From Candidatus Bathyarchaeota archaeon (GTDB lineage Archaea > Thermoproteota > Bathyarchaeia > Bathyarchaeales > Bathycorpusculaceae), in contig CAVYES010000006.1 of NCBI GenBank assembly GCA_963767735.1, positions 548,169 through 612,168 on the forward strand: a stretch of DNA of 64,000 nucleotides, written 5' to 3'. The notes below the pieces were generated by a model. It searched no databases. It worked only from the letters and a program-made list of their open reading frames with translations, and was not told the origin of the DNA. The position numbers were made by a program, and so were the translations under genes. Below are positions 1 through 64,000 of this stretch, piece by piece. Within the stretch, counting starts at the first letter, position 1, and each line of letters starts with the position of its first letter.

Positions 1-58
1 CGCCAACAACGAAAAAGGCACTATTGACTATCGCAAAAAATGGGTAATAGAAGGCAAA

Positions 59-394
59 TTGACGACATCGCACACGGTAGGCAAACATACGTTCGTTAGT
101 CTCGCGGGGCTTCACGGCATAAGCCTTGACGAATGTTCCGACCAATGCGGCACTGACCCAACAACAATCAAAGACTTCTATCATGGCACGCTGGGGGATA
201 AACGTCGAGCATCAATCTTAGGCGAAAAAACCTTTGAAACTTGGCGGGATTGGATAGAAAAGGAAGGCGGAATCGATGAGCTATACAATAAACGCTATGA
301 CGAATTGCTGAAGCAAAACAAAGCAGCCGTTGACCTCAACGCAGTCGCACAAGAAGAGGCAGCCATGACAGAGCTTGCAGAGGATGAAGAGTAA
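59..394 (+). CDS. hypothetical protein, probably the C-terminal part of a gene entering from the left (virus-like region)
   Basis: Frame is open upstream towards the window edge; acidic C-terminus; no recognised motif. Confidence 0.55.
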   Translation: MTTSHTVGKHTFVSLAGLHGISLDECSDQCGTDPTTIKDFYHGTLGDKRRASILGEKTFETWRDWIEKEGGIDELYNKRYDELLKQNKAAVDLNAVAQEEAAMTELAEDEE

Positions 395-467
395 TGTGCA
401 GCCTTCAATGGGTAACAACAAAGAAAAAACGGGTTGGATTGCCAACCTACCCTTTTTCTAATCAACG

Positions 468-1178
468 GTGATTTTCATGGTTGAAAAGAACCCACAGCCA
501 AAACCTACTAAGCTGGGAATAAGCCTCCGCCCCGAAGATGCTGAGCTATTAGACCAAGTAAAAACCGACAAGAACCTGTTTAGCCGAAAAGACGCCCTGC
601 ATGTGATTTTCGATAAATGGCGAGGTACCGCCAAAGACGAAGCAAAACAAGAAACCCCAGAGATAGATTGCGAGTTTTTCCTTTCCGCAAATAAAAAATT
701 GTACTGCGTTTATGAATCCTATGGTCGCCATCGCCCATTAATTTCAGCCGAAGAATGCAGCAAATGTAAAATTCACTTATGGAAACTTCCCCAGAAAACT
801 AAGGTCATTCCACGGTGCCCGAAAACAACAGGACTCTATAACCCTGACCTCTGTAATGCTTGTTTCCAACAAGAACCGACAACCTTCGCAAACTGTGAGA
901 CACAACAATTTTTCAGGTCAAAAGAACCGAAAGCAGAAACCCGCAAAATCGAAAAAGAGCAGCCTTCACCAAAAACTGACGAAATCGAAAGACTCACGGA
1001 AAAGGAAAGAATAAAGACTGAAGCACTTAAGGAACGAACAAGCATCGCGCTTGAAGCTAAAAAAGAAGAGGCGAAACTAAAGCGTACTCAGCATTCTTTC
1101 AGTGGAAAACCGAGAGTTGATTGGGGCGATTCTTACGCTGATACCTCTTCTCTTGGCGACGGCTACAGAGGGTACTAA
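468..1178 (+). CDS. putative ribbon-helix-helix DNA-binding protein with Cys-rich middle region
   Basis: N-terminal KLGISLRPEDAELLDQVK...SRKDALHVIF has an RHH pattern; CxxC pairs (CSKC, CNAC). Confidence 0.55.
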   Translation: MIFMVEKNPQPKPTKLGISLRPEDAELLDQVKTDKNLFSRKDALHVIFDKWRGTAKDEAKQETPEIDCEFFLSANKKLYCVYESYGRHRPLISAEECSKCKIHLWKLPQKTKVIPRCPKTTGLYNPDLCNACFQQEPTTFANCETQQFFRSKEPKAETRKIEKEQPSPKTDEIERLTEKERIKTEALKERTSIALEAKKEEAKLKRTQHSFSGKPRVDWGDSYADTSSLGDGYRGY

Positions 1179-1180
1179 GC

Positions 1181-1813
1181 ATGACTGAAGAACCCAGCGC
1201 CCAGCCCATAGAACCCGAAGCCGAAACCGAGCCAAAAACCGTGTCAATGGGAATACGTTTCACTAAAGCCGACTTAGATGTTATAGACGCTGTCAGAGGA
1301 GAGCGAACAAAAACTCAATACGCACACGACGCAGTTGTTATGTGGAGCGCGCTTGAAAGATTATTAGCGCCGTATTTGCCGACAATGGCAATAGACCCCA
1401 AAGGCAGAACAGCACCGCTTTTAATTTGCGACGCATTGGAGTTTTATCTCCAACCCGTAACCAACCCGCCAACATGGAACGTGAGAAAAGGCACTGAGAC
1501 CATTGAACAGCTTAAAGACCTTAACGAATTAGCTAAGCTATTTGTTGACCCCGCAGAGGCAGACAAATATCGCGGAAACTCCACTTTAGCGGAATTTGTT
1601 AGCGAAAGCGTAACCGCCCAGCTTAAGGTTGCTAAGATGCTTGAAACCGAGAAGAAAAAACGGGCAGTAGTTTTAAAGCATGATTGCGGCGAAAAATACG
1701 ACGTACTCCATAGCGGCAATGACGTGTTTTTGACTTGCGTCAAGTGCCATAAAAGCGAGAAGTTGACGAAAGAAGCCTATGAGCAGTGGCTAACCGAGGC
1801 GGCGAAAGCATGA
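1181..1813 (+). CDS. putative RHH protein with C-terminal Zn ribbon
   Basis: VSMGIRFTKADLDVIDAVRG...TQYAHDAV; HDC...CVKC; starts 2 nt after the upstream stop. Confidence 0.55.
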   Translation: MTEEPSAQPIEPEAETEPKTVSMGIRFTKADLDVIDAVRGERTKTQYAHDAVVMWSALERLLAPYLPTMAIDPKGRTAPLLICDALEFYLQPVTNPPTWNVRKGTETIEQLKDLNELAKLFVDPAEADKYRGNSTLAEFVSESVTAQLKVAKMLETEKKKRAVVLKHDCGEKYDVLHSGNDVFLTCVKCHKSEKLTKEAYEQWLTEAAKA

Positions 1814-2625
1814 CTACCCAAGAGAACCCAATGAAATATCTGCTCTTAGTTCCCCTTCACAACAGCGCGCATCTTTTGCCCTTTTTCTTCGCATCGCTTA
1901 GAAGCATGAACCCGAAACCCGACTATATCGTATGGTATCCCAACAACAACATAGACGACACAGTTCAAACGCTAAAGACCTTCCAAGATATTCCGTCAGA
2001 AATCATTGAATACCCTGATTTTCCGAGTGATTTCGCCAAAAAAAACGGTGCATTTGAAGCTATAAGCGTTGTTCGTCAGCGTCTTTGGGAACGTGCCCGA
2101 GAACTCAATAGCGAATGGACTTTTATGTGCGACCAAGACCACTTTACCGTTTCACCTGACCTAATCGACATACTAAGCACTTGGAACGTTGACTTTGTAG
2201 TTACTCCCCAGATGCGTTATTGCCTTAATACTAACCCGCCAGAAATAAGTTTAGACGCATGGTATTCTCTGAATGGAAAGGTAATGAAAGCGCATCCCAA
2301 GTTTTACAGTCATGACCTAATTCCTCAAAAACTAACAGTTTGTCGCATCGCGGAAGTACCAAGAATGCCTCTTATGCCAAACATGAAATTAGTGCATGGA
2401 TTTTACTGTTTCAGCCGTCGATTTGTACAAGACCGTCGTCAAAATTGGAATCCTATGCTACCGACCGACTCGATTTATTATAGTGACGATACAGCATTTG
2501 CTTACAGCGCCCGAAAACTCGGTTATAACATTCACATGGATGGCATTGGCATTATCGACCATCTTATCTATGACGGAATTAGAGGGAAAGAAGTTTGGGA
2601 GCATCGATATTGTCTAAAACAATGA
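1810..2625 (+). CDS. GT-A fold (family 2-like) glycosyltransferase
   Basis: LLLVPLHNS strand 1, NNNIDDT, DxD motif (MCDQD), SDDTAF; ATGA overlap with upstream stop. Confidence 0.7.
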   Translation: MTTQENPMKYLLLVPLHNSAHLLPFFFASLRSMNPKPDYIVWYPNNNIDDTVQTLKTFQDIPSEIIEYPDFPSDFAKKNGAFEAISVVRQRLWERARELNSEWTFMCDQDHFTVSPDLIDILSTWNVDFVVTPQMRYCLNTNPPEISLDAWYSLNGKVMKAHPKFYSHDLIPQKLTVCRIAEVPRMPLMPNMKLVHGFYCFSRRFVQDRRQNWNPMLPTDSIYYSDDTAFAYSARKLGYNIHMDGIGIIDHLIYDGIRGKEVWEHRYCLKQ

Positions 2626-2675
2626 CCCCGATAGTTTCCCAAAGGCTTTAAAGCCCAAACAACCTATTTCTTTTT

Positions 2676-3062
2676 ATGGTTCAAGAAGAAAACGAGTTTA
2701 AAGAAGTAGTTTTTGAAGTATGCTCTAAGTGTAGTCAATGTGGTTCCGTGTTGAGAGCTTACGATAAAAATTCAAAGCAAACTCGCTGTTATAAATGCAA
2801 TAAAAAACAACCTAATTCTCGCATTGACATCGAGAGCCTTCCCTTTGAGCCTAACCCACCTGACTTATCGTATCTTGAAGAAAAAATAACTTTGACAAAT
2901 TTACATCCGTTTCGCCGTCAAGGTTTATCATGCCGTTGTTGTGGTAGCAAAAACGAGATGCTTTGGATTGAAGGAAAAACTGTTTATTTAATCTGCGCTG
3001 ATTGCAAAAAGGATAAGGGAAAAGAGCCTTTCATTGAAGGCAAACTATTGATTGAAAAATGA
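2676..3062 (+). CDS. multi-CxxC zinc-finger protein
   Basis: CSKCSQC, CYKC, CRCC, CADC. Confidence 0.6.
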   Translation: MVQEENEFKEVVFEVCSKCSQCGSVLRAYDKNSKQTRCYKCNKKQPNSRIDIESLPFEPNPPDLSYLEEKITLTNLHPFRRQGLSCRCCGSKNEMLWIEGKTVYLICADCKKDKGKEPFIEGKLLIEK

Positions 3063-3165
3063 GGGGATACCCTTTAAGCCCTGCGGGGCACTTCTTTTGA
3101 AATGTTTAAGAAAGTGTTCACCCTCCCGAAAAAAAGCTAAAAAATACGCAACAACAAAATAGGCT

Positions 3166-4266
3166 TTAGAATAAAAGTGTGCAATAAGCTACTTCTGGAA
3201 CTGTTGGGGATGGGGAAGCAGTTGTAGCAGTGTTTATCACCGAGACCGTACCGCTGCCTACATTTGTGACATAGGCATATGCGCCGTCAGGCGTTATGGC
3301 CACACCACTAGGAGCATTTAAACCGGTTACATTCGCCGTCACCGTATTAGTCGCAGTGCTGATCACTGAGACCGTAGTGCCGCCGGAATTTGGGACATAG
3401 GCGTATGCGCCGTCAAGCGTTATAGCCACACCAGTAGGAATGCTTCCTACGGTTACTGTCGTCGTCACTGTATTCGTTGCAGTGTTTATCACCGAGACCG
3501 AACCGCCTCCGGAGTTTGCAACATAAACGTATGCTCCGTTGGGTGTTACAGCCAAACCAACAGGAGTGCTTCCAACGGTTACTGTCGCCGTTACCGTGTT
3601 CGTAGCTGTGTTTATCACCGAGACCGTGCCGCTGCCTACATTTGTAACATAGGCGTATGCGTCGTCAGGCGTTACACGAACACCACTAGGACTGCTTAAA
3701 CCGGTTATCGTCGCAGTCACCGAATTCGACGAGGTGTTTATCACCGAGACCGTGCCGCTGCCGTAATTTGCAACATAAACATAATCGCTGTTGGGCGTTA
3801 CAGCGACACCATGAGGACTGGTTCCAACGGTTACTGTCGCCGTTACCGTGTTCGTAGCTGTGTTTATCACCGAGACCGTGCCGCTGCCGTAATTTGCAAC
3901 ATAAACATAATCGCCGTTGGGCGTCACAACAACACCCGTAGGACTGGTTCCAACGGTTACTGTCGCCGTTACCGTGTTCGTAGCAGTACTTATCACCGAG
4001 ACCGTATCACTGCCTCCGGAGTTTGCAACATAAACGTATGCTCCGTTAGGCGTTACAGCCATACCAGTTGGACCGTTTAAACCGGTTACTGTCGCCGTCA
4101 CCGTATTAATAGCTTGAACTGGCTGAGGCAACAAAACGAAAGCACAGATTAAGAAGGAGATGAGGAGAAGGACGCAGCTAACCCTCAGAGTCTTGGTTAT
4201 CCCTTTCGCCATTCTTTCATTTAGCGCGTGCGCTGTGCTGTTTTTATTTATTATTTTTCCGTTCAT
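3166..4266 (-). CDS. secreted YVTN (YncE-like) beta-propeller repeat protein
   Basis: Signal peptide; seven ~42-aa repeats (P.GVAVTPNG.YVYVAN.GSGTVSVINTATNTVTATV); GGAGGTGA SD before ATG 4266. Confidence 0.9.
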   Translation of the reverse strand: MNGKIINKNSTAHALNERMAKGITKTLRVSCVLLLISFLICAFVLLPQPVQAINTVTATVTGLNGPTGMAVTPNGAYVYVANSGGSDTVSVISTATNTVTATVTVGTSPTGVVVTPNGDYVYVANYGSGTVSVINTATNTVTATVTVGTSPHGVAVTPNSDYVYVANYGSGTVSVINTSSNSVTATITGLSSPSGVRVTPDDAYAYVTNVGSGTVSVINTATNTVTATVTVGSTPVGLAVTPNGAYVYVANSGGGSVSVINTATNTVTTTVTVGSIPTGVAITLDGAYAYVPNSGGTTVSVISTATNTVTANVTGLNAPSGVAITPDGAYAYVTNVGSGTVSVINTATTASPSPTVPEVAYCTLLF

Positions 4267-4493
4267 CTTTTTCACCTCCCTTCGGTGGTGCATAGAATAG
4301 TCTTGCGTAATCCACTTCTGATTCACTTATGAGCTAAATTAGAAAACAACTTGGTCTGATAAAGAATTTGCGTGAAACGTTTCTGTCAAAAACCAAAATG
4401 TTCCTCTTGGCTTGAACCATACGTTTAGCATGCAATTTGGAAAAATCCATAAATAACGGCAATTATATAAATTCATGCTTAAGCTGAGTTTCA

Positions 4494-4667
4494 ATGACCA
4501 AGAACAACAACCAAGAAAACTATGTTACTCTCAAGGTGCCTAAAGCATTGGCAGACGAAATAGACCAACTTATCGCGTCTGGTACGCTTGGTTACAGAAG
4601 CCGAGCTGAAATGGTAAATGACGCCATAAGACATAGAATAGAAGAACTTTTAGTTCAAAAGAAATAG
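4494..4667 (+). CDS. CopG/ribbon-helix-helix protein, 57 aa (absent from ORF track)
   Basis: Translated by hand: MTKNNNQENYVTLKVPKALADEIDQLIASGTLGYRSRAEMVNDAIRHRIEELLVQKK; TTATATAA upstream. Confidence 0.8.
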   Translation: MTKNNNQENYVTLKVPKALADEIDQLIASGTLGYRSRAEMVNDAIRHRIEELLVQKK

Positions 4668-4824
4668 AATATGATTAGCTAAGTTTATTTCTATTCTGTA
4701 AAATCATTAAACGGTAGGGCTTTTGCCGAGTACGTTCTAAGGTCTAGTTCTCTTCTATTGTCTAATTAATATCGATACTGCTTATCTGGTTACTTTAAGG
4801 CAAAAAAGCATTTACTGAGGTGAT

Positions 4825-4983
4825 TTGATTAGTGAAGAAAAATTTGATAGCGAAGGTTTCGAGAAACTTAAAGCTGCATTCAACGAGTACGAGGCAGAGC
4901 AAAAAGAGCGTTTCAAAAACTCCAGCGTAGGCCTCCTAAAAAGTAGCAAAGCTCCGCAGGAGGCTAATGCACGCATTCATTGA
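4825..4983 (+). CDS. small hypothetical protein, 52 aa
   Basis: GAGGTGA SD, TTG start, (M)ISEEKFDSEGFEKLKAAFNEYEAEQKERF... Confidence 0.45.
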   Translation: MISEEKFDSEGFEKLKAAFNEYEAEQKERFKNSSVGLLKSSKAPQEANARIH

Positions 4984-5213
4984 CGCGGTGAGGAATGGAT
5001 TGAATGTTTGATTACAATTAATTTCATTCGAATAAAGAGGCGAGCCCACTTGGACTTGAACTCAAGTGGGGTCTCAGTCTAATAGGACATTTCGGTAAAA
5101 TGTTTAGGCGCGCACTTTCATAGAGGGCCAAATTTCGCGTTTATTTTCTTGCTGCCAAAAAAATGTTGACCTAAGGCAAAGCTTATTTGTCGGTCACTAC
5201 TTTTTCCAAAAGC

Positions 5214-5810
5214 ATGATTTTACAAAGAACATTTTATGAAAGAGACGTCATAACAGTTGCGAAAGAGTTGTTAGGAAAAATAATAGTGCATGAACAGCCT
5301 GAAGCTGTGACTGCTGGCAGAATAGTTGAGACTGAAGCGTACATGGGTCCTGAAGATCAGGCTGCGCATAGTTATGGTGGTCGCAGAACGGCAAGGAACG
5401 AGGTTATGTATGGAGAGAAAGGACATGCCTACGTTTATTTTGTTTATGGAATGTATTTCTGCATTAATATTACTGCTGGGAATTCGCCTGGGAAGCCTGA
5501 GGCAGTTCTACTGCGAGCCCTTGAGCCAGTGGCTGGTGAGGAAGTAATGGCTAAACGCAGGCGAGTTGTTCCAGGAAAAATTGCTAACCTGACCAATGGT
5601 CCCGGACGGCTTTGCATGGCGATGGGCATAACGAAGGAGCACAACAAAATGGAGGTCACAACTCCACCTTTGTACGTTAAAGATGCCACACCTGTTCCTC
5701 AAGAGGAAATTGTTCAAACAACTCGTATAGGCGTGGCATATGCGGGAAAATGGAAGGAAGAGCCATGGCGATTTTACATGAGAGGAAACGAGTATGTCTC
5801 AGTGAAGTAA
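5214..5810 (+). CDS. mpg: 3-methyladenine DNA glycosylase (AAG/MPG family)
   Basis: GRIVETEAY, AYVYFVYGMY, AVLLRALEP, NGPGRLC, RIGV...PWRF. Confidence 0.93.
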   Translation: MILQRTFYERDVITVAKELLGKIIVHEQPEAVTAGRIVETEAYMGPEDQAAHSYGGRRTARNEVMYGEKGHAYVYFVYGMYFCINITAGNSPGKPEAVLLRALEPVAGEEVMAKRRRVVPGKIANLTNGPGRLCMAMGITKEHNKMEVTTPPLYVKDATPVPQEEIVQTTRIGVAYAGKWKEEPWRFYMRGNEYVSVK

Positions 5811-6027
5811 TCGCTTTGAACTCTTTCCTTCACCATTGGGCAACTACAAGTTCACCGTTAGAAGCAGGATTTAATTTCATGCGCATCCCACACAAAAATT
5901 TGGAATATTCACATCAGTTTATTCGGAAACCAATATTTTTTCTTTAGACCACCATACTTGTCTGTCACAAAGCTTAAGAGAAATCGTCTCTTCATAAATG
6001 TATCAACCTATCATGGGGAGGTTGTTT

Positions 6028-6384
6028 ATGCCTATTCTTTTGAAACGCGCTTACATAAAACCAGATGTTGATGATGGCGAACGGATTCTGGTGGAACGGC
6101 TTTGGCCTAGGGGTTTAAAGAAGGAGAACGCTAAGGTTGATGAGTGGTTGAAGGATGCGGCGCCGAGCAGCGAGTTGAGAAAGTGGTATGGGCATGACCC
6201 AGCTAAATGGCTTGAATTTAAGACGCGGTACTGGTCTGAGCTAAAAGAGAAAAAGGATGTTGTTGAAAAGCTAAGGGTTGAATCTGCCAGCCACACGGTG
6301 ACGTTTCTTTTCGGTTCTAGGGAAGAGAAACTAAACAGTGCAGCCGCCTTAAAAGAATACATAGAAGCTAAGTTTTCCAAATAA
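6028..6384 (+). CDS. DUF488 (YeaO-like) protein
   Basis: LKRAY...DGERILVERLWPRGLKKE...APSSELRKWYGHDP. Confidence 0.88.
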   Translation: MPILLKRAYIKPDVDDGERILVERLWPRGLKKENAKVDEWLKDAAPSSELRKWYGHDPAKWLEFKTRYWSELKEKKDVVEKLRVESASHTVTFLFGSREEKLNSAAALKEYIEAKFSK

Positions 6385-6522
6385 TTTGTGCCCTTAGAAA
6401 TCGATTAGGCCGGGAGCCTTACCGTCACGTTTGAAGGTGTTGTAGTTGGTAGGTAATTAAAACAAACTGTAGCTTTGGAGAGGGGCAATTAATTTTTGGT
6501 CATCGTTAATAATGTTTATCTG

Positions 6523-6540
6523 TGTATGTGTACACATACA
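6523..6540. promoter_or_regulatory. perfect 18-bp palindrome, likely vapBC autorepression operator
   Basis: TGTATGTGTACACATACA lies between a TTTAT box and the antitoxin ATG at 6547. Confidence 0.7.
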
Positions 6541-6546
6541 TTGAGT

Positions 6547-6786
6547 ATGGGTACCAAAACCATTTCCATAACAGAAGAGGCATATAATGCGTTGTTGCGT
6601 GAAAAAATATACGGGGAAAGCTTCACAGAAACCATACTCCGCATTACAAAAAAAACTGGCAAAATTGAAGATTGTTTCGGGTCGTGGAAGATGACAGATA
6701 CTGAGGAAGAAGCCATCTATAGCGAGCTTTCGAAAGGATGGCAATTAACACAAGAGCGAATAACCAATGAGATGCCTCGACACTGA
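6547..6786 (+). CDS. vapB: VapB-type antitoxin (DUF217-like)
   Basis: TKTISITEEAYNALLREK..GESFTETILR; overlaps downstream PIN gene. Confidence 0.85.
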   Translation: MGTKTISITEEAYNALLREKIYGESFTETILRITKKTGKIEDCFGSWKMTDTEEEAIYSELSKGWQLTQERITNEMPRH

Positions 6787-7159
6787 CTTGCTTGTCTCTA
6801 TCTTGCGCGGTGAGGACGAAGCACGAAAAATAGTTGTCGAACTCGACGAAGAAGCTAAAGGCGCAACGACATCAATCAACGCCTTTGAAATCTTTTTCGG
6901 CGCGTACAAATCGGAGAGAAAAGACGAAAACGTAAAGGAAACCACAAAACTACTCAAAAGACTAATGGTTTTTTCCTTGGACCTTTCATCCGCTCAACGA
7001 GTCGCTCAAATATCTGCGACACTTGCCGCAAGCGGAGAAACAATTGACTTTAGAGACGCAATGATAGCTGCAATAGCCTTGGATAACAACTTGACACTTA
7101 TTACTCGTAACAAAGCCCACTTCAAAAGAGTAAAAAACTTGAAGATAGAAGAATGGTAA
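6767..7159 (+). CDS. vapC: VapC PIN-domain toxin
   Basis: CLDTDLLV, E, DAMIAAIA, LITRNKAHF. Confidence 0.92.
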   Translation: MRCLDTDLLVSILRGEDEARKIVVELDEEAKGATTSINAFEIFFGAYKSERKDENVKETTKLLKRLMVFSLDLSSAQRVAQISATLAASGETIDFRDAMIAAIALDNNLTLITRNKAHFKRVKNLKIEEW

Positions 7160-7473
7160 GCTCCACCTTTCCTGTATCGAGGAAAACTACAATTAAGCGA
7201 TTGTAAGCAGCGGAATCCAAGTTTAGGGACACTTTTATTCAAATGACCTCAAAAATACCTTCCAAAAATTCGCTGAAATGGACGCTACCCTAAATTTACT
7301 AATGAGACAAATCGAGGATGATTCTGACTGGACTTACCCACCTCCCCACGGGGATCAGAATCTTGCGGAAAAAGGCGACTTTAAGCAAAAAGTGCAGGGG
7401 GTTAGGTTTACACCCACGTTTAAATTTCACGCAAGAAAGCAAAGCCTTCTGAAATTGGTAGATAAAGAATATT

Positions 7474-8058
7474 TCAGGCACTATGCAGCTTAATCATCAA
7501 GGAGTTTTCTGTCGTTTCAATTTCAGGCGGAGTACCAATTGCACTTTTTGCTGCTTCCTCTATGAAAATAGAAAGGAATTTTGATCCTTTTTTTCCGAGC
7601 TCGTGTCTGGCAACTAAAATGTGTTTTCCTTTTTCGTCGAACTCTTCCTCTAGCTCGGCAATTTTTCCATATCTGAAGATGTTAGAGACTGCAGAAAGAA
7701 AACTGCTTGCGTTAACTTGTTTGAACCAAAATATCATTGCCTCTTTTGGCAAGGTCGAACCCAGCTTACGTGCGATGTTTTCCAACTGTTCATCGTTCAA
7801 CGCTTCTATCATCGATCGAAGGATTTCACGTTGTATCGACACTATGCCAAATTTGTCAGTGAATCTGCCCCAATCGATGTATTGTATCAAAACGTTAGAG
7901 ATTAGTGTGTTGAGACTAACCTGTTTTTCCAGCGCAGTCTTTTGAAGAAGTTGATCTACCTCTTCAGAAATTCGAACTGTTCTGAGTATTGTTTTTCTCT
8001 TCTTTTTCGCTTTTTTATTTATTCCCTGAAACATTGCCCCTAATTCTCCTTGTTTCAT
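7474..8058 (-). CDS. RHH-type transcription regulator with C-terminal effector-like domain
   Basis: TILRTVRISEEVDQLLQKTALEKQVSLNTLISNVL; divergent from membrane gene. Confidence 0.65.
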   Translation of the reverse strand: MKQGELGAMFQGINKKAKKKRKTILRTVRISEEVDQLLQKTALEKQVSLNTLISNVLIQYIDWGRFTDKFGIVSIQREILRSMIEALNDEQLENIARKLGSTLPKEAMIFWFKQVNASSFLSAVSNIFRYGKIAELEEEFDEKGKHILVARHELGKKGSKFLSIFIEEAAKSAIGTPPEIETTENSLMIKLHSA

Positions 8059-8132
8059 GGTTTAATAAAATATTTAATTTGTTACACAATGTGCACACTA
8101 AAGATATATGTCCTTTCCAAAATATCTAGTCC

Positions 8133-8624
8133 GTGAGGCAGTTGATTATTGTGCTATCGTTTTTTGAGTCTGCTTTGATGGTTACGGCAGTTGCCATAAA
8201 TGGGATACTTGCAGGGATTAGTATTGAGCGTTCCATTATTGAACTACCAGCTTGGAGTAGCGTCAATTTGTCGGGTTTTCATGATTACAGTCTAGCAGCA
8301 GATTTAGACAGGGGACTGATATTTTATCCAGCAATAGAGGTGATTGCTGCTGCTCTAGTGATTGCAGCGGCGGTGGCGGGCGCTGCGGCGGGATTATCAT
8401 TTAACGGCCTGATGTTGCTATATGTTTCAGCAGTTTTGTCAGTTCTGCACAGCCTTATTACTACAAGGGCTGCTCCCAACATGTTGAGCCTTCGCAATAA
8501 GGCATTGAACAAAGACGAAGTGAAAGCGAGGTTTGACCGATTCAAGAAGTGGCAGGATAGACGTGCTACACTGCAACTCTTGACATTTCTCAGCATTCTT
8601 CTAGCGTTCGCAGCCTTTGTTTGA
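8133..8624 (+). CDS. DUF1772/anthrone oxygenase-like membrane protein
   Basis: Four TM segments; PAW, APN, C-terminal RF..W...R. Confidence 0.6.
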   Translation: MRQLIIVLSFFESALMVTAVAINGILAGISIERSIIELPAWSSVNLSGFHDYSLAADLDRGLIFYPAIEVIAAALVIAAAVAGAAAGLSFNGLMLLYVSAVLSVLHSLITTRAAPNMLSLRNKALNKDEVKARFDRFKKWQDRRATLQLLTFLSILLAFAAFV

Positions 8625-8700
8625 ACATTGCGGCCTGATGAGATGCGGTTAATTATTTAATCGAATCCGTTCGCTGTGAACAAAAAGCGAGAGTCCTTTC

Positions 8701-8741
8701 TGGCGCTTTGAGGGGGTAATTGCACCTTTTTACCAGTAAAA
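8701..8741. repeat. distal att-like site (degenerate tRNA-Ser end plus right arm)
   Basis: TGGCGCtttGAGGGGGtaattGCACCTTTTTACCAGTAAAA. Confidence 0.6.
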
Positions 8742-8970
8742 AACATTTTTGAAGCCATCATTGACATGTGACCAGCCAACAGTCTGTGTTCAAATCCCAG
8801 CAGTACACCACGATAATCCAGCCCCTGTTTATACGGAGTCTACTTGCATTTTTTAAGAAGTAACATGACAAACCTGTAGACATTTCAGCGGTTTTGTGGT
8901 AGCAGAATGGAATTTTGCATGCACGAGTTTAATAAGAACCATATACAGTTATGATTTTAAGGCATCTCCT

Positions 8971-9186
8971 ATGAAAATCGGTGTTACTGTACACAAAGAA
9001 GGGAAATTGTATGTCGCAGCCGATCCGGTAACCGGCGTAACTAGTCAAGGGAAAACTTGTGATGAAGCTTTAAAAAGTTTCCAAGAGGCTTTCGAGCTTT
9101 GGTTTGAATGTGCTGAAGACTGGGAGAAGGAACGGGCGTTGAACGGTGAGCCAGTGGCTACCTTGGTTTTGGATTTAAAAATTTAG
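8971..9186 (+). CDS. hicB: HicB-family antitoxin (short form)
   Basis: VHKEGKLYVA..P.TGVTSQGKTCDEALKSFQEAFELWFE. Confidence 0.85.
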   Translation: MKIGVTVHKEGKLYVAADPVTGVTSQGKTCDEALKSFQEAFELWFECAEDWEKERALNGEPVATLVLDLKI

Positions 9187-9406
9187 TTACCAACCAAGTT
9201 AAGAAATTCTTCATCTGGAATCCCTGCTTGGAACAAAATGCCTTTGAGCGTACCAATGGCAATCTTTTGGTGCTTTGGAACCACAACTGTCTCATTTTTC
9301 CATTGTAGAAGCCTTTTAGAATTATATGGCTTCCTCGTTGTCTGACAACTTGAAAACCAAATTTACTTAACGTCTTAATTACTATTCGGTGTGAGTACGG
9401 CTTCAT
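9183..9406 (-). CDS. hicA: HicA-family toxin with one frameshift near 9292
   Basis: GFQVVRQRGSHIIL, then in another frame TVVVPKHQKIAIGTLKGILFQAGIPDEEFLNLVGN*. Confidence 0.8.
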
Positions 9407-9490
9407 CCTCAAATGGATCCTCACTAATCAGTTCAAAATGCTAACAGAAATAACTTGCCCCACCTGAGAGGTCTAGATTCAAATCCAAGC

Positions 9491-9652
9491 GGTCCCACTT
9501 TCGCTTATTTTTACCAGTAAAAACTTTTTGCCTTCATTTCAGAGATTTCACAAATAAGTGCAATTATGGCTTATTTATGTGAGATAAGCTCAAAAACAGC
9601 CTTAAAAAAAGCGCTGGGAGGGGGATCCCAGCACTTTTTTACCAGTAAAAAT
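9491..9652. repeat. attP-like junction 1 (left arm, tRNA-Ser core, right arm)
   Basis: Direct repeat of 22841-23003; palindromes at 9509-9522 and 9637-9650; core GCGCTGGGAGGGGGAT at 9611-9626. Confidence 0.8.
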
Positions 9653-9940
9653 GAGTTTTGACCAATTTCTTAAGCGAGCGGGCCCTATGGGATGCGCTTA
9701 AACTTTTAAGCAAATCCTGAGACCTAAAGCTAAATATTAAAAATGTATTTATTACGAACAACAAATTGAGGCGCACTACGGTTTAATTGGAGACGCCATT
9801 GTTGAAATGTTAACTCAATAACTTTTGTCCTCTGATTAAAATAGAGAAAAAAATGGGACGTTCTTGCTTAAATATTCGTCTCAACGGAGAAACTTTGTCT
9901 CTTCTTCTAACGCGCTCTTCTTTTTTCACCTCTAATTTGT

Positions 9941-10144
9941 TTATATATGAGTGAAGTAACAGGGTTCTTCGTTAACGGCACGTTGAGATAGTTTGCTTAT
10001 TTCGAGTTCTGAAACGGCTCGGTTATTCTGGCTTCTAGTCAGACTTGCGGAATCCTTATTTTTTAGGAGCAGTTTGCGGTAAATCTCTTTTGTTTCCGAC
10101 TTTTCCATCCCTGATGTCACTAAGCCCATTTTTGCTTCACTCAT
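9941..10144 (-). CDS. small hypothetical protein
   Basis: MSEAKMGLVTSG..., downstream of the box/TATA at 10175-10202. Confidence 0.4.
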   Translation of the reverse strand: MSEAKMGLVTSGMEKSETKEIYRKLLLKNKDSASLTRSQNNRAVSELEISKLSQRAVNEEPCYFTHI

Positions 10145-10190
10145 TTTTCCTTGATTGCTAATACGTGAAAAAGAATATAAGGATGGTTGT

Positions 10191-10202
10191 GATTTGTTCA
10201 TA
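10191..10202 (-). promoter_or_regulatory. TATGAACAAATC box 1
   Basis: 9 nt upstream of CTTATATT. Confidence 0.7.
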
Positions 10203-10278
10203 TTTATTATGAAATATTGAACGTGTTATAACAATTCTAGGTCAACTTTTGAATATTTATCGCATATTTAAGAAAAAT

Positions 10279-10290
10279 TCTTAACAAATC
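10279..10290 (+). promoter_or_regulatory. box 2 (variant TCTTAACAAATC)
   Basis: 9 nt upstream of TTTAAATA; precedes small ORF and Lrp gene. Confidence 0.6.
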
Positions 10291-10357
10291 ATAACCAGAT
10301 TTAAATAATATGCTGCCGCGTTGTCAAATCAGAAATTGAAAGAGTGAAACCGTAACA

Positions 10358-10594
10358 ATGTTTGACCCAACCCAACTTTTCTGTGCGGGAGTTGGTTTTG
10401 CTTCCTTAACATCGACTTTTGGTTACTTCATGATCTGTTTTAAAAAGAGTCTCAAAGTGCAGACTAATGATAGCGTAAAGTACAGAAAAGGTAGTGATAA
10501 TGCCCGTTTAAAGAAATCGAAACAATCCCGACCGATTCTGAAAAACGGATCAAATAGCATAATATTGAGGTGCTCACGAGGTGGCAGGTACTGA
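10358..10594 (+). CDS. small protein with one N-terminal TM helix
   Basis: MFDPTQLFCAGVGFASLTSTFGYFMICFKKSLKV...; overlaps the Lrp start region. Confidence 0.45.
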   Translation: MFDPTQLFCAGVGFASLTSTFGYFMICFKKSLKVQTNDSVKYRKGSDNARLKKSKQSRPILKNGSNSIILRCSRGGRY

Positions 10595-11061
10595 AAAACA
10601 ATGTTGCTGAAAAATTGGATAACATAGACATTAATATTCTTCATTTGCTTCAGGAAGATTGCCGGCTAAGTTGTCACAAGATCGCGATAAGACTCAAAAT
10701 ATCTGTAGGCACCGTTCTGAAACATGTAGAAGACATGCAGAATAGGGGGCTCTTGAAAGGATATTCTGCAGTTCTGGACTCGGTCAAGCTTGGGTACATG
10801 ATGACAACGGTTATTTTCGTTCAAACTGAAGGTGGGCATCACGATTACATCAAAAACATAATTGTAAATGAGACCAATGTAACGTCTAGCTACGATATTA
10901 CTGGAAACTTCGACTTAGTTCTAATCGCCAAGTTTAAAGAAAGTTCCGACTTGATTTCTTTCATAAAACGATTACTGTTGATTCCCCATGTTCGACGAAC
11001 CGCTACAGACATAGTCCTCAACATAATTAAAGAAGACGCCTCTTCACTAGTGATTGGGTAA
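10570..11061 (+). CDS. Lrp/AsnC family transcription regulator
   Basis: LDNIDINILHLLQEDCRLS..IA..LKISVGTV HTH; ITGNFDLVL RAM domain. Confidence 0.92.
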   Translation: MLTRWQVLKNNVAEKLDNIDINILHLLQEDCRLSCHKIAIRLKISVGTVLKHVEDMQNRGLLKGYSAVLDSVKLGYMMTTVIFVQTEGGHHDYIKNIIVNETNVTSSYDITGNFDLVLIAKFKESSDLISFIKRLLLIPHVRRTATDIVLNIIKEDASSLVIG

Positions 11062-11312
11062 AATGAACATTCAAAATAGATGCTTAACAAAGTGAGGGAA
11101 ACGACGTGAAAAAAACTTTAGGAATAATTGCAGCCTTTAACTCTACCGGACTTTACCACAGAACCGGGCAGGGTCAGTTAAATCTTCAACTAAATCTTTT
11201 CCTGAATTAATATCGATTTGCAGTCGTTGCGCGCGGTGGTGGTTTTTCGTTTTTTCACTAGTTTAATTTTTGAAAGAAACTACGCTTTTCTTAAAAAAAG
11301 TAAAAGGGGGAG

Positions 11313-12872
11313 CTAATCTTTTTTCCAGAACTTGAAGGTTCTGGATTTAGTGCTTGCAGTCTTGATTTCGTCCTCGTCTTTGCCTGGGAATGGGAACAAG
11401 CCGGAGGGCTTCGATTTTGAGTTGACGCGGAAATAGATTAAACCTATTGTCAACCATATTGCGGTGCCGGCTATAGCGAAGATTCCTTCCGTTGCTGAAG
11501 CCCCTCCGCCTGCAAAGCTGAGGTACACGATTGTAGCCATCATAACGGCGTTGGCGGCGAAGCCTGCGATTGGAACTACCCTGCGTTTTAGTATGTTACT
11601 GCGTTCTTTAGTGAATGCTATTAGGGCTACGATGTTTGTTATTCCATACAGTAGGAAGGTACCGAAGTTTGATAGTAATGTTATTGAGGTTAGGTTTGTG
11701 ATTGTTAGTACTCCGAAAGATCCTATAACCGCTGCAACAGCTGTCATTACCCAGATTCCAATCGCTGGAGTTGAGTATTTTGGGTTTAGCTTACTGAGGT
11801 GATAAGGCACTTCGGTGTCTCGGCTGATTGCGTAAGTTACTCTAACGCCGGTGTTCATGCATGCGAGGGTAGTGCCTAATATTGCAGCAGCTACAATTGC
11901 AGCTATTATTAATTCTAATGTGAAACCGTTGCCTCCGAGGAATACGTTTCCCAGGTTGTGAACCATATCGCCGATGGGGGCGCTTGAAACTGCAGCTGCG
12001 CTAAATCCTGTAAATGTCTTGCCACTTTGTGTTATAGTATAGCTGGAGTTCATCCATGCTTCGGCTCCGAAGTATTCAAATAGGTACGCGAAGGCGCCTT
12101 GAATGATCAAAGATAAAATGATTGCTTTTGGAACAACCTTTGGATCTTTGGCTTCTCCGGTATATGCCGTTGCCGATTCGAAGCCGACTAGTACTAAGAT
12201 GGCGATGGTCGCTTGAAATAACACAGTACTGATATCGTGAGGTGTGACTATTCCGCCTAAGCTAGTGAACGTAAAGGATACGTGTTGAGGGTTCAGGAAA
12301 CGGAATGCCAAGGCCATTCCGGTGATTATGACCAGCATTCCGATTTGAACTATGTTGAGGAGAAGGTTTGTTTTTGTTGATCCTTGAATTCCGCGGTAAG
12401 CTATCGCGCCTGTGACGACTGCAAATAAGCAGGCGATGCCGATTTCTCCTAAGGGTGAAATGCTGAATCCTAGTACAGATAAAATCCATGTTAGCAGGAT
12501 GGACATTGCTGCAACCATGACTCCTGGATACACCCAGTAGTATAGGTGTGATATCCAGCCGACGCCGAACTTTGCGTTTCTGGCTGAGGTGTTGCTGCTT
12601 CCGTTGTCTAGTAAGGCTCTTTGAGCAAAGTAATATGAACTACCTGGACCAGCATCGGGATAACGCCGGGCTAGCCACGAGTAAGAAGCGGCAGTTAGGA
12701 ACGCCAAAATTAATGCTAGTGTGAGGCCAAAAAATATGTCGTTGGCTGTTGAAGCGCCAGACGGAGTGGTCTGGGCTGCGTTTATCTGAAAAGTAAGCCA
12801 CAAGAAAGCCCCTGGAGCGATTAGGGCCATGGCGTTTATTGTAATGCCTCCTAGACCGAGGGTTTTTTTCAA
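11313..12872 (-). CDS. APC-superfamily amino acid/polyamine permease
   Basis: KKTLGL, P.AG.SY, GFESAT..GEAKDP, R..YAISRD; ~12 TMs. Confidence 0.9.
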   Translation of the reverse strand: MKKTLGLGGITINAMALIAPGAFLWLTFQINAAQTTPSGASTANDIFFGLTLALILAFLTAASYSWLARRYPDAGPGSSYYFAQRALLDNGSSNTSARNAKFGVGWISHLYYWVYPGVMVAAMSILLTWILSVLGFSISPLGEIGIACLFAVVTGAIAYRGIQGSTKTNLLLNIVQIGMLVIITGMALAFRFLNPQHVSFTFTSLGGIVTPHDISTVLFQATIAILVLVGFESATAYTGEAKDPKVVPKAIILSLIIQGAFAYLFEYFGAEAWMNSSYTITQSGKTFTGFSAAAVSSAPIGDMVHNLGNVFLGGNGFTLELIIAAIVAAAILGTTLACMNTGVRVTYAISRDTEVPYHLSKLNPKYSTPAIGIWVMTAVAAVIGSFGVLTITNLTSITLLSNFGTFLLYGITNIVALIAFTKERSNILKRRVVPIAGFAANAVMMATIVYLSFAGGGASATEGIFAIAGTAIWLTIGLIYFRVNSKSKPSGLFPFPGKDEDEIKTASTKSRTFKFWKKD

Positions 12873-13099
12873 TTGTGTCTTTTGCGGCTGTGAACCTGTT
12901 GAGTCAGCTATTCTATTTTCCCTCCTCTAAGTGGCAAGCTCAAAATAGCGGAAAGTAGTGTGTTGCCTTTTTTAACGAGTAGCGTATCGTGCTTTCTGCT
13001 TGATTTTTTTATATTTGGAGATTTCATTCTCTTTTTCATCTAGTAACACCGAAACTTTTAGTCAATAAAGCAAGTCTAGCGAAATATAAACCTGATTAA

Positions 13100-13111
13100 G
13101 ATTTGTTCATA
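13100..13111 (-). promoter_or_regulatory. TATGAACAAATC box 3 (permease promoter)
   Basis: 9 nt upstream of TTTATATT; overlaps near-palindrome TTCATAA-CTT-TTATGAT. Confidence 0.75.
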
Positions 13112-13422
13112 ACTTTTATGATAAACAGAAATAATGTTCAATTAAAATAAATTAAATTAGACATTTGACTGGACAATTGCTATTTGGTTGAGCATCAGTT
13201 TGACCAAGTTCCGAAAGACACCCATCACTAATTTAACATAATCCCTGATTAAGTTATTTGAAAGTTAACGAATTGCCAAGTCCAAAGATAGTGGAGATTC
13301 ATCCGGAGACTTGGGGACGTGCATATGACTATTCCAGCTTTTCAAGAAGTGAAAAAGGACTTATGCTAAAGTTACAATTAACTACTAATTGGCTTAAACT
13401 ACAGAGCTGTATACATGTCCTT

Positions 13423-16203
13423 TTAAGTGTGGTCGTGGATTTTAAGCGCTTCAGTACTTGTTTTAGTGAATTTACGGCTGAAGAACTTTCTAATTTCCTC
13501 CGCGAAAACAACGATTATAGCCAGTGAAACCAGAAATGCCCAGTTGCTTAAAGAGAGGCTTGTTGTTGTGAAGATGTGCTGCATAAATGGAACATAGACA
13601 ATTAATGATAGGATTCCGATTTGTGATGCGATCCCAAAGATTATCCACTTATTTGTTTTCAAGCTTGTTTTGAAGATTGATTGCTTACTGGTTCGACATG
13701 CTAAGACGTTACCTGCTTGAGCTACTACTATGCCAGCAAAAGTCATAGTTACACCTTTGGCGTAAACTCCGCTAGTATAAAATGAACTGGTACTTGTTAA
13801 TGCCATTCCGAAGTGCCATCCACCCGCCGCCCAAGCATTGAGACACCCAATCATAGCTCCTGCGGCAATGATAACCCCGACGAACACTGAGCGGAGTAGA
13901 ACCTTGCGGGTAAAAAGCCTCTCCTTGATGCTTCTGGGTGGCTCTTGCATAATTCCTGCTTCAGGAGGCTCACGGCTTAAAGCCAATGAAGGAATAACGT
14001 CAATCGCAAGGTCAATTGCTAACACTTGCGGCACAAGCAATGGCAAAGGAATACCTAAAACGGCGTACAATATGAACGGAATCAGTTCAGCCCAGTTATG
14101 CGAAAACACGTAAACAATAAATTTGCGAATATTTTCATAAATTGCCCTGCCAGACTCAATAGCTTTTACAATGGATGCAAAGCTATCATTGAGCAAAACA
14201 ATATCGGCGGCTTCACGAGCAACATCAGTGCCCGACGCGCCCATGGCAACGCCGATGTCAGCTTCCTTAAGCGAAGGTGCATCGTTTGCTCCGTCGCCAG
14301 TTACTGCTACGATTTCTCCGGTCTTTTTGAGCACTGTAACTATGCGTAGTTTCTGTTCAGGTGAAACACGAGCAAAAATCACGTTGCCTTTGCGAACTTC
14401 ATCTATGATTGCTTGGTCGCTTAATTCTTCCAAGTCCACGCCGCGAATAATCTGGCGGTTTTCCCGCTCGACAATTCCAACCTCTTGGGCAATAGCCTGA
14501 GCGGTTGGACCATAGTCCCCAGTGATTATAACGGTTTTTACTCCTGCTTGCCTTGCCTCTAAAACGGCATCTTTGACTTCTGTTCTTGGAGGATCACGCA
14601 TTGCAGCCAAGCCCACAAAAATTAGGTCTTTTTCTGCTTCGTCTTTGTTGTAGGTGCTTTTGGGTATTTCCTTGTATGCAGCAGCTATGACGCGCAAGCC
14701 CTGAGTGGCAAACTCGTGAATCTTTGATTCAATAATCTTAATGTTTTCTTGGTTCAATTCTTCAGCGTTACTGTCAATAAGCACTTTGCTGCAGATGTCC
14801 AAGATGTTCCTGGGAGCACCTTTTGTGTAAATGCAAACGTCTCCGTTCAACTTGTGAACTGTACTCATGCGCTTTCGCTCAAAACTGAACGGTAAAACAT
14901 GTACAATCGGTTTCGCCTCTAAAGCATTTTGAACATTCACATTCGATTTGAGTGCGGCAACAAGTAAAGCACCGTCAGTCGGGTCGCCTATCACACCCCA
15001 ATTTCTGTTTCTGTCCGAAGGAGGATCAAGCTTTGCGCCATTGCAGAGTGCCGTAATCTCAATAAGCTTCTCCAGAGATCCAATTTGGCCCTCCTGCAAT
15101 AGCTGACCTTTTATAGTGAAATCGCCTTCGGGCTTATAGCCTAAGCCCGAAACATCCACAACAGAATCGTAAACCCACAGATTGTTCACAGTCATTTCGC
15201 CTTTTGTTATTGTGCCTGTCTTGTCCGTGCAGATTACCGTGACACTGCCCAAGGTTTGAACAGCTGATAACCGTTTTACCAAAACGTTCTGTTTTACCAT
15301 TTTTAGAACGTTGATGGCTAAGGCGCTGGAAACGGTGACTTGCAACCCTTCAGGAACGCAAGCCACCATTACACCAATCATGAAGAAAATGCCTGTCGCC
15401 AATGTGACATGTAAGAAAAGAAAACTAAAGGCAAAAAATATTGCGCCAACGGCAACGGCAATTATAAAATCATACTTTGCGGTTAAAGCAATTTCTCTTT
15501 GAAGCGGGCTATCTTCTTCATGAATTGTCTGAGTTAAATTAGCTATTCTTCCAAACTGGGTATTCATTCCTGTTGAGTAAACAACTGCTTTTCCTTGACC
15601 CTTAGCGACGCTTGTGCTCATGAAAACGAGGTTTGGAGAATACAAATAGGCTTTCTCAGGAGTTTTCACGACGTCTGCAACGCGAGGTTGTGGTTCCGAC
15701 TCGCCTGTTAAGGGAACATTATTGGTCCATAAGTCAAAAGCTTCAATTAAGCGTCCGTCTGCTGGTACGCGGTCGCCTTCCTCCAGCGATATGATGTCTC
15801 CGGGGACAATTTCTCTGACTGAGATTTTTTTGTGTTCTCCATCTCGGATTACTTTGGCAAACTCGGGCATCCAGCTTTTGAGGGTTGCAATTGCTTTTTC
15901 CGCACGGGACTCTTGGAACATGCTTACAAAAATGTTTACGAAAACGACTGCAAGTATGATTAGGGCAAGTTCTGGACTGCCGCTTATGTAAGATAAGATG
16001 CTTGCGACAAGCAATAAGATGCCGAATAGGTCTCGAAGATGTCTGATAAATTTGTGAATAAACGGTATTTGCCTTTTTTCGGAAAGTTGGTTGTAGCCGT
16101 ATTTTGTTAAGCGGAGTTTTGCCTCTTCGCTTGTCAAACCATTTGGTGATGTCTTGAGTTCGTCGAAGACCTCGGTAATTGGTAAAGAAGCAGCTTTTTC
16201 CAA
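13423..16203 (-). CDS. cation-transporting P-type ATPase (P2, Na/K-like membrane motifs)
   Basis: TGES, VPEGL, DKTGTIT, KGAP, DPPR, TGDGANDAP; TM6 LAIDLAIDVIP. Confidence 0.95.
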   Translation of the reverse strand: MEKAASLPITEVFDELKTSPNGLTSEEAKLRLTKYGYNQLSEKRQIPFIHKFIRHLRDLFGILLLVASILSYISGSPELALIILAVVFVNIFVSMFQESRAEKAIATLKSWMPEFAKVIRDGEHKKISVREIVPGDIISLEEGDRVPADGRLIEAFDLWTNNVPLTGESEPQPRVADVVKTPEKAYLYSPNLVFMSTSVAKGQGKAVVYSTGMNTQFGRIANLTQTIHEEDSPLQREIALTAKYDFIIAVAVGAIFFAFSFLFLHVTLATGIFFMIGVMVACVPEGLQVTVSSALAINVLKMVKQNVLVKRLSAVQTLGSVTVICTDKTGTITKGEMTVNNLWVYDSVVDVSGLGYKPEGDFTIKGQLLQEGQIGSLEKLIEITALCNGAKLDPPSDRNRNWGVIGDPTDGALLVAALKSNVNVQNALEAKPIVHVLPFSFERKRMSTVHKLNGDVCIYTKGAPRNILDICSKVLIDSNAEELNQENIKIIESKIHEFATQGLRVIAAAYKEIPKSTYNKDEAEKDLIFVGLAAMRDPPRTEVKDAVLEARQAGVKTVIITGDYGPTAQAIAQEVGIVERENRQIIRGVDLEELSDQAIIDEVRKGNVIFARVSPEQKLRIVTVLKKTGEIVAVTGDGANDAPSLKEADIGVAMGASGTDVAREAADIVLLNDSFASIVKAIESGRAIYENIRKFIVYVFSHNWAELIPFILYAVLGIPLPLLVPQVLAIDLAIDVIPSLALSREPPEAGIMQEPPRSIKERLFTRKVLLRSVFVGVIIAAGAMIGCLNAWAAGGWHFGMALTSTSSFYTSGVYAKGVTMTFAGIVVAQAGNVLACRTSKQSIFKTSLKTNKWIIFGIASQIGILSLIVYVPFMQHIFTTTSLSLSNWAFLVSLAIIVVFAEEIRKFFSRKFTKTSTEALKIHDHT

Positions 16204-16219
16204 ATAAATTCCGCCAACC

Positions 16220-16432
16220 TCACGATTGACTAATATTTACTACACTTAAATCATTGGGTAATTTTTTAGCGGTTGGCCTTTGTTGGTTCAAGCCAATGGA
16301 GCAGCAACTTTGTTCTATTTCTCGCGCTATGATTTGTCCTGATGTTATGTTCTTCAGAAAATCCATAAAGAGTCTGTCTTTTATCTTCGAGTTTATCGAT
16401 TCTTTCAGATCAGCATAGTAAGAGTAGGACAT
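16220..16432 (-). CDS. small hypothetical protein upstream of ATPase
   Basis: AGGAG SD upstream; ends 16 nt before ATPase start. Confidence 0.35.
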   Translation of the reverse strand: MSYSYYADLKESINSKIKDRLFMDFLKNITSGQIIAREIEQSCCSIGLNQQRPTAKKLPNDLSVVNISQS

Positions 16433-16533
16433 CTAATGTTGCTATTTCTCCTTTCTGTTTAAAACAATCTTTTAGATAATAATGTTTGGGCATCTTAGGG
16501 GGTAGCCTCACGGTTTCAGAAAAACAAAAAAGC

Positions 16534-16723
16534 TTAATGCAAAGCTACGCTGCCGCCTTCATGATGAACATTATAGGCAGCCTGTAGTAAGCGATTTACA
16601 CGACAAAGCTCAGGATAGATTTTTTTGTATTCTTCCGATGCATAGTAATCTATTTCGCATCGGATAAGCTTTTGCTTGACGATTTATTTATTTCAATGCT
16701 TCGTGTATGTTTTTGAATTTCAT
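16534..16723 (-). pseudogene. disrupted small gene
   Basis: MKFKNIHEALK*INRQAKAYP, then frame change to EIDYYASEEYKKIYPELCRVNRLLQAAYNVHHEGGSVALH*. Confidence 0.4.
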
Positions 16724-16770
16724 GTTTTCATCTTCGCTAATTTAGAGGATGTACAAATGGGTTTCTTTTG

Positions 16771-16871
16771 TTACACTTTGATTTTGAGTTCTAACTTGAT
16801 GCTGTACACTATGAAGGCAAATGACCCGATGATTGTCGCCTATCGATAGCTAAATCAATTATTCCAAACAT
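16771..16871 (-). pseudogene. copy of the 32-aa membrane micropeptide gene with two 1-nt insertions
   Basis: Inverted near-identical copy of 22105-22203; GGTGA SD. Confidence 0.7.
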
Positions 16872-16930
16872 ATTTTCACCATTTTACATCTCTCTCAAAG
16901 AGATGCTCAGTTAAATATAAATATATTTAT

Positions 16931-16942
16931 GATTTGTTCATA
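16931..16942 (-). promoter_or_regulatory. TATGAACAAATC box 4 (micropeptide/ATPase transcript)
   Basis: 9 nt upstream of TTTATATT. Confidence 0.75.
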
Positions 16943-17179
16943 ATATTCCTTAAAATATTGACAGCTGTCTAAACTGCAGCAGGAAAATTTATGTGAAATA
17001 AAGCATTAAAGCCCGTTTATGTGATGCACAAAAATTTGATCACTCTTTGAACAATGGAAGTATTCTAGCCCGAGCAGTCAAGCTAAAAAAACAGTTAGCT
17101 AACTGTGTGGTCATATTATAGGTTATATGTCCATATTATTACAGTATTACGTTACAAATTTTTTATTTTTCATAATTTT

Positions 17180-17191
17180 TATGAACAAATC
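17180..17191 (+). promoter_or_regulatory. TATGAACAAATC box 5 (glnA promoter)
   Basis: 9 nt upstream of TTTAAATG; overlaps palindrome TTCATAA-TTT-TTATGAA. Confidence 0.78.
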
Positions 17192-17259
17192 TCAATTACG
17201 TTTAAATGTATTCATCTCTCATTTTGCTAAACAAATAATCTGAATAAATGGTGAAATAA

Positions 17260-18726
17260 ATGGAAAAAAATGATTCAGTGAAAAAAGCTAAAGAGAGCCT
17301 AAAAAGCAACAACATAAGGTGGGTGCATTCTGCCTTCGTTGATATTCGTGGAATACTGCAAGACATGGTGCTTCCAGCAAGGGATTATCTTAGCGGCGAA
17401 GCATTTACTGCAGGAATAGGTTTTGACGGTTCTTCTGTTAGAGGATTTAAATCCATTGAAGAATCAGACATGATTTTCATGCCTGACGCAAAAACACTAT
17501 CTATAATGCCTTGGGTCACAGACGAAAAACAAAAAAGCGCCATAATTCTCGGAGACGTCTACGAAGCCTTCGGAGGAAAAGAGCCATCAGTCGTTGACCC
17601 GAGAAGTTTCGTTGCAAAAAGAGCGGTAGCAGAAGCCAAAGCAATGGGTTACACAGGATTCTTTGCGCCTGAACTCGAGTTCTTCGTCTTTTCCTCAATC
17701 GATCCAACTAAGCTAACTTGGGATCTTTGGGCCGCCCCAAAAAGCGGTGAAGGAGACGCATGGGGAGCACCAAGAGTCGTACCAAACTCGCCAGAAATCA
17801 CTCCAGGCGGATTTGTCATGCGACCCAAAGAAGCATACTACCGAACCCCGCCAGAAGACACCACTGTTGAGTTCAGAAACGAAGTTTGCCAAGTTCTAGA
17901 CGACAACTTTGGCTTAACTATTGAGAAACATCACCACGAAGTAGCTACAGTTGGTCAAGTAGAAATCGACTACAAATACGGCCAACTCGTGGAAACTGCA
18001 GACAGGGCGCTTTACTATAAATTCGTAGCAAAAAACATAGCTCATAATCGCGGATTAATAGCCACATTCATGCCTAAGCCAATCTACTTAGACAACGCTA
18101 GTGGTATGCACGTTCATCAATCAATTTGGTCAGGTGGAAAAACTGCCATGTATGATGAAGCTGACGACTACGCTGAACTGAGCCAAATCGGCAGATACTA
18201 TATTGGTGGATTGCTTGAACACGCCCGAGCTCTAACAGCCGTTTGTTGTCCAACCGTAAGCTCCTACAAACGTTTAGTGCCCGGTTTCGAAGCTCCAATC
18301 TACGTGCTATGGTCTCGACGCAACCGCTCCGCTTTAGTCCGCGTACCATTGTATTACAAAGGACCGGAATTTGCTGCTCAAAAACGTGTCGAATATCGAG
18401 GTGCTGATCCATCATCCAACCCGTACCTGGCATTTGCCTGCCTTTTAGCGGCTGGGCTCGATGGTGTTAAAAAGAAACTTGATCCTGGCGACCCTGTGGA
18501 CGAAGACGTTTACAAACTCTCTGCCGGAAAACGCAAAGAACTTGGTATAAAAGAGTTGCCTACAACACTAAAAGAAGCGTTAGAGGAACTCAAAACCGAT
18601 GAAGTCCTTCAGCGAACACTTGGAAGCCACATTTTCGACGCATTTATCGAGCTTAAAACAAACGATTGGAACCAGTACTGCCTCTACGTGTCACCTTGGG
18701 AAATAATGAAATACCTCGACTACTAA
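17260..18726 (+). CDS. glnA: glutamine synthetase type I
   Basis: FDGSSVRGF, PELEFF, HHHEVA, TFMPKP, GMHVHQS, SYKRLVPGFEAP, NRSALVRVP, NPYLAFA. Confidence 0.97.
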   Translation: MEKNDSVKKAKESLKSNNIRWVHSAFVDIRGILQDMVLPARDYLSGEAFTAGIGFDGSSVRGFKSIEESDMIFMPDAKTLSIMPWVTDEKQKSAIILGDVYEAFGGKEPSVVDPRSFVAKRAVAEAKAMGYTGFFAPELEFFVFSSIDPTKLTWDLWAAPKSGEGDAWGAPRVVPNSPEITPGGFVMRPKEAYYRTPPEDTTVEFRNEVCQVLDDNFGLTIEKHHHEVATVGQVEIDYKYGQLVETADRALYYKFVAKNIAHNRGLIATFMPKPIYLDNASGMHVHQSIWSGGKTAMYDEADDYAELSQIGRYYIGGLLEHARALTAVCCPTVSSYKRLVPGFEAPIYVLWSRRNRSALVRVPLYYKGPEFAAQKRVEYRGADPSSNPYLAFACLLAAGLDGVKKKLDPGDPVDEDVYKLSAGKRKELGIKELPTTLKEALEELKTDEVLQRTLGSHIFDAFIELKTNDWNQYCLYVSPWEIMKYLDY

Positions 18727-18753
18727 GCATCAAAGCAAAAAGCAGGATTAAAC

Positions 18754-19740
18754 ATGGCACCAGATACATCATGAATATGAGAAGCTACTGCCAGAAATCC
18801 GAACGACTAACAGATGAAGTCGTCAAACAAAACATGGCTGACGGAATCCTGTTCTCAGCTGGAATACGACACAAGCATAATTGCCTACCATGCAGTCAAA
18901 TACAAACCCAAAATCCCCGCTTTGACCATGGCTTTTAAGCATGGCCACCCAAAAGACACCGAATACGTTAAAAAAATGGTGGATTTCCTTCACCTTCAAC
19001 ATGAATTCCACACTTTTGACCGCGAAGACGTACTGACTTCAGCTGAAAAAATCGTTCAGGTTCTTAAGATTTTTGATCCCATGGAAATAAGGAATGCTGT
19101 TTCAGTTTACATCGGCTTAACTATCGCAAAGAAAAAAGGAATTAAAAGCGTTTTCACCGGAGACGGAGTGGATGAGCTATTTGGTTATCCTTGGATGTGG
19201 AGTCTATCTGAAGCTGAATTAACCAAAAAATTCAAAGACATGTGGGGAGAAATGGGTTTCTCTTCAATTCCCATGGGCAAATCCTTAGGTGTTGAAGTAA
19301 AGCCGCCTTTTCTAGACCCATTGTTCATGGATTACGCAAAGAAGCTGCCCAACAAACTGAAAATCAACGAAGAAAACGGCGTAAAATACAGCAAATGGAT
19401 CCTTCGCAAAGCATATGAAGATTTGATTCCTAAAGAAGTGATTTGGCGACCCAAAGCACCTTTGGAGCAAGGAACTGGCACCACGGCTCTTCAGCATTAC
19501 TTCGATAAGCAACTTTCCGACAAAGATTTTGCAGAGCGCAAAAAACAAATCCTTGAGAAAGACGACGTTGTAATAACCAGCAAAGAGCAACTGATTTTAC
19601 TATGACTTCTTCCGAAAACACTTCGCAAAACCATCAAGCGTCTACAAGGAAAAGATAGGCAGGCAATGTCCCAACTGTAAAAGCTACGTGAAAACAGAGC
19701 TTGGGATTCTGCAAAGTATGCGGAAACATATCCCATCTAA
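18754..19740 (+). CDS. asparagine-synthase C-terminal (ATP pyrophosphatase) domain protein lacking glutaminase domain, C-terminal Zn ribbon; several frameshifts
   Basis: ILFSAG.DTS, FTGDGVDELFGY, PFLD, KWILRKAY, IWRPKAP; tail CPNC...CKVC in shifted frames. Confidence 0.75.
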
Positions 19741-19798
19741 TTTCCTTTTTTCATATTTACTTAAAATAATGGTTTAAGGTATTTTGCGGTTGGAGATT

Positions 19799-21469
19799 AT
19801 GTGCGGAATAGTTGGGATTTTTAACATAATCTGAGCCAGTGCCTCAAGCAAGAGACAAAGCACTGCGAATGGCAACTAAAATAAGGCATAGAGGACCCGA
19901 CTGGAGCGGCATCTACAGCGACGACAAAGCAATTCTTGCACATGAACGGCTCTCCATCGTTGACGTTGAACATGGAGCACAACCATTATTTGACAAAATC
20001 AACGGCAACGTTCTTGCTGTAAACGGCGAAATTTACAACCACATGCTTCTTCGAAGCGAACTTAAGAAGGAGCATTTGTGGCAGACAAAATCAGACTGCG
20101 AAGTAATCCTGTACCTCTACGATGAGTACGGTCCAGACTTCCTAAACATGCTAAACGGCATGTTCGCCTTCATACTATACGATAAGAAAAAAGGACAGTA
20201 CTTCATTGCAAGAGACCACATCGGGATCATTCCGCTGTATGTCGGCTGGGATGACAAAGGAACTTTTTATGTCGCCAGCGAAATGAAAGCCCTAAATGAC
20301 TATTGTACGACTGTCAAAGAGTTCCCTCCAGGACATTATCTACTGGGCAATGGGAAAGATTTCGTTAGATGGTATAAGCCTGAGTGGGCGGAGAAAATTC
20401 CAACAAAGAAACTAGTTCTCGCAGACCTGAGAAAGGCATTGGAGAAATCTGTAAAGGGACAAATGATGTCTGACGTTCCCTATGGTGTTCTTATCTCGGG
20501 AGGATTGGATTCTTCGTTGATAGCTGCTATCGCTTCGAAGTTCAGGAAGAAAAGGGTTGAATCTGGCGACAAAGAAGAGGCATGGTGGCCACGTTTGCAC
20601 TCATTCGCTGTAGGCTTAGCAGATTCGCCTGATTTGAAATACGCCAATAAGGTTGCCGACTACATTGGAACTGTGCATCATGAAATAATTTTCACTATAC
20701 AGGAAGGTTTTGACGCGATACGGGATGTCATTTATCATTTGGAAACATTTGATGTTACCACTATTCGTGCCGCTACTCCCATGTATTTGATGGCTAGAAA
20801 AATAAAATCCATGGGCATCAAAATGGTCTTATCCGGTGAAGGCGCAGACGAAGTCTTCGGCGGATACCTTTATTTCCACAAAGCACCAAATAAACAGGAA
20901 TTCTACGAAGAAACCGTAAGGAAGCTATTCTTGCTAAGCAAATACGATTGCCTTCGAGCAAACAAAGCAACTGCTGCTTGGGGTGTTGAAACCCGAGTGC
21001 CATTTTTAGATAAGGAGTTTTTGGATTTTGCCATGGGCTTTGACCCTCAAGAGAAAATGTGCTCGGGTGACAAAATCGAAAAGTATGTATTAAGAAAGGC
21101 GTTTGAAGGCTACATTCCTGAAGAGATTCTTTGGAGGCAAAAAGAACAGTTCTCCGACGGGGTCGGTTACGGATGGATAGATTATCTCAAAAAATACGTT
21201 GAAAGCGCGGTAACAGATGAAATGATGGCGAACGCTAAAAGTAAGTTCCCTCTCAAACTCCGTCATCAAAAGAGGAGTATTATTACAGGCAGATATTTGA
21301 CGGCTACTTCACCTGCCCCACTGCAGCATTAACCGTTCCGGTAGGTCCAACAATTGCCTGTTCCACCCCTACAGCCTTTAGATGGAGCAAAGAATTTGCA
21401 AAAATGGCTGACCCTTCAGGCAGATCCGTTAAAGAACACAACCAAACGTTAAACGAAAGCAAGAAATAA
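19799..21469 (+). CDS. asnB: asparagine synthetase B (glutamine-hydrolysing); frameshifts near 19830 and 21255
   Basis: MCGIVG start at 19799, HRGPDWSG, VNGEIYNH, SGGLDSS, SGEGADE, WRQKEQFSDGVG; C-terminal ACSTPTA...DPSGR in alternate frame. Confidence 0.93.
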
Positions 21470-21674
21470 TAATCCAAACTTTAATTGGTACATGCATGGT
21501 TGATTCAGATTTTCCTTTCGAATTAATTGCTTCTAGAAACTATAAACTCCTAAGAATCGCATGTATTTCGTTTTTTCTGATTTTTCCATAGAATCTAATT
21601 TCATTTTGTCGACCAATAGTTAAAAAACAAAAAATGGTTTGAAAGATTTTGTTCTAGGCAACTGGCCTTTGAAA

Positions 21675-21917
21675 CTACATTGGTGATAGTACAATGGAGG
21701 TTTCTGTTCGGATTACGCTGGGGTCTTTTTCAATTATCTTGTAAACAACTTGGTTTATGTCTTCAAGTGCTGGAGCTTCTAAAACTATTATTGCATCGTA
21801 TCGACCGAAGATTGCGTCGGCAGATACTATGCAGGTCTCCTTGACTTTTTCTTTTATTTTCTTAACAACGTCCAAGGATGTGCCGGGTTTAGTGCTTAAG
21901 AGTATATAGGCTTTCAA
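21675..21917 (-). CDS. stand-alone Lrp/AsnC ligand-binding (RAM) domain protein
   Basis: KAYILL...PG...V...IFGRYDAII...VIRTETSIV; no HTH. Confidence 0.85.
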   Translation of the reverse strand: MKAYILLSTKPGTSLDVVKKIKEKVKETCIVSADAIFGRYDAIIVLEAPALEDINQVVYKIIEKDPSVIRTETSIVLSPM

Positions 21918-22033
21918 TTTTTTTTCCTCTTTTTCTTTTTGCTTGTTTAGGTTTAAGCTTAACAGTATTAACGTGTTATTGCATATAAATTTTCTGTTTT
22001 GATTTAGACGTATGTCGAGTATTTATGAAAAAT

Positions 22034-22045
22034 TATGAACAAATC
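22034..22045 (+). promoter_or_regulatory. TATGAACAAATC box 6 (micropeptide promoter)
   Basis: 9 nt upstream of TTTATATT. Confidence 0.75.
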
Positions 22046-22104
22046 ATAACTATATTTATATTTAGCTGAGCAAGTAAATAAGTATACAATAAAATGGTGA
22101 AAAT

Positions 22105-22203
22105 ATGTTTGGAATAATTGATTTAGTATCGATAGCGACAATCATCGGGTCATTTGCCTTCATAGGGTACAGCATCAAGTTAGAACTCAAAATCAAAGTG
22201 TAA
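22105..22203 (+). CDS. 32-aa single-TM micropeptide (absent from ORF track)
   Basis: MFGIIDLVSIATIIGSFAFIGYSIKLELKIKV; GGTGA SD, own promoter, second copy in the island. Confidence 0.7.
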   Translation: MFGIIDLVSIATIIGSFAFIGYSIKLELKIKV

Positions 22204-22430
22204 CACAAAACTCGGGCAACAGCGCGGCTAGTCTTCGGTGATGAGGTTCTTATCACATTACTGATAACCTAATACACGCTTCCTAAAATGACGCACAAAT
22301 GAATATCCCACTGATTCTGTTATTTTAATAATAACGCGGCTGTGGGATACAACCGCTATTTTTTTGGTTCTTAATCTTGCAGATTCCTCAAAAGGAAAGA
22401 AAAGAGAAGGAGAAATGATTTTTCCATGAT

Positions 22431-22592
22431 CTATATTTTCTTTTTTCCCAATGTTGTTCTGAAGGTTTTGCCGCAGCATTCGCAAAGACCGATTGTCAGT
22501 TCTGTTCTTTTTCCTGTTTTGTCTGGTCTACCCGCCATCTTCCAAGTCTTTTTTGGAGCAACTTCTTTTCCACATTTGGGACATTTCGCCAT
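22431..22592 (-). CDS. Cren7-like small chromatin protein with Zn-ribbon cysteines
   Basis: MAKCPKCGKEVAPKKTWKMAG...IGLCECCGKTFR matches the Cren7 P.K.W...IGL...GK.FR pattern. Confidence 0.7.
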   Translation of the reverse strand: MAKCPKCGKEVAPKKTWKMAGRPDKTGKRTELTIGLCECCGKTFRTTLGKKKI

Positions 22593-22840
22593 TTTACATT
22601 CCTCATCAGAGCATTGAAACCATGCTCTATAAACGCTTTTTGTAGAAAAGTGCAATTCTCATAAAGATCGATAAGCTTCAATCAATGGTTGCTAGTCAGT
22701 TATTTTGTATTTTTTTAATCAATCATGCTCTTCGCTTTTGTTCCAAAATCGACGACATATTCGTGGGTCCAAACCCGAAAATACATAGGTCTCTATGGTA
22801 CTTGAACCAGAAACGGTTCAGAACCTTTATTGGGTTGCCC

Positions 22841-23003
22841 AGGTCCACTTTCGCTTATTTTTTACTTGTAAAAATTTTCGCTGAGATTTCAGAAATTTTC
22901 GACAAATAAGGTGTAATTGAGACTATATAGCTAAACTAGCCTCAAAAACTGCCCTAAAAAAAGCGCCGGGAGGAGGATACTAGCACCAATTTACCAGTAA
23001 AAA
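22841..23003. repeat. attP-like junction 2
   Basis: CCACTTTCGCTTATTTTTTACTTGTAAAA...CTCAAAAACTGCCCTAAAAAAAGCGCCGGGAGGAGGAT..AGCAC..TTTACCAGTAAAAAT. Confidence 0.8.
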
Positions 23004-23121
23004 TAGAGAGAAAAAGTAAGTCGTTGTATCTTTGTTTTTGTGCTTTCCAAAAGCTATTTAGAGTATAGCGAGACATAATTAAATCAGTATTTTCTCTTTA
23101 ATTACAGTTGGTTACCCGACT

Positions 23122-24573
23122 ATGCGCAAGAAAAATAGTGTTGGGCGGAATCTTGTTGATAAATACCGTACTTATGTAGAAAGCTCGCCTGTTGCTTTTT
23201 TCATTATTAATCCCGAAAGTAAATATGTCGAGGTAAATGATGCTGCTTGTAGATTGGTTGGTTATTCCAAAGAAGAACTTTTAGAAAAAACTGCTTCAAA
23301 TCTTGTGTTTGAAGAAGACATTCCATTAGCGCGAAAACATCATTCCAAGTTAAAAGAAACGGGAAAGTCTGTTACAGAGTTTAGGCTAAAGAGAAAAGAT
23401 AGGCAACCTGTATATGTTATTTTAAACGCAACGCAGTTGCCTGATGGAAATTTAATGGCTTTCTGTGAAAACATAACTGAACGCAAGAAAGCTGAAGACG
23501 CTCTTTTGGAAAGTGAGGTGAAATATGAGCAGCTTGTTGATAGGTTACCTGAAATGGTTTTTGAAATCGACCTCACTGGGCATGTTTCTTTTGCTAATTT
23601 GAGGGCAGTTGAGATTTTGGGTTATTCGAAGGCTGAGCTTGAGGATGATTTTGATGCTAATCGTCTTGTCGCGGCTGATGATGTCGCGCGTTCGAAGGAA
23701 AATATGAGATTAATGTTTGATAGAGGCATACGCCAGAGTTATGAATACATTTTCGTTAAAAGGAATGGGGAGCGTTTTCCTGTTTTATTGAATAGTGAGC
23801 CGATTATAAAAAATAACAAGATTGTTGGGGCTAGGGGAATTGTCATTGACATAAGTGAACGTAAGGATATGGAGAAGAGGCTTCAAGAACAAGAACGTTT
23901 GGCCGCTATAGGCACTACGGCAGGCATGGTTGGACATGATATTCGTAATCCCTTGCAAGCTATGACTGGCGACGTTTACTTAGCCAGGGCGGAATTAGTT
24001 CATACTCCTCAAAGTAAAGAGAGAAAAAATGCGTTGGAGAATTTGCAAGAGATTGAACAAAACATTGATTACATCGATAAGATTGTCGCTGACCTCCAAG
24101 ATTTTGCTAGAATTATCTATCCGAGCGGTAAAAAAACAGACTTAGTGAGCCTTTTCAAAGAAATTCTACTGAAAAACAACTTACCAGCCAGCATCAAGGT
24201 TTTTTGCAAAGTAGACAAAGCTGCCAAACTTGTGTTTGTTGACCCTGAGTTACTAAAAAGAGTTTTAAGTAATTTAGTGCTAAACGCGGTTCAAGCGATG
24301 CCTGAGGGCGGAGAACTTTCTGTTAGGGCTATTATCAAAGATGGAGGCTTTGTTATTGAAGTTAAAGACACAGGTGTGGGAATACCTGAAGATGTTAAAA
24401 CTAAAATATTTACTCCTATGTTCACCACCAAAGCTAAGGGTCAAGGATTCGGATTGGCAGTTGTGAAACGGTTAACTGAAGCGATGAATGGAACTGTGGC
24501 TTTTGAAAGTGAACAAGGTAAAGGAACCAAATTCACGGTACGATTGCCCAATAAGAAGATAAATGGCGACTAA
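23122..24573 (+). CDS. PAS-PAS sensor histidine kinase (no cognate regulator nearby)
   Basis: Two PAS/PAC domains, GHDIRNPL, NLVLNAVQAM, DTGVGI, FTTK, GFGL. Confidence 0.93.
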   Translation: MRKKNSVGRNLVDKYRTYVESSPVAFFIINPESKYVEVNDAACRLVGYSKEELLEKTASNLVFEEDIPLARKHHSKLKETGKSVTEFRLKRKDRQPVYVILNATQLPDGNLMAFCENITERKKAEDALLESEVKYEQLVDRLPEMVFEIDLTGHVSFANLRAVEILGYSKAELEDDFDANRLVAADDVARSKENMRLMFDRGIRQSYEYIFVKRNGERFPVLLNSEPIIKNNKIVGARGIVIDISERKDMEKRLQEQERLAAIGTTAGMVGHDIRNPLQAMTGDVYLARAELVHTPQSKERKNALENLQEIEQNIDYIDKIVADLQDFARIIYPSGKKTDLVSLFKEILLKNNLPASIKVFCKVDKAAKLVFVDPELLKRVLSNLVLNAVQAMPEGGELSVRAIIKDGGFVIEVKDTGVGIPEDVKTKIFTPMFTTKAKGQGFGLAVVKRLTEAMNGTVAFESEQGKGTKFTVRLPNKKINGD

Positions 24574-24847
24574 ACCCCATAGCTGGCGACCCCGTTTGGA
24601 AACCGAACTCTAAACATGATATCAGAAATTGAACTGGAGATAGGCATCCAACTCGAAGTAAAATTTCCTACATGTCTGCGGGCAAAAAAGTTGCTCGCAT
24701 TCAAATTTCTTGGATTCCTCTTATTGTCGATGAACTAATGGCCTCTGCTTTTGCAAGATTTCAAATGTAGCAAAAGACTAATTTAAATAGAGTTTAGCTA
24801 TTTAATTTTAGACAAAATAAGCTCAAAAATAGCTCCAACTGGTAAAA

Positions 24848-24962
24848 TGGCGCCGGGAGGGGGATTTGAACCCCCGAGGCCCCGAGAGGCCACAAGCTGC
24901 TTGGTGCTTGCCTTAGGCAAACATCTCCAGGCTTGCTCCCTGCCTGGCTAGGAGACCCCGGC
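24848..24962 (-). tRNA. tRNA-Ser(GGA) with 26-nt canonical 37/38 intron (24899-24924), encoded CCA
   Basis: Acceptor GCCGGGG/TCCCGGC, anticodon arm CAAGC-CTGGAG^A-GCTTG, long variable arm, GGTTCAAATCC. Confidence 0.93.
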
Positions 24963-25085
24963 ACAAATGAAACCAAGGGGAATTGAGGTGTTTTGCAACC
25001 TTTCTCTGACTTAAGCATAATTTAAAGCTTTATCGAAATATTGCTTCAAAGGTATTTTTAAAATCAGCCGCAACGAGAATTTCTA

Positions 25086-25560
25086 AGCAACTTTCCTTCA
25101 CTTTTTCTCACTTCTCTTCACTTTTCTTCACTTTCTATTACTTTTCCTCACTCAACCTGCAAACGAATCAAGCCCTAAACGAAAAAAGCAGCCAGAAGCA
25201 GACAGAGCAAAAACGGCGTAGAAGTAAGCTGATGCCAATTATGTCACTTTGAGGGAGGCGTTGGAGGGCGCAAAAATACATTTTGCAACATTTCACTACG
25301 TTCTGCTACATTCCGCTACATTTGTGTACGCAGCCTGCAAACGATTAAAAATCTGATTGAAAAAAGCAACCCAAAAAACAAAGAACAAAAAATTAGAAAA
25401 GAACTAAACACTTGAAAATCCACCCTCCTTAAGAAAATCTGACTAGCAATCTTTCGTGACTTTCCTTTACTTTTCGTTATTTCTGTTACTTTTCTTTACT
25501 CAACCAGCAAACAAATTGAATCCTAAACTAAAAAAGCACCCCCAAAACAAAAGAACAACA
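25086..25560. repeat. three ~175-bp non-coding units with 10-bp-periodic subrepeats
   Basis: Decamer runs at 25091-25150, 25281-25330 and 25451-25500, each followed by CA(A/G)CC(T/A)GCAAAC...AAAAAAGCA. Confidence 0.75.
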
Positions 25561-25718
25561 TTCCAAGAAAACAGAATTAACTAGATAGCTAAACTGTTTT
25601 TCAACGAATTTTAATTTTTAGTTATGCGCCAGTTTCTGATTGTAACGTTTTTGTTAGACAAAGTTTTTATTTGCGTTTGAAACTTAAATTCGACCGTTAA
25701 GATAAAGGATGATTCAAG

Positions 25719-26552
25719 ATGGCCCTACAAAAAGGAGATTTCATACTAATCAGTTATACAGCAAAAGTTAAGGAAACAAACGAAGTTTTCGATACAACAC
25801 AGGAAGATGTAGCTAAGAAAGAGCACCTCTTTAAAGAAGGAAAAATGTATGAGCCTAAACTGGTAGTTGTAGGCGAAAGCTGGGTTCTCAAAGCATTAGA
25901 TGACGGTTTAACCACAATGGAGATAAACAAGCCTGCAACCGTTGAAATTTCACCTGACAAAGGCTTCGGACAAAGAGACCCAGAAAAAATAAGACGCGTT
26001 CCACTTAAACAGTTGCTGGCAAAAGAAATTAACCCAGTTGTTGGAGCACAAATAGAATTTCAAGGAAAAGACGCAGTTGTCCGTTCAACGGGCGCGGGTA
26101 GAGTGCTTTTAGATTTTAACCCTCCTTTAGCTGGAAAAACCTTAGTCTACGATGTCACGGTCAGCAAGAAACTTGAAAGCAACGAGGAAAAAATCGGTGC
26201 CCTCATCCACCGCAGAGTACCTGTAGTTGAAGAAAACCAGTTCAAACTAACTATACAAGACAAAAACTTAACTATCGACATGCCTGAGGTAGCTTTCTAT
26301 ATTGAAGGCATCCAAATCGCTAAACGCGGTGTAGCCTTGGACATTCAGAAATTCATCCCTGACTTGGCTGAGACAAAATTCGTTGAAACCTTCAAAGCTG
26401 AACCCAAACCAATACCAGCAACACCGACACCAGCAGCAGCAACGACACCGGCGCCAGAAACGCCAGCGGCAGAAGAACCAGCAGCACTGCCAACTTCGGC
26501 TCCAGCGGAAGCACCTGCACCATCACCAGAAGCTGAAACTAAAGCGCCCTAA
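25719..26552 (+). CDS. slyD: FKBP-type peptidyl-prolyl isomerase (long archaeal SlyD type)
   Basis: GDFILISYT..VFDTT, P.KGFGQRD, LDFNPPLAGKTL; Pro/Ala tail. Confidence 0.92.
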   Translation: MALQKGDFILISYTAKVKETNEVFDTTQEDVAKKEHLFKEGKMYEPKLVVVGESWVLKALDDGLTTMEINKPATVEISPDKGFGQRDPEKIRRVPLKQLLAKEINPVVGAQIEFQGKDAVVRSTGAGRVLLDFNPPLAGKTLVYDVTVSKKLESNEEKIGALIHRRVPVVEENQFKLTIQDKNLTIDMPEVAFYIEGIQIAKRGVALDIQKFIPDLAETKFVETFKAEPKPIPATPTPAAATTPAPETPAAEEPAALPTSAPAEAPAPSPEAETKAP

Positions 26553-26711
26553 AAAGACGTCAACAAACCTTTCTATTTTTATAGTCAAATTTTATCTTGT
26601 GCTCAAAGCTAAGAATAAAGATAAATCCGTCATTCAGCTATAATTACAGTGAAGCACTTATGTTCACAATTTTTCTTACGTAATTGCTAGCAGGGAGGTG
26701 AGAAAGGAGAG

Positions 26712-27095
26712 ATGGACCATACGATAGTTCACTTTGAAATTCCCGCTCAAGATGTAGAAAAACTTAAGCAGTTTTATGAAGAAGTTTTTGGCTGGAAAAT
26801 AATCCAGTACGCTTCACCAGAAGATTATTGGGTTATACAAACTGTTCCTGTCGACTCAAATGGTTTGCCGCTGAGGCCAGGCGTAAACGGGGGCATGTTT
26901 AGGAAGCAACAGTCTGAAATTAAACCTATCAACTATTTTGCTGTTGAGTCCATAAACGATTATTTAGCTAAAATTCAAAAGCTAGGAGGCAAAGTGATTT
27001 CGCCCAAGCAGGAAGTTCCTAATGTTGGTTGGATCGCTGCGGCAGAGGATCCTGAAGGAAACAAGTTTGCGCTTATTCAGCCCTTACGCGTTTAG
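26712..27095 (+). CDS. VOC/glyoxalase family protein
   Basis: IVHFEIPA.D..K..FY..VFGW, NGG, DPEGN. Confidence 0.9.
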   Translation: MDHTIVHFEIPAQDVEKLKQFYEEVFGWKIIQYASPEDYWVIQTVPVDSNGLPLRPGVNGGMFRKQQSEIKPINYFAVESINDYLAKIQKLGGKVISPKQEVPNVGWIAAAEDPEGNKFALIQPLRV

Positions 27096-27106
27096 AACTC
27101 AAATGA

Positions 27107-28174
27107 TTAATTAATTACTCCCGTTGCCTTCGCTGTTTTCTCGCAGGCTTCAAAATTAAGGTTTAACTTTTGAAGGATTGTGTAGCGTTCAGGTCTTATT
27201 TTCGCTGCTGCCTCCAACGCTTTGACTAAATCAACGTCTTTAACGCCTAATTCGCTGGCAGTTGTTGGTGCACCTATAAGCTTGAGCGTTTTTCTTATTT
27301 TTTGCCAGTTTGCCCCGTAAAGATAAGCCGCCAATATTGAGCCTACGCCGCATTGTTCGCCGTGCATGGCATGATTTGAATTCAACATGTCTAAGGCGTG
27401 GCTAAACAGGTGTTCGGAACCGCTGCAGGGTCGGCTGCTTCCAGCGATGCTCATGGCAACGCCGCAGCTTATCAAAGCCTCAAGAAGAACGTGTAATCCT
27501 TCGTCTTTGTGGGAGACAATTAACTTTGCGTTTTCAATAACCAGTTTTGAACTCATTAAGGCTAAGCTGGCCGCGTATTCGCCGTAATACTCATTTTGTT
27601 CCAGATGTGCCAGTTTCCAATCTTTAACTGCTGTAATTTTGGCAACGACGTCTCCGCAGCCGCTTATTACAAAACGCCATGGTGCTTGGGCAATTACTTC
27701 TGTGTCAGCAATTATCGCCAGCGGTGCTTGTGCTAGTACTGAGTATGGTTTGTCTGAACCTTTAATGGAAGCTAACGGGCTTGCGATGCCATCATGAGAA
27801 ACAGTTGTGGGCACGCTGATGAAGGGGACGTTTTGGCTTCCTGAACTTACTTTTGCAGCATCAATTATGGTTCCGCCGCCCACACCGAAAAGCACTTGGG
27901 GTTTTAACTCTTTTATTTGACCTTGAATTTCTAGCACGTCTTTTGGGGTCATGGTCTTAACAAGAAGAAAATCGACCATCAAACCCGAATCCTTAAGAAG
28001 ATCAGAAACTGCTTTTCCAGCTACATCGTAGCATTTTGAGTCCGACATTACTAGCGCTTTCCCTCTAAGCCCTAACCGTTTTGCCACTTCGGGAACGCGT
28101 TGCAAGGTTCCTTTTCCAACGATGACTTCGCGAGGAAGCTGCATGTAATGGTACTTCAGTGTCAAACTAATCAC
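27107..28174 (-). CDS. egsA: sn-glycerol-1-phosphate dehydrogenase
   Basis: GVGGGTIIDAAK, PTTVSHDGIASP, SRPCSGSEHLFSHALD, HGEQCG, RYTIL. Confidence 0.95.
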   Translation of the reverse strand: MISLTLKYHYMQLPREVIVGKGTLQRVPEVAKRLGLRGKALVMSDSKCYDVAGKAVSDLLKDSGLMVDFLLVKTMTPKDVLEIQGQIKELKPQVLFGVGGGTIIDAAKVSSGSQNVPFISVPTTVSHDGIASPLASIKGSDKPYSVLAQAPLAIIADTEVIAQAPWRFVISGCGDVVAKITAVKDWKLAHLEQNEYYGEYAASLALMSSKLVIENAKLIVSHKDEGLHVLLEALISCGVAMSIAGSSRPCSGSEHLFSHALDMLNSNHAMHGEQCGVGSILAAYLYGANWQKIRKTLKLIGAPTTASELGVKDVDLVKALEAAAKIRPERYTILQKLNLNFEACEKTAKATGVIN

Positions 28175-28790
28175 TATTAACTTGCAACATTAATTTATCT
28201 CCAATGGTTTAAAACTTTGGGAACTCACTCAGAAAAAAATCCAGATTAGCTATGCAAAGAATTGCTTGATGAGAAATCTCCGCTAAACTTGAGTGCTAGC
28301 AATCTTGCAAAGTCAAATCCAAAGCATTTTTAATTCTCACACTCATCTTTAAGCTTCATTTATGTACAGAGCCAGTTCAAGTTTCACGGCAAAGAAACTG
28401 ATTTGTTTTCGGGAAATGCTTCCTGCACTCGGAAACTCTATGTAGTAATAGTGTTTGCGTGATTGTTCTACAGTTGAAAAAACAGATGCACATATAGCCA
28501 AATATATAAAATATATTAATTACCAACAAATAAGTAAAGAATTCCCATGCGTTTGTTTTGGGGGAGGACGAGGGGAGAACGCAAGTATGAGCACAAATCA
28601 GCCAGCATTAGCGAATATGCTCTACTTTCCAGCAACGATTAAACTATCCCAATTATTGAACTACCAAGTTCTGGAAATGACTCTTACACAATGGCACCCA
28701 CTCTTCGATTGCAACCAGATTGCAATAACCCTTGCCTCTATGTCAGAAGCCCAAATATAGATCAACCCAGAATATAAGGATAAAATAACT

Positions 28791-31700
28791 TTGAAAAAAT
28801 TACAGATTCTGATAATCACTTTTCTAATTTCGTTATCAATCTTCGCATTTGCGAGTATGCAAGTCAAAGCTCAAACTACTGCTATTTCTTTGAGTCCGAC
28901 TAGCGGTTATGTTGGTTCTACGGTTACAGTTTCAGGCAGTGGTTTTGCCGTTAACTCGGCTTTTTCAGCCACTTTTGCTGGTTTACCCGTGACTTTGATT
29001 GGTACTACGACTACTGATGGGTCAGGCAATATTCCATCGGGTGTGACGTTTACTGTTCCTGCTTCTGCAGCTGGCAGCCAACCAGTCGTTGTCACTGATT
29101 CCAGCTCAAATTCTGGACCTGCAACATTCACGGTGACGCCTTCAATTTCTTTAAGTTCAAGTAGCGGTTCTGTTGGCGATTCGATTACGGTTTATGGAGC
29201 TGGTTTTGCAGGTACTTCGACTATAACCATAGCGTTTGATGGAGCGACTCAGACTACATCTCCCACCCAGGTAACCACTGACACATCCGGTTCATTCTCA
29301 GGTGTCACATTCACTGTTCCATTGTCAACTGTAGGTTCCCACACACTTTCTGCAACCGACGCCAGCAACAACACAGTTTCTGTCTTGTTCACGGTAAATC
29401 CGGGTTCTGCATCGGTTCCTGCTCCAACTTTAAGTCCATCAGGCTCCACTACTGTTGGGACTTCTGTGTTATTGTCGGTAACCATTTCAGGTGGAGGCGC
29501 TACTCCTACTGGGACTGCAACTTTCCAGGTAAATATTGGTGGCGGCGGCTGGACCACTACTGGTTCTACTGTGTCTTTGAACAGTGGTTATGCTTCGACG
29601 ACCTATACTCCTCAGACGGCTGGTAGTTACCAGTTCCAAGTGGTTTACAGTGGTGATAGTAACTATAATGGTGCTACAGGTGCTTCTTCTGCTTTGACGG
29701 TGAATCAGGCGACGGCGACGGTTGGTGCTCCAACGTTTAGTAGCCCAATTATGTTGGGTGCTTCTGCTACGGTTTCGGTGTCTGTTACTGGCCCAGCCGG
29801 AGTTACGGCTCCTGCGGGTAATGTGCAGTTTGAGGTTTCAATTAACGGAGGCAGCTATGCTAATATTGGTTCTTTGGCTGCGTTGTCGAGTGGTTCTGCT
29901 TCGATTTCGAATACTCCTCAGACCGCAACTTCTTATAACTTCAAGGTTGTGTATCAGGGCGACAGCAACTATGTTTCAGGCACAACTAGCAGTGCTTCTT
30001 CTGCTTTGACGGTGAATCAGGGTACGCCGACGGTACCTGCTCCGACTTTGGGTACTCCTACTTCTACTACTGCGGGTACTTCTGAGATGCTGTCTGTTAT
30101 GGTTTCCGGCGGGGGCGTTACTCCTATTGGGACCGCAACTTTCGAGGTAAATATTAATGGCGGTGGTTACAACGCTATTAGTTCTCCGGTGACCTTGACC
30201 AGTGGTTCGGCTTCTACTAGTTATACTCCTCAGACTTCTACCAGTTACCAGTTCCAAGTTTTCTACAGTGGTGATAATAACTATAATAGTGCGACGAGTT
30301 CTGTAGCATCTTTGACGGTTGCTCCTAGCGCTCTGGCGAGTTTTACTATTAGTGTTCCAAGTTCGGAGACTGCTGGTTCAAGTTTTGGCGTTAAGGTTAC
30401 GGCTTATGATGCTTACGGCAACGTGAAAACAAACTATGCGGGCTCGGTCTATTTCACTTCCTCGGATTCTGCTGCGGTTTTGCCTTTTACTTCTTCTAAT
30501 AAGTACACGTTTACTGCTGGTAGCGGGACTAACACGTTTTCTGGTTTTACGCTGAAGACTACTCCGTCTCAGACGATCACAGTTACTGATAGTTCAGCTG
30601 GAATTTCTGCGACCAGTAGCTCAATAACTGTTAGTCCTAGCGGTCTGGCTACTGTTAGTGTTTCTGGTCCGGCTTCGGTTACTGCTGGTGGAACTGCGAC
30701 TTTTACTGCTACTGGTTTTGATGCTGATGGTAATAGTTTGGGTGCTCAGACTGCTTCTTGGAGTATAACTAGCGGCGCTGGCGGTTCTTGGGTTCAGAGT
30801 ACTGGTACTTACACTTCAGCGATAGCTGGTTCTTGGACGGTTTGTGCTCTAGTTTCCGGCATCACCGGAACGGTTTCTTTAGCCGTGAATTCGGGTTCTG
30901 CTTCAAGCTTCGTGGTTTCTGGATTCCCAAATCCTACTGTGGCTGGTGCCTCTCACACCGTTACGGTGACGGCTTATGACGCCTTCGGAAACGTGGCTAC
31001 GGGTTATGCGGGAATAGTTGCGATTACTTCAAGTGATGATAAGGCGGTTTTGCCAGCGAATGCTGGTCTTATAGGTGGTGTTGGCTCTTTCAGTGTTACG
31101 TTAGAGACTGCTGGTTCGCAATCGATTACCGCCACCGATACAGTTACTAGCTCTGTTACTGGTTCTCAAACAGGCATAACTGTGAATGCTGGTTCTTTGG
31201 CTGTTGTGAGTGTTTCGGGTCCATCTTCGGTTACAGCGGGTGGAACAGCAACTTTCACCGCCACGGGTTATGATGCACAAGGTAATAGTCTTGGCGTTCA
31301 GACTGCTTTATGGAGCATAACTGCGGGTGCAGGGGGTTCATGGAACGGTAATGTTTACACTTCGCAGACGGCTGGGTCGTGGACGGTGCAGGCTTCTGTT
31401 TCAGGTGTGACTGGTTCTGCGTCTTTAACGGTGAATTCGGGTGTTGCTTCTCAATTGGTGGTTTCAAGCGGGGCTTCTCAGGTTGCTGGTACGCCGTTTA
31501 CTGTAACGGTCACGGCTGTGGATGCTTATGGAAATACAGCTACAGGTTATACTGGCACTGTTCATTTCAGTTCTTCGGATTCTGAGGTTGGTTTCAGTTT
31601 GCCAAGTAACTATGAGTTTCAATCGGGGGACCTTGGCACTCACACTTTTTTTGATGGCGTCATTTTGATAACGATTGGAACCCAGTCAGTTACGGCTACT

Positions 31701-33128
31701 GATACGGTGACCAGCTCAATTACTGGTTCCCAAACTGGAATAACAGTGAGTGTCGCTTCCGGTGTTCACTTTGTGGTTTCCGGCTTTCCCAGTTCTACCA
31801 CTGCTGGCGTCGCTTACAACTTTGCGGTAACTGCTAAAGACCCGTACGGTAACTTAGACACGAGTTATGCGGGTATAGTTGCGATTACTTCTAGTGACAG
31901 CAAAGCGGTTTTGCCTGCAAGTGCTAGTCTCACTAATGGCGTTGGCACTTTCACCGTTACTTTGGAGACTGCTGGTTCTCAGTCAATTACTGCTATCGCC
32001 ACATCAAATAGCTCGATTACTGGGTCAGAGACTGGCATAACGGTTACTCATACCGCTGCGGTAGCCAGTTTCGTGATTTCTCCAGCAGGTTCAGCCGTTA
32101 ATGCTGGTGCATCTTTGACTTATTCCGCTACGGCTTCTGATGTGTTTGGCAATACTTGGAATGCGACTTCTTTAACGACTTGGAGCATAAGCTCTGGCGC
32201 TGGGGGTTCATGGAGCAACAACCTTTACACAGCTGCTACCGCTGGTTCCTGGAAAGTCACCGGAACCTACGCTTCAACGGCTTACACTACTGGTTTGACG
32301 GTTAATCCGGCTGGTCTGGATCATTTTGTCTTTAATTCTGTTGCGAATCAGACTGCTGGTACTGCTTTCAGCATAACAGTGACTGCTGTTGACGCGTATG
32401 GCAACACCGTTACAGGCTACAGTGGCACGCCGACTTTGACTGTTTCAACTGGAACTATTACTCCGACTACTACCGACGCATTCTCGAGTGGTGTTTGGAC
32501 TGGCATGGTTACCGTGGCTGCCGCCAGTTTAGGCACTACTATTACGGCTACCCGTGGCATCTATTCCGGGGCGAGTAACTCGTTTACGGTGAATCCCACT
32601 ATTTCTGCTTCTGCCGGCGTTGGTGGCTCTATCAGCCCAGCTGGAAGTGTCATCGTTAACTATGGCGGCAATCAAATGTTCAATATAACGGCAAGTACTG
32701 GCTATTCCATAGCTGGTGTTTTGGTGAATGGAAGTTCAGTTGGCACAGTTAGCTCCTACACCTTCAGCAATGTCGAAGCTGCATACACCATCTCAGCAAC
32801 GTTTACACCAACCCCCGCTTCAACTCCCGCATCAACTCAAACTCCATCGAGCTCTCCATCACCAATGCCATCTGCCTCTCCGATCCCAACTTTGACGCCT
32901 ATAACTGCCACTCCTGTACCGACTTTGACGACTATAGCTAAAGGTTTATCTGATCCGACACCAACATCGTCGCATCCTCCAACTTCGTCGTCGTCAATGC
33001 TAACGGTAGAGCCAATATTTGGACTTGTGCTCGTCGCCGTTACAACTTCAGCAGGAATAATTATAATCTTTACAGTACTGACGGTCGTACGTTTAAGACG
33101 AAAACCCTATGAAACGCAAGAAACATGA
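28791..33128 (+). CDS. large Ser/Thr-rich surface protein with tandem Ig-like domains and C-terminal TM anchor
   Basis: Signal peptide, YSGDSNY and VTA.DAYGN repeats, Pro/Thr linker, TM plus basic tail. Confidence 0.88.
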   Translation: MKKLQILIITFLISLSIFAFASMQVKAQTTAISLSPTSGYVGSTVTVSGSGFAVNSAFSATFAGLPVTLIGTTTTDGSGNIPSGVTFTVPASAAGSQPVVVTDSSSNSGPATFTVTPSISLSSSSGSVGDSITVYGAGFAGTSTITIAFDGATQTTSPTQVTTDTSGSFSGVTFTVPLSTVGSHTLSATDASNNTVSVLFTVNPGSASVPAPTLSPSGSTTVGTSVLLSVTISGGGATPTGTATFQVNIGGGGWTTTGSTVSLNSGYASTTYTPQTAGSYQFQVVYSGDSNYNGATGASSALTVNQATATVGAPTFSSPIMLGASATVSVSVTGPAGVTAPAGNVQFEVSINGGSYANIGSLAALSSGSASISNTPQTATSYNFKVVYQGDSNYVSGTTSSASSALTVNQGTPTVPAPTLGTPTSTTAGTSEMLSVMVSGGGVTPIGTATFEVNINGGGYNAISSPVTLTSGSASTSYTPQTSTSYQFQVFYSGDNNYNSATSSVASLTVAPSALASFTISVPSSETAGSSFGVKVTAYDAYGNVKTNYAGSVYFTSSDSAAVLPFTSSNKYTFTAGSGTNTFSGFTLKTTPSQTITVTDSSAGISATSSSITVSPSGLATVSVSGPASVTAGGTATFTATGFDADGNSLGAQTASWSITSGAGGSWVQSTGTYTSAIAGSWTVCALVSGITGTVSLAVNSGSASSFVVSGFPNPTVAGASHTVTVTAYDAFGNVATGYAGIVAITSSDDKAVLPANAGLIGGVGSFSVTLETAGSQSITATDTVTSSVTGSQTGITVNAGSLAVVSVSGPSSVTAGGTATFTATGYDAQGNSLGVQTALWSITAGAGGSWNGNVYTSQTAGSWTVQASVSGVTGSASLTVNSGVASQLVVSSGASQVAGTPFTVTVTAVDAYGNTATGYTGTVHFSSSDSEVGFSLPSNYEFQSGDLGTHTFFDGVILITIGTQSVTATDTVTSSITGSQTGITVSVASGVHFVVSGFPSSTTAGVAYNFAVTAKDPYGNLDTSYAGIVAITSSDSKAVLPASASLTNGVGTFTVTLETAGSQSITAIATSNSSITGSETGITVTHTAAVASFVISPAGSAVNAGASLTYSATASDVFGNTWNATSLTTWSISSGAGGSWSNNLYTAATAGSWKVTGTYASTAYTTGLTVNPAGLDHFVFNSVANQTAGTAFSITVTAVDAYGNTVTGYSGTPTLTVSTGTITPTTTDAFSSGVWTGMVTVAAASLGTTITATRGIYSGASNSFTVNPTISASAGVGGSISPAGSVIVNYGGNQMFNITASTGYSIAGVLVNGSSVGTVSSYTFSNVEAAYTISATFTPTPASTPASTQTPSSSPSPMPSASPIPTLTPITATPVPTLTTIAKGLSDPTPTSSHPPTSSSSMLTVEPIFGLVLVAVTTSAGIIIIFTVLTVVRLRRKPYETQET

Positions 33129-33145
33129 AATGTTCAAGAATGAAC

Positions 33146-33436
33146 CTAAGTTTTTATTTGTGCATATTTCTTTTTGATTTCTTCAATTTCCTTTTGTTTG
33201 CTGCGCATTTTGATGTAAAAAAGTATTGTAAAACTAAAACCGAGAATGATGCTTATAGCCAAGCCTAAAAGACTCTCCTTCTGAAATGATGAAGTTGTAT
33301 TAATCGACAGTATTAGAAAACTGATTACTAAAAGACCAAAAAAAGCTGCTGCGCTAACAGTTAAAATCCGGTAAACTTTGGCGTCTGTTTGAAGCTTTGC
33401 AAGCTCAATCTGTAATTCTTTATCTTTATTATTCAA
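33146..33436 (-). CDS. small two-TM membrane protein
   Basis: Two hydrophobic segments. Confidence 0.55.
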   Translation of the reverse strand: MNNKDKELQIELAKLQTDAKVYRILTVSAAAFFGLLVISFLILSINTTSSFQKESLLGLAISIILGFSFTILFYIKMRSKQKEIEEIKKKYAQIKT

Positions 33437-33762
33437 ATTTACATCAAACTGATAAGTTGCGCTTTAGAATTTAAGCATACAGAAGCTTATTCCATTTAAC
33501 GTATGGAGTTCACAAAGAAAAGCCACGTGCAAGAAATAGATGAAAGATTTAGGATTTGTTTTTTTTGAATCCTCAGGATAGGCTGTTCGAATATCTGCTT
33601 TAGGAAATTATCCATTTTTGTAAAATTGTTTTCGAGAGAGAACAGATGTGCATTTTCAATGGCGTTTTCCCGATAATAGTTGCATTTGACATCCTCTATA
33701 TTCAGAAGGGCGTTAGAGTTATAACAACCGATAAACTTACTGAGGTGCTGGACGGGAAATCA

Positions 33763-33870
33763 GGGCGAGTAAAGAGGGCCTAGAACAGACTCTTTCTCGA
33801 TGCTCAGTACGGATAGAGCACCAGCCTCCTAAGTTGGGGGTCGAGGGTTCAAATCCCTCCCCGCCCGCCA
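33763..33870 (+). tRNA. tRNA-Arg(CCT) with putative 30-nt intron at 9/10 (33772-33801)
   Basis: Exon 1 GGGCGAGTA; exon 2 GCTCAGTACGGATAGAGC-A-CCAGC-CTCCTAA-GTTGG...GGTTCAAATCC...CCCGCCCGCCA; BHB/BHL-like fold at the junctions. Confidence 0.8.
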
Positions 33871-33874
33871 CTAC

Positions 33875-34762
33875 TTGAACCCACTACCGTTTGAATTAAA
33901 AGGAATTAATATTGAAGAGTTTCAAAAGTTCCTTTTATTACATGTAAGAGAAGTTACAGCCCACTCATATTGCAAACGTTTGAAGGTCTTAATGAAGCTT
34001 GGAGATATCAATAATCCAGATAGAATTAAGACGCTAATTTGTACCTATAATGTGTCTGAAACAAGGAAAGAATTGCTGACCAATGCCTATGATTATTATG
34101 TTCAGTTCAAAGGCTTGACATGGATTAAGCCTAGATTTACCAGAGATGACGTTCCCATATTCTTACCACTTGAAGGCGAACTAGACGCATTAATAGCCAA
34201 CACTAGAACCAAGATGTCAACTTATCTCCAACTCCTTAAAGAAACTGGTGCAGATGCAGGTGAAGCTTGGAAGTTACGATGGATTGATATCAATATAACC
34301 AGCAGAACCGTAGCGATTTCACCGACCAAAAACCATAATGCAAGAACGTTACCCATTAGTGAAAATTTACTTTCAAGGTTGCTAAGGTTGCCTAGAGAAA
34401 ACTCATTAGTATTTGCTGGAAAAAACTTAGATAAATTCAGATGGTTATATGAAACTGCCCGAAACAAGTTAGCAATAAAACTTGACAATCCTCGAATCCA
34501 CGAAATAATGTTTAAGACATTCAGACATTGGAAAGCAACCCATGAATATTATCGAACAAAGGATATTCTGCATGTAAAATATATTCTTGGTCACAAGCGA
34601 ATCGAAAACACGTTAATTTATACCCACCTAGTCTATTTTGAGAGTGACGAATTCGTATGCAAGGTTGCCAAAACAGTAGAGGAAGCTACAGCATTAGTTG
34701 AAGCTGGTTATGAATTTGTCACTTCGATGGATGGTAATAAGCTATTCAAAAAGAGGAAGTAA
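33875..34762 (+). CDS. int: tyrosine recombinase, C-terminal fragment Int(C)
   Basis: ETGADAGEA, KTFRHWKAT, ILGHKRIENTLIYTHL. Confidence 0.9.
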   Translation: MNPLPFELKGINIEEFQKFLLLHVREVTAHSYCKRLKVLMKLGDINNPDRIKTLICTYNVSETRKELLTNAYDYYVQFKGLTWIKPRFTRDDVPIFLPLEGELDALIANTRTKMSTYLQLLKETGADAGEAWKLRWIDINITSRTVAISPTKNHNARTLPISENLLSRLLRLPRENSLVFAGKNLDKFRWLYETARNKLAIKLDNPRIHEIMFKTFRHWKATHEYYRTKDILHVKYILGHKRIENTLIYTHLVYFESDEFVCKVAKTVEEATALVEAGYEFVTSMDGNKLFKKRK

Positions 34763-34767
34763 ACCAT

Positions 34768-35021
34768 ATGATTGACTTTCTAGCCTTCATTATGGGCTTT
34801 TTTCTCATATGCCTTTTAGTTCTTATCATACTGGTTGGCTATCTTTTCTTTATAGGCTATTTAACGCTAAACCTTCTGAAAAAACCTATACTTATGTTGC
34901 TAAAGAAAGCGATAGAGAAATTGAAGAAAATTCAATTGAGGATAGTCAAGGCGATGGGTTAGTTCTATTCGATGACCCGCTATTCCCTGAAGAATTCGAT
35001 GAAGATGAAGACGAAGAATAA
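34768..35021 (+). CDS. membrane-anchored protein with acidic tail (probably one frameshifted gene)
   Basis: TM N-terminus in 34768 frame; acidic C-terminus in 34809 frame. Confidence 0.45.
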
Positions 35022-35692
35022 CTAACTTACCTTTTCCTTTGACTGAGGGTATATAGGGGTATAGTAAATAGAAAATAGGTAGTAGATATGAGGGTAGGTA
35101 TACCCAAGCTCATGAAAAGGTCAATAAGCGCAGACAGGGTATACACAACTACAGGAAAAGGTTAACCAAGAACAGACAACAAATAGACGAAAATGCCCAG
35201 CGGAACATGAATGTTCTTTCCAGCATTCAAAACCTATCCTTTAATCATGCTTATGGGGACTATCCGACAAGCGTTTTGGCTAAGGTGCAGAAGGGCACGG
35301 GAGTCCTGTGGGATTTGGTAAGAAGACTTTGGCGCATAGTACATAAGTCGATTTTTAGGAAAATTTGATTTTCCACTTTCAATTTCTTTCCAAGAGTCTT
35401 CAGCATGGTTTTAATGGGTTAATCTACTGGTTAAAGAATCAGTTATGGCATGGTTGACTTGGCAAGAGCTTAATCTGTACTCAGCAAAAGGGTCTTTTTC
35501 CAGAAAACTTGTCGTCTAAAGGAAATCGGGGTATGGCTCAGAAAATCGATGGCAGTATCTTTTTTTGTTTATTAAAGGCGAACATCCCTGTGGCTTTTTT
35601 GGTGCTTGCCTATATGTTCTCCCTACGCTTGCTTGAGCCTTATGCTGAGCAATCCATTACTCATGGACAAAAAGAGGAGTGGGTATATACCC

Positions 35693-37248
35693 TCATTGGA
35701 AAAGATAGGCGGAAGTTGATTGTGTCTTGTCAATGATTGGTGTTTGATTAAGTGGTTTTTCTGCTTCTTCCTTAGTTGATAGTTTAGATTCTTTGGTTTC
35801 TTTGTAAGTTATGGGATAATACTTTATTACCACTCCTTCTTTCTCTTCTTTGAGAAGTCCAGCGCAACAGAAATTCTTGAGCATTCCCCGCAAACGTTTG
35901 TCTGAACATCGTCTTTTCTTGTGATAGTAATATAAATTGTGGATTTCCGTTATTCTCAATCCCATATCAACATTGCATTCAGGCTCTAGCATCTTCCAAA
36001 CTTCAAATTCTTCTGGTGTCAAGCCTAAGCCATTGCACTTGAGTATTGGTTCGTAAATCTGCTTAGCCATTTCAATGTCTGTATAGTTAGCATAGATGCA
36101 GGCGTTATCAGGTGTACGTTCTCTGTGGTTAAAGTTTAGCATTGCCCATGCTTCTGCAAGTGCATAGAGTCTTGGGAAATCTCTTTGTGCTTTTGGTGCA
36201 AGGTTGTCAATGTTTGCCAAGAACCAGTCTTTCAGGTTTTCAATATCTGAAGCTTTGAATAATACTTTTCTAATCTTCGCTTGCTTAATCAGCTTTACAC
36301 GGTTCTTTAATCCGAATCGCGAAGGCTCTGTTTCGTACCAAACTTTGAAATCAGGGTTAATCATTTTTCTTGCTTGCAATTCAATCGCTTTTCCTATTTT
36401 CTCTGGATTGTCATTTGGACTCAACAAGTAGTTTCTGCTCGTTTCTTGCTCATCCATTTCTCCATACGCAGAACCAAAAAGAGCTGTGAAATATCCTTTA
36501 ATCAATACCTTTTTTGTCCTATGGCTTCCGCTGGTTGACTTGTCTGTTATAAGGTGGGTGCTGATTATGTTGTCATGGCTTAGCAGACTTCTGAGGCTTT
36601 GCAGTAATTCATAGTTTTTTAGGTCGTAGAATACCACTATCTTGTTTGACAAGTCTAAGAAGTATGCTGTATGTCTCTTCAAGTCGTTCCATTCTTCCCA
36701 CATTTCTTTTGCGTCTCCTTTCTTTGGAGCTTTTGAAATATCTATGGGTTGCAATGTGCGGTCATCTACAAGAATTGCATTTGGACTGTGGATTAATGCT
36801 CGGGCAGTTGCATCACTTATTTCAACTATGGTTTCTGAGTGTTCTTCACGGAAGTACCATAAGCATTCTTTCATGTTGTATGTTTTGCCTAATGATGATT
36901 CGCCAGTTAAGACAACGTTTCTTTGCTCTTCCTCTGTGAACGTTAGTAGGTTAACCAAGAACAATGGGATTTTCACATTCTTGTCGTCAAATACTGTGGT
37001 TGATAGCACTACATCTAAGTCTTGCAATGTTAGTTCATCGTTGGTGAATTTATCAAGTATTGGTTGCTTTTCTTGTTTTACTTCTTGGGGTTGAGTATCT
37101 TGATTGGAACCGATTTCAATGTTCTCACAGCTTGCAGGAATTACTATCTCTTGTTTGCTTTTACTATCTTGAGGAGTATTTCGGAAAGAACTTGGTTACC
37201 TATTGACTCCCCATTTTTAGATTCATTTAATATTTTTGTGGTTTCCAT
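35693..37248 (-). CDS. MCM-like AAA+ ATPase, putative replication helicase; frameshift near 37185
   Basis: Walker A GESSLGKT, VVFYD, EQETSR, RDFPRL, winged-helix-like end; frame open upstream of 37027. Confidence 0.65.
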
Positions 37249-37330
37249 ACATATCATCGTATAACTATATATGGCGTGGAAACAATAATACTGCACAGTT
37301 TTTGCGATTAACGCAACAGAGGTTTAGGAT

Positions 37331-38035
37331 GTGTCAGAACCAATCTGCCTGATAAGTGAAGAAGACCTAATAAAATATATCAGGGCTTTCAAAGAGAAGC
37401 ATGGAATATCTAACACAGACATTGGCGAAATATTAGGCATCCTTAATCATCCTCTTGACCGCTCTATAGTTTCTAAAATGCTCAAAGATGATTTTGATGA
37501 AGAGGGCAACAAGTCAATCAGACCTATATCCTACACAGAAGCCTATTCAATAATCAAGTTTTTACTTGAAAGAACATCACCCTTTCCAGATGAAAGCATA
37601 GAAACGATTTACACCCCTTCAAATCGAGTTGAAGATGAAGGAACGATATCTTCGGAAGACACAATCGAAACAGCGGCTAAAATAATGTTTGAGAAAGATT
37701 TCTCCCAGCTTCTGGTTAAAGATTCAACAACAAAAGAGTATATAGGGATTGTAACAGACTATACCGTTTTTAAAGAAATGCTATTCCCTTTTGAAGTTTC
37801 AAGTGATTGGTTAAAGACGCTAAAGAACAAAAAGGTTGGTTTATTGGTTGATAGACCACCAAGATTTCCTAAAAATGCCAAATTTATTGAAGTAGCTCAA
37901 GGATTAATGCATCACTATTCAGTAATGGTACAAGAAGATAAAGGGGAAATTGGAATAATAACAAGGTGGGATTTCCTCAAGTTGATTAAGAAAAAAAACT
38001 ATCGCATAGAGCCTTTTGAAGACTATAATATTTGA
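37331..38035 (+). CDS. HTH plus CBS-pair transcription regulator
   Basis: GISNTDIGEIL...RSIVSKM; FSQLLV, IGIVTD, GIITRWD. Confidence 0.8.
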   Translation: MSEPICLISEEDLIKYIRAFKEKHGISNTDIGEILGILNHPLDRSIVSKMLKDDFDEEGNKSIRPISYTEAYSIIKFLLERTSPFPDESIETIYTPSNRVEDEGTISSEDTIETAAKIMFEKDFSQLLVKDSTTKEYIGIVTDYTVFKEMLFPFEVSSDWLKTLKNKKVGLLVDRPPRFPKNAKFIEVAQGLMHHYSVMVQEDKGEIGIITRWDFLKLIKKKNYRIEPFEDYNI

Positions 38036-38345
38036 GCTGAATTGAGGATTGGTAAATAATTATACACCTTTTCACGACCATGTGTATACAGTCCCCTGCC
38101 TTTAACATAATTTGTTAATTCTAATAGCCACAGGTAGGGCGTCTTTACATTTTGTTGGCATTTGATGTGGATGTTGGCACTATATAATTTGAGACCTCAA
38201 CTCAAGATTAATTTCATTTGTGGTAGTTTTTGAAACTGCTAATATGGTGTGGCTGTTTAGGCTTTAGGGCTTATATTCAGTTAAGACGTAGGTCAAGAAA
38301 TTTAACTAAAGGGAAATCAAGAACCTTTTACTGAAAGCTTACTTG

Positions 38346-38873
38346 CTATTTCTTTGAAAGAGCCTCCAAGGTGTTCCATAAGCGTTTGATAGCCTTCATA
38401 CCCTGCCACCTACTAATTGGGTCATACCACCATGCGAACTCCTCCCATGGGGTTTCGCTGAATTCGGTTTCAGGAATATAAGCTCGGGGATCGTACCCCA
38501 CATACCATGAAGGGATAAGTATTATCCAACCTTCTGTTTTTGCGATAACACCGCCTATGACAGGTTCAAACGTTACTTCAAAACATTTTGCGGATGCAAA
38601 AAGTCTTTTCGATTGACCAAACACATACTCTGTCATATTGATTAAAATCTTGACGTTGTTTTCTTTAAACCACTCAACAACAGCTTCTTTTGATTCTTCA
38701 ATTCCAACACCTTTGATGAAAACGTCTTTTGTTGTCCTAGTCAAACAGCCAATCGCCCATGGTTTGAATATTAACTTCTTTTTTCTATTAGAGCTTATAG
38801 GTACAACTAAAAAGTAAGTTTTTAGGTAGATAGTGATTAAGAAATAAATTCTAACATAAGCATGTTCAAACAT
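38346..38873 (-). CDS. hypothetical protein (true start probably downstream)
   Basis: ORF only. Confidence 0.45.
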   Translation of the reverse strand: MFEHAYVRIYFLITIYLKTYFLVVPISSNRKKKLIFKPWAIGCLTRTTKDVFIKGVGIEESKEAVVEWFKENNVKILINMTEYVFGQSKRLFASAKCFEVTFEPVIGGVIAKTEGWIILIPSWYVGYDPRAYIPETEFSETPWEEFAWWYDPISRWQGMKAIKRLWNTLEALSKK

Positions 38874-38877
38874 TCCT

Positions 38878-39066
38878 CTATGTAGACTTTGAAGAATCCA
38901 GCTTATTCATGACTTGAGTGACTAATTTATAATCTTCACTTATGATTGGATAGTTCCGCTTAACTCTAAGTTTTAGCATTCTAAAGGTTTCATCAGTTAT
39001 GGGTTCACCGTTTAAGAACTTGGTTAATAACACCCTTTCCCTATCCGAAAAGATGGCTTTTTGCAT
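38878..39066 (-). CDS. 62-aa putative DNA-binding/regulatory protein of the element
   Basis: Small and helical; divergent from Int(N) across twin palindromes. Confidence 0.6.
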   Translation of the reverse strand: MQKAIFSDRERVLLTKFLNGEPITDETFRMLKLRVKRNYPIISEDYKLVTQVMNKLDSSKST

Positions 39067-39068
39067 GG

Positions 39069-39134
39069 CGTATCACATCAAGATACGCTTATAAGTACCT
39101 ATTGCTTATTAACTATTGTATCACTTAGAGATAC
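39069..39134. promoter_or_regulatory. twin GTATC-N7-GATAC operators flanking divergent TATA-like boxes
   Basis: CGTATCACATCAAGATACG (39069-39087) and GTATCACTTAGAGATAC (39118-39134). Confidence 0.65.
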
Positions 39135-39147
39135 GGAGAAACAAAAT

Positions 39148-39249
39148 ATGGAAAACCAACCAACCCTAAGTAATAGCCTTTCTTTGGCAGGGATTTCTTT
39201 TGCGAAAGAAAGTCCTCAGGGTCGAGGGTTCAAATCCCTCCCCGCCCGC
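39148..39249 (+). CDS. integrase N-terminal fragment Int(N) reading into the att core
   Basis: GGAG SD, MENQPTL...SPQGRGFKSLPAR, in frame with Int(C) across the repeat. Confidence 0.75.
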
Positions 39250-39554
39250 ATTTTTGCTTATTTATGCTTCTTTCTTGCTCGTTTCTTATCATCTTTAGTC
39301 AATTTACTTGGCTTTTTGTCCTCACGGTTAATTGATTTTATCCTATTTAGTTTCGAGGTTTAAATTTCACACCTTATATCTTTAGCCTTAATAATTAAAA
39401 TGCCATCAAAGACATTCACGCCATGAATTGCGAGCGCATGGTAAGAGAAACAGCGCTTAATCTGTTTAGACAAAGAAAATACGGCTATGCGAAAATCTGG
39501 CTAAGTAAATTCATGATAGGACATTATCCGGAGTTAGCCAATTAACCATAATCA

Positions 39555-41303
39555 TCATTTTCTATTACTTGTGTCAGTTGTTTCATGGCCGTGAATGTAC
39601 CTTTTGCCTCTGAGAAGGGACGCAACTGCTGCAATGCCTGTTAAGCCAGCGCTCACATAGAATACGTTGTGCAAAGAAGACATGAAGGGTTTGGTAATCG
39701 CGGTTGGAAACCAGTGTAGTCCTGTGAGTACACTGGTTGCCTGGCTACTCAGGGTTGCGGCAACGCTTTGCGGCAGCTGAGCAATAATTGACCCAATTGG
39801 ATTATAGCCTAAGAAGGCGGAGAAAAGTGATGATGTCGGAGAAAATGAAGTGAAGTATGGAATAAGCTGCGGCGCACCCGCTGATGTTAGAGATGAAGCA
39901 AATGCTGATGGAAGCCCCTGCGAAAGCGAAAACACCATGACGGTGAAGAACGCTGCGATGCTAACCACCATCCCCGTGTTCTGCAAAGTGGTTCTCATTC
40001 CAGAAGCTGATCCCCTGTTCTCTGGCGGAACTGAGTTCATAATCGAAGCCATGTTCGGCGCGGCAAACATTCCCATTCCAAAACCCTGCACGTATATCAG
40101 CACCGCAAACTCGAGGTAACTGAAGTTATAGGGAAGAAACGCTAAGCCAATGAACGTTCCGCATGCAATCACCATACCGAGGCTTGCCAGCCCCCTTGCG
40201 CCGTACTTATCCGACAATGTTCCGCTGATTGGTCCCATGGTAACAAATCCCGCAGACATGGGAAGCAAGTAAACCCCAGCCCAGAACGGAGTATCCGCAT
40301 AGCTTATCCCATGCAGCGGAAGCCAAATACCCTGCAGCAGAATGCTAAGCATAATCATCACTCCACCCCTCGATATAGCTGCAAACAAATCCGCAAGCAT
40401 ACCCGCGGAAAAAATTCTAATCTTGAACAAGCTGAGCTTAAGCATCGGAGACTTCACCACCCTTTCCACGAACGGAAACGCAAGGAGCAATGCACTTCCC
40501 GAAATCAAACCAGCTATTACCCATGGGTTAAACCAACCCATCGTTGACGAGCCGTATGGAAGCAGCCCATACGTGAGGGAAACCAGCAGCACGGTAAGCC
40601 CTCCGGCGAAGGTTATGTTGCCCCAGACATCTATCTTCTCGCCTTTGCATCTCGTGCCCAGCTCTTTGAGCTTCCAGTAGGACCACGCTGCACCAAAGAC
40701 GCTGACGGGGACGCTGACCAAGAAAACGAGCCGCCAGTCAATCGTTGCCAGAGTGCCGCCGATAACGAGACCTACGAAGGAGCCCGCCAGAGCTGCAACT
40801 TGGTTTATGCCGAGAGCTTTGCCACGCTCATTCTCCGGAAAAGCGTCCGTTAAAATGGCGGCGCTATTAGAAAAAAGGAATGCGGCACCTACCGCTTGCA
40901 CAATGCGAAAGAAGATCAGTTCTAATGCTCCAGCGTCTCCGGTGTTAGGGGTGAGGAAAAGTAGGATGGAGCCAGCGGCGAATATGGCAAATCCCATGTT
41001 GTAAAGCCTGACTCTTCCATGAATGTCTGAGATTCTTCCGCAGGAAACCAGAAGAGTCGCCGTAATAATGAGGTAACCGAAGAGAATCCAGAGCAGATAG
41101 GGGAAGGAGGTCAGGGGATTCAGGTTTATTCCGCGGAATATAGCTGGAAGGGCAATCAGCAAAATGGTGCCGTCTATCGAAGCCATCAGAGTGCCAAGCG
41201 TGGTGTTGGAGAGAGCAACCCATTTGTACTCCATAGGTTTAGCTGCCTCCAAACCAGCCGACGGCAGTGCCGCTAAAACAACTATAGATCCAAACTTGTT
41301 CAC
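39555..41303 (-). CDS. MFS transporter, DHA2 (14-TM) family
   Basis: [37 protein letters not shown]. Confidence 0.92.
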
Positions 41304-41459
41304 AAACTGTAGTATTTTCGGTTCTTGTACAGATTGATTGGTTTTTTGTCATAATGCAGTCGCTCAATAACGCCGCCAACTATGCATGGATGAGATATGT
41401 TTCATTGGCATGTGTTTCAGAGGAATATAAATATTGCGTGCTTGCTTATACTTATGTAG

Positions 41460-42053
41460 TTGATGAAGGAAGCGCGTTTGGAAAAGGATGCCACAGTTAA
41501 CTGGCTTAAGGAAATGAAGAAGGGCTATATACGGTTGATAGTGCTCACTCTGCTAAGTAAGAAGCCCTACTATGGCTACGAAATAATGAAAGAGGTGCGA
41601 GAGAAAACCTGCGGCTCCATCCGGCTGACCAGTGGAGGCGTCTATCGGATACTTCAAGATTTGGAGGAATCAAAATATGTACAGGGCGAACGGGAAGCTC
41701 AAAACCGAAGAAAACGAAAGATATACGTAATCACTGATGCTGGCATGATAATCCTCGATCGAGCTTTAACTAAGGAAAACCAATTGGCTATCAGCATGCA
41801 CGACTTGTTCAAGGAGTATCTGTCTGGCGTTTTAAACGTAAGAGTACAGTCAAATGAAGCACCGAAAACCCCGAACCTTTTCGCCATGTTTCTCGAGTCG
41901 AGGACTGGCAAGCCAGAAGATTCTATTGAAGTTCTCAGAGAAAAAAACGCAGAGATCAACACAATGATAAACAAACTGCGAAAAATGCAGAAAACACTCA
42001 GAAAGAACATAGCTTACATAGAGTCGGAGAAATCAAACGCAGCTCAAGACTAG
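41460..42053 (+). CDS. PadR family regulator
   Basis: LLSKKPYYGYEIMK, GGVYRILQDLE, RKIYVITDAG. Confidence 0.9.
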   Translation: MMKEARLEKDATVNWLKEMKKGYIRLIVLTLLSKKPYYGYEIMKEVREKTCGSIRLTSGGVYRILQDLEESKYVQGEREAQNRRKRKIYVITDAGMIILDRALTKENQLAISMHDLFKEYLSGVLNVRVQSNEAPKTPNLFAMFLESRTGKPEDSIEVLREKNAEINTMINKLRKMQKTLRKNIAYIESEKSNAAQD

Positions 42054-42145
42054 CCGATGCGCGCACCGCGAATGTGGTACAGTTGTTGTCGGAGTTGTTC
42101 TTATCACGACCCATTCGTCTGAGGTTTGGCGAAGACTTTAGCACA

Positions 42146-42172
42146 CGTGAAATTTAAACGTGGGTGTAAACC
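42146..42172 (+). repeat. 27-bp dispersed repeat
   Basis: CGTGAAATTTAAACGTGGGTGTAAACC; exact inverted copy at 7405-7431; 22/27 copy at 44524-44550. Confidence 0.75.
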
Positions 42173-42428
42173 AAGCATCCAGCGCCAAGGTCCTTTTACC
42201 AATTAAAGTCCGACTATAGCTTATTTATTAAAATAACCCTCAGAAAACACTAATAAATTAATCACTGTCTCTTAATTTGTCGTTTAAATTGGAGGCGAAG
42301 GGGCGAAGATAGGAACAAAGCGGAGCTGACGCCCACCCAAATATCGGGCGGAGCAAATATAGGCGAATCCCTGGTCAAAAGGTTTTCTAAAAACGAGATT
42401 ACTATAAAAAAAATAGGCATTTTGAAAC

Positions 42429-42626
42429 CTATACGTCCTTAATCCTTTTCTTCACTGATTCAGCGTTGCTTTGAGTCAACAGACCCGAATGATGGTTCTT
42501 CGAATGAAGAACGGCATGATCTATAATGTCATCATCACCAAACGGCGATATAACAGTCCATCCGCAGGTAGGACAAGTAAACGACCTCATCTTCTTAGGC
42601 TCATCTACCTTCGTTTTGCTTTCCAT
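42429..42626 (-). CDS. DUF1059-like small metal-binding protein
   Basis: FTCPTCGW......DDIIDHAVLHSKNHH. Confidence 0.7.
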   Translation of the reverse strand: MESKTKVDEPKKMRSFTCPTCGWTVISPFGDDDIIDHAVLHSKNHHSGLLTQSNAESVKKRIKDV

Positions 42627-42908
42627 AAAATTCACCTCCAAATAATATCATTCCGAGGTCAGGAGAAATCAAAGTCCAGTTGCCATTGAACTTTCTTAAA
42701 GCTTTGTGATAGCTTCGGAGCAATAACAAGCATTAAGAAGACTGACAGCAAAACTCTGAAAAAGAAGAAGTGTGGTGGATACATGATATATTTCCTTTCC
42801 ATTTTCGCCCCAAGCAAAAGTGTTCAGGAGACGAGCCAATTAGTCGATATTCGGCAAATTTTTTAGAAAGAAAAAAAGAAGAAATTAGGTAGTTTGTATA
42901 GGCGTGAA

Positions 42909-43085
42909 TTATTGCTTTAGGAGAAAAAGGCTTATCACTGTGACTATTGCAAATAGTACTGTTAATACGCCGAAAGCTGCGTGAACAGTATGCTTTGTAG
43001 TTCCGCTGACACCTGCAGCAATTAACCCTAAAATTACTGTAAGAATAGAAAGTACACGCACGATTATTAGTTTCGTTTGAATCAC
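42909..43085 (-). CDS. 58-aa two-TM membrane protein (absent from ORF track)
   Basis: (M)IQTKLIIVRVLSILTVILGLIAAGVSGTTKHTVHAAFGVLTVLFAIVTVISLFLLKQ, downstream of flavodoxin. Confidence 0.55.
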   Translation of the reverse strand: MIQTKLIIVRVLSILTVILGLIAAGVSGTTKHTVHAAFGVLTVLFAIVTVISLFLLKQ

Positions 43086-43140
43086 CTGGCTTTGTAACTG
43101 CGTCTCTTTGCGAAGGCACGGTATGTCAGTTTTTTTTGGT

Positions 43141-43581
43141 CTAAGATAGGTTTTTGGCTAATTTTTCGCCTAGTTGTTTTGCTTGTTGTTTATCGGTTTC
43201 TGAGAGTGTTTTACCGATGGCTAGTCCGGGTTGAATCAGCTTTGGATTGAAGGCTTTGAGTATACTTTCGACGTTTCCGATTGTCTTCGCTTGGCCACCG
43301 ACTCCAGTTGCGAATGCAACCATAGGTTTGCCAGCTAATTTTTCGCGTACAAAGTAAAGTTCTGTAAGCAAAGTCAGCAATGGACCTGACATCATGCTAA
43401 AGTATGCTGGTGACCCGAATGCGAATCCGTCAGCTTCAACGGCTTCTTTTGCACTGATATCTGCAACGTTTTTTATTTCGACATTGACGCCTTTGACGCT
43501 TTTTGCGCCCTCGGCTATGGCTTCAGCAACTTGTTTGGTGTTTCCGGTTTTAGAATAATATGCTACTAATATTTTTGGCAA
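43141..43581 (-). CDS. flavodoxin/WrbA-like protein
   Basis: ILVAYYSKTGNTKQVAEAI, FGSPAY. Confidence 0.9.
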   Translation of the reverse strand: MPKILVAYYSKTGNTKQVAEAIAEGAKSVKGVNVEIKNVADISAKEAVEADGFAFGSPAYFSMMSGPLLTLLTELYFVREKLAGKPMVAFATGVGGQAKTIGNVESILKAFNPKLIQPGLAIGKTLSETDKQQAKQLGEKLAKNLS

Positions 43582-43660
43582 TTAAATATCTCCTTTTCTG
43601 TTACATTACAAACAAAATACTTTTATATAGTTTTAGGTAATAATAATATACTAAAATGCA

Positions 43661-44440
43661 GTGGTCAAAATGAACCAAAAAACCAACAAACAGATCCGAG
43701 AAGCTGTAACTAATGCTCTTCGCGAACTAACAAAAGAAGTCGGCAGCCTAAAAGCCGAATTAGGCAGGATAGAAAGCGTAATCTTAAAAGATCGGCTAAA
43801 CGCCGTGGAAGAGGCCCTCTCTCAAAACCGCTTAATGCAATACGCCGACTTACTAAATGAAGAAGCTAGCGAAGACATTGACAAACTGCTAAACATTGAT
43901 TGTGAAAAAAGGACAAAATGCCATGAATACTTAAAAGAACAATTGACTGAAAACCTGTTGATAGCAAAGTCACGCGGATCAAAAGAAGCTTTGGCTGATT
44001 TGGACGTAAAAATTAACCAAATAGGGAGACAAGTGGAAAAAGCTAAGGGCACCCAATGCGAGCTCTGCCAAACAAAATTTCAGAAGAAACTAAAAAGAGA
44101 AAAAAGAGCTTTCCAAACAATAGTTCTTGTTGAAAAAACCAATGAAGACAACCATAATCAAAAAGTAATAGATGTTCCATTCATTGTTGAAAATCTGCTT
44201 GAGCCACTAGCTAACCCTGTGAGGCTAAAGATTCTTATCACTTTGTACGAAGGAAAAAAGAATTTCACTAAATTGTCCCAAATAATGGAGCTGAAGGGAG
44301 GACACCTTATTTTTCACATAAAAAAGCTTCTTGATTCGAAATTAATAGCCCAAGAGGACAACAAAGGTGACTACGTCATAACGCCCAAAGGCGTAGATGC
44401 AATAAGAAAGATTGTATTTCTACAGACAACAGAAAAGTAG
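43661..44440 (+). CDS. ArsR-like winged-helix regulator with Cys-containing N-terminal domain
   Basis: PLANPVRLKIL..L..G...F..LS....LKGGHLIFHIKKL...GDYVITPKG. Confidence 0.82.
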   Translation: MVKMNQKTNKQIREAVTNALRELTKEVGSLKAELGRIESVILKDRLNAVEEALSQNRLMQYADLLNEEASEDIDKLLNIDCEKRTKCHEYLKEQLTENLLIAKSRGSKEALADLDVKINQIGRQVEKAKGTQCELCQTKFQKKLKREKRAFQTIVLVEKTNEDNHNQKVIDVPFIVENLLEPLANPVRLKILITLYEGKKNFTKLSQIMELKGGHLIFHIKKLLDSKLIAQEDNKGDYVITPKGVDAIRKIVFLQTTEK

Positions 44441-45514
44441 TTATAGTGATAAGCTCTATCCACCCATTCTGCGAAGAAAAAGAGGTAAACAGCTTGCTTT
44501 CCGCATATTTGTGACATTTTTCATGTGGAATTTAAACGTGGGTTTAGACTATCCCCGCCCGTCTTGGGTTTACTTTCTACACCAAGAATCGTTTGCGTTT
44601 TCGGAAAACTTTATTAGTGCCAAAGTCACATACAAACTCAAAGCCGGATTCTGTAAGTGGAGGTCTGTTGTTCTGAATTTGCGTTTCTGGCGATATTTAT
44701 TGTCTTCTTTGAAGTCGACTGGTTGTGTTTGCGTTAGGGTGTTTCTTATGCTCTATGGCGTAACATTTGCATTTCGTGTAGATGAAAGTTAACGCTTAAA
44801 CCTCAAATATTAAAAGGAAAATGCGGGTGTGTCTCCGCTGGAGAGGGTTCAAAATTTAACCTCTCTGCGTTCAACCAAACGAAATTGACTGTAATGTCAA
44901 AAATCGCTGGGGCTTTTGGCCGCCTGCACAGAGACGTCAAATCCACGTAAAACCACGTATAAACAGCGCAAAAACGCGTATAAATCGCGTCTGGGAGGTT
45001 CACAAATTCAAAGGGCTCTAAGCATTTTCCACCGCGCTTAACCGTTTCTAACCCCAATTTAAGCCCATTCGAACTTAAAAATATGAGTTTTTTGAAGATT
45101 TAGCTTCAATTCAAACATGATCCGATGAGGAATAAAACCTGCAAAACCTCCAGACCTGTAAACCAAACAAGCCTCGGAAAAAAAGGCTACTGACCAAAAC
45201 ACCCAAAAAATAAGCCTTTTCCAAAAGTCTTTTCAAGAGGTTCCATCCCCCCAAAATTCCTCAGAATTGAGGAATAGAGAAATGTTTTCAAATCCCGCAG
45301 GCCCGCCATAGAACTTAGATTAGAGCTTGATTCCAGCTTTTGTGGATCATCGTTAAACTGTTGGTAATATGGCAATCTCTGCTTTTCCTGATGTATATGA
45401 AAACTCGCTTAAGCTATTGGCTCTTTGACAATTTGCATGGAATTAAACGCAGGATGAAGATTTTAAAAACTAAAAAAAGAAAAAGAGAGTTGTTGTTGTT
45501 TTATTGTTTTGGCT

Positions 45515-48511
45515 TTATGGCTTTTTTCTTAGTATGAGTAAGCCGACTATAGCTATTGCGATGATTATTGCGATTACTGCGCCTATGATTCCGTAGGTTA
45601 GGTCTGATGTTGTTGCTAAGCCTGATACTGGTGCAGCTGTAGGTGCGGTAGTGGCAGAAGGTGCTTGTACTGTCATGCCGGTTTGCGAGTTTGATCCCCA
45701 GTAGCCGTTAGTGCCTGCGAATGTTGCGGTGACGAGGTAGTTGCCTGCAACGTTTGGAGGTGTCCAAGTTAAGGTGTATAATCCGGTGTTAGTGGTGTTA
45801 GTTGTGCCGATGGTGATGAAGTTGCCGTTTGGATCAATAGCGGTTAACGTTACTTGAACGCCGACAAAGTTTGTTGGTTTTGGTTGTTGCTGGTAAATGT
45901 AGGCCATCCATTGTTGCATGATTGAGTCAGATGCGACTGGAACGCCATTTGGAAAGTCTAATGCTTGTTCTGTTTGCTTTGTGCCTGGAGAAATATCCGT
46001 CACGTGTCCCTGGATCACTACGTTGTTGCCTGCTGTGATAGCTGTCTGTGGTGCTTGTACTGTAGTTTGGGTTGGGCCTTGGCCAACACAGTAAATTTGT
46101 TCGTCATAGCTGTTATCCCAAACGTTGTAACCGTCTGCTAAAGCATAACCCATAGAACCGAATTCGTTATCGTACGCTAATAGCGTCCAGATTTGTACTC
46201 CTGTCGTAGCGTTAATGGCGCGAGACATTGCACCCTTATAAACTGGGTCGGTGACGGTGTGTTCAGCAGTAATCTCATACACTACACCGTTGCTAATAGC
46301 CTGTATCATTGTTGGGTAATCACCATAAGATGTGTTGAAGCCAGCGTTAGTACTGTTGTTTGAACCCGATGGGCCGTTGCCGAAGGTCCATTCTATCTGT
46401 CCAGTTAAATCATTATAGCAGTAGAGTATTCCTGAGAAACTACTAGAGTAGAGGTTGCCGTAAGCGATTTGGCCTGGTAAAGTGACCGTGCCTTCGTTTC
46501 CGTAATAGTCAAAGGGTGGTTGGGATGGAGTTGTCCATAGCAAGTTGCCGTTTGTCAAGCTGTATCCGTACCAGTTGCGAAGTTCCGAAGAAGTAAGAAC
46601 GAAGACACCATTCTGGAAGTCAACGCAGCCTTGTGACATAGATAGGTTACCTGCTGGCGGGTTATAGGTCTTGCTCCATACTACTTGTCCGAAATCACTA
46701 TGCGTTGTGTTGAGGTCGACATAGAAGTATGTATAAGGACCATAATTGTCGCTGCTCCCTGCGCCTGTTGCCGCAAAACCAGAAGATAGACTTCCGCTTC
46801 TTAGAAGCATTCCTTGGTCATAGGCAGCTGCAATGACAGAGGGCGATGACATATCTGCTGTGGCGGGATTTGTCGCTGACTGGTTTAGGGGATTGTGCCA
46901 GGCTATCGAAGTGTTCCAGTCATAAGTGGTTAATCGTGGATATTCTGTTGAATTTAGTACAAAGGTTACCAAGTTATTTCCCACGCCTGCAAGGCCGTCG
47001 CCAGCTACAGGAGTGCTAACTCCGTTGATGGGGACGTTTGCTTGGACTATGAGCGCTTGGCTTGGTGGGTAATTATAAGTGCTGGCCTGCGAACTCACTG
47101 TATAAGCTGCAACTGGCTGGTTTGTACCTACTTGCCCTGGAATTAACGCTCCGTTTGTTGCATTTACAAGCGATGCTACAACACTTCCTGCGCCGCTGAA
47201 AACATTTATGTCGTATTGCCAAAGTTTGGAGCTGTTCCACTCACTAAGATACCATTGCGGATTATTTGTGGTGCCGTCGTTTGTCATGACGTAATGTAAA
47301 GTTTCGCCTTCTGGACCCAATACTGAAGTGCCTGAGGGAACACCGGTTACGTTGAACAGTGCGTCTCCTGTGTATGCGTCAAAAGCTTGGGCAAAGTTGC
47401 TTGTGAATAGTATTGGCTCAAAGGTTCCGTGTTGGTCTTGGTCCCAAAGGTTATAGACGTAAGCAAATGATATTGCAGGCATATCGTGTTGCCAAATAGT
47501 TTGTCCTGTTTCGAGGTTTACGCATGTGACTGGTCCATTATTGGGAGCTGTGTATCCTATTGGCTCATTGAAAATCAGCATTCCGTCTACTATTATTGGA
47601 TTTTGGAATCTTGGATCATATGCAGAACCATCAGAGTAGGAAACTCCCAAATTGGCGGGATCCAGTACACCTGTTTGGTCGGAATCAGTCCCGAAAATAC
47701 CACCGACAACTCCTCCTGACTCCATCGGTTGCGTCCACATGATGTGAGAAGTTAGAGATCCCGCACCATCCGGATGGAACAATGACATTTGTGGAGAAGA
47801 GTCGCTGCTACTAGCATAGGGAGAACCTGTTCCAAGCCAGTTTGACGAAATCGTGTACCAGTTAGTATTTTCACCGAAAATTGGTCGTGTCCAGAAAGCG
47901 GTTGGAAGCGGAGAGCTGCCCGTGGCGGCGGGAATTGGTGTTGACTGAACGGTAAGCGTGGTAGTAGCATTGCTTGGCTCGTAATAGTCATTATATAGTG
48001 TTGAGCCTTGGTAGCCGTCTCCGTTCGGGTAAAGTGCATCTTTTGCCCCATAGGTTTGTCCTGGGAAATTAAAGGTCAAAGTGTATGTGCCTACCTCAGT
48101 AGGAGTAAAGGCAAAGTACTGATCTGATGTTGGATCTGCGGTCGTTGAAAAAGTAGTGGTTGTTGTTGCACCTTGAGGCGTCGTTATGGTATACTGGTAA
48201 CCTTGGAATCTCCAGTCGTTTGCTAGTAATGCTGCGCTGGCTGTAGAGCCATTACCTGGTTGAGCCTCAGTTGCTCCACCAGCCGCTCCGTAAACAGGGT
48301 CAAGCCACAAGTAAACGTCTATCGTTTGCCCGACACCTATAGGGTTAGGTGAAGCAACAATATAGGCGTAAGTTGGAATTTGCCATGGAGGTGTATGTGC
48401 ACTAGCGTTTTGTATTAATGTCGTTGAAGCTCCTATTGAAATTGTTAAAATTGCTGCGATCAAAATAGCTATAGTTTTACCTTTCAAATTTTGCATTTTT
48501 ATTTTCCTCAA
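45515..48511 (-). CDS. large secreted PQQ-like beta-propeller surface protein
   Basis: Signal peptide, SPNPIGVGQ, TG...W propeller repeats, C-terminal Ig domain and TM anchor. Confidence 0.85.
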   Translation of the reverse strand: MRKIKMQNLKGKTIAILIAAILTISIGASTTLIQNASAHTPPWQIPTYAYIVASPNPIGVGQTIDVYLWLDPVYGAAGGATEAQPGNGSTASAALLANDWRFQGYQYTITTPQGATTTTTFSTTADPTSDQYFAFTPTEVGTYTLTFNFPGQTYGAKDALYPNGDGYQGSTLYNDYYEPSNATTTLTVQSTPIPAATGSSPLPTAFWTRPIFGENTNWYTISSNWLGTGSPYASSSDSSPQMSLFHPDGAGSLTSHIMWTQPMESGGVVGGIFGTDSDQTGVLDPANLGVSYSDGSAYDPRFQNPIIVDGMLIFNEPIGYTAPNNGPVTCVNLETGQTIWQHDMPAISFAYVYNLWDQDQHGTFEPILFTSNFAQAFDAYTGDALFNVTGVPSGTSVLGPEGETLHYVMTNDGTTNNPQWYLSEWNSSKLWQYDINVFSGAGSVVASLVNATNGALIPGQVGTNQPVAAYTVSSQASTYNYPPSQALIVQANVPINGVSTPVAGDGLAGVGNNLVTFVLNSTEYPRLTTYDWNTSIAWHNPLNQSATNPATADMSSPSVIAAAYDQGMLLRSGSLSSGFAATGAGSSDNYGPYTYFYVDLNTTHSDFGQVVWSKTYNPPAGNLSMSQGCVDFQNGVFVLTSSELRNWYGYSLTNGNLLWTTPSQPPFDYYGNEGTVTLPGQIAYGNLYSSSFSGILYCYNDLTGQIEWTFGNGPSGSNNSTNAGFNTSYGDYPTMIQAISNGVVYEITAEHTVTDPVYKGAMSRAINATTGVQIWTLLAYDNEFGSMGYALADGYNVWDNSYDEQIYCVGQGPTQTTVQAPQTAITAGNNVVIQGHVTDISPGTKQTEQALDFPNGVPVASDSIMQQWMAYIYQQQPKPTNFVGVQVTLTAIDPNGNFITIGTTNTTNTGLYTLTWTPPNVAGNYLVTATFAGTNGYWGSNSQTGMTVQAPSATTAPTAAPVSGLATTSDLTYGIIGAVIAIIIAIAIVGLLILRKKP

Positions 48512-48897
48512 TTTTATTTTATTTTTATTGAACAGAAAGCTTAAATGCCTATGTTCAATAGCGTCATTGTTGACGCTAACTACCTAATAAAACTTTGGTA
48601 AATGCGTGATTTACCTTTATATTATTGTTTATATCATAAACTAAGTTAGTTTATTCTTATGAAATAATACTTATTTTATCTAAAATTGGTTCATAAAAGC
48701 AAAATTTCGCGGAAAATTGGGAATAAAAAAAAAGAAAAAGAGTAGATTTGGAGGAGAAATCGCCAAAGAAGATATGTTTCTCCAACCAGTCGCTCAAACG
48801 ATTTTTAGTAACCAAAATTTGGAAAAAAGGTAAATCGCGGCTGACATCTCCCTTTGGTGAGCTTCAATCCCCTCCCACCCTCCACCAAGTTCTAACT

Positions 48898-49908
48898 TTA
48901 TTCGGAAATTGATCCTAAGGTGGACGGGTCTCCCTTCATAATCGGGCGGCCATCCTTGTATGAACATTGAAGTCCATACTTCTTCACGCACTCTAAACAG
49001 AGAACGGGGTCGCAGAGGGTTGTGCTTAAGTATTTTTCGCCGCCGTCAGGTGCAATGGCAACAATCACGCCTTTCTCGATTTCCTTTGCTTTGGCTGCCG
49101 CAATGTGGAAAATGGCTCCAGAACTAGGGCCGACAAAGATTCCTTCTTGCAGGGTGAGAAGCCGAGATGCTTCTTCAGCGTCTTTTGGGTTGACGTAAAA
49201 GATTTCGTCGACCAATTTTGGGTTCCAGATTACTGGTACGTACTGGTTTTTGAGGTCTTTCAAGCCTTGAATCACTGTGTTAGGTTCAGGCTGAATCCCG
49301 ATAACTTTCACGGCGGGGTTGTGTTCTTTGAGCCTTTTGGAGACCCCCATCAGCGTGCCTGTGGTTCCGATGCCAGCCACGAAGTGCGTCACCTGCCCGT
49401 TTGTGTCTCGCCATATCTCCTCGCCCGTTGTTTGGTAATGTGCCAGCACGTTTGCTTGGTTCGCAAACTGGTTAGGCATGAAATACTTGTCTGGGTTACG
49501 TTTGACTATTTCATGAGCTAAGTCTTCAGCACCATCCATTCCCTTGGAGCCATCGCTGAGCAGAATCTTCGCCCCCAACGAAATTAGGATCTGGCGCCTC
49601 TCCAACGTCATGGTCTCAGGCATAACCAGCATCAAATCGTACCCCTTGGCTCGGCACACCAAAGCCAACCCGATGCCTGTGTTTCCGCTTGTGGGTTCAA
49701 TCACAGTTTTGCTGCCTGTCAACTTCCCCGATTTTTCAGCCTCCTCAATCATGTATTTGGCGATTCGATCCTTTACTGAACCGCCTGGGTTGCATTTCTC
49801 CAATTTGATGTACATCTGAACGTTTGGGTTAGGATTCAAGCGTCTTATCTCAACCATAGGGGTGTTGCCGATAAGTTCGAGTACATTTTTCGCATTCATC
49901 TTTGGCAC
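48898..49908 (-). CDS. cysM: PLP-dependent cysteine synthase (CysM/CysK family)
   Basis: IGNTP, NPGGSVKDR, EPTSGNTGIG, GIGTTGT, GPSSG, PDGGEKYLST. Confidence 0.9.
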   Translation of the reverse strand: MPKMNAKNVLELIGNTPMVEIRRLNPNPNVQMYIKLEKCNPGGSVKDRIAKYMIEEAEKSGKLTGSKTVIEPTSGNTGIGLALVCRAKGYDLMLVMPETMTLERRQILISLGAKILLSDGSKGMDGAEDLAHEIVKRNPDKYFMPNQFANQANVLAHYQTTGEEIWRDTNGQVTHFVAGIGTTGTLMGVSKRLKEHNPAVKVIGIQPEPNTVIQGLKDLKNQYVPVIWNPKLVDEIFYVNPKDAEEASRLLTLQEGIFVGPSSGAIFHIAAAKAKEIEKGVIVAIAPDGGEKYLSTTLCDPVLCLECVKKYGLQCSYKDGRPIMKGDPSTLGSISE

Positions 49909-50177
49909 CGTAAAAGACTGATAATACTTAGTTCGCTACAGTCCTATAAACTATGTGCGGCAAACTCTTCTCATGACGAAATACGTAAGCATCGAATTAC
50001 TAATCTATGATCGAAGATCAAAATCCCACCCGCCATTCCAGATTGTGCTTTAAGTTCGCTTTCGTTTTTTTAAGTTTTGAAAATAGTAACTTTAATAGAG
50101 TTCACGGCTGTAGTGAAAAAGATAATTGGGAGTAGACCCCCCGGTCTCTGTCTGTGTGTATCTCTCGGTGAAGTTCG

Positions 50178-51077
50178 ATGCCGTTGTTTGAAACAAAAAA
50201 GAGCAACATCTTTAACGATGCAACCTGGCTGGATCCACAGTCAAATCCGTCTGGAGGCCTGCCTCTCTGTCGTGATGAATACCTAAAGCTAATGGCTTCC
50301 GCTGTCTCAGAAGTTTTCAGAACAGGCAGAGCGAGCAACCAGTTCATTTGGGGCCCTCCAGGGACAGGAAAAACCGTTTGTGTCCAATACTTGCTGAAAG
50401 AAATCCAGCGGCATGCGGAAGAAACGAAAACTTCCGTGGGGACAGCCTACGTCAACGCCGGCAGAACAAGAACCCCATACTATACCCTCTTTGAGACGGT
50501 TAAACAGCTTGGCGTAACCGTTCCAGACGTTGGATGGCAATTTTTCCGCCTGAAAAAAGCCTTCGAAGACTTGCTCACCGATAAAGCTGTGGTAATAGCC
50601 ATCGATGAAGTCGAAAGTATCCTATTCAAAGAAAAGGAGCCACTAATCTACTACTTGAACCGCCAGCCAAAAACAACGCTCATCCTAATAAGTAACAAAC
50701 TACGCCAAATAACGCAGCTTCCAGAAAGATGCTTAAGCACACTGCAGCCAAAACCCATCAACCATAAACCATACACCAACACTGAAGCCTACAAGATACT
50801 CAAAGATCGAGCAGACCATGCTTTCAAACCAGGCGCCATCTCTGATGAACTGCTATCCACAATTTCACAAGCAACCGGCGACTTAGCGGACATTCGCCTC
50901 GGTATAAACATGCTGCTAACAGCCGGACAATCAGCCGAGCAAGAAGAAAGAAACGAAATCAACCAACAAGACGTTCAAAGGGCAATAAACAACGCCCAAA
51001 GCACAAAAAATCTAACAATAATTAACGATCTAAACAAAAAAATCAAAAAACACCTAGGAAGAACAATCGATTTTTAA
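50178..51077 (+). CDS. Orc1/Cdc6-like AAA+ ATPase lacking the C-terminal winged helix
   Basis: CRDE, GPPGTGKT, YVNA, IAIDEVE, PYT..E...IL.DR, DIR. Confidence 0.82.
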   Translation: MPLFETKKSNIFNDATWLDPQSNPSGGLPLCRDEYLKLMASAVSEVFRTGRASNQFIWGPPGTGKTVCVQYLLKEIQRHAEETKTSVGTAYVNAGRTRTPYYTLFETVKQLGVTVPDVGWQFFRLKKAFEDLLTDKAVVIAIDEVESILFKEKEPLIYYLNRQPKTTLILISNKLRQITQLPERCLSTLQPKPINHKPYTNTEAYKILKDRADHAFKPGAISDELLSTISQATGDLADIRLGINMLLTAGQSAEQEERNEINQQDVQRAINNAQSTKNLTIINDLNKKIKKHLGRTIDF

Positions 51078-51268
51078 AAAACCAAAACATAAAAAATTAA
51101 TAAAACAAAAATAAAAAAAGAAACCAAACCAAAAAGGTTAAGAGTTTTAGTCCTTAGGTTCTCAGGGTTCTTAATGGAAACTCTTTTTCAAAGGAGCACC
51201 TGAGCACGACCTTGCTGCGCTATGGTCGAATCCCACCTGCCTATGTCTTTTGGCCAATGGGAAATAGT

Positions 51269-52513
51269 TTATGTTGTTTGGTTCCAATAGTAGATTTGTT
51301 GGTATTTTCCTTCCACAGGGAACTGCGGGTCCTGGTAAACAATATCCAGATTTAAGCCGTATTCACCGAGAAGCTTTTGCGAAATGCTCCAAATCTGAGC
51401 CGAAGTGGCGTCGGGTTTCCATAAGCCCCAAATCAGGTCCTGCGGGCTTCTCATTCCCCACCCATAATTTTCAGGCAAAACCAAGACGGCTTCAGCTACG
51501 CTGTGAACTTTCAGCGTTGGTATGTTGTCCCAGAATTTTTCAATAGCCCCAAATTGCTGATCATTCAAGACTCCGTAAGGGTCGCCTGTGATTTGCGGGT
51601 AATCAAAAATTACCTCGTATTTTGCCCCAGACGTGTACCCAGCTACAAGTTGGCTGTACATTTCTGTGGCGTTCTCAAGGTAAGGCGGCTGGCTATACGT
51701 CCAAGTTATTATGTCTCCCCAAGTTTTATTTTGCAGATATGCTGCGCCCCTTGTCAACGCTATAGCTTGGTCAACTTGAGTAGCACTCTGGTTGGAGCCA
51801 AACTCGGTAAAAATGGTGTCGTAACCGGCTTCGTAATCGAACCAGTAAAGCGCATAATCTGAAGTGAAAGAGTTGATTGAACGGTTCTCAAGCTGGTTTA
51901 GGCCTAAGCCTGTTTCTATGGCGGTGACAAAGTGGTAGGCTGATTCATAATTATTATAATCGTCAAGGGGAAGTGAGCCGTTCATTTCGAGATTTATCGC
52001 TGGTGAATGCGAATAGTATATTGAGGATTTGCTGAGGCTTAATTGGTTAAAGAATCCCGTCCAGTTGGCATCTATAACGCTGCCGCCAGGTTCATCACTT
52101 AAGTAGACTCCTAAGAAGTGGCTGCCCCACTGTTGCTTCGCGTAATCAAGCCAAGAGATCTGCCAAGGATAATGAGGATTAAAATAGCCAAAATAAACAA
52201 TCACGTCCAAGCCGGAGCAAACAGCGTAATTAACTATTTCATTCAGGGCAGTTTCGTTAACGCTGACAGGACCCGATTGCACTACAAAAAGATTCGTGTA
52301 ACCCTTCACCTTGTCGATAAGCAGTTCTGCTTGTGCCGTCGTGTTGCCGCAGAAGGAAACGCCAACATAAAAGTCAGAGGGTTTCCCATGCTGATTTTGG
52401 CTGCTGAGGTCAAGGTAGGGTGAAAGCGCTGTTGAAGCTAAAATCAAAATTATCATTACCACGATTGTTAGTGTGACGATTAAAATTCGCTTCAATAAAA
52501 CGCCTCTGAACAC
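51269..52513 (-). CDS. membrane-anchored extracellular hypothetical protein
   Basis: N-terminal TM; DEPGG, TSDYALYWFDY..GYD, glycoside-hydrolase-like spacing. Confidence 0.7.
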   Translation of the reverse strand: MFRGVLLKRILIVTLTIVVMIILILASTALSPYLDLSSQNQHGKPSDFYVGVSFCGNTTAQAELLIDKVKGYTNLFVVQSGPVSVNETALNEIVNYAVCSGLDVIVYFGYFNPHYPWQISWLDYAKQQWGSHFLGVYLSDEPGGSVIDANWTGFFNQLSLSKSSIYYSHSPAINLEMNGSLPLDDYNNYESAYHFVTAIETGLGLNQLENRSINSFTSDYALYWFDYEAGYDTIFTEFGSNQSATQVDQAIALTRGAAYLQNKTWGDIITWTYSQPPYLENATEMYSQLVAGYTSGAKYEVIFDYPQITGDPYGVLNDQQFGAIEKFWDNIPTLKVHSVAEAVLVLPENYGWGMRSPQDLIWGLWKPDATSAQIWSISQKLLGEYGLNLDIVYQDPQFPVEGKYQQIYYWNQTT

Positions 52514-52797
52514 TCACGCCTGCAGAAGCTTAGGCTTTCCACTTAAACAATAACTAATACTCATAGAAATATGTTATCCAATAGTAGCTCTAGCGAATAA
52601 TTTTTGCTGATTTTTCTAACCAATCCATGTTGTGCCGTCCACCCAAAAATGAAGCGGCAACGCAAATACGACCAAGGCTATGTCCAGGTAAATGTTAAGT
52701 GCATTTGAAAAAATGTATTACAAGCAGAATTAATGAATAAAAAAATACAAAAGTTAAAAAATAAAAAAGGAACCAAAAGAGGTTAAGAGTTTGGTTC

Positions 52798-53949
52798 TTA
52801 ATAGAAACTCTTGATGGGTGAATCATCATCAAGGGTTGCGCATTTTATTTCTTGGATTTTCGTTTTCGTTAAAGCTTTGATATTGTTGAAGTCTGACATT
52901 TCACCGTAGCTTACCAGCGTTATGGCTGTGCCTTCTTCTCCTTTGCGGGCGGTTCTTCCTATGCGGTGGAAATATACTGGTGCATCCATAGGTACGTCAT
53001 AGTTGATTATGTGTGTTATGCCTTCGATGTCTAAGCCTCTTGCCGCAACGTCTGTTGCTATGAGTAGGCTGAGTCGGTCTGAGCGGAAGTCGTTGATTGC
53101 GCGGTCTCTTTGAGCTTGAGTATAGCCAGCGTGCAGTGCTTGTGCTCGGAACCCTTTCCTGTATAGTTGGTCTGAGAGCCTGCTTGTTTCCCTGCGTGTT
53201 CTACAGAAAACAATTGCTTTATCCACGCGCTCTTTGCGGATTATGTCACAGAGAGCATCAAACTTGCCAGCCTGGTTAATGACTGTGTAGAACTGCTTCA
53301 TTTGCGTTAATGCAATCTCGTCTTTGCTAACGAGGATTTTCTGCGGGTTCTTCATGTATTTGTTGCAGACTTTCATAACTGATTGATCGATTGTGGCTGA
53401 AAAAAGGCTTGTTTGCCTGTCGTATGGTGTTTTTGAGAGGATAAATTCGATGTCTTCTATAAAGCCCATGTCCAGCATTCTGTCGGCTTCATCAAGAACC
53501 ACCATTTTGACAGATCCGAGGTTTAAAACGCGCCTTTCCATAAGGTCGATTAATCTGCCAGGTGTGCCAACGACAATTTGGACACCGTTTGATAGAGCAT
53601 GTATTTGCTTGTTGATTGATTCTCCGCCGTAAACAGCCAAAACCTTGATTCTGGCGTATTTCGCAAAAAGCGCCATTTGTTCAGCTACTTGTACAGCTAA
53701 CTCGCGTGTAGGCACTAAAATTAGGCCTTGAACACCGCGAACTTCACGGTTTAACCGTTGAACCATGGGAATGCCAAAAGCAGCTGTTTTGCCTGTTCCA
53801 GTTTGTGCCTGCCCGATAACATCTTTGCCTTCGAGCAAGGGAATTATTGCTTGGGCTTGAATTGGAAAAAGACTCTCAAACCCGAGTTCTTCTATACTTC
53901 TTAGGACTTCACTAGTTAATGGTAAGTCCTTAAATGATTGAATTTGCAT
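52798..53949 (-). CDS. DEAD-box RNA helicase
   Basis: AQTGTGKT, PTRELA, TPGR, DEAD, SAT, ARGLD, HRIGRTAR. Confidence 0.97.
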   Translation of the reverse strand: MQIQSFKDLPLTSEVLRSIEELGFESLFPIQAQAIIPLLEGKDVIGQAQTGTGKTAAFGIPMVQRLNREVRGVQGLILVPTRELAVQVAEQMALFAKYARIKVLAVYGGESINKQIHALSNGVQIVVGTPGRLIDLMERRVLNLGSVKMVVLDEADRMLDMGFIEDIEFILSKTPYDRQTSLFSATIDQSVMKVCNKYMKNPQKILVSKDEIALTQMKQFYTVINQAGKFDALCDIIRKERVDKAIVFCRTRRETSRLSDQLYRKGFRAQALHAGYTQAQRDRAINDFRSDRLSLLIATDVAARGLDIEGITHIINYDVPMDAPVYFHRIGRTARKGEEGTAITLVSYGEMSDFNNIKALTKTKIQEIKCATLDDDSPIKSFY

Positions 53950-54312
53950 ATACTATTTTTTTCTCCTGCCACAGAACTTTTTCATGATTTCTCTAAAAGC
54001 TTCAGGAGCTTTGGGGTGATACATGAGTTAATGTGACAATCTCAGAAGGGGGGTTTTGGCGTATAAAAAGCTTTAGCATGATTTCAGGCAATTGGATACG
54101 TCTGAAAATAGGTTTTTGCAAAAGACAGTACTATATTGCTTTGCATCAGACATTTTTAGGTCGCTTGAACATTTAATTTTTCAAAGAAACACCTTAGAAG
54201 CAGGATTTTAATTGTGGTTGTCATGGCTCAGTCACATAATCATAAAAGTAATTCAGTTATACTCTGTTTCAAGACAAAGTGCTTGAATGCTAAAAATTGG
54301 GAGATTAAAAAA

Positions 54313-54589
54313 ATGAGCAAAGCAAAAGCAAGAAAAAAACCTGCAGCCATACTTTTACGAAGGTCCTCCTTTAAGTAAACAGGAAAAGGAAGAGGAAACA
54401 GACGACCTCTACGATACCGAAGAAAGAGAAACGATGCTGGATGACGATGAAATCACCGCTGCTGAAGAAGGATTCATGAAGGGACGAGAACAGGAACCGC
54501 CAAGCAAAAAAGAAACACGCAAAAACGCCGTCAGCCACGATGACTCAGTTTCGGTTGAATTAGCCAAAGAAGACAGCGAAGAAGATTAA
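54313..54589 (+). CDS. small acidic protein, frameshift in A-run near 54335
   Basis: MSKAKARK then ...DDLYDTEERETMLDDDEITAAEEGFMKG...EDSEED*. Confidence 0.55.
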
Positions 54590-54803
54590 ACAACCAGCTA
54601 AACCATCTTTCAGGGTCTTTAGCGGTTTTCAAGAAACTAAAGATTTATCCTGTTCAGTGGCAAACATGCAATTATTGAGTTTGCAAAATGGGTTTTGATC
54701 CATTTTTGTTTCGACGTTAAAATGAAAGCTTTTTTAGGGTTATGTTACCATTAACCATAAAAGGCAGAAAGTAGAATAATTGCATGAGGCTTTAAAAAAA
54801 ATA

Positions 54804-54950
54804 ATGTCGTTTAGAGATCCAGTTTGCGGCATGGTTCTTAACGAGGATACTGCTAAATTTAAAATTACTTATGAGGGCGAAACATACCATTTCTGCAGTC
54901 TCGTTTGCAAGAAACGATTCAAGAGGCATGCCACAAAATTCGTTAAATAG
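54804..54950 (+). CDS. YHS/TRASH domain protein, 48 aa (absent from ORF track)
   Basis: MSFRDPVCGM...YEGETYHFCSLVCKKRF. Confidence 0.88.
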   Translation: MSFRDPVCGMVLNEDTAKFKITYEGETYHFCSLVCKKRFKRHATKFVK

Positions 54951-54993
54951 TCGGTTTTAACCAAAAAAGAAAGGGATTGGTTGTTTTTTAGGT

Positions 54994-55753
54994 TTACTTG
55001 AAGATTTTCCAGACAAGTGCAGCTATTATTCCGCCGATTATTGGAGCAACCCAGAAGACCCAAAGCTGACTCAACGCGGTGCCGCCGACAAAAAGTGCTG
55101 GTCCTAAGACTTCTTGCAGGGTTTACTGAGGTGCCGTCTATGGGTATTGCAACTATGTGAATCATTGTCAAGGTTAAGCCAATAGCTAATCCAGCGAATC
55201 CTTTAGGTGCTCTTTCATGTGTTGAACCGTGAACGACAAGAACAAATATGAACGTTAAGACTACTTCGGCAAGAAATACGCCCGCTAAAGAATAATTAGC
55301 TGCAGAAGCACTTCCGTAGCCGTTTGCGCCTAAACCGAATTTTGCTAAACTATATGCTGGGTTTCCTAATGCTATTGCGTAGAGCAAGCCTGCGCCAATT
55401 ATTGCGCCTATGCATTGAAAAACAACGTAAAATATGGTGTCTTTTATGCTTAGTTTTCCAGCAACCAGCATTGAAATTGAGATGGCAGGGTTAATGTGAC
55501 AACCCGAAATGCCGCCAATGGTGTAAACCATAGCTAATACTGCGATGCCGAAAGCAAAAGCTATACCGACATATCCAATATCATATCCTAAGAACGAGAC
55601 AGATAAGCTTACCATAACTGCACTGCCGCAGCCGATCAGCACAAGAACCATAGTTCCAATCAGTTCAGCCGCGTATTTTTTTATAGGCGTAATTTGAGGT
55701 GTTGCTGGCGGAGGGTTTGGTATTTCGGTTAATTTCTTTTCTATTTCGCCCAT
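54994..55753 (-). CDS. aqpZ: aquaporin (MIP family); frameshift after second NPA
   Basis: [15 protein letters not shown]; alternate frame gives [24 protein letters not shown]...*. Confidence 0.9.
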
Positions 55754-55830
55754 TCTTTTTCCCCTTTTTCCGATTTAGCTTTCTGATTTCTAAGTTAGCG
55801 CTTATAATGGTTTCCATAGAGAAAAATAGA

Positions 55831-57110
55831 TTAAAGTTTCTCGCTTGCTGAAATATCCATCATCATAAGTCCCGAAACCATCTTGGGGTAGAAATCCGTG
55901 CTTTTTTCAGGCAAAAGTTCATGCTGCTGCGCTATCTCTGCAACTGTTTGGGCGCTTATCGGGTTAACCAGAAATGCGATGCTGGCTTCTCCACGGTTAA
56001 CTTTATCCACTGCTTCCCTTGTCCAACGCACATAGAGGATGTTGTTCATCCATGTTTAATTCGCCTGTTTTGAGAATATGCTTGAAAACGATGTCTCGAA
56101 GGATAACCACGTCGAAAATTTTTGTTTCTTTAGAGACTTTCGCCTTCACATAATCATAAACGCTTTTGTCATGCTTCAAGACTAAACCGTAAGCTTTCGA
56201 GCCGTCGTAAATGCAGAAAGCATGCTCATTGGCATGGGTTTTCAAAAAATCCTCCAATGCTTTTGCCGTCGGGTCAATTTCTGAAACGTCAAAGAAGCGT
56301 TTGAATTCTTGCAAAACTTCATCGGTTAACTTGAGCTCTTTAAGGAGTCTGTGCGTTGGCAAAACAACAAGTCCTTCTTCTTGAACTGGCACCATGTAGC
56401 TCATGTGGAAATTAAACGCTGAATCCGCACTCCATTTTCCTTTACTGCGCATTTCGTCTCGGTAGGCTAAAGCGCTCTCGTATCGGTGGTGTCCGTCAGT
56501 TATCACCATGGTTTTGCCGCTTAAGTCCGCTTGCAGCTGACTGATTTTTTGAGGGTCCGTAACTCTCCAAACTGTGTGCTTAACTTGTAATGAGTCAGTA
56601 ACTTGGATTATCGGTTTAGCCTTAGCTGCTTCCTGCAGGAAAGCGATGGTTTTCCGTTCCGGATCAGAATAGATCAGGAACACGGGTTCAAGGTCTTTTT
56701 GGACGGTGCGCAGCATGTTTAGTCGATCAGCTTTTGGCGCTTTGTAGGTGCCTTCGTGGGGGAACACCATGTTTTCATTGTACTCGTAGAGGCGCAGCGC
56801 AGCGATTATTCCTGTACGCTCATATTTTTTGCCGTCTAATGTGAATTCTTGGCGTGAAACGAAAACTGCAGGCTCATTTTCCTTAGCCAATACTGCCTTC
56901 TTTTAGCCACTTCTCAATCCGCTGCTGTGCCGTTTGGTACTTGTTTTCTTCCATTGGCAGAATCAGGCGGCAATAATTGTAGGGTGATTTCTGGTAGTAT
57001 TCTTTTTGCATTTCTGCATCTATTTTATCGTAGGGTTGAGTAATGAGGTTCTCTGGGTTGCCTGCTTTTTGCGTGTACCGTATGGCTTTGAACGGTCTAA
57101 TGTCCACCAA
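55831..57110 (-). CDS. DUF1015 family protein, split by two frameshifts
   Basis: IRPFKAIRY, PYD, PHE.T, DGHHRYE, LPTHR, KSTDFYPK..SGL. Confidence 0.85.
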
Positions 57111-57120
57111 ACGTTTCAGC

Positions 57121-58021
57121 TCACGGTTTTTTTTCCAGCGCTTCTATAACTGCTTTAGCTATTTGTACACTTGCCTTGAGTTGCGCTTCATTTGTTTGGG
57201 CGCCGATGTGCGGCGTGGCAATCACATTGTTTAATGTTAAAAGTTTGCTGTTTTTCGGCGGTTCTTCCTCAAAAACATCCAATGCAGCGCCCTTAACCTT
57301 GCCCGATAGTAATGCTTGGTATAGCGCTTCTTGGTCTACAACTCCGCCGCGTGAACAGTCAATCAGCATTACGCCATCTTTCATCAGGTTAAACTCTTTG
57401 GTGGAAATCATGTGTTTAGTGTGGGGTGTTAGGGGCACGTGGATGGTGATGAAGTCCGCCTTTGGCAACATTTCAGCCAGAGGCACAAAACGGTCATAGG
57501 ACGCATTCATCAACAGGAAGCACTTCCATGCCCAAGGATGCGGCTAAGCGTTCAACCATTTTCCCAATGTAGCCGCAGCCGATTACGCCCAGCGTTTTGC
57601 CGTTTACCTCTGTTCCAATTAATTTTTCTTTTTCCCATTTACCCTCACGCAAACTCTCTGTTCCCTGCACGATGTTTCTTGCAAGCGCCAGCAAGTGACC
57701 TATTGTTAATTCTGCAACACTCATGTATGAAACATGGGGAGTATTAACCAAGGTGATGCCGAGGGTTTTTGCCCTTTCAAAATCAACGTTGTCTAAGCCT
57801 TCACCTGCGCGTCCGATCACTTTGAGTTTTTTAGCGTTATCTAAAAGTTCCCCTTTAACCTTTGTTGCTGACCTAACAATTAACACGTCATAATCCGCAA
57901 TTATTTTTGGCAGTTCAGTTTTGGGTATGTCCCATGCGCGATTTACTTGGTAGCCTTTTTCTTCGAGAAGTTTTATGCCGTCTTCGAATATTTTGTCGCT
58001 TATGAGGATTTTATAGGTCAC
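57121..58021 (-). CDS. serA: D-3-phosphoglycerate dehydrogenase (short form); one frameshift near 57505
   Basis: VRSATKV, GRAGEGLDNVD, GCGYIG, HVPLTP, SRGGVVD, LDVFEEEP, TPHIGAQT. Confidence 0.88.
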
Positions 58022-59094
58022 GTTAATCCCCAAATAGAATCAATTATGCCAATGACTTCCTTGATTCCCTGCAAGTTCCATTCACCCATGTGTCCGATGC
58101 GGAAGGTTTTCTCAGATAATTTGCCGTAACCGTTAGATATCATGTAGCCCCTCTCGCCAAGTTTCTGGTTGAGTTCCTTCACGTTTTTGCCCAACGTGTT
58201 TTTTATGCAGCTAACAGTTATCGATTCGTAGCCCGGCTCAGGGAACATTTCAAAATGTTTTTTCGCCCACTGCTGCGTATACTTAGCCATTTCAAAGTGG
58301 CGCTGGTAAACTTTTTCGTATGTTTCTTCCAGCAGAAGGTCCATGCGTTTATTGAGGGCGTAAATTAAAGGTATGCAGGGGGTAAAGGGTGTTTGGTGTT
58401 TTTTTTCAAACTCGAAGATTTCAACTATATCCGTGTAGGTGCCTCTGTTTGGCACTTGCTTTGCTCTCTCGATTGCCCGGTTGTTCACCAATGCAACCGT
58501 TAATCCTGGTGGTAGAGCGAAGCATTTTTGGGTTGAAGCAAAGATGATGTCGCAGCCGATTTCTTGGGGTAGGGTTTTGTCTCCTGCCATGGAGGAAACT
58601 GCGTCGACTGCGTAGATGACGTTTGGGTATTTTTTGCGTACAAGTTTGCCTATTTCGCTTATGGGGTTTCTTACGCCGGTGGAGGATTCGTTGTGGCAAA
58701 CCGTTAATGTGTCATATTCGTCGCTGTCAAGTTTTTCCTCTATCATTTCCGGTTTGACAGCTTTGCCCCACTCAACCTCTATGAAATCAGTTTTTTTGCC
58801 GCATGCACGCAGGGTTTCAGCGCATCGCTGGGAGAAAGCGCCGTTTACGCATGCGAGCGCTTTTTGTTTAACTATGCTTCTGCCGACTATGTCAAACCAA
58901 AGTGTTCCCGACGAAGTTGTAACTGCAGGCTTAACCTCTTCAGATAACTCAAAATACCTGCTTAGTTTAGCGGTTACTCCGCCGTACAGGTCTGAGAATT
59001 CTTTTTCTCTGTGACCAATAAGGAGGTGAGTTTGCTCGTTGAGTATTTCTTGGCTCACTTCCGTGGGGCCAGGAATCAAGAGTTTCTTGTGCAT
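58018..59094 (-). CDS. class V PLP aminotransferase (serine-pyruvate/phosphoserine type)
   Basis: LIPGPT, HNESSTGV, VDAVSS, STQKCFALPPG, FRIGHMG. Confidence 0.92.
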   Translation of the reverse strand: MHKKLLIPGPTEVSQEILNEQTHLLIGHREKEFSDLYGGVTAKLSRYFELSEEVKPAVTTSSGTLWFDIVGRSIVKQKALACVNGAFSQRCAETLRACGKKTDFIEVEWGKAVKPEMIEEKLDSDEYDTLTVCHNESSTGVRNPISEIGKLVRKKYPNVIYAVDAVSSMAGDKTLPQEIGCDIIFASTQKCFALPPGLTVALVNNRAIERAKQVPNRGTYTDIVEIFEFEKKHQTPFTPCIPLIYALNKRMDLLLEETYEKVYQRHFEMAKYTQQWAKKHFEMFPEPGYESITVSCIKNTLGKNVKELNQKLGERGYMISNGYGKLSEKTFRIGHMGEWNLQGIKEVIGIIDSIWGLT

Positions 59095-59322
59095 GCTAAA
59101 TCCTTCCAGCAAGAAGGTTCAACATTTAAAATATAAGGGTTATGTGCAGTAACCAGTGTCTTTTTGCCTTCAAAAGCCCCGAACTCATCCGTGTTCATCA
59201 AATTAAACTGGCAATTAATGATGCAAATGTGTTCGTAATTTGGAATATATCAATGATCGTAAGCTTGATTCATTAATGCTTTCGCCAAATTAATATATTG
59301 GGAGAAGCGAGAAGCCGATCAC

Positions 59323-59667
59323 ATGCAAAAAACAGAGGTAATTCTGAGTTTTTTTCTTATCCTGATGGGTTCGATAGATTGCTTAACCACCGTGGTGGGT
59401 GTTCTATATTCTAGAGCTACCGAGTTGAACCCCTTCATGGCGGGTATAGTTAGCACAAACATCGGAGCTTTTTTAGCGGTTAAAATTGCAGCGACCCTGC
59501 TCATAGCCTTCACATATTTTTTGGCGAACAGAATTTTGCTGAAAACTCCGAATAAAAGCAGCAGATCTTTCAAGTATTCTTATAAATTTTTAAGAGTCAC
59601 TTATGTCGGCATCATAGCGTTTATGTTTATAGTGATTGCAAATAACCTTTTAATTCTGTTAGCGTGA
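59323..59667 (+). CDS. DUF5658-like membrane protein
   Basis: DCLTT..G......ELNPFM...FLAVK. Confidence 0.7.
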   Translation: MQKTEVILSFFLILMGSIDCLTTVVGVLYSRATELNPFMAGIVSTNIGAFLAVKIAATLLIAFTYFLANRILLKTPNKSSRSFKYSYKFLRVTYVGIIAFMFIVIANNLLILLA

Positions 59668-59848
59668 GCAAAAAGAAAGAGCGGCGAAAACTTGTTTTTT
59701 TGCGTCATGGTCAAAGGCTTGATTTGTAGTGCTGATTAGTAAAGCATAAATAAAATATTCTAGTTTATAACAATTAGAGTTCAAGGTTTAAAAGTTAAGA
59801 AATGCTTAACTGTTGCAACCCCCAATACTATGAGGTTGAGAGAGGAAA

Positions 59849-60358
59849 ATGAAATTTAGCCTGTTCGGTAAACGCAAACAACAAGCAGAACCCGAAAATG
59901 CAGCCGTGCCCCAAGAAGAACCCAAAGAAGAAACAGCCGTTGTCTCCGAAGAGCCAAAACAAGAATCAGCCGCAACTCAGCAACCCGCGCCAGCGCCAGC
60001 ACAAGAAACCGTGGTGTCTCCGCAAGAGCCTAAACAAGAAGCCGCTGAAACCGCGAGTAAGACTTATCTTAAAGCTATGCCTCTCAAAGAATTAGCTGAT
60101 ATTGAGAACGTGAAAAATGAGGTTAAAAACGGAAATATTATTATTTTACGGGTTACGCCTCTTGCGGGTAAAAGCATTGATGAAGTAAAGACTGCAGTAA
60201 ATCAGCTCTACGAATTCGCCGAATCCGTCGGGGGCGACATTGCACGTCTGGGGGAAGAGCGCGTGGTTATTTGCCCAAAAAATATTAGGATTTGGCGGGA
60301 AAAAACGCCGGGTTCTCATGAGCCTGTTTCTGAAGGGGCTTTGCCTACAGCAGCCTAA
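59849..60358 (+). CDS. sepF: cell division protein SepF
   Basis: EVKNGNIIIL..TPL, GGDIARLGEERVVICP. Confidence 0.85.
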   Translation: MKFSLFGKRKQQAEPENAAVPQEEPKEETAVVSEEPKQESAATQQPAPAPAQETVVSPQEPKQEAAETASKTYLKAMPLKELADIENVKNEVKNGNIIILRVTPLAGKSIDEVKTAVNQLYEFAESVGGDIARLGEERVVICPKNIRIWREKTPGSHEPVSEGALPTAA

Positions 60359-62270
60359 AAGTTTCCAGTATTGCTGGGACAACGGTGTTGAGGCCAATTT
60401 TGTTATCCATGTAGTTGGCGAAGTTCATGGTTTTCTGTTTTTCCCCGTGGACGACAAAGATTCGTTCGGGTTTAGGTGTCAGGTGGGTTAGGTAATTGAC
60501 TAGTTGTCGTCTGTCTGAGTGTCCTGAGAAGCCTTCGATTGATACGTTTTGCATTTTGACTTGTAGGGCTGCCATTTTGCCTTCGTTGTCCATCATGGTG
60601 ACTTCGTTTACGCCTTTTTGGACTCTTCTGCCCATGGTGCCTTCGATTTGGTAGCTGACAAAAATTATTGTGTTTCTCTCGTCGTTTGCCCAGTTTTTGA
60701 AGTATTCTATTACTGGTCCGCCTTCAAGCATGCCTGAAGTTGCTAAAACGATGCATGGTTCTCCTTCTATAATGCTTTGTCTAACGCTTGGGTGCTCGAC
60801 GATGGTGAAGTAGTCGCTTTGGAACGGGTTGATTCCTTCGTGGAGAATGCTGTGGCGGACTTCTCTGCCGAGGTATTCTGGGTAGGCAGTGTGGATGGCT
60901 GTGGCTTCGCTGATCATGCCTTCGATGAAGACTGGTGCTTCTTTCATGAGACCGCGTTTCATGTAGCCGTCGATTATGAGCATGATTTCTTGGGCTCTGC
61001 CGACTGCTGGTACTGGAATTAGGACTTTGCCCTTGCGTTCCAAAGTCTGGTTTATGACGCGTGTCATGGCTTCTTCGGCTTCAGCCCTCGAAGGCATAAC
61101 ATCATCCGACCCGCCATAAGTGCTCTCAGTAATCACAGTCTCAATACGCGGAAACTCGGTGGCAGCAGCTTCCAGAAGCATGGTTCGGGCAAACTTGTAG
61201 TCGCTCGTATAAACAATATTATGTAAACCCTCCCCAATGTGCAGGTGAACCATGGCACCGCCCAAAATATGACCCGAATTATGAAGCGTCAAACGAATAT
61301 CGGGCGCAATGTCGGTGACAACCCCATACCTGAGTGGAATCGTGTGCAAAACGCATTCGCGAACATCCTTCTGGTCATAATGCGGTGTGACACCCTGCTT
61401 GCCAGCCACATCCAAGTAATCCAGCTGAAGCATAGTCATCAAATTCGAAGTTGGCCCCGTACAGTAAATTGGTCCATCATAACCATACTTGTACAGAAAC
61501 GGCGCTAAACCGCAGTGGTCAAGGTGAGCATGGCTAATAACCACGGCATCGAGCGAATCCATCTGGAATTCTGGACAATCAAACCTTGGAAACGCCTCAA
61601 AAGGCCGATTTGAACCAGGATTAATGCCGCAGTCCAAAAGTACGCTGCTTTCCCTGGTTTTAATCAGGAAGGCTGAGCGTCCAACTTCTTGGGCTCCACC
61701 CAGAACCGTCATGCGTAGGTCGCCGACCTCGTAGCTTTTGGGTCTAAAAATTCTCTCGCCAACAGTACGGAGGATTCGTTCTCTCTCTTTGCTTTCAGAG
61801 TGTAAATAGTGGCGCATGTGAGTAACAATCTTGGATTTTATCGGTGGGCTTCGCAGGACATGGGGGCGCCACTTGGTTTTCTTTATGATTTCCTGCAAAA
61901 CGGTTCCGTTTCTTCCAATTACCAAGCCGGGTTTTTTGGTTTCAATGATTATTTCGCCCAGGCTAGGGTCAAAGTTTATGTCGGTAATTTCGGCTTCAGG
62001 ATCAATAAGTTCCCGCGCGATTTTCTCCGCCTCAACCTCCGGCATCCTCACAGAGGGGTCGGGGCGTATAACTATCCTTTTTCGGATTACACCGACGATT
62101 TCAGCCACTATGCTGCTTTGATCAACCAAAATCTCCGGTTTCTTAGTATAAACGGCAAGCATAGGTCCTTCATATTCGATCCTGGTGACCTCTGCTTCTC
62201 TTGGAACTTTCTCCAGAATATATTGGCTAATCTCTATCTTTTCTCTATCTTTTTCTTGAGTTCGAGCCAA
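60345..62270 (-). CDS. fttA: aCPSF1/FttA KH-beta-CASP ribonuclease (transcription termination factor)
   Basis: KH domains, GGAQEVGRS, SHAHLDH, ESTYG, AVGRAQE, FSGHSD, VHGE. Confidence 0.96.
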   Translation of the reverse strand: MARTQEKDREKIEISQYILEKVPREAEVTRIEYEGPMLAVYTKKPEILVDQSSIVAEIVGVIRKRIVIRPDPSVRMPEVEAEKIARELIDPEAEITDINFDPSLGEIIIETKKPGLVIGRNGTVLQEIIKKTKWRPHVLRSPPIKSKIVTHMRHYLHSESKERERILRTVGERIFRPKSYEVGDLRMTVLGGAQEVGRSAFLIKTRESSVLLDCGINPGSNRPFEAFPRFDCPEFQMDSLDAVVISHAHLDHCGLAPFLYKYGYDGPIYCTGPTSNLMTMLQLDYLDVAGKQGVTPHYDQKDVRECVLHTIPLRYGVVTDIAPDIRLTLHNSGHILGGAMVHLHIGEGLHNIVYTSDYKFARTMLLEAAATEFPRIETVITESTYGGSDDVMPSRAEAEEAMTRVINQTLERKGKVLIPVPAVGRAQEIMLIIDGYMKRGLMKEAPVFIEGMISEATAIHTAYPEYLGREVRHSILHEGINPFQSDYFTIVEHPSVRQSIIEGEPCIVLATSGMLEGGPVIEYFKNWANDERNTIIFVSYQIEGTMGRRVQKGVNEVTMMDNEGKMAALQVKMQNVSIEGFSGHSDRRQLVNYLTHLTPKPERIFVVHGEKQKTMNFANYMDNKIGLNTVVPAILETFRLL

Positions 62271-62275
62271 AGATT

Positions 62276-62920
62276 TTAGCTTCCTGCCTTAAGAAGTTCG
62301 TTCTTTTCCTCCGCTGATAACTCGCGGTAACCGTTCTTGTCGATTACAGTGACATTGTAGTTGTTGCCGCTTGCGACGTCGCGCTTCATAGCAGCGTTTA
62401 CGGCTTTAACAACGATTGGAAGCACCTCAGCAATGCTCATGCCTTCATGGAACTTATCTTCAAGAATACCGTATGCGATTGGTGAACCTGAGCCTGTGGA
62501 AACCGATTTTTCCTCAGTTAAGCTGCCATACGGATCCAAATTGTAAACGTGTGGTCCAGTATCATCCACGCCGCCCACTAGAACCTGCGTCGCTAAAGGA
62601 ACGTAGCGTGCAGAAAACAGCAAGTTGGCAACCAGCCTCGCTGCAGCGCTAACAGGCATTGGCCTGTTCAAATTTATTTTGTACAGCTTCGCGTTAGCTG
62701 TAAGTATATCTACGACTTTTTGGGCGTCTGCAACGGTTCCAGCAATGGTCATGCCTAAATGATCATCGATTTGGTACACTTTTTTCCCGAATTTATGGGC
62801 AACATAGAAGCCCATCGTTACCCTTGTGTCAGAAGCCAAAATTACGCCATCTTTACAGACGACGCCAATCGTAGTTGTTCCTTTAAGGACTAATTGACTA
62901 GCATTATTATTTTGTGACAT
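62276..62920 (-). CDS. psmB: proteasome subunit beta
   Basis: Propeptide then G|TTTIG, GSGS, AMKRD.ASG. Confidence 0.96.
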   Translation of the reverse strand: MSQNNNASQLVLKGTTTIGVVCKDGVILASDTRVTMGFYVAHKFGKKVYQIDDHLGMTIAGTVADAQKVVDILTANAKLYKINLNRPMPVSAAARLVANLLFSARYVPLATQVLVGGVDDTGPHVYNLDPYGSLTEEKSVSTGSGSPIAYGILEDKFHEGMSIAEVLPIVVKAVNAAMKRDVASGNNYNVTVIDKNGYRELSAEEKNELLKAGS

Positions 62921-63168
62921 AGTTTTCGTGCTCCCCTAAAACACCGTTTCGCGGAGTGCCATATCCACTAGGAAGTAGCATCATGTAATCTTTCCGTGAA
63001 CTTTATTAATATTCCGCTTTTAGGTTCTGTTACTTCTTCGACTGCCCAATTTTCCATGTTACTTTTCGTCCGTTAGCTTATTTTGCTTGCTTCTTTTTCT
63101 CAGAAAAAAATAAATCAAAGCGTTCTTTTTAATTTTGTAACAAGTAATCGTAATAGGTGAAAAGAACT

Positions 63169-63333
63169 TTGAAGAAATCAGAAAAATCGCAAATAGAACA
63201 CAAAACTAAAGTTAAACAATCTGAAAAAAGTTGTCCGCCAAAGTCAATTAAGCAGATTGGACAATGCCTTAAAGAGATGTCTGATTGCGCAAAAGCAACT
63301 AAAGAACAAAATTCTTCTTCAATTGAGCCATAG
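63169..63333 (+). CDS. small hypothetical protein, 54 aa
   Basis: GGTGA SD, TTG start, Lys-rich with three Cys. Confidence 0.35.
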   Translation: MKKSEKSQIEHKTKVKQSEKSCPPKSIKQIGQCLKEMSDCAKATKEQNSSSIEP

Positions 63334-64000
63334 GAAGCTTTAGGTTACTATTGTTTTTTTGCTTGCATTTTCTATCAGATTTTTGATTTTGTTTTGCCCT
63401 TCGATAGTTATTCCGCATACTTCGCTCGGTGTTTTTCCGTCTAATGTTTCATGTAAGTCTGATGTAATTATGGAATAACTGTCTTGGACAAAGCAAAACT
63501 ACTGCACAAAGTCCCCCAGCAGAAACCCAAAAAAAGCTTGATTCAAACGACAAAGCATGTATAAAACGCACTGTTCTGCATGCAAAAGTGCGCGCTTTAG
63601 TTTTATGTTGAAGTATGTTGATCACATTTGAGCCTAATAGTATCATCTGGCAGCCGAATTGGCTTGAGCATACACAAAAAGCTAAGTTGGCACGCTGCAA
63701 ACTTTCTGGGTTGCTCAGATATGAAAAAACACTTCCGTTAAATAGTTTTTTCGTTATTGATTTTATTGAGTTTTGTATAAGGTTTTTTAGGAACCAATTG
63801 TTGTAAATGCTTGAATTAAGCTCTATACCGAAAAAAGAACTTGAAACAAGACCTGACCTAAACCGTCAACCTATAGACCTGCCCTAATTTTTGTGACAAA
63901 ATTCAGCCACAAAAATGGAGTGCATAAGCGACAAAGCCTCTCTCCATACTATTTACACCCAACACGCAACAGTAAAAGAGCCGAATAAACAGTCAACATG

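Follow-up and report, generated by a model that had tools for sequence, protein, structure and literature searches.

Why does the 3' end of a tRNA-Ser gene recur, always in the same orientation, between blocks of genes in a soil archaeon of the Bathyarchaeia? We analysed a window of 64,000 nucleotides (assembly GCA_963767735.1, contig CAVYES010000006.1, here C6, positions 548,169-612,168; the genome is called G000 below), for which the original prediction had proposed three cargo modules stacked serially on tRNA-Ser as an integron-type array. The tRNA-Ser(GGA) gene was found by ARAGORN with introns allowed, having been missed by default ARAGORN and by Rfam; an Rfam gathering scan of the window returned only a tRNA match.

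24848-24962 (C6 c[573016,573130]), - strand: tRNA-Ser(GGA), with an intron of 26 nt
24848-24865, + strand: 3' end of the tRNA-Ser, TGGCGCCGGGAGGGGGAT, the att core

Anatomy of the sites

When up to three mismatches are allowed, the 16-nt core GCGCCGGGAGGGGGAT has three matches in the window, all on the + strand, at 9611 and 22963 (one mismatch each) and at 24850 (exact). Only 0.12 would be expected by chance, and three or more were reached in none of 100 shuffles. A degenerate copy, GCGCTTTGAGGGGGTA, with five mismatches counted by eye, was found via its right arm by BLAST (E 4.8e-4) and by the site profile (E 1.9e-4). It begins at 8703 and not, as first described, at 8702, but the copy itself stands, and TGG (= CCA) is kept because TG precedes position 8703. 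The direct recurrence of the tRNA end at 22963, at 9611 and, degenerately, near 8702 is thus real and non-random. The sites are built as follows.

8701-8741, + strand: S5, degenerate attL-type site; TGG, decayed core (8703-8718) and right arm ending in TTTTACCAGTAAAA (8728-8741), no left arm
9495-9652, + strand: S6, attP-like internal junction; type-A left arm, core and right arm
9495-9610, + strand: S6 left arm of type A, palindrome at 9509-9522
9611-9626, + strand: S6 core, GCGCTGGGAGGGGGAT, one mismatch
9627-9652, + strand: S6 right arm, CCCAGCAC plus palindrome at 9637-9650
22845-23004, + strand: S7, attP-like internal junction; type-A left arm, core and right arm
22845-22962, + strand: S7 left arm of type A, variant palindrome at 22860-22873
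22963-22978, + strand: S7 core, GCGCCGGGAGGAGGAT, mismatch within the putative crossover
22979-23004, + strand: S7 right arm, from the repeat family and BLAST alignment
24683-24847, + strand: type-B left arm (attR arm) abutting the tRNA-Ser 3' end, from its match to the S4 arm

The two internal copies, S6 and S7, are 78% identical across about 160 nt, and each consists of a left arm of about 120 nt, the core, and a right arm formed by CCCAGCAC and the palindrome TTTTACCAGTAAAA. Exact copies of the palindrome stand at 8728, 9509 and 9637, and copies with one or two mismatches at 22860 and 22989; the 10 matches on both strands compare with 1.7 expected, and 10 were reached in none of 100 shuffles. 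The copy at 8701 has a right arm only, as had been described. The tRNA copy does have only a left arm, but this arm is of a second type: the proximal box AAAATAAGCTCAAAAA is all that the left flank of the tRNA has in common with the type-A arms at 9495 and 22845, and this flank aligns across 191 nt, at 75% identity, with the arm of S4 (C6:537798-537985), a site upstream of the window. The two left-arm types are mutually unrelated, and core and right arm are common to both. Both arms are present in S2, S3, S6 and S7 and, decayed, in S1, while S4 combines a type-B left arm with the right arm. In anatomy the sites correspond to the attL, the attP-like internal junctions and the attR that tandem site-specific integration into the 3' end of a tRNA would leave, and the four sites compared in the window align as such integration predicts, with attP-shaped inner junctions and single-arm outer sites.

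Extent of the array and its cargo

The array does not end at position 8701, as had been thought. Four more sites on the same strand (S1-S4, at C6:522519, 523685, 528834 and 537970, the last being S4) lie 10-26 kb ahead of the first base of the window. Including the tRNA-Ser end, the array comprises eight sites over about 50 kb (C6:522519-573018), all eight on the + strand, and the gene blocks between them form at least seven modules instead of three. Throughout the genome (3.04 Mb) the site profile has 10 matches at E < 0.01, seven of which fall inside this array; the other three are at C6:413571, C4:201908 and C8:247230. Module sizes run from 0.75 to 18.9 kb, with genes encoded on either strand, and by sequence comparison within the array most modules have only the sites in common. 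Those of the window are listed below.

8742-9494, both strands: module 5, 0.75 kb, a HicB-like and a HicA-family ORF, convergent
8896/8972-9186, + strand: HicB-like ORF, labelled by our own reading of the sequence, its only match being to DUF7387 (E 3.7e-6, just under the cut-off)
9158-9424, - strand: HicA-family ORF (HicA_toxin, E 2.2e-7)
9653-22844, no strand assigned: module 6, the 13.2-kb "nitrogen" module, by ORF domain matches: Lrp/AsnC regulator, amino-acid permease, P-type cation ATPase, glutamine synthetase, two asparagine-synthase ORFs and small ORFs
23005-24682, + strand: module 7, with a PAS histidine kinase (23122-24573)

Empty, occupied and variable loci in relatives

Across relatives, tRNA-Ser(GGA) loci are empty, singly occupied or multiply occupied, and their cargo and its order differ. 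The tRNA-Ser 3' flanks of G003, G014 and G002 are unrelated to the arms, and judged by these flanks the genes look like empty sites. According to our own reading of the flanks, roughly half of 30 congener loci have element-type arms, several of them of type B; the arm beside the tRNA is of type B in G000 and G001 and of type A in G012. In the latter genome a 7.9-kb hydrogenase-like operon lies between an attL-type site and the left arm with the tRNA. The simplest insertion (L098, in G094) measures 234 bp and is enclosed by 18-nt direct repeats of TGGCGCCGGGAGGGGGAT, CCA included. Larger arrays also occur, such as that of G109, with three sites and the tRNA at spacings of 4.1, 1.1 and 0.95 kb, and those of G085 and G100, in which other combinations of sites and modules are seen and some modules are common with G000 but reordered. 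The homologue of G000 C4:355839-357300 occupies differing array positions in G100 and G109, and an MPG-DUF488 pair lies beside a site in G085 (94% identity). Homologues of module 7 in G100 and G068 (89-91% DNA identity) start exactly at window position 22963; homology begins at the core, and the three species have three different left neighbours.

The arm-plus-core motif, clustered in this genome, is tRNA-linked in congeners. Its right arm occurs in 46 of 101 congener genomes, with none for a reversed-pattern control, and by our own cross-reading 21 of the 46 have at least one site that shares contig and orientation with the tRNA and lies on the 3' side of the tRNA, less than 65 kb away. Of 44 public loci, 9 have tRNA-Ser(GGA) 0.2-8 kb to the right of the site, in each case on the complementary strand and without a single reverse arrangement. 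Many right-arm sites of relatives lie away from tRNA-Ser, near tRNA-Pro, tRNA-Arg or tRNA-Gln genes, and in several species they flank a conserved DnaJ gene. There are 138 distinct public sites with an exact right arm, and their flanks are unrelated. The 10 nt left of GGGGAT differ from the tRNA by at most two mismatches in 58 of them, by three to five in 42 and by six or more in 38, and this sharp break at GGGGAT counts for integration. Together, the variable tRNA-Ser loci, the 234-bp insert, the breakpoints at the core and the varying modules support serial integration.

Search for a recombinase

The array had been described as having no integrase inside it, and this holds: PF00589 matched none of the 74 ORFs of the region and nothing in a six-frame scan of C6:505000-577000. 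No recombinase was found beside the sites in the genomes of 15 relatives scanned (some possibly one genome under two handles), nor did 30 tRNA-Ser loci show a recombinase gene less than 1.5 kb from the tRNA; an integrase remnant of 30-38 aa lies 1 kb from tRNA-Ser in G120. A tblastn search against the ORFs around 44 genome and 118 metagenome loci returned only L091, L081 (weak) and, in L185, a 150-aa integrase fragment 0.8 kb from a half-site. Neither an autonomous partner element nor an integrase was found across the approximately 190 loci examined. The contigs of four public runs contained no joint across any module, which counts for little at their thin coverage.

The window also holds an integrative element associated with tRNA-Arg(CCT), at 33837-39251, with an integrase of its own. 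A tRNA-Arg(CCT)-like 3' end stands at both of its boundaries, 33837 and 39218, as a direct repeat 30 nt or more in length with one mismatch allowed, and the element's 295-aa integrase ORF begins 5 nt past the tRNA end. The same scan found this integrase, which shows that it can detect a gene of that type.

Proposed origin of the array

We propose that the repeats are probably junctions of repeated site-specific integration of one element family into the 3' end of tRNA-Ser(GGA). The attP of the free element would span about 160-190 bp. Its left arm would carry the proximal box AAAATAAGCTCAAAAA 20-35 nt from the core and, in type A, additionally the palindrome TTTTACYRGTAAAA about 100 nt from the core. 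The predicted 18-nt core, TGGCGCCGGGAGGGGGAT, matches the end of the tRNA exactly, running from CCA into the first two bases of the T loop. In the right arm CCCAGCAC would make up an inverted repeat together with GCGCYGGGA, the two enclosing GGGGGAT, and a second TTTTACCAGTAAAA would come 4-5 nt later. Integration would restore the tRNA and leave it with a left arm only, the displaced core would keep a right arm only, and later integrations would create internal junctions with both arms. Since they are without a recombinase, the elements would be non-autonomous. The enzymology is wholly inferred, because the cognate recombinase was not found in the genomes and loci searched: a tyrosine recombinase supplied in trans may have performed the integrations, strand exchange may have occurred within GGGGGAT, and the palindromes are putative arm-type protein-binding sites.

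Age, duplication and rearrangement

Could the array instead be an active, integron-like platform, on which cassettes without an integrase are still being captured, excised and reshuffled at tRNA-Ser(GGA) across the genus by a dedicated recombinase that the host or an episome supplies in trans, with the 30-nt right arm under selection as recombination site? Modules as small as 0.2-1.9 kb with complete arms would suit this, as would the presence of the right arm in 46 of 101 congeners, its exactness in 138 sites despite unrelated flanks, the same cargo at differing array positions (the C4:355839-357300 homologue and the MPG-DUF488 pair) and the intact GGGGGAT of S3, S4 and S6. On the other hand, all seven non-tRNA cores in G000 differ from the tRNA at one to five positions, in S7, S2, S1 and S5 inside the putative crossover, and because all seven are mutated the array looks old and not freshly shuffled. 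The S7-type sites of G100 and G068 are likewise decaying, with a palindrome that is mutated or has a 1-nt deletion, and modules hold several genes on both strands. Further points against continuing activity are the lack of a recombinase beside the array and within 1.5 kb of tRNA-Ser in the 30 loci, with only the G120 remnant, and, with little weight, the thinly covered contigs without module joints. We consider an active platform unlikely.

Part of the array grew by duplication and not by integration, since S1 and S3, together with the kinase genes beside them, are two copies of one unit (89.5% identity over 733 nt, with another 675 nt at 71%). PAS histidine kinases are also the commonest neighbours of sites (30 ORFs, in 16 of 45 regions, median 279 nt left of the site), and in G001, too, a kinase adjoins arm and tRNA. 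It is nevertheless very improbable that the array arose mainly from segmental duplication of tRNA-proximal DNA (kinase gene, arm and tRNA end) and subsequent homologous recombination, with no site-specific integration: most modules share nothing but the sites, two unrelated arm types accompany one core and one right arm, and relatives have empty sites and single insertions of unrelated cargo.

Rearrangement is seen in G057, whose contig C5 is collinear with window 10388-22142 (module 6) and has no sites there. Window -4415 to 22142 (minus 2825-10388) forms one site-less block in G057, including DNA left of hicAB. The homologues of G000 C7:113220 and C7:113550 flank its insertion point, which is distant from tRNA-Ser, and the ends of the block coincide with neither S4 nor S7. 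Because the block runs across S5 and S6 without sites, these are not boundaries in G057. As far as sequence comparison goes, the block and the mutated cores count against three independent cassettes: of the proposed serial stacking of hicAB, nitrogen and kinase modules, the left boundary of the kinase module at a core stands, but the nitrogen module as an independent cassette is not supported.

Least credible of all is that the 160-bp unit is a MITE-like miniature repeat or a regulatory or terminator module that merely resembles the tRNA end and was spread or kept independently of tRNA integration, even though one and the same 14-nt near-palindrome borders type-A units on both sides, as perfect 15-nt inverted repeats in S2, core plus CCCAGCAC form a hairpin followed by a T run, right-arm sites flank the DnaJ gene of several species, and the genes of the collinear block stand in G057 with no such unit; for seven of ten copies cluster in one 50-kb stretch, all in the tRNA's orientation, half-units stand exactly where integration predicts them, an 18-nt direct repeat including CCA surrounds the 234-bp insert, and some tRNA genes are wholly without arms. 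Moreover, the right-arm variants ACTAGC, TCTAGC and CATAGC have no compensating change in the left half, so that the conserved feature is not a hairpin. Membership among MITEs was rejected because the copies are clustered and polar, despite the inverted-repeat-like palindromes of type A. Under serial integration, mutated cores, one duplicated unit and rearranged blocks would make the array mostly old.

Comparison with known systems

Integrons and CALINs (attC clusters without integrase), which according to PMC9668308 are reported in Archaea too, likewise have gene-bearing units parted by a repeated recombination site, often no recombinase nearby, and a patchy distribution across genomes; the main text of that archaeal integron paper does not contain "Bathyarchae". 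The tRNA-Ser array differs in having no IntI or attI beside it and in sites that are tied to the 3' end of a tRNA and appear to be built of two double-stranded arms instead of a folded attC. Its units, unlike single-ORF cassettes of one orientation, are often multi-gene and on both strands. On these grounds integron membership was rejected, and the integron-type array first proposed is not upheld. The nearest recombinases stay far beneath the NCBIfam cut-offs for integron integrases, the one at 33875-34762 reaching 47.6 bits where 265 are required.

Classical archaeal elements integrated in tRNA genes have tyrosine integrases of the pNOB8 or SSV type. They share with the tRNA-Ser family terminal direct repeats of part of the tRNA 3' end, and the tRNA-Arg element of this window is an example. 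The tRNA-Ser family differs from them in its short core (16-18 nt), its conserved arms with palindrome, and ends without an integrase, whole or split. Classification as an element that encodes a tyrosine integrase, whether whole or split in the SSV manner, was rejected, as ORF and six-frame scans found none at the ends.

The closest resemblance is to bacterial cis-mobilizable elements (CIMEs), which would be mobilised once a related autonomous element has inserted alongside and the composite is excised. The review PMC5704250 has Pavlovic 2004 and Bellanger 2011 among its references. The tRNA-Ser family differs in its archaeal host, in the lack of an autonomous partner or integrase in the approximately 190 loci examined, in arrays of up to eight sites with modules down to 0.2 kb, and in a cargo of ordinary cellular genes (histidine kinases, toxin-antitoxin pairs, glutamine synthetase, a hydrogenase-like operon). 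According to PMC5704250, CIMEs are att-bounded elements without integration genes that, in streptococci, accrete in tandem with ICEs or IMEs at tRNA 3' ends, with chimeric internal att sites, and their expected origin is integration, decay and renewed integration into the att site at the tRNA end. In the tRNA-Ser array the attL and attR flanks are direct repeats of the target 3' end with element-derived arms, and the 74 ORFs and the six-frame scan contain no integration genes by PF00589; the elements may be decayed descendants of an autonomous element with an integrase, and only integrase remnants were found, the fragments in G120 (30-38 aa) and L185 (150 aa). The best reading of the locus is a largely fossil array in which non-autonomous, CIME-like elements have accreted by integration.

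Extent and cargo of the array

The tRNA-Ser(GGA) gene was located by ARAGORN when introns were allowed, and carries a 26-nt intron; default ARAGORN (no introns) and Rfam both missed it. On the plus strand its 3' end reads TGGCGCCGGGAGGGGGAT. The original observation that this end recurs in direct orientation at window positions 22963, 9611 and 8702 was confirmed. The 16-mer occurs again at 22963 and 9611 with one mismatch each (3 matches vs 0.12 expected; 3 reached in 0 of 100 shuffles), while a degenerate copy with five mismatches starts at 8703, with TG just before it. A genome-wide search of the source genome (3.04 Mb, 43% GC) returned further plus-strand cores on contig C6, 10-26 kb upstream of the first base of the window. 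The sites of the three-module array proposed to begin at 8701 are thus real, but the array is larger, with eight sites across 50 kb, four of them upstream of the window and every one in the orientation of the tRNA:

S1, C6:522519, plus strand: core, type-A left arm, right arm
S2, C6:523685, plus strand: core, type-A left arm, right arm
S3, C6:528834, plus strand: core, type-A left arm, right arm
S4, C6:537970, plus strand: core, type-B left arm, right arm
S5, window 8703, plus strand: degenerate core and right arm, without left arm
S6, window 9495-9652, plus strand: core at 9611, type-A left arm, right arm
S7, window 22845-23004, plus strand: core at 22963, type-A left arm, right arm
tRNA-Ser(GGA), window 24848-24962, minus strand: core as gene 3' end, type-B left arm

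The modules between successive sites measure, in order, 1.2, 5.1, 9.1, 18.9, 0.9, 13.4 and 1.9 kb. A profile built from 138 public sites returns the same set in this genome, and outside the array it matches only C6:413571, C4:201908 and, more weakly, C8:247230. The cargo comprises PAS histidine kinases with response regulators, a DUF5678 pair, a TFIIB homologue, a flavodoxin, VapBC, a HicA ORF with a HicB-like ORF, a methylpurine glycosylase, an Lrp regulator, a permease, a P-type ATPase, glutamine synthetase and asparagine synthases, and the last module holds a kinase. Base composition (0.37-0.45 GC in the array vs 0.43 in the genome) is uninformative.

Other repeats also lie in this region. 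Intergenic palindromic boxes, ATGATTTGTTCATAA / TTATGAACAAATCAT, recur within the nitrogen module (9653-22844) at 10174-10306, 13083-13130, 16914-16961, 17161-17207 and 22015-22061, and resemble the operators of a single regulator. Window 25090-25560, just past the tRNA-Ser gene on its 5' side, contains tandem 10-nt CT-rich repeats resembling ACTTTTCTTC, as well as three 79-nt repeats at a spacing of 170-178 nt.

Anatomy of the sites

All three non-tRNA cores in the window are followed, at a distance of 10-12 nt on their right, by the near-palindrome TTTTACCAGTAAAA, and the same sequence or a variant lies about 100 nt to the left of both internal cores (10 matches vs 1.7 expected). The two internal copies share 78% identity along about 160 nt. 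In an alignment of the sites, the right arm, CCCAGCAC(C)-T/A run-TTTACCAGTAAAA, is found at S1-S7 and is absent at the tRNA, where the tRNA body comes next. Left arms fall into two types, whose sole common element is the proximal box AAAATAA(G/C)CTCAAAAA. Type A (S1, S2, S3, S6 and S7) bears the distal palindrome; type B occurs at S4 and at tRNA-Ser itself, with 75% identity across 191 nt. The alignment agrees with the predicted pattern of two arms at the internal copies, a left arm only at the tRNA and a right arm only at 8701.

GGGGGA(T) is flanked by GCGCYGGGA and TCCCAGC, which are inverted repeats of each other; we infer this to be the usual core layout of tyrosine recombinases. The right-arm variants of relatives (ACTAGC, TCTAGC, CATAGC) have no compensating change on the left, and therefore a folded hairpin is not the conserved feature. 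All seven non-tRNA cores mismatch the tRNA at 1-5 positions, and those of S7, S2, S1 and S5 differ inside GGGGGAT.

Several further elements accompany the sites. Just before type-A left arms, in opposite orientation, lies a remnant of a tRNA-Pro/Arg-like 3' end (TTCAAATCCAAGCGGTCCCAC; window 9466-9494 and 22820-22844, and C6:522604), which suggests leftovers of elements targeting another tRNA. In many copies the right arm is immediately followed by a hairpin with the loop TGAGTCGGACC(G) (public loci L109:10031-10090, L099, L043, L048 and L055, other relatives, and C6:413607-413660 of the source genome); for the L109 hairpin, Rfam at E up to 1 gave chance-level matches only. In other copies, pieces resembling the T arm of various other tRNA genes occupy this place. 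A sister att family occurs in the source genome at C8:247228, C8:208009, C6:365819 and C5:21605; it uses another tRNA-Ser-type end (GCGCCGGGGAAGGGAT), with a distinct left arm (CTCAAGAACAAGGACYCTACTTTGTTGATG) and with TTTACTAGTAAA in the right arm.

Search for a recombinase

The claim that the array holds no integrase stands. Phage_integrase of Pfam was absent from the 74 ORFs of C6:512000-577000, and a six-frame scan of the genome with PF00589 gave 18 matches, none between C6:164450 and C6:582349. Among the ORFs here that lacked annotation, none was identified as a recombinase by Pfam, NCBIfam or PHROGs; the ORF after S3 may encode a PD-(D/E)xK nuclease that starts further downstream.

The nearest integrase, a 295-aa tyrosine-recombinase ORF (window 33875-34762), belongs to a separate classical element (window 33762-39251) and serves as a positive control that recombinase genes were detectable in the array scan. 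The ORF begins 5 nt past the end of a tRNA-Arg(CCT)-like gene, and a stretch of 30 nt or more from the 3' end of that gene is repeated at 39218 (one mismatch allowed). The ORF scores far under the XerA and integron-integrase cut-offs. Its relatives in the genome are longer (400-478 aa), so it may represent the C-terminal portion of a gene that integration has split. The tRNA-Arg(CCT)-like gene has about 34 nt apparently between the 5' acceptor strand and the D arm, apparently a non-canonical intron, and Rfam covers model positions 10-63 only.

Searches beyond the source genome gave a similar picture. PF00589 matches in the genomes of 15 relatives, some of which are possibly one genome under two handles, do not adjoin a site. 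With 13 recombinases of the source genome as queries, tblastn was run on the ORFs surrounding 44 genome loci and 118 metagenome loci, and three matches emerged: L091 (adjoining tRNA-Pro), a weak match at L081 and, in L185, a fragment of 150 aa. Since a profile search would be more sensitive than tblastn with a few queries, a divergent enzyme could have escaped. At 30 tRNA-Ser loci (±1.5 kb) the sole recombinase trace was a remnant of 30-38 aa in one relative, G120. Among viral contigs none matched the right-arm pattern, and the 18-nt core occurred in one contig only, in unrelated high-GC coding sequence. Assembled contigs of sequencing runs (best share 0.27) showed no joints over window 7000-26500 and are uninformative on excision; of their loose ends, the pair at 9616 and 9659 stems from the S3 copy in the same genome, and the pair at 24848 and 24882 from the tRNA of another organism.

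Candidate enzymes outside the array were rejected. Integrases 5-10 kb from solo sites (C4:206776, L091, contig C48 of G106) have no arms and either adjoin tRNA-Arg or tRNA-Pro or lie on the wrong side, and the one near the sites at the DnaJ locus of G084 belongs to a tRNA-Leu. Family II tyrosine recombinases (C5:137933 and copies) became candidates through a 600-bp stretch of DNA that lies 0.7 kb beyond one copy and recurs in a module of G109. Their elements end in a tRNA-Pro-like 3' end, and they do not co-vary with the sites: they are present in 62 of 101 genomes, G013, G018, G002, G010, G067 and G068 have sites without a family II match, and G005, G008, G014, G072 and G077 have several matches and no sites.

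The repeated element of the source genome that includes C5:137933 is at least 4.6 kb long (C5:134814-139432, C5:1-4588 and C6:1-4586; copies 88-98% identical). Its right end encodes a tyrosine recombinase of 476-478 aa, with homologues in 62 of 101 congeners, and it terminates in a tRNA-Pro(GGG)-like 3' end (...CCCAGCGGCCTCACCAC).

Sites in related genomes

A single draw of 100 congeners was used for all congener searches, giving 101 genomes with the source genome. The right arm (up to 2 mismatches) was present in 46 of the 101, the source genome included, at 1-9 copies per genome; a reversed control pattern gave 0 in every genome. tRNA-Ser(GGA) was detected in 90 of the 101. By hand cross-reading, 21 of the 46 site-bearing genomes have at least one site that shares a contig and an orientation with the tRNA and lies 3' of it at a distance of no more than 65 kb; many of the remainder are fragmented assemblies. 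Among 44 public genome loci, nine have tRNA-Ser(GGA) 0.2-8 kb to the right of the site, always on the complementary strand and never the reverse. Near-identical motifs are confined to records titled Bathyarchaeota or Bathyarchaeia, save a few MAGs with other labels. Three loci (L070:6826-8295 and two further public ones) encode the large terminase subunit of a head-tailed virus at 0.4-9 kb left of right-arm sites; proviruses may share these regions.

As predicted, module number and order vary across related tRNA-Ser(GGA) loci, with empty, single and multiple occupancy. The 3' flank of the tRNA is unique and armless in G003, G014 and G002, of type B in G000 (the source genome) and G001, and of type A in G012; read by eye, roughly half of the 30 tRNA-Ser loci have type-A or type-B arms and the others unique flanks. 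In G012 one 7.9-kb module without integrase, a six-gene energy-converting-hydrogenase-like operon, lies between an attL-type site and the left arm with the tRNA. A 234-bp insert lies between direct repeats of the 18-mer including CCA at L098 (G094). Homologues of the kinase module (window 23005-24682) in G100 and G068, at 89-91% DNA identity, begin at exactly window 22963; the DNA to the left is unrelated among the three genomes, and the sites in both relatives are decaying. G109, G085 and G100 have other arrays, some modules of which are found in the source genome elsewhere in the array or outside it.

Origin of the array

We favor the view that repeated site-specific integration at the tRNA-Ser 3' end would have produced the array. 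This fits the shared orientation of the sites, the distribution of single and paired arms, the occurrence of tRNA genes with no insert or just one, the 18-nt direct repeats, and breakpoints that fall at the core. Lack of an integrase, tiny modules and decayed cores fit tandem accretion of non-autonomous or decayed elements. We therefore consider it probable that the array is largely fossil and accreted. Serial stacking at shared ends, as originally proposed, agrees with repeated integration, but duplication and subsequent rearrangement have also shaped the array.

A cassette platform that is still active, with the enzyme supplied in trans, appears unlikely. It would mean that the genus possesses a tRNA-Ser-anchored gene-cassette system in which a trans-acting putative recombinase inserts, excises and exchanges units between species, a proposal that we regard as doubtful. 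Its units would be non-autonomous, 0.2-19 kb long, each with an attP of about 160 bp made of the 18-nt tRNA-end core and TTTTACCAGTAAAA arms, and this description is equally tentative. 

The nitrogen module, originally proposed as a separate cassette, lies between S6 and S7 in the source genome. The relative with the longest DNA match (G057, 84%) complicates the cassette picture. There, window -4415..22142 is one collinear block, so the nitrogen module travels together with part of its left-hand neighbour; 2825-10388 (7.5 kb in the source genome, with S5, hicAB and S6 inside) is replaced by 1.5 kb. The block is inserted between homologues of C7:113220 and C7:113550, which are neighbours in the source genome, its ends coincide with neither S4 nor S7, and it has zero sites by pattern or profile search. 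The tRNA-Ser of G057 itself is on a different contig, with one site 5.2 kb off. Some right-arm sites also lie away from tRNA-Ser at conserved positions: a DnaJ gene has them on both sides in G010 and G084, with related sites at several more loci, and others are near tRNA-Pro, tRNA-Arg or tRNA-Gln genes.

Non-recombinational repeats or duplication alone take the small remaining share of probability. S1 and S3 with their adjoining kinase genes are a duplicated unit (733 nt, 89.5%). The right arm is exact in 138 distinct public sites, and the 10 nt on the left differ from the tRNA end by up to 2 mismatches in 58 of them, by 3-5 in 42 and by at least 6 in 38. This break at GGGGAT is sharp and does not look like uniform decay.

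Significance and comparison with known systems

How the abundant, mostly uncultured Bathyarchaeia exchange genes is poorly understood. The att family, present in 46 of 101 congeners, borders variable gene blocks beside one tRNA gene and is thereby a marker of accessory DNA, and its core with palindromic arms is a defined DNA substrate for fishing out the missing recombinase, with TTTTACCAGTAAAA and AAAATAAGCTCAAAAA as candidate protein-binding sequences. If the array were still active, it would represent a cassette-exchange mechanism distinct from integrons. A true cassette system would be a functional integron analogue built on a tRNA attB and double-stranded arm-type sites, with ordinary cellular genes as cargo (histidine kinases, toxin-antitoxin pairs, nitrogen-assimilation genes, a hydrogenase-like operon). 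Passages of two papers on Bathyarchaeia mention integrases and proviruses, and describe no tRNA-Ser att family or integrase-less arrays (PMC10848311, PMC11705971).

By the criteria applied to archaeal integrons in the part of that work consulted (PMC9668308), the array is not an integron, and the analogy to an integron-type array was abandoned. The tandem accretion seen here matches the scheme described, in the sections consulted, for streptococcal cis-mobilizable elements (CIMEs, without their own integration genes) with ICEs and IMEs (PMC5704250). Could archaeal islands, as in streptococci, arise from accreted non-autonomous elements? The array offers a test case.

Follow-up and report, generated by a model that had tools for sequence, protein, structure and literature searches.

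The question raised by this locus is whether a short box, repeated ahead of one promoter after another, marks genes that are switched together, and what kind of protein would read it. The still uncultured Bathyarchaeia occur in large numbers in soils, peat and sediments. A sequence-defined regulon indicates which of their genes are switched together (here those for NH4+, K+ and amino-acid uptake, for Gln/Asn synthesis and for micropeptides), and the element described below gives a concrete probe of 30 bp with which the regulator could be sought without a culture. Our literature search found the 12-mer at its heart in no publication, and none of the papers listed by a search with regulon and transcription factor terms for Bathyarchaeia concerns them.

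A box at a fixed distance from TATA

The window (the whole 64,000-nt stretch analysed, part of the 3.04 Mb Bathyarchaeia MAG of a soil archaeon) holds five exact copies of TATGAACAAATC, those of operators 1 and 3 to 6 in the table below; 100 dinucleotide shuffles yielded none (mean 0, maximum 0). A sixth copy, the variant TCTTAACAAATC, heads the Lrp unit at 10279(+). The spacer to the YTTAWA TATA box is 9 nt at six of six sites, just as the initial annotation had reported, and the composite of core, spacer and TATA (AACAAATC-N9-YTTAWA) matches the window six times against 0.01 expected. When the TATA condition is dropped and up to two mismatches are allowed, the window gives 17 matches against 9.0 ± 3.1, a count reached in 2 of 100 shuffles; this excess is weak, and the signal is thus carried by the exact copies and their fixed spacing. 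The boxes at 16931 and 22034 sit in ~240-bp mutual copies (85.8% identity), so the window offers five independent promoter contexts rather than six. The palindrome that had been seen to overlap some of the boxes is likewise there: it is perfect at 17180, its left arm agrees at 6 of 7 positions at 13100, and it takes the form TTCATA-N5-TATGAA at 10191. At 10279 the variant forms a perfect palindrome of its own, whose arms differ from the common ones.

The same geometry holds throughout the genome, which has nine exact and three variant sites, 12 in all, every spacer being 9 nt. All nine exact 12-mers have YTTAWA exactly 9 nt downstream, and the genome has no exact case at spacers of 5-8 or 10-13 nt. 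The earlier statement that no copy lies outside the module is therefore right for the window but not for the genome, where four further exact copies and two further variants lie on contigs C6 and C7; nor is the set self-contained, since the element is genus-wide. The box-plus-TATA composite was found in 15 of 24 same-genus genomes against 0 of 16 from other genera of the order. In the 24 same-genus genomes 28 of the 47 exact 12-mers have TATA at 9 nt, and a reversed-pattern control gave one composite match in same-genus genomes. The exact 12-mer was found in 50 of 60 other genomes of the genus. The boxes form a cis element that chance does not account for and that keeps a constant distance from the TATA box.

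The conserved element is ~30 bp long, TTcatAA-N3-TTATGAACAAATC-ayAAcyA-nn-TTTATAT. It contains three TCATAA/TTATGA-type half-sites spaced about one helical turn apart, and the operator ends 5 bp ahead of a near-consensus TATA box. In a profile of 76 non-redundant sites the conserved span runs from -13 to +27, with background level beyond TATA; these sites, like all others collected by box search, are biased upward at core positions 0-11. Positions outside the search pattern are nevertheless near-invariant, namely A at +14/+15 (99-100%), T at -10 (93%) and A at -6/-5 (96% and 91%). The genome's promoters do not in general carry AA at -7/-6 from TATA: among 38 crude promoters the shares with A are 26% and 18%. 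Two inverted repeats can be read in the profile, TCATAA-N3-TTATGA (15 bp) and TTATGA-N5-TCAYAA (17 bp, with ACAAA as N5). The TATA hexamer is followed ~44-50 nt on by the start codon, before which stands a GGTG Shine-Dalgarno-like motif. In kind, the element is an ordinary upstream operator.

Genes headed by the element

Table. Operators and genes of the module (positions in the window)
Feature	Position	Strand	Details
67-aa ORF	9941-10144		headed by operator 1; ortholog behind exact box in G052
Operator 1	10175..10215	-	box 10191-10202, 9-nt spacer, TATA CTTATA 10176-10181, left arm TTCATA upstream
Operator 2	10266..10306	+	TCTTAACAAATC 10279-10290 inside TTAAGAA-AAA-TTCTTAA; TATA TTTAAA 10300-10305
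78-aa membrane ORF	10358-10594		headed by operator 2, as is the Lrp gene
Lrp/AsnC-family regulator, clade W	10570..11061	+	HTH + RAM domains; Pfam HTH_24, HTH_AsnC-type, AsnC_trans_reg
APC-family amino-acid permease	11313..12872	-	Pfam AA_permease_2; headed by operator 3
Lys-rich 43-aa upstream ORF	12908-13039		headed by operator 3, before APC permease
Operator 3	13084..13124	-	box 13100-13111, TATA TTTATA 13085-13090
Type II-like P-type cation ATPase, 926 aa	13423..16203	-	Pfam Cation_ATPase_N, E1-E2_ATPase, Cation_ATPase_C
Operator 4 unit			frameshifted micropeptide ORF (from 16871), 70-aa ORF (16220-16432), P-type ATPase
Operator 4	16915..16955	-	box 16931-16942, TATA 16916-16921
Operator 5	17167..17207	+	palindrome TTCATAA-TTT-TTATGAA, box 17180-17191, TATA TTTAAA 17201-17206
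glnA, type I glutamine synthetase	17260-18726	+	headed by operator 5
263-aa Asn-synthase C-terminal-domain protein	18814-19605	+	operator 5 unit
asnB	19839-21332	+	last gene of operator 5 unit (17260..21332)
Stand-alone RAM-domain protein, 80 aa, no HTH	21675..21917	-	Pfam AsnC_trans_reg only; divergent from operator 6
Operator 6	22021..22061	+	box 22034-22045, TATA 22055-22060, left arm TTATGAA in direct orientation
32-aa micropeptide gene	22105-22203	+	headed by operator 6

The units downstream of the operators are as the initial annotation described them, with one exception, a frameshift in the micropeptide ORF that follows 16931; the micropeptide of this arrangement is intact in another genome of the genus (G052). 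In that genome a variant of the operator 2 type, TCTGAACAAATC, precedes both Lrp genes of the clade W type. The closest solved relatives of the window Lrp are AsnC/Lrp proteins, and its clade W has only two members in our tree. Top NCBIfam matches of the P-type ATPase were type IIA/IIC models, all under cut-off. Two parts of the module have counterparts on C7: operator 3 has a paralogous copy at C7:204889, and the RAM-only protein has a 97.5% identical copy that is paired with a micropeptide promoter. The gene order glnA, Asn-synthase-like, asnB recurs in L001, L002, L004 and L006. With Rfam, window positions 8500-24000 matched no family at E <= 0.1.

Genes headed by the box across the genus fall into three groups. 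One serves uptake, of NH4+ (amt), K+ (kdp, as RAM-kdpABC), amino acids (APC permeases) and other ions (CitMHS transporter, P-type ATPase). Another assimilates ammonium to Gln and Asn by means of a second glnA and its accompanying asn genes, asnB included. The third, found above all, is a family of 32-aa single-helix membrane peptides. The name Gln/Asn regulon, under which these genes had been proposed to belong together, is too narrow for a set that also has amt, kdp, CitMHS, the P-type ATPase and the micropeptides.

Samples of glnA, clade-A Lrp and kdpA loci were collected independently of the box. All six close glnA orthologs, found by protein search, have the exact box. Clade-A Lrp genes are followed ~100-145 nt on by a box promoter in 11 of 14 cases, the annotated downstream genes being amt. 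At kdpA the picture is mixed, with a box at up to two mismatches in 8 of 18 loci and none in the other 10, this genome's included. At P-type ATPase orthologs beside the canonical glnA the box is absent (0 of 8 loci examined), so membership of the regulon is fluid. A palindrome at the canonical glnA was considered as part of the regulon and rejected, because it occurs at a single promoter in this genome. On this comparative sequence evidence, we take the boxes to mark a co-regulated gene set.

Candidate readers of the element

The element has both the inverted repeats and the position of an archaeal Lrp/AsnC activator operator. In the excerpted text of PMC2995911, archaeal Lrp dimers bind imperfect inverted repeats, AT-rich at the centre and 13-17 bp long, and activators have their sites at a highly constrained position a few bp ahead of the BRE; the placement just upstream of BRE/TATA, which had been likened to that of archaeal Lrp-type activators, is indeed the one reported there. 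Of 18 genomes sampled, 12 have an Lrp-type gene no more than 5 kb from a box, the most for any family, and RAM-only proteins come next (9 and 8 of the 18); the latter are encoded within kdp operons and beside micropeptide genes. From site architecture, position and this recurrent linkage to Lrp and RAM-only genes we infer, with about even confidence, that the genus-wide ~30-bp operator is read by an activator of the Lrp/AsnC family. An oligomeric winged-helix factor of this family would occupy the half-sites on one DNA face and, from its fixed position, would aid TBP/TFB loading, that is, it would activate as Ptr2, LysM and Ss-LrpB do; the signal may be an amino acid such as glutamine, sensed via the RAM domains.

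The likeness to Ptr2 (M. jannaschii) and to LysM and Ss-LrpB (Sulfolobus), as these are described in the excerpts of PMC2995911, includes the 13-17 bp inverted repeats with AT-rich centre, the constrained site near BRE/TATA with phased half-sites on one face, and the placement of regulator genes beside their targets. There are differences too. Natural Lrp sites are described in the same excerpts as degenerate, whereas the present core keeps one exact, asymmetric sequence from promoter to promoter and from species to species, which counts against an Lrp-family activator; and there are two separate palindromes 2-3 turns apart in those systems, whereas here three half-sites share a central arm. 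In physiological terms the nearest parallels are two global regulators: the Lrp of Halobacterium salinarum, whose targets include glnA and transport genes (PMC2995911, PMC2894021, both in excerpt), and Sa-Lrp of Sulfolobus acidocaldarius, which has glutamine as cofactor, binds promoters of ammonia-assimilation genes and is described as a binder of AT-rich sites (PMC3584215, in excerpt). Kdp and micropeptide genes are not among the targets given in the excerpts of these three papers. The haloarchaeal Lrp model has a cut-off of 190 bits, and the window Lrp reaches 97 on it. Methanogens place glnA and amt-type genes under NrpR/PII nitrogen control through a promoter operator. The operator here is unlike GGAA-N6-TTCC, the NrpR consensus as quoted in the initial annotation, and in this genome (94.9% complete) the best PF01995 match for NrpR has 21.1 bits, under the 25-bit cut-off, and PII gave no match.

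A possible objection to an Lrp-family activator concerns the Lrp genes themselves. If a single cognate regulator is sought across sites, an Lrp does stand near boxes in 12 of 18 genomes, yet it belongs to three clades (W, A and P) whose recognition helices differ, so that they are hardly all readers of one invariant 12-mer. Clade A is broken or truncated in G066 and G060, where boxes are still present. The box-bearing genome G068 (a single 3.05 Mb contig) has as its sole full-length Lrp match at E <= 1e-20 a member of clade H, which is box-linked in 0 of 6 cases; by eye, no box was seen in the ~300-360 nt upstream of this housekeeping-type Lrp in 6 genomes. In the genome of the window the clade P gene is at C7:209417-209890 and the clade H gene at C8:136894-137334. 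The kdp loci that lack the box also weigh against the activator reading. The initial annotation had proposed the co-encoded Lrp (10570-11061) as activator of all the boxes of the local module, which we consider improbable, and unlikely as a general mechanism. Its gene does lie between two boxes and carries the variant at its own promoter, which fits family-typical autoregulation; the variant is kept at all three Lrp genes of this type that were seen (one in G000, two in G052), and exact boxes number 9 and 8 in the two genomes that encode this Lrp, which puts both near the top of the 61 genomes counted. But a close ortholog (71% identity) is present in 1 of 60 other genomes of the genus, the next matches reaching at most 48%, against 50 of 60 with the exact 12-mer; this Lrp is missing from G063 and G068, whose exact copies number 8 and 7; and the palindrome at its own promoter has the changed arms TTAAGAA/TTCTTAA rather than the common form. 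Given the scarcity of its ortholog, the window Lrp is probably a regulon member or a local modulator or co-regulator rather than the master regulator.

The sign of regulation could also be the opposite one, and we hold a repressor operator to be unlikely but a serious competitor: an oligomer reaching from the left arm to BRE/TATA would block TFB/TBP until, for example, N or K+ becomes limiting. The TATA boxes are near-consensus (TTTATAT at most sites) and suit a repressed promoter equally well, the proximal half-site 5 bp from TATA overlaps the BRE zone, and the TATA box itself resembles a TTATGA half-site, ~21 bp (two helical turns) from the centre of the left palindrome, a two-turn spacing being reported for adjacent Lrp sites in the excerpts of PMC2995911. 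However, conservation does not extend over or past the TATA box or the TSS, and the same excerpts describe sites just upstream of the BRE for activators. We are similarly doubtful of a genus-wide factor from outside the Lrp/AsnC family, which would read the asymmetric core and have the nearby Lrp and RAM genes as its targets or co-regulators. It would account for the asymmetry of the most invariant part (CAAATC and the AA at +14/+15), for the lack of any one box-linked Lrp clade common to all box-bearing genomes, and for boxes that outlast a broken adjacent Lrp; but no other regulator family recurs near boxes, and with 15-24 AsnC-type HTH matches per genome another Lrp paralog could fill the role. 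The one other candidate, a 188-aa protein that is ribbon-helix-helix-like by eye, is near boxes in 6 of the 18 sampled genomes, only beside the amt cluster. Very improbable, finally, is that the box recurs only because a promoter cassette was duplicated, without any regulator in common. The micropeptide units are indeed ~240-bp copies (81-91% identity) and the APC unit is a 1.8-kb copy (90.8% identity), but the glnA, amt, CitMHS, kdp and small-ORF promoters share only the span from -13 to +27, and the box stays exact while its flanks drift, both in diverged copies and across species. The pattern of conservation argues for selection on the element rather than shared ancestry.

Micropeptides and the flanks of the locus

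The box also draws attention to 32-aa peptides that form a conserved family with links to P-type pumps. The family has 19 distinct sequences, and its genes adjoin kdp operons and also lie upstream of a P-type ATPase. KdpF and the sarcolipin/FXYD type are small single-helix subunits of P-type ATPases. The peptides are like these in gene placement, beside kdp or before a P-type ATPase, but differ in that a Pfam scan of them matched no family and Potass_KdpF matched none of the 19; their interaction with a pump would be conjecture. The best KdpF match in the genome (E 0.73) lies inside an unrelated 695-aa frame, and in a protein-atlas comparison the best score of the micropeptide, 0.80, was at chance level.

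A more far-reaching alternative, which we regard as speculative and rather improbable, would join these peptides to the operator in a different kind of circuit for nitrogen and potassium acquisition, in a genus where neither PII nor NrpR was found. A universal Lrp-type reader would sit at the invariant core beside TATA, recognition of the variable left arm and the sensing of amino acids would fall to paralog-specific Lrp or RAM-only proteins, and Kdp and the type II P-type pumps would have the 32-aa peptides as new subunits or regulators. Kdp, which reportedly carries NH4+ in E. coli, might in this circuit also be an ammonium scavenger.

The module had further been called mobile. This finds no backing in the flanks, where ten ORFs scanned contained no integrase or transposase, or in tRNA genes, none of which was found in window positions 1-35 kb. 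Synteny around the locus is too scrambled for an empty-site comparison with G052, G003, G068, G014 or G067: FKBP, the gene on the right flank, is on a different contig in G052; MPG, on the left, lies at a great distance from FKBP in G014 and G067, and no copy of it was found in G052, G003 or G068. A 165-bp direct repeat (78% identity) flanks positions 9491-23008 and has more copies elsewhere on C6, and a 30-nt stretch at 9468-9496 resembles the 3' end of tRNA-Arg (E 0.003).

Distribution of the box

Across the 64-kb window there are five exact copies of the 12-mer TATGAACAAATC, and 100 dinucleotide-preserving shuffles of the window contain none; a sixth box is a variant. All six are followed at exactly 9 nt by a YTTAWA hexamer, as the initial annotation had claimed, and the composite pattern AACAAATC-N9-YTTAWA gives six matches in the window where 0.01 would be expected. 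With up to two mismatches and the TATA condition removed, the excess is weak (17 matches versus 9.0 +/- 3.1). The boxes at 16931 and 22034 lie within ~240-bp duplicates of one another (85.8% identity), so the window contains five independent promoter contexts; copies of the APC unit and of the RAM-plus-micropeptide unit, about 90.5% identical, are present on contig C7. Start codons of the box genes lie ~44-50 nt past the TATA box, preceded by a GGTG motif.

The source assembly (3.04 Mb, 94.9% complete) holds nine exact 12-mers, all nine with the TATA box at 9 nt, and no exact boxes with a spacer of 5-8 or 10-13 nt. Four of the nine lie outside the window, heading two further micropeptide genes, a paralogous APC permease and a small-ORF locus, so that the regulon is not self-contained as had been proposed. 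Three more sites, with two mismatches each, have the identical geometry: the window's Lrp promoter and two on C7, one heading a 35-aa micropeptide paralog and the other a region without assigned gene.

The best relatives of the window's glnA all come from MAGs labelled Bathyarchaeota or Bathyarchaeia. We found the composite in 15 of 24 same-genus genomes versus 0 of 16 genomes of the order's other genera. A count over 60 genus genomes gave 134 copies of the bare 12-mer, versus 37 of a reversed control, with at least one copy in 50 of the 60. In the first 24 genus genomes 28 of 47 exact copies have the TATA box at 9 nt; the exact copies lacking a TATA box that we inspected show no flanking conservation either, and resemble random or coding-sequence matches.

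Positions of the boxes and associated features (C4, C6 and C7 are contigs of the source genome, the window lying on C6; L numbers are loci fetched from relatives)
Feature	Position	Remark
Exact box	window 10191(-)	67-aa ORF
Variant box TCTTAACAAATC	window 10279(+)	78-aa membrane ORF, Lrp/AsnC regulator
Exact box	window 13100(-)	43-aa upstream ORF, APC permease
Exact box	window 16931(-)	micropeptide ORF (frameshifted), 70-aa ORF, type II-like P-type ATPase
Exact box	window 17180(+)	glnA, Asn-synthase-domain protein, asnB
Exact box	window 22034(+)	intact 32-aa micropeptide
Upstream ORF of APC permease	window 12908-13039(-); C7:204960-205097(+)	Lys/Arg-rich
Micropeptide genes	window 22105-22203(+); window from 16871(-); C6:127542-127637; C7:198102-198197; C7:204460-204567	copy from 16871 broken
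kdp operons with RAM-domain genes at ends	C7:198737-203881(-); L092, L131, L135	
Canonical glnA	C4:472319	box-less
Box-less ATPase-canonical glnA loci	L008, L009, L014, L016, L021-L023, L025, L026, L030	
Decayed clade-A Lrp genes	G060 C8:20956-21351; G066 L150 4836-5087	stop codons; RAM remnant
Direct repeat copies	window 9491-9655; window 22842-23008	
Further repeat copies	C6 523578, 528730, 537964	within 35 kb upstream
tRNA-Arg 3' end-like stretch	window 9468-9496	30 nt
PIN-domain and HicB-like genes	window 6767-8058	

Anatomy of the element

We gathered 97 unique TATA-linked sites with at most two mismatches and reduced them to 76 sharing <80% identity over 120 nt. Counted from the box start, the conserved stretch spans roughly -13 to +27 and gives way to background past the TATA box; its consensus is tTTcatAAaa.T-TATGAACAAATC-ayAAcyA-nn-TTTATAT. 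Near-invariant bases outside the searched positions are A at +14/+15 (99-100%), T at -10 (93%), A at -6 (96%) and A at -5 (91%). By comparison, 38 other source-genome promoters, collected crudely, have A at the corresponding -7/-6 from TATA in only 26%/18%, which argues that these bases are part of the operator and not a general BRE. Three half-sites are spaced 9-11 bp centre to centre: TCATAA (-10 to -5), TTATGA (-1 to 4) and TCAYAA (10 to 15). The middle one serves as an arm of two inverted repeats, of 15 bp and 17 bp. The left arm varies with gene class, being an inverted TTCATAA at amt, CitMHS, glnA and APC promoters and a direct TTATGAA or TTAAGAA at micropeptide promoters; the promoter of the window's Lrp has both arms altered (TTAAGAA-AAA-TTCTTAA).

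Core positions 0-11 are biased upward because the sites were gathered by box search, and as a check on this we used three samples found via proteins, with the box playing no part. All six close glnA orthologs had an exact box. A box promoter followed ~100-145 nt after the clade-A Lrp gene in 11 of 14 cases (eight exact, three with one mismatch). Upstream of kdpA, a box lay at 477-681 nt in 8 of 18 loci (three exact, four one-mismatch, one two-mismatch) and none was found at the other 10, the source genome among them. We are highly confident that the element is a real operator that defines a regulon. By analogy, its kind is that of the upstream operators known for archaeal activators; the novelty lies in its lineage, its gene set and its precise composite architecture. 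In the literature searched we found no mention of the 12-mer, and nothing on regulons or transcription factors of Bathyarchaeia.

Candidate binders

According to a review (PMC2995911), archaeal Lrp dimers recognize imperfect inverted repeats of 13-17 bp whose centre is AT-rich, their targets are clusters of phased sites, and the activators Ptr2, LysM and Ss-LrpB have a dimer site a few bp ahead of the BRE, at a highly constrained position. The element fits these repeats, phased clusters and position, but natural Lrp sites are degenerate according to the same review, and in this the element differs. We judge activation somewhat likelier than repression as the role of the operator's factor. Lrp is the family that neighbours boxes in the largest number of genomes (12 of the 18 sampled), with RAM-only proteins (a RAM domain without HTH) near boxes ranking next, in nine and eight genomes of the 18.

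The initial annotation had inferred that the co-encoded Lrp (window 10570-11061(+)) activates the regulon. The tree of Lrp genes found with this protein has four clades: W, the window type, occurring only in the source genome and G052 and carrying a variant box in its own promoter; A, adjoining amt; P, adjoining PiT, APC and kdp; and H, which is conserved and has a nearby box in 0 of 6 cases. The recognition helices are unlike among W, A and P, while W resembles H. Among 60 other genus genomes only 1 has a close ortholog (71% identity) of this Lrp, against boxes in 50 of 60. Upstream of the amt box promoter, the gene for the clade-A Lrp is interrupted by stop codons in G060 and cut to a RAM remnant in G066, and both boxes downstream of these decayed genes are still exact. 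G068 consists of one 3.05 Mb contig; boxes stand at its kdp, its glnA and two of its micropeptide genes, and its APC has a variant. Next to glnA it has only a clade-P RAM remnant, and its single full-length Lrp match belongs to clade H. The rarity of the ortholog, the boxes outlasting clade A and the case of G068 argue that the window's Lrp is not the general binder, and we consider it improbable even as the main one. The 15-24 AsnC-type HTH matches per genome leave room for another family member, and we judge the chance that the binder is some Lrp-family protein to be evenly balanced.

Gene content, flanks and mobility

The genes originally listed behind the window's boxes are confirmed, with the qualification that the micropeptide ORF ahead of the ATPase is frameshifted, by two 1-nt insertions. 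In relatives, boxes head an ammonium transporter (Pfam Ammonium_transp), the CitMHS/DASS-type transporter that directly follows and has a box to itself, APC permeases, a second glnA with asn genes, operons with a RAM-only gene first and then kdpA, kdpB and kdpC, a P-type ATPase and, very often, small membrane peptides. We tallied 82 TATA-linked sites from 18 genomes, in loci fetched because they held boxes. A micropeptide lay behind 20 sites (an APC gene following in two of those), and two further sites belonged to the P-type ATPase unit, scored on the downstream orf70 only because the micropeptide ORF was broken or too short for the scan. The remainder were 10 APC, 7 CitMHS, 6 RAM/kdp, 5 amt, 4 glnA, 3 clade-W Lrp and 1 small ORF, with 25 sites lacking a reference-panel match, including other small membrane ORFs and several broken-ORF amt or glnA genes. 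Regulon membership is fluid. The genes share the theme of acquiring NH4+, K+ and amino acids and of assimilation into Gln and Asn, from which we infer the signal. Two amt genes lie on C4 of the source genome (94.9% complete), in which neither a PII (GlnB/GlnK) match nor an above-cut-off match to the NrpR domain was found.

The micropeptides are single-helix peptides of 31-35 aa (MFG[IL]ID..SIA.I..S.A...Y.IR.ELK.K; 19 distinct intact sequences in the genus loci fetched) with no Pfam family match; their genes sit behind box promoters, typically by kdp operons or ahead of the P-type ATPase. Stand-alone RAM-domain genes stand at both ends of the kdp operons, the first encoding ~95 aa and the last 105-131 aa, and no KdpF-family ORF was found. 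The 43-45-aa ORF between box promoter and APC permease is kept in the C7 paralog, G018, G052 and G063, and may encode a leader peptide.

Canonical glnA, which lies outside the window, is 83% identical to the window's copy, lacks the box and carries another palindrome, TGAACGTTTATTCA. Palindromes like TGAACAnnTGTTCA occur in most distant Bathyarchaeia glnA loci fetched (L007-L080), and the strict pattern matches one promoter only in the source genome; this probably represents a glnA operator of its own, shared across the class. Of 32 canonical glnA loci, 10 have a box-less ortholog of the window's ATPase (71-93% identity) 1.6-3 kb upstream of glnA on the same strand, suggesting that the ATPase-glnA linkage is older than the recruitment of the ATPase to the box regulon. 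A box was found at none of eight such adjoining ATPase loci examined, two of which had <500 nt upstream.

The regulon had also been inferred to be mobile. Neither an integrase nor a transposase is encoded by the 10 flanking ORFs scanned (beta-propeller protein, MPG glycosylase, DUF488, PIN, HicB-like protein, FKBP, glyoxalase, Fe-ADH, a large Ig-repeat protein and one without family match), and no tRNA gene lies within window 1-35 kb. A 165-bp direct repeat (78% identity) flanks 9491-23008, and just ahead of its left copy is the stretch like a tRNA-Arg 3' end (E 0.003). This repeat is dispersed on C6 (75-85% identity), was not found in the relatives' fetched loci, and gene order has been rearranged too far among relatives for an empty-site comparison; given the copies elsewhere on C6 and this rearrangement, mobility is not established. 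Directly left of the module, the PIN-domain gene and the weakly HicB-like gene may form a toxin-antitoxin pair.

Follow-up and report, generated by a model that had tools for sequence, protein, structure and literature searches.

A tRNA-Arg(CCU) gene of a Bathyarchaeia archaeon with a predicted bulge-helix-bulge intron at position 9/10 and an intron-associated leader copy of its acceptor strand

Non-canonical bulge-helix-bulge (BHB) introns are well described for archaeal tRNA genes, and include one at position 3/4 within the acceptor stem (Yoshihisa 2014, PMC4090602; Fujishima and Kanai 2014, PMC4033280). The positions named in the part of Yoshihisa 2014 drawn on here are 3/4, 20/21, 22/23, 25/26, 29/30, 30/31, 45/46, 53/54, 56/57 and 59/60, in an open-ended list that closes with 'etc.'; neither that list (PMC4090602) nor the other texts consulted here name 9/10. 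More recent sources describe standard annotation as overlooking a large number of non-canonical introns, many of them located in the D arm, and gain and loss as frequent among close relatives (PMC11291895; bioRxiv 10.64898/2026.10.13.758758). Candidates in tRNAscan-SE 2.0 are lengthened by 60 nt so that introns close to the 5′ or 3′ end are not lost (PMC8450103). A further class of systems, the split and permuted tRNAs, requires a leader or trailer to build the EndA substrate, according to the parts of the literature consulted (PMC4033280, PMC3218864).

Here we describe a locus from Bathyarchaeia that shares features with both groups. It lies in a 64,000-nt stretch of DNA, the whole of which is referred to below as the window. 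The host is a soil or sediment archaeon. The locus combines a tRNA-Arg(CCU) sequence, interrupted after its ninth nucleotide, with a short leader element that resembles the 5′ strand of the acceptor stem and that, among relatives, accompanies the intron.

Gene structure and detection

The features of the locus are collected in Table 1. The earlier note had placed nucleotides 1–9 of the tRNA 30 nt upstream of a cloverleaf that is complete from G10 onward, and this layout is correct to the coordinate; after the 30 nt the sequence continues with GCTCAG and runs through to the encoded CCA. In 11 intronless genes from other genomes, nucleotides 10–73 are identical to those in the window and are directly preceded by the same nine bases, a correspondence that, judged from the sequences, is far beyond chance. 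ARAGORN names three of these 11 orthologues tRNA-Arg(cct). Removal of the intron gives a canonical tRNA, in that exon 1 joined to exon 2 reproduces the 11 natural intronless genes. When the precursor was compared by BLAST with 40 relatives, the 3′ exon was found in the same genus; in six genomes (G001, G005, G012, G018, G021 and G008) it is 99–100% identical, with a match that begins exactly at G10. The six genes are intronless and read GGGCGAGTA-GCTCAG, or GGGTGAGTA instead in G008. The acceptor stem contains a mismatch, A6 opposite C67, which the intronless orthologues keep, so it is a property of the tRNA itself and no sign of decay. Taken on sequence evidence, positions 33763–33870 very probably represent a functional tRNA-Arg(CCU) gene, split at nucleotides 9/10 by a 30-nt archaeal BHB intron, with the splicing itself being what we infer. 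A trans-spliced, split or permuted tRNA was considered and ruled out, as the exons are collinear and lie 30 nt apart.

Table 1. Positions of the tRNA-Arg(CCU) locus and its surroundings, numbered from the first base of the window.
Feature	Position	Strand	Remarks
TATA-like box TTATAA, inside conserved GTTATAAC	33719..33724	+	presumed archaeal promoter
Leader copy GGACGGG	33750..33756	+	6 nt upstream of G1
Spacer AAATCA, from leader copy to G1	33757..33762	+	variable sequence, 3–9 nt in relatives
Exon 1, tRNA nt 1–9, GGGCGAGTA (GGGCGAG U8 A9)	33763..33771	+	sequence reading, orthologue comparison
Predicted BHB intron, 30 nt, between nt 9 and 10	33772..33801	+	register table, alignment, folds
Exon 2, nt 10–76, G10 to CCA; starts GCTCAGTACGGATAGAGC	33802..33870	+	sequence, Rfam, orthologues
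Exon 2 contents: D arm, CCU anticodon arm, 5-nt variable loop, T arm	within 33802..33870	+	
3′ acceptor strand	33860..33866	+	
G73	33867	+	
Encoded CCA	33868..33870	+	
Central helix H, CGAG (nt 4–7) with CUCG (intron nt 25–28)	33766..33769 with 33796..33799		4 of 4 pairs
Inner helix h2, AGAGGG with CUCUUU	33773..33778 with 33790..33795		6 bp, 2 G-U; adjoins H
Outer helix h1, G1–G3 able to pair with C11–C13	33763..33765 with 33803..33805		3 bp
Left attachment site of integrated element, 31 nt of tRNA 3′ part	33838..33868	+	exact repeat at 39219–39249

The gene is poorly visible to the scanners used. The Rfam tRNA model covers only 33802–33859, corresponding to model positions 10–63 of 71 and a score of 40.5 bits, and this locus is among the partial ones of the 41 tRNA matches that Rfam gives over the genome. 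ARAGORN called no tRNA in the window; with introns allowed, it reported 42 genes over the whole 3.04-Mb, 10-contig assembly, none of them an Arg(CCT) gene. It likewise misses two intron-bearing relatives, L002 and L020. The expectation that standard scanners could miss the gene is thus borne out, by a missing call in ARAGORN and a partial match in Rfam. It had also been asked whether this is the only Arg(CCT) gene, and it is the only one detected in the 95%-complete assembly: ARAGORN with introns allowed and BLAST gave no second gene, and a custom scan that looked for a CCT anticodon arm with a T arm after it returned this locus alone in the genome. The sole AGG-specific decoding tRNA detected in this genome is invisible to ARAGORN and partial in Rfam, so that surveys of Bathyarchaeia genomes would list the gene as missing. 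Some ten more anticodons are likewise unaccounted for in this genome.

An integrated element uses the 3′ part of the gene as its left attachment site (Table 1). This is part of the genomic context and lies outside the splicing unit.

The splice motif, its conservation and the splicing enzymes

In the BHB motif (hBHBh′ or a relaxed form), a 4-bp helix lies between two 3-nt bulges on opposite strands, and each strand is cut after the second base of its bulge. Read in strict register, the gene in the window has a complete hBHBh′ motif, the BHB strands of which are exon nucleotides 4–7 and the intron's 3′ end. U8 A9 ^ A makes up the 5′ bulge, and A U ^ G10 makes up the 3′ one. Cuts placed by the EndA rule, two bases 3′ of the helix on each strand, had been predicted to restore the tRNA, and they would indeed yield the tRNA that is encoded by the intronless relatives. 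The fold drawn in the earlier note stands in its 4-bp CGAG/CUCG helix and its bulges, but the UU internal loop that it included is unneeded, as AGAGGG/CUCUUU pairs directly beside H.

To describe conservation, 18 precursors were tabulated, anchored on their splice sites. In strict register the bulges UA^N and AN^G occur in 18/18 relatives. All four pairs of H are formed in 11 relatives, which have GGGCGAG exons together with ...CUCGAN; the other seven have GGGCGGG or GGACGGG exons together with ...ACCGAN, and form three of the four pairs plus G7.A. The pair 6:N-4 is accordingly A-U in 11 and G-C in seven of the 18. In a MAFFT alignment (A1), 91.1% of cells are paired, against 47.5–61.7% when the partners are slid by 1–3 columns, and four pairs have changed on both sides, in 15 cells. 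The covariation score is 0.203, whereas shuffles average 0.149 and none of 500 attains the observed value, a count that is no probability because the relatives share descent; more weight falls on the slid controls and on the double changes. Fold z-scores for the precursor in the window are unremarkable (-1.33 and -1.43). The earlier note had tied its reading to conservation of the helix in relatives, and the BHB helices are kept there through compensatory changes.

The enzymes expected for such a substrate are encoded in the same genome, which contains two genes with the EndA domain PF01974 and an RtcB gene (589 bits). One EndA ORF, of at least 170 aa at the end of contig C2, shows a Tyr...His...Lys pattern, and the other, of 189 aa on contig C4, has Thr at the His position. 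Given the roles that we take these three residues to have, the C2 protein would be the catalytic and the C4 protein the structural subunit, which suggests an (alpha-beta)2-like enzyme. The (alpha-beta)2 arrangement is the one with broad specificity. TACK archaea with an EndA of relaxed specificity have non-canonical introns, as the earlier note stated, and the genome agrees with this, being that of a TACK-type host with RtcB and two EndA-domain genes, one of them without the His.

The intron is not confined to one lineage. It is present in three of the families sampled within the order. For a wider view, a class-wide pattern was used that consists of exon 1, 20–32 nt, CGAN and GCYYAG, with the leader copy forming no part of it; of 401 Bathyarchaeia genomes drawn from the whole class, 40 gave a match. 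Inspection of 30 matched loci showed 26 to be tRNA-Arg genes (CCU or CCG) and four to be chance matches in non-tRNA sequence. In family f7, where 13/18 genomes matched, the Arg(CCU) gene has an additional intron near the anticodon stem. In families f35 (genus g115) and f30 (genus g90), the 9/10 intron is found in Arg(CCG), with the anticodon loop CUCCGGA, and in g115 H is perfect (CGGG/CCCG). Its occurrence in several families and isoacceptors indicates that the 9/10 intron is old or shared between Arg isoacceptors, and no assembly quirk. Other congeners have a D-loop intron of about 30–70 nt instead (10 of the sampled genomes). One gene is thus seen in three states among close relatives, with a 9/10 intron, with a D-loop intron or with none, and offers material for a study of intron gain and loss. 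A T-arm-like segment was also considered as a general trait of the congeners' D-loop introns and was rejected, as only one of 18 parsed introns contains a long exact copy (16 nt).

A leader copy of the acceptor strand in tRNA-Arg and tRNA-Ser

Shortly upstream of G1 lies the heptamer GGACGGG. Compared with a perfect Watson-Crick complement of CCCGCCC, the 3′ acceptor strand, it agrees at 6/7 positions. The copy of this genus has its mismatch at an A opposite C70. Further upstream, the end of the TATA-like box is found 35–37 nt upstream of G1 in 16/16 of the 9/10-intron loci that carry GTTATAAC. From the usual archaeal spacing between TATA box and start site, the box is presumed to be the promoter, and transcription would begin two or three bases 5′ of the copy, at about 15 nt upstream of G1. 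Neither full-text literature searches nor the texts consulted here yielded any mention of an acceptor-strand copy in a tRNA leader.

The leader copy was scored as the best 7-mer identity to the complement of nucleotides 66–72, at most 30 nt upstream, with a threshold of at least 6/7. When G-U pairs are allowed, 6/7 pairing 7-mers are found in the 40-nt leaders of 6/35 ordinary tRNAs of the same genome, which is too common to be useful, so Watson-Crick identity was used for the counts. From at least 133 distinct Arg(CCU) sequences, the 127 with enough upstream DNA were scored, three of which lack a recognisable exon 1. Among the matches listed, the copy is present in 19/19 genes with the 9/10 intron, in 1/54 intronless genes and in 0/51 genes with a D-loop or later intron.

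Much of the 19/19 represents a single orthologous lineage, and the relatives are not independent. Since shared descent inflates these counts, the evidently orthologous loci that share GTTATAAC at 35–37 nt upstream of G1 were used as an internal control. Here the copy is found in 16/16 loci with the 9/10 intron and in 0/9 without it, of which seven have a later intron (one doubtful) and two are intronless. At two of these, L081 and L010, the flanks are unchanged and the seven bases carry three substitutions (in L081, GGACGGG has become GGATGAA).

The 26 tRNA loci inspected across the class show the copy too, as GGGCGGG, GGUCGGG, GGGCGGA or UGGCGGG, or as a 10-nt tandem duplication; that of L199, UGGCGGA, reaches 5/7. 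The association with the intron is not a strict one, as L074 is an intronless gene with a perfect leader copy. In its leader it is similar to L127, a gene with the intron, and this case would most simply be explained by a recent loss of the intron.

Within tRNA-Arg, the helix between leader copy and acceptor strand shows no covariation in alignment A1 (three pairs are constant, and four depart through unpaired cells only), because the 3′ strand CCCGCCC is invariant. A second gene with the same layout is informative in this respect. A genome-wide search for two copies separated by 9–22 nt, with a T arm and a matching 3′ strand downstream of them, gave four matches: Arg(CCT), Ser(TGA), an intronless Arg(TCT) with a 6/7 copy, and one that is likely noise. 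The tRNA-Ser(UGA) gene, on contig C4 of the same genome, is another of the partial Rfam matches. It is ordered as a leader copy GCTGGGA, a 6-nt spacer, the exon GCCGGGAT, a 30-nt intron and GGCAGAGTGG..., and by the same rule its intron lies at 8/9, with CGGG/CCCG as H and AUGC/GCAU as inner helix. Among 29 Ser(UGA) loci from relatives, three have the 8/9 intron and 26 are intronless. The Ser acceptor strand (GCUGGGA or GCCGGGA) is copied at 6–7 of 7 positions in 3/3 of the intron-bearing genes and in 0/26 of the intronless ones, which score at most 4/7. As the copy in Ser(UGA) matches the Ser acceptor strand, the copy tracks the acceptor sequence of its own tRNA. This match is the nearest available substitute for covariation, so that the evidence for the proposed helix consists of conservation and of a match between genes.

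A proposed role for the leader, and comparison with known systems

The predicted BHB creates a folding conflict, as nucleotides 4–7 (in H) and 1–3 (in the outer helix) are needed by the acceptor stem too. The MFE structure of the precursor in the window reflects this conflict: when computed without the leader, nucleotides 1–4 pair with 69–72 and H is reduced to three pairs, and when the leader is included, its partner is the 3′ acceptor strand and H forms in full, with four pairs. In partition-function calculations, pairs 1–4:69–72 have a mean probability of 0.00–0.03 with the native leader in 17/17 precursors, of 0.84–1.00 without a leader in 16/17, and of 0.05–0.88 with shuffled leaders. Pairing of the copy in the expected register is predicted at 0.85–1.00 in relatives of the GGGCGGG type and at 0.01–0.53 in the genus of the window, several members of which give values of 0.07 or less; in this genus a CCCG repeat at the 3′ end permits other registers. 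For the GGGCGGG-type relatives RNAfold gives a probability of about 0 for strict H, as its preference is for a longer helix that contains a single bulged base, and their folds were left out as support for the BHB. The thermodynamic predictions are, overall, mixed.

A sequence of events that would accommodate these observations is as follows. The primary transcript would begin about 15 nt upstream of G1 and include GGACGGG. In the precursor, nucleotides 4–7 (CGAG) would pair with intron nucleotides 25–28 (CUCG) to form the 4-bp central helix, with U8-A9-A and A-U-G10 as the two 3-nt bulges, and with flanking helices contributed by the intron hairpin AGAGGG/CUCUUU and by G1–G3:C11–C13. EndA would cut both strands after the second bulge base, and RtcB would ligate A9 to G10, joining GGGCGAGUA to GCUCAGUACGG. 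The acceptor stem and D arm would fold afterwards, and RNase P would remove the leader. As the BHB uses the 5′ acceptor strand itself, the leader copy most likely has nucleotides 66–72 as its partner, and that it pairs with them in the precursor, leaving nucleotides 1–7 free for the BHB, is a reading to which we give an even chance or slightly better. If the copy holds nucleotides 66–72, splicing would precede 5′ trimming. We infer that the leader copy is transcribed, that it pairs and that processing runs in this order.

The idea can be put more broadly. A surrogate acceptor strand encoded in the leader could be a general cis helper for archaeal introns that borrow the 5′ acceptor strand, a proposal whose chances we rate as evenly balanced. 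Such a surrogate would hold nucleotides 66–72, and hence the stack of acceptor stem and T arm, while EndA cuts; it would enforce splicing first and 5′ trimming later, and the real strand would displace it after ligation.

Several other readings of the locus have to be weighed against this one. The intron may be real and the copy without a role in splicing, being either left over from the duplication or insertion by which the intron arose or a passively inherited piece of leader. We consider this possible, though doubtful. The missing covariation of the copy with its proposed partner in tRNA-Arg would fit it, as would the retained copy of the intronless L074, the 6/7 copy of the intronless Arg(TCT) in the same genome, and two relatives in which the 10-nt tandem duplication, GGGCGGGTAT then GGGCGGGTA, has the look of a duplication scar. 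A neutral relic is expected to decay, however, yet 6–7 of 7 positions are kept across several families beside a spacer that varies, while the copy has decayed in 9/9 orthologous loci without the 9/10 intron; a copy of different sequence also accompanies the 8/9 intron in 3/3 tRNA-Ser(UGA) genes. The copy could also be functional in another way that does not free nucleotides 1–7, for instance as a clamp between leader and 3′ end, as an element that positions or delays RNase P, or as an initially transcribed, promoter-proximal element. Its tightly conserved distance to the TATA-like box is consistent with this, and so are the predicted leader pairing of the precursor in the window, which reaches over G73 and CCA, and the leaders of several relatives that pair with the 3′-end CCCG repeat in another register. 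But a general end clamp or promoter element would not be expected to occur solely where an intron draws on the acceptor strand, and the copy is absent from 26/26 intronless Ser(UGA) genes and, among the matches listed, from 104/105 Arg(CCU) genes with no intron or with only a D-loop or later one, making this account unlikely.

Two readings would change the interpretation of the gene itself. The silence of standard scanners, the A6.C67 mismatch and a mobile element at the 3′ end could all be taken to mark a disrupted, non-functional pseudogene in which the insertion is no spliced intron. This is very improbable for the sole Arg(CCT) gene detected, both exons of which are 100% identical to those of intact orthologues, A6.C67 included; moreover, the BHB geometry of the insert is kept through compensatory changes across families, and the integrated element regenerates the 3′ end of the tRNA. 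Alternatively, the distal GGACGGG might be the true 5′ acceptor strand, with a different exon-intron structure. Its pairing with CCCGCCC equals that of the proximal strand, both having one mismatch, and GGACGGG is the exon in some lineages (L044 and L124). Such a structure is hardly credible, since it would require a second intron without a BHB and the intronless orthologues of the same genus read GGGCGAGUA-GCUC. The distal copy is never followed by U8, with A or G in its place, and on the missing U8 it was ruled out as a real exon.

Returning to the leader as a surrogate strand, the copy looks like a solution to the folding conflict of the acceptor stem, being kept with the intron and lost without it. 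If the proposal is true, it would identify a general, unrecognised element of pre-tRNA architecture, here in Bathyarchaeia tRNA-Arg(CCU/CCG) and tRNA-Ser(UGA), and would explain the persistence of introns at 7/8 to 9/10. It also supplies a rule, open to testing, on which step of pre-tRNA processing comes first, and two acceptor-strand copies a few bases apart could serve as a signature for hidden introns close to the 5′ end.

Compared with known systems, the gene is most like the archaeal non-canonical BHB introns of Thermoproteales, Thaumarchaeota and others: its intron is short and lies outside the anticodon loop, the predicted splice sites fall in two 3-nt bulges around a 4-bp helix, and the genome of its host, like those of the hosts of such introns, encodes a two-paralogue EndA together with RtcB. 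It differs from the named examples in its Bathyarchaeia host, in a BHB that takes four bases of the 5′ acceptor strand, and in its conserved leader copy. The bioRxiv preprint cited above (10.64898/2026.10.13.758758) concerns a different lineage, and in the portion of its text considered here the word 'leader' occurs 0 times and 'acceptor' twice. To the split and permuted tRNAs of Nanoarchaeum equitans, Caldivirga, Staphylothermus and Thermofilum pendens, the likeness is that sequence from outside the tRNA takes part in building the EndA substrate. In those systems the flanks pair with each other into the BHB itself, in trans or after permutation, whereas the Arg(CCU) gene described here is contiguous, exon and intron together make up its BHB, and the proposed partner of the leader is the 3′ acceptor strand. 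What this locus and its relatives contribute is a leader copy of the acceptor strand in Bathyarchaeia tRNA-Arg and tRNA-Ser, together with orthologous loci without the intron that serve as an internal control. Set beside these systems, the 9/10 tRNA-Arg(CCU) appears from sequence comparison to be a genuine, conserved BHB-intron gene, with an intron-tied leader element that probably assists its splicing.

Other interrupted tRNA genes and their leader copies

The combination of a 5′-proximal intron and a leader copy, meaning a near-copy of the 5′ acceptor strand a few nucleotides upstream of G1, is also found at tRNA-Ser(UGA) of the same genome, where a 30-nt intron with a strict bulge-helix-bulge (two 3-nt bulges around a 4-bp helix) lies between nucleotides 8 and 9 and the leader copy, GCTGGGA, is of the Ser gene's own acceptor strand. 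We see the same layout in two relatives belonging to other families, while 26 relatives carry a tRNA-Ser(UGA) with neither intron nor leader copy.

Leader copies, or sequences like them, also stand beside some intronless genes. A tRNA-Arg(CCU) gene from a relative (L074) has a perfect copy, GGGCGGG, 6 nt upstream, and its leader is similar to that of the intron-bearing relative's locus L127; L074 probably represents a recent and precise loss of the intron. At the intronless tRNA-Arg(TCT) of the genome under study, GTGCCCG lies 5 nt upstream of G1 with 6/7 identity to the 5′ acceptor strand, which may reflect chance or the vestige of a lost 5′-proximal intron.

Features located in the window and on other contigs of the same genome
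Feature	Sequence	Position	Strand	Remarks
tRNA-Ser(GGA)	window	24848-24962	minus	26-nt intron in anticodon loop
Integrated element	window	33838-39249		about 5.4 kb, at 3′ end of tRNA-Arg(CCU)
Direct repeat	window	33838-33868 and 39219-39249		last 31 nt of tRNA-Arg(CCU) body and exact second copy
Tyrosine recombinase gene	window	start 33875		immediately after tRNA-Arg(CCU); PF00589, E 5.5e-15
tRNA-Ser(UGA) (L154/L155)	contig C4	~561350-561495		30-nt intron at 8/9
tRNA-Arg(TCT)	contig C7	305904-305978	minus	intronless
tRNA-like fragment	contig C7	287459-287512
tRNA-like fragment	contig C5	397199-397248
tRNA-like fragment	contig C5	108648-108704

tRNA genes unlisted by scanners, and tRNA-like fragments

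When Rfam was run on the window at gathering thresholds, the tRNA-Ser(GGA) gene was absent from the output; searching the whole genome with Rfam did recover it, at 34.4 bits, as did ARAGORN in its intron-permitting mode. Across the whole genome, ARAGORN in this mode found just two genes with a CAT anticodon, and its list lacks Phe, Tyr, Gly(TCC), Glu(CTC), Val(CAC), Leu(CAA/TAA/CAG) and Ser(GCT) tRNAs altogether; several of its calls look doubtful, such as one with a 287-nt 'intron'. The assembly is 95% complete, and it probably conceals further tRNA genes that are heavily interrupted. The three tRNA-like fragments are 3′ halves or truncated bodies that resemble Arg(TCT) and other tRNAs, and in none can a 5′ strand be recognised; they may be what is left of old attachment sites, or else additional disrupted genes.

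Integration and D-loop introns at tRNA-Arg(CCU)

The element integrated at the 3′ end of tRNA-Arg(CCU) carries among its cargo a gene for a CBS-domain protein and a 444-aa ORF for which a Pfam search gave no match. Since partial copies of the 3′ end lie within 1-20 kb of the gene in several congeners, tRNA-Arg(CCU) looks, from these sequences, like a regular integration site within its own genus.

Many congeners (L010-L019 and about 40 further loci) have a tRNA-Arg(CCU) without the 9/10 intron but with a 30-70-nt intron in the D-loop, inserted after GGAT. The type seen at locus L012 contains an exact 16-nt copy of nucleotides 42-57 of its own tRNA, comprising the variable loop and the 5′ strand of the T-stem. 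A long exact copy occurs in only one of the 18 introns parsed, and looser versions lie inside several other D-loop introns of congeners.
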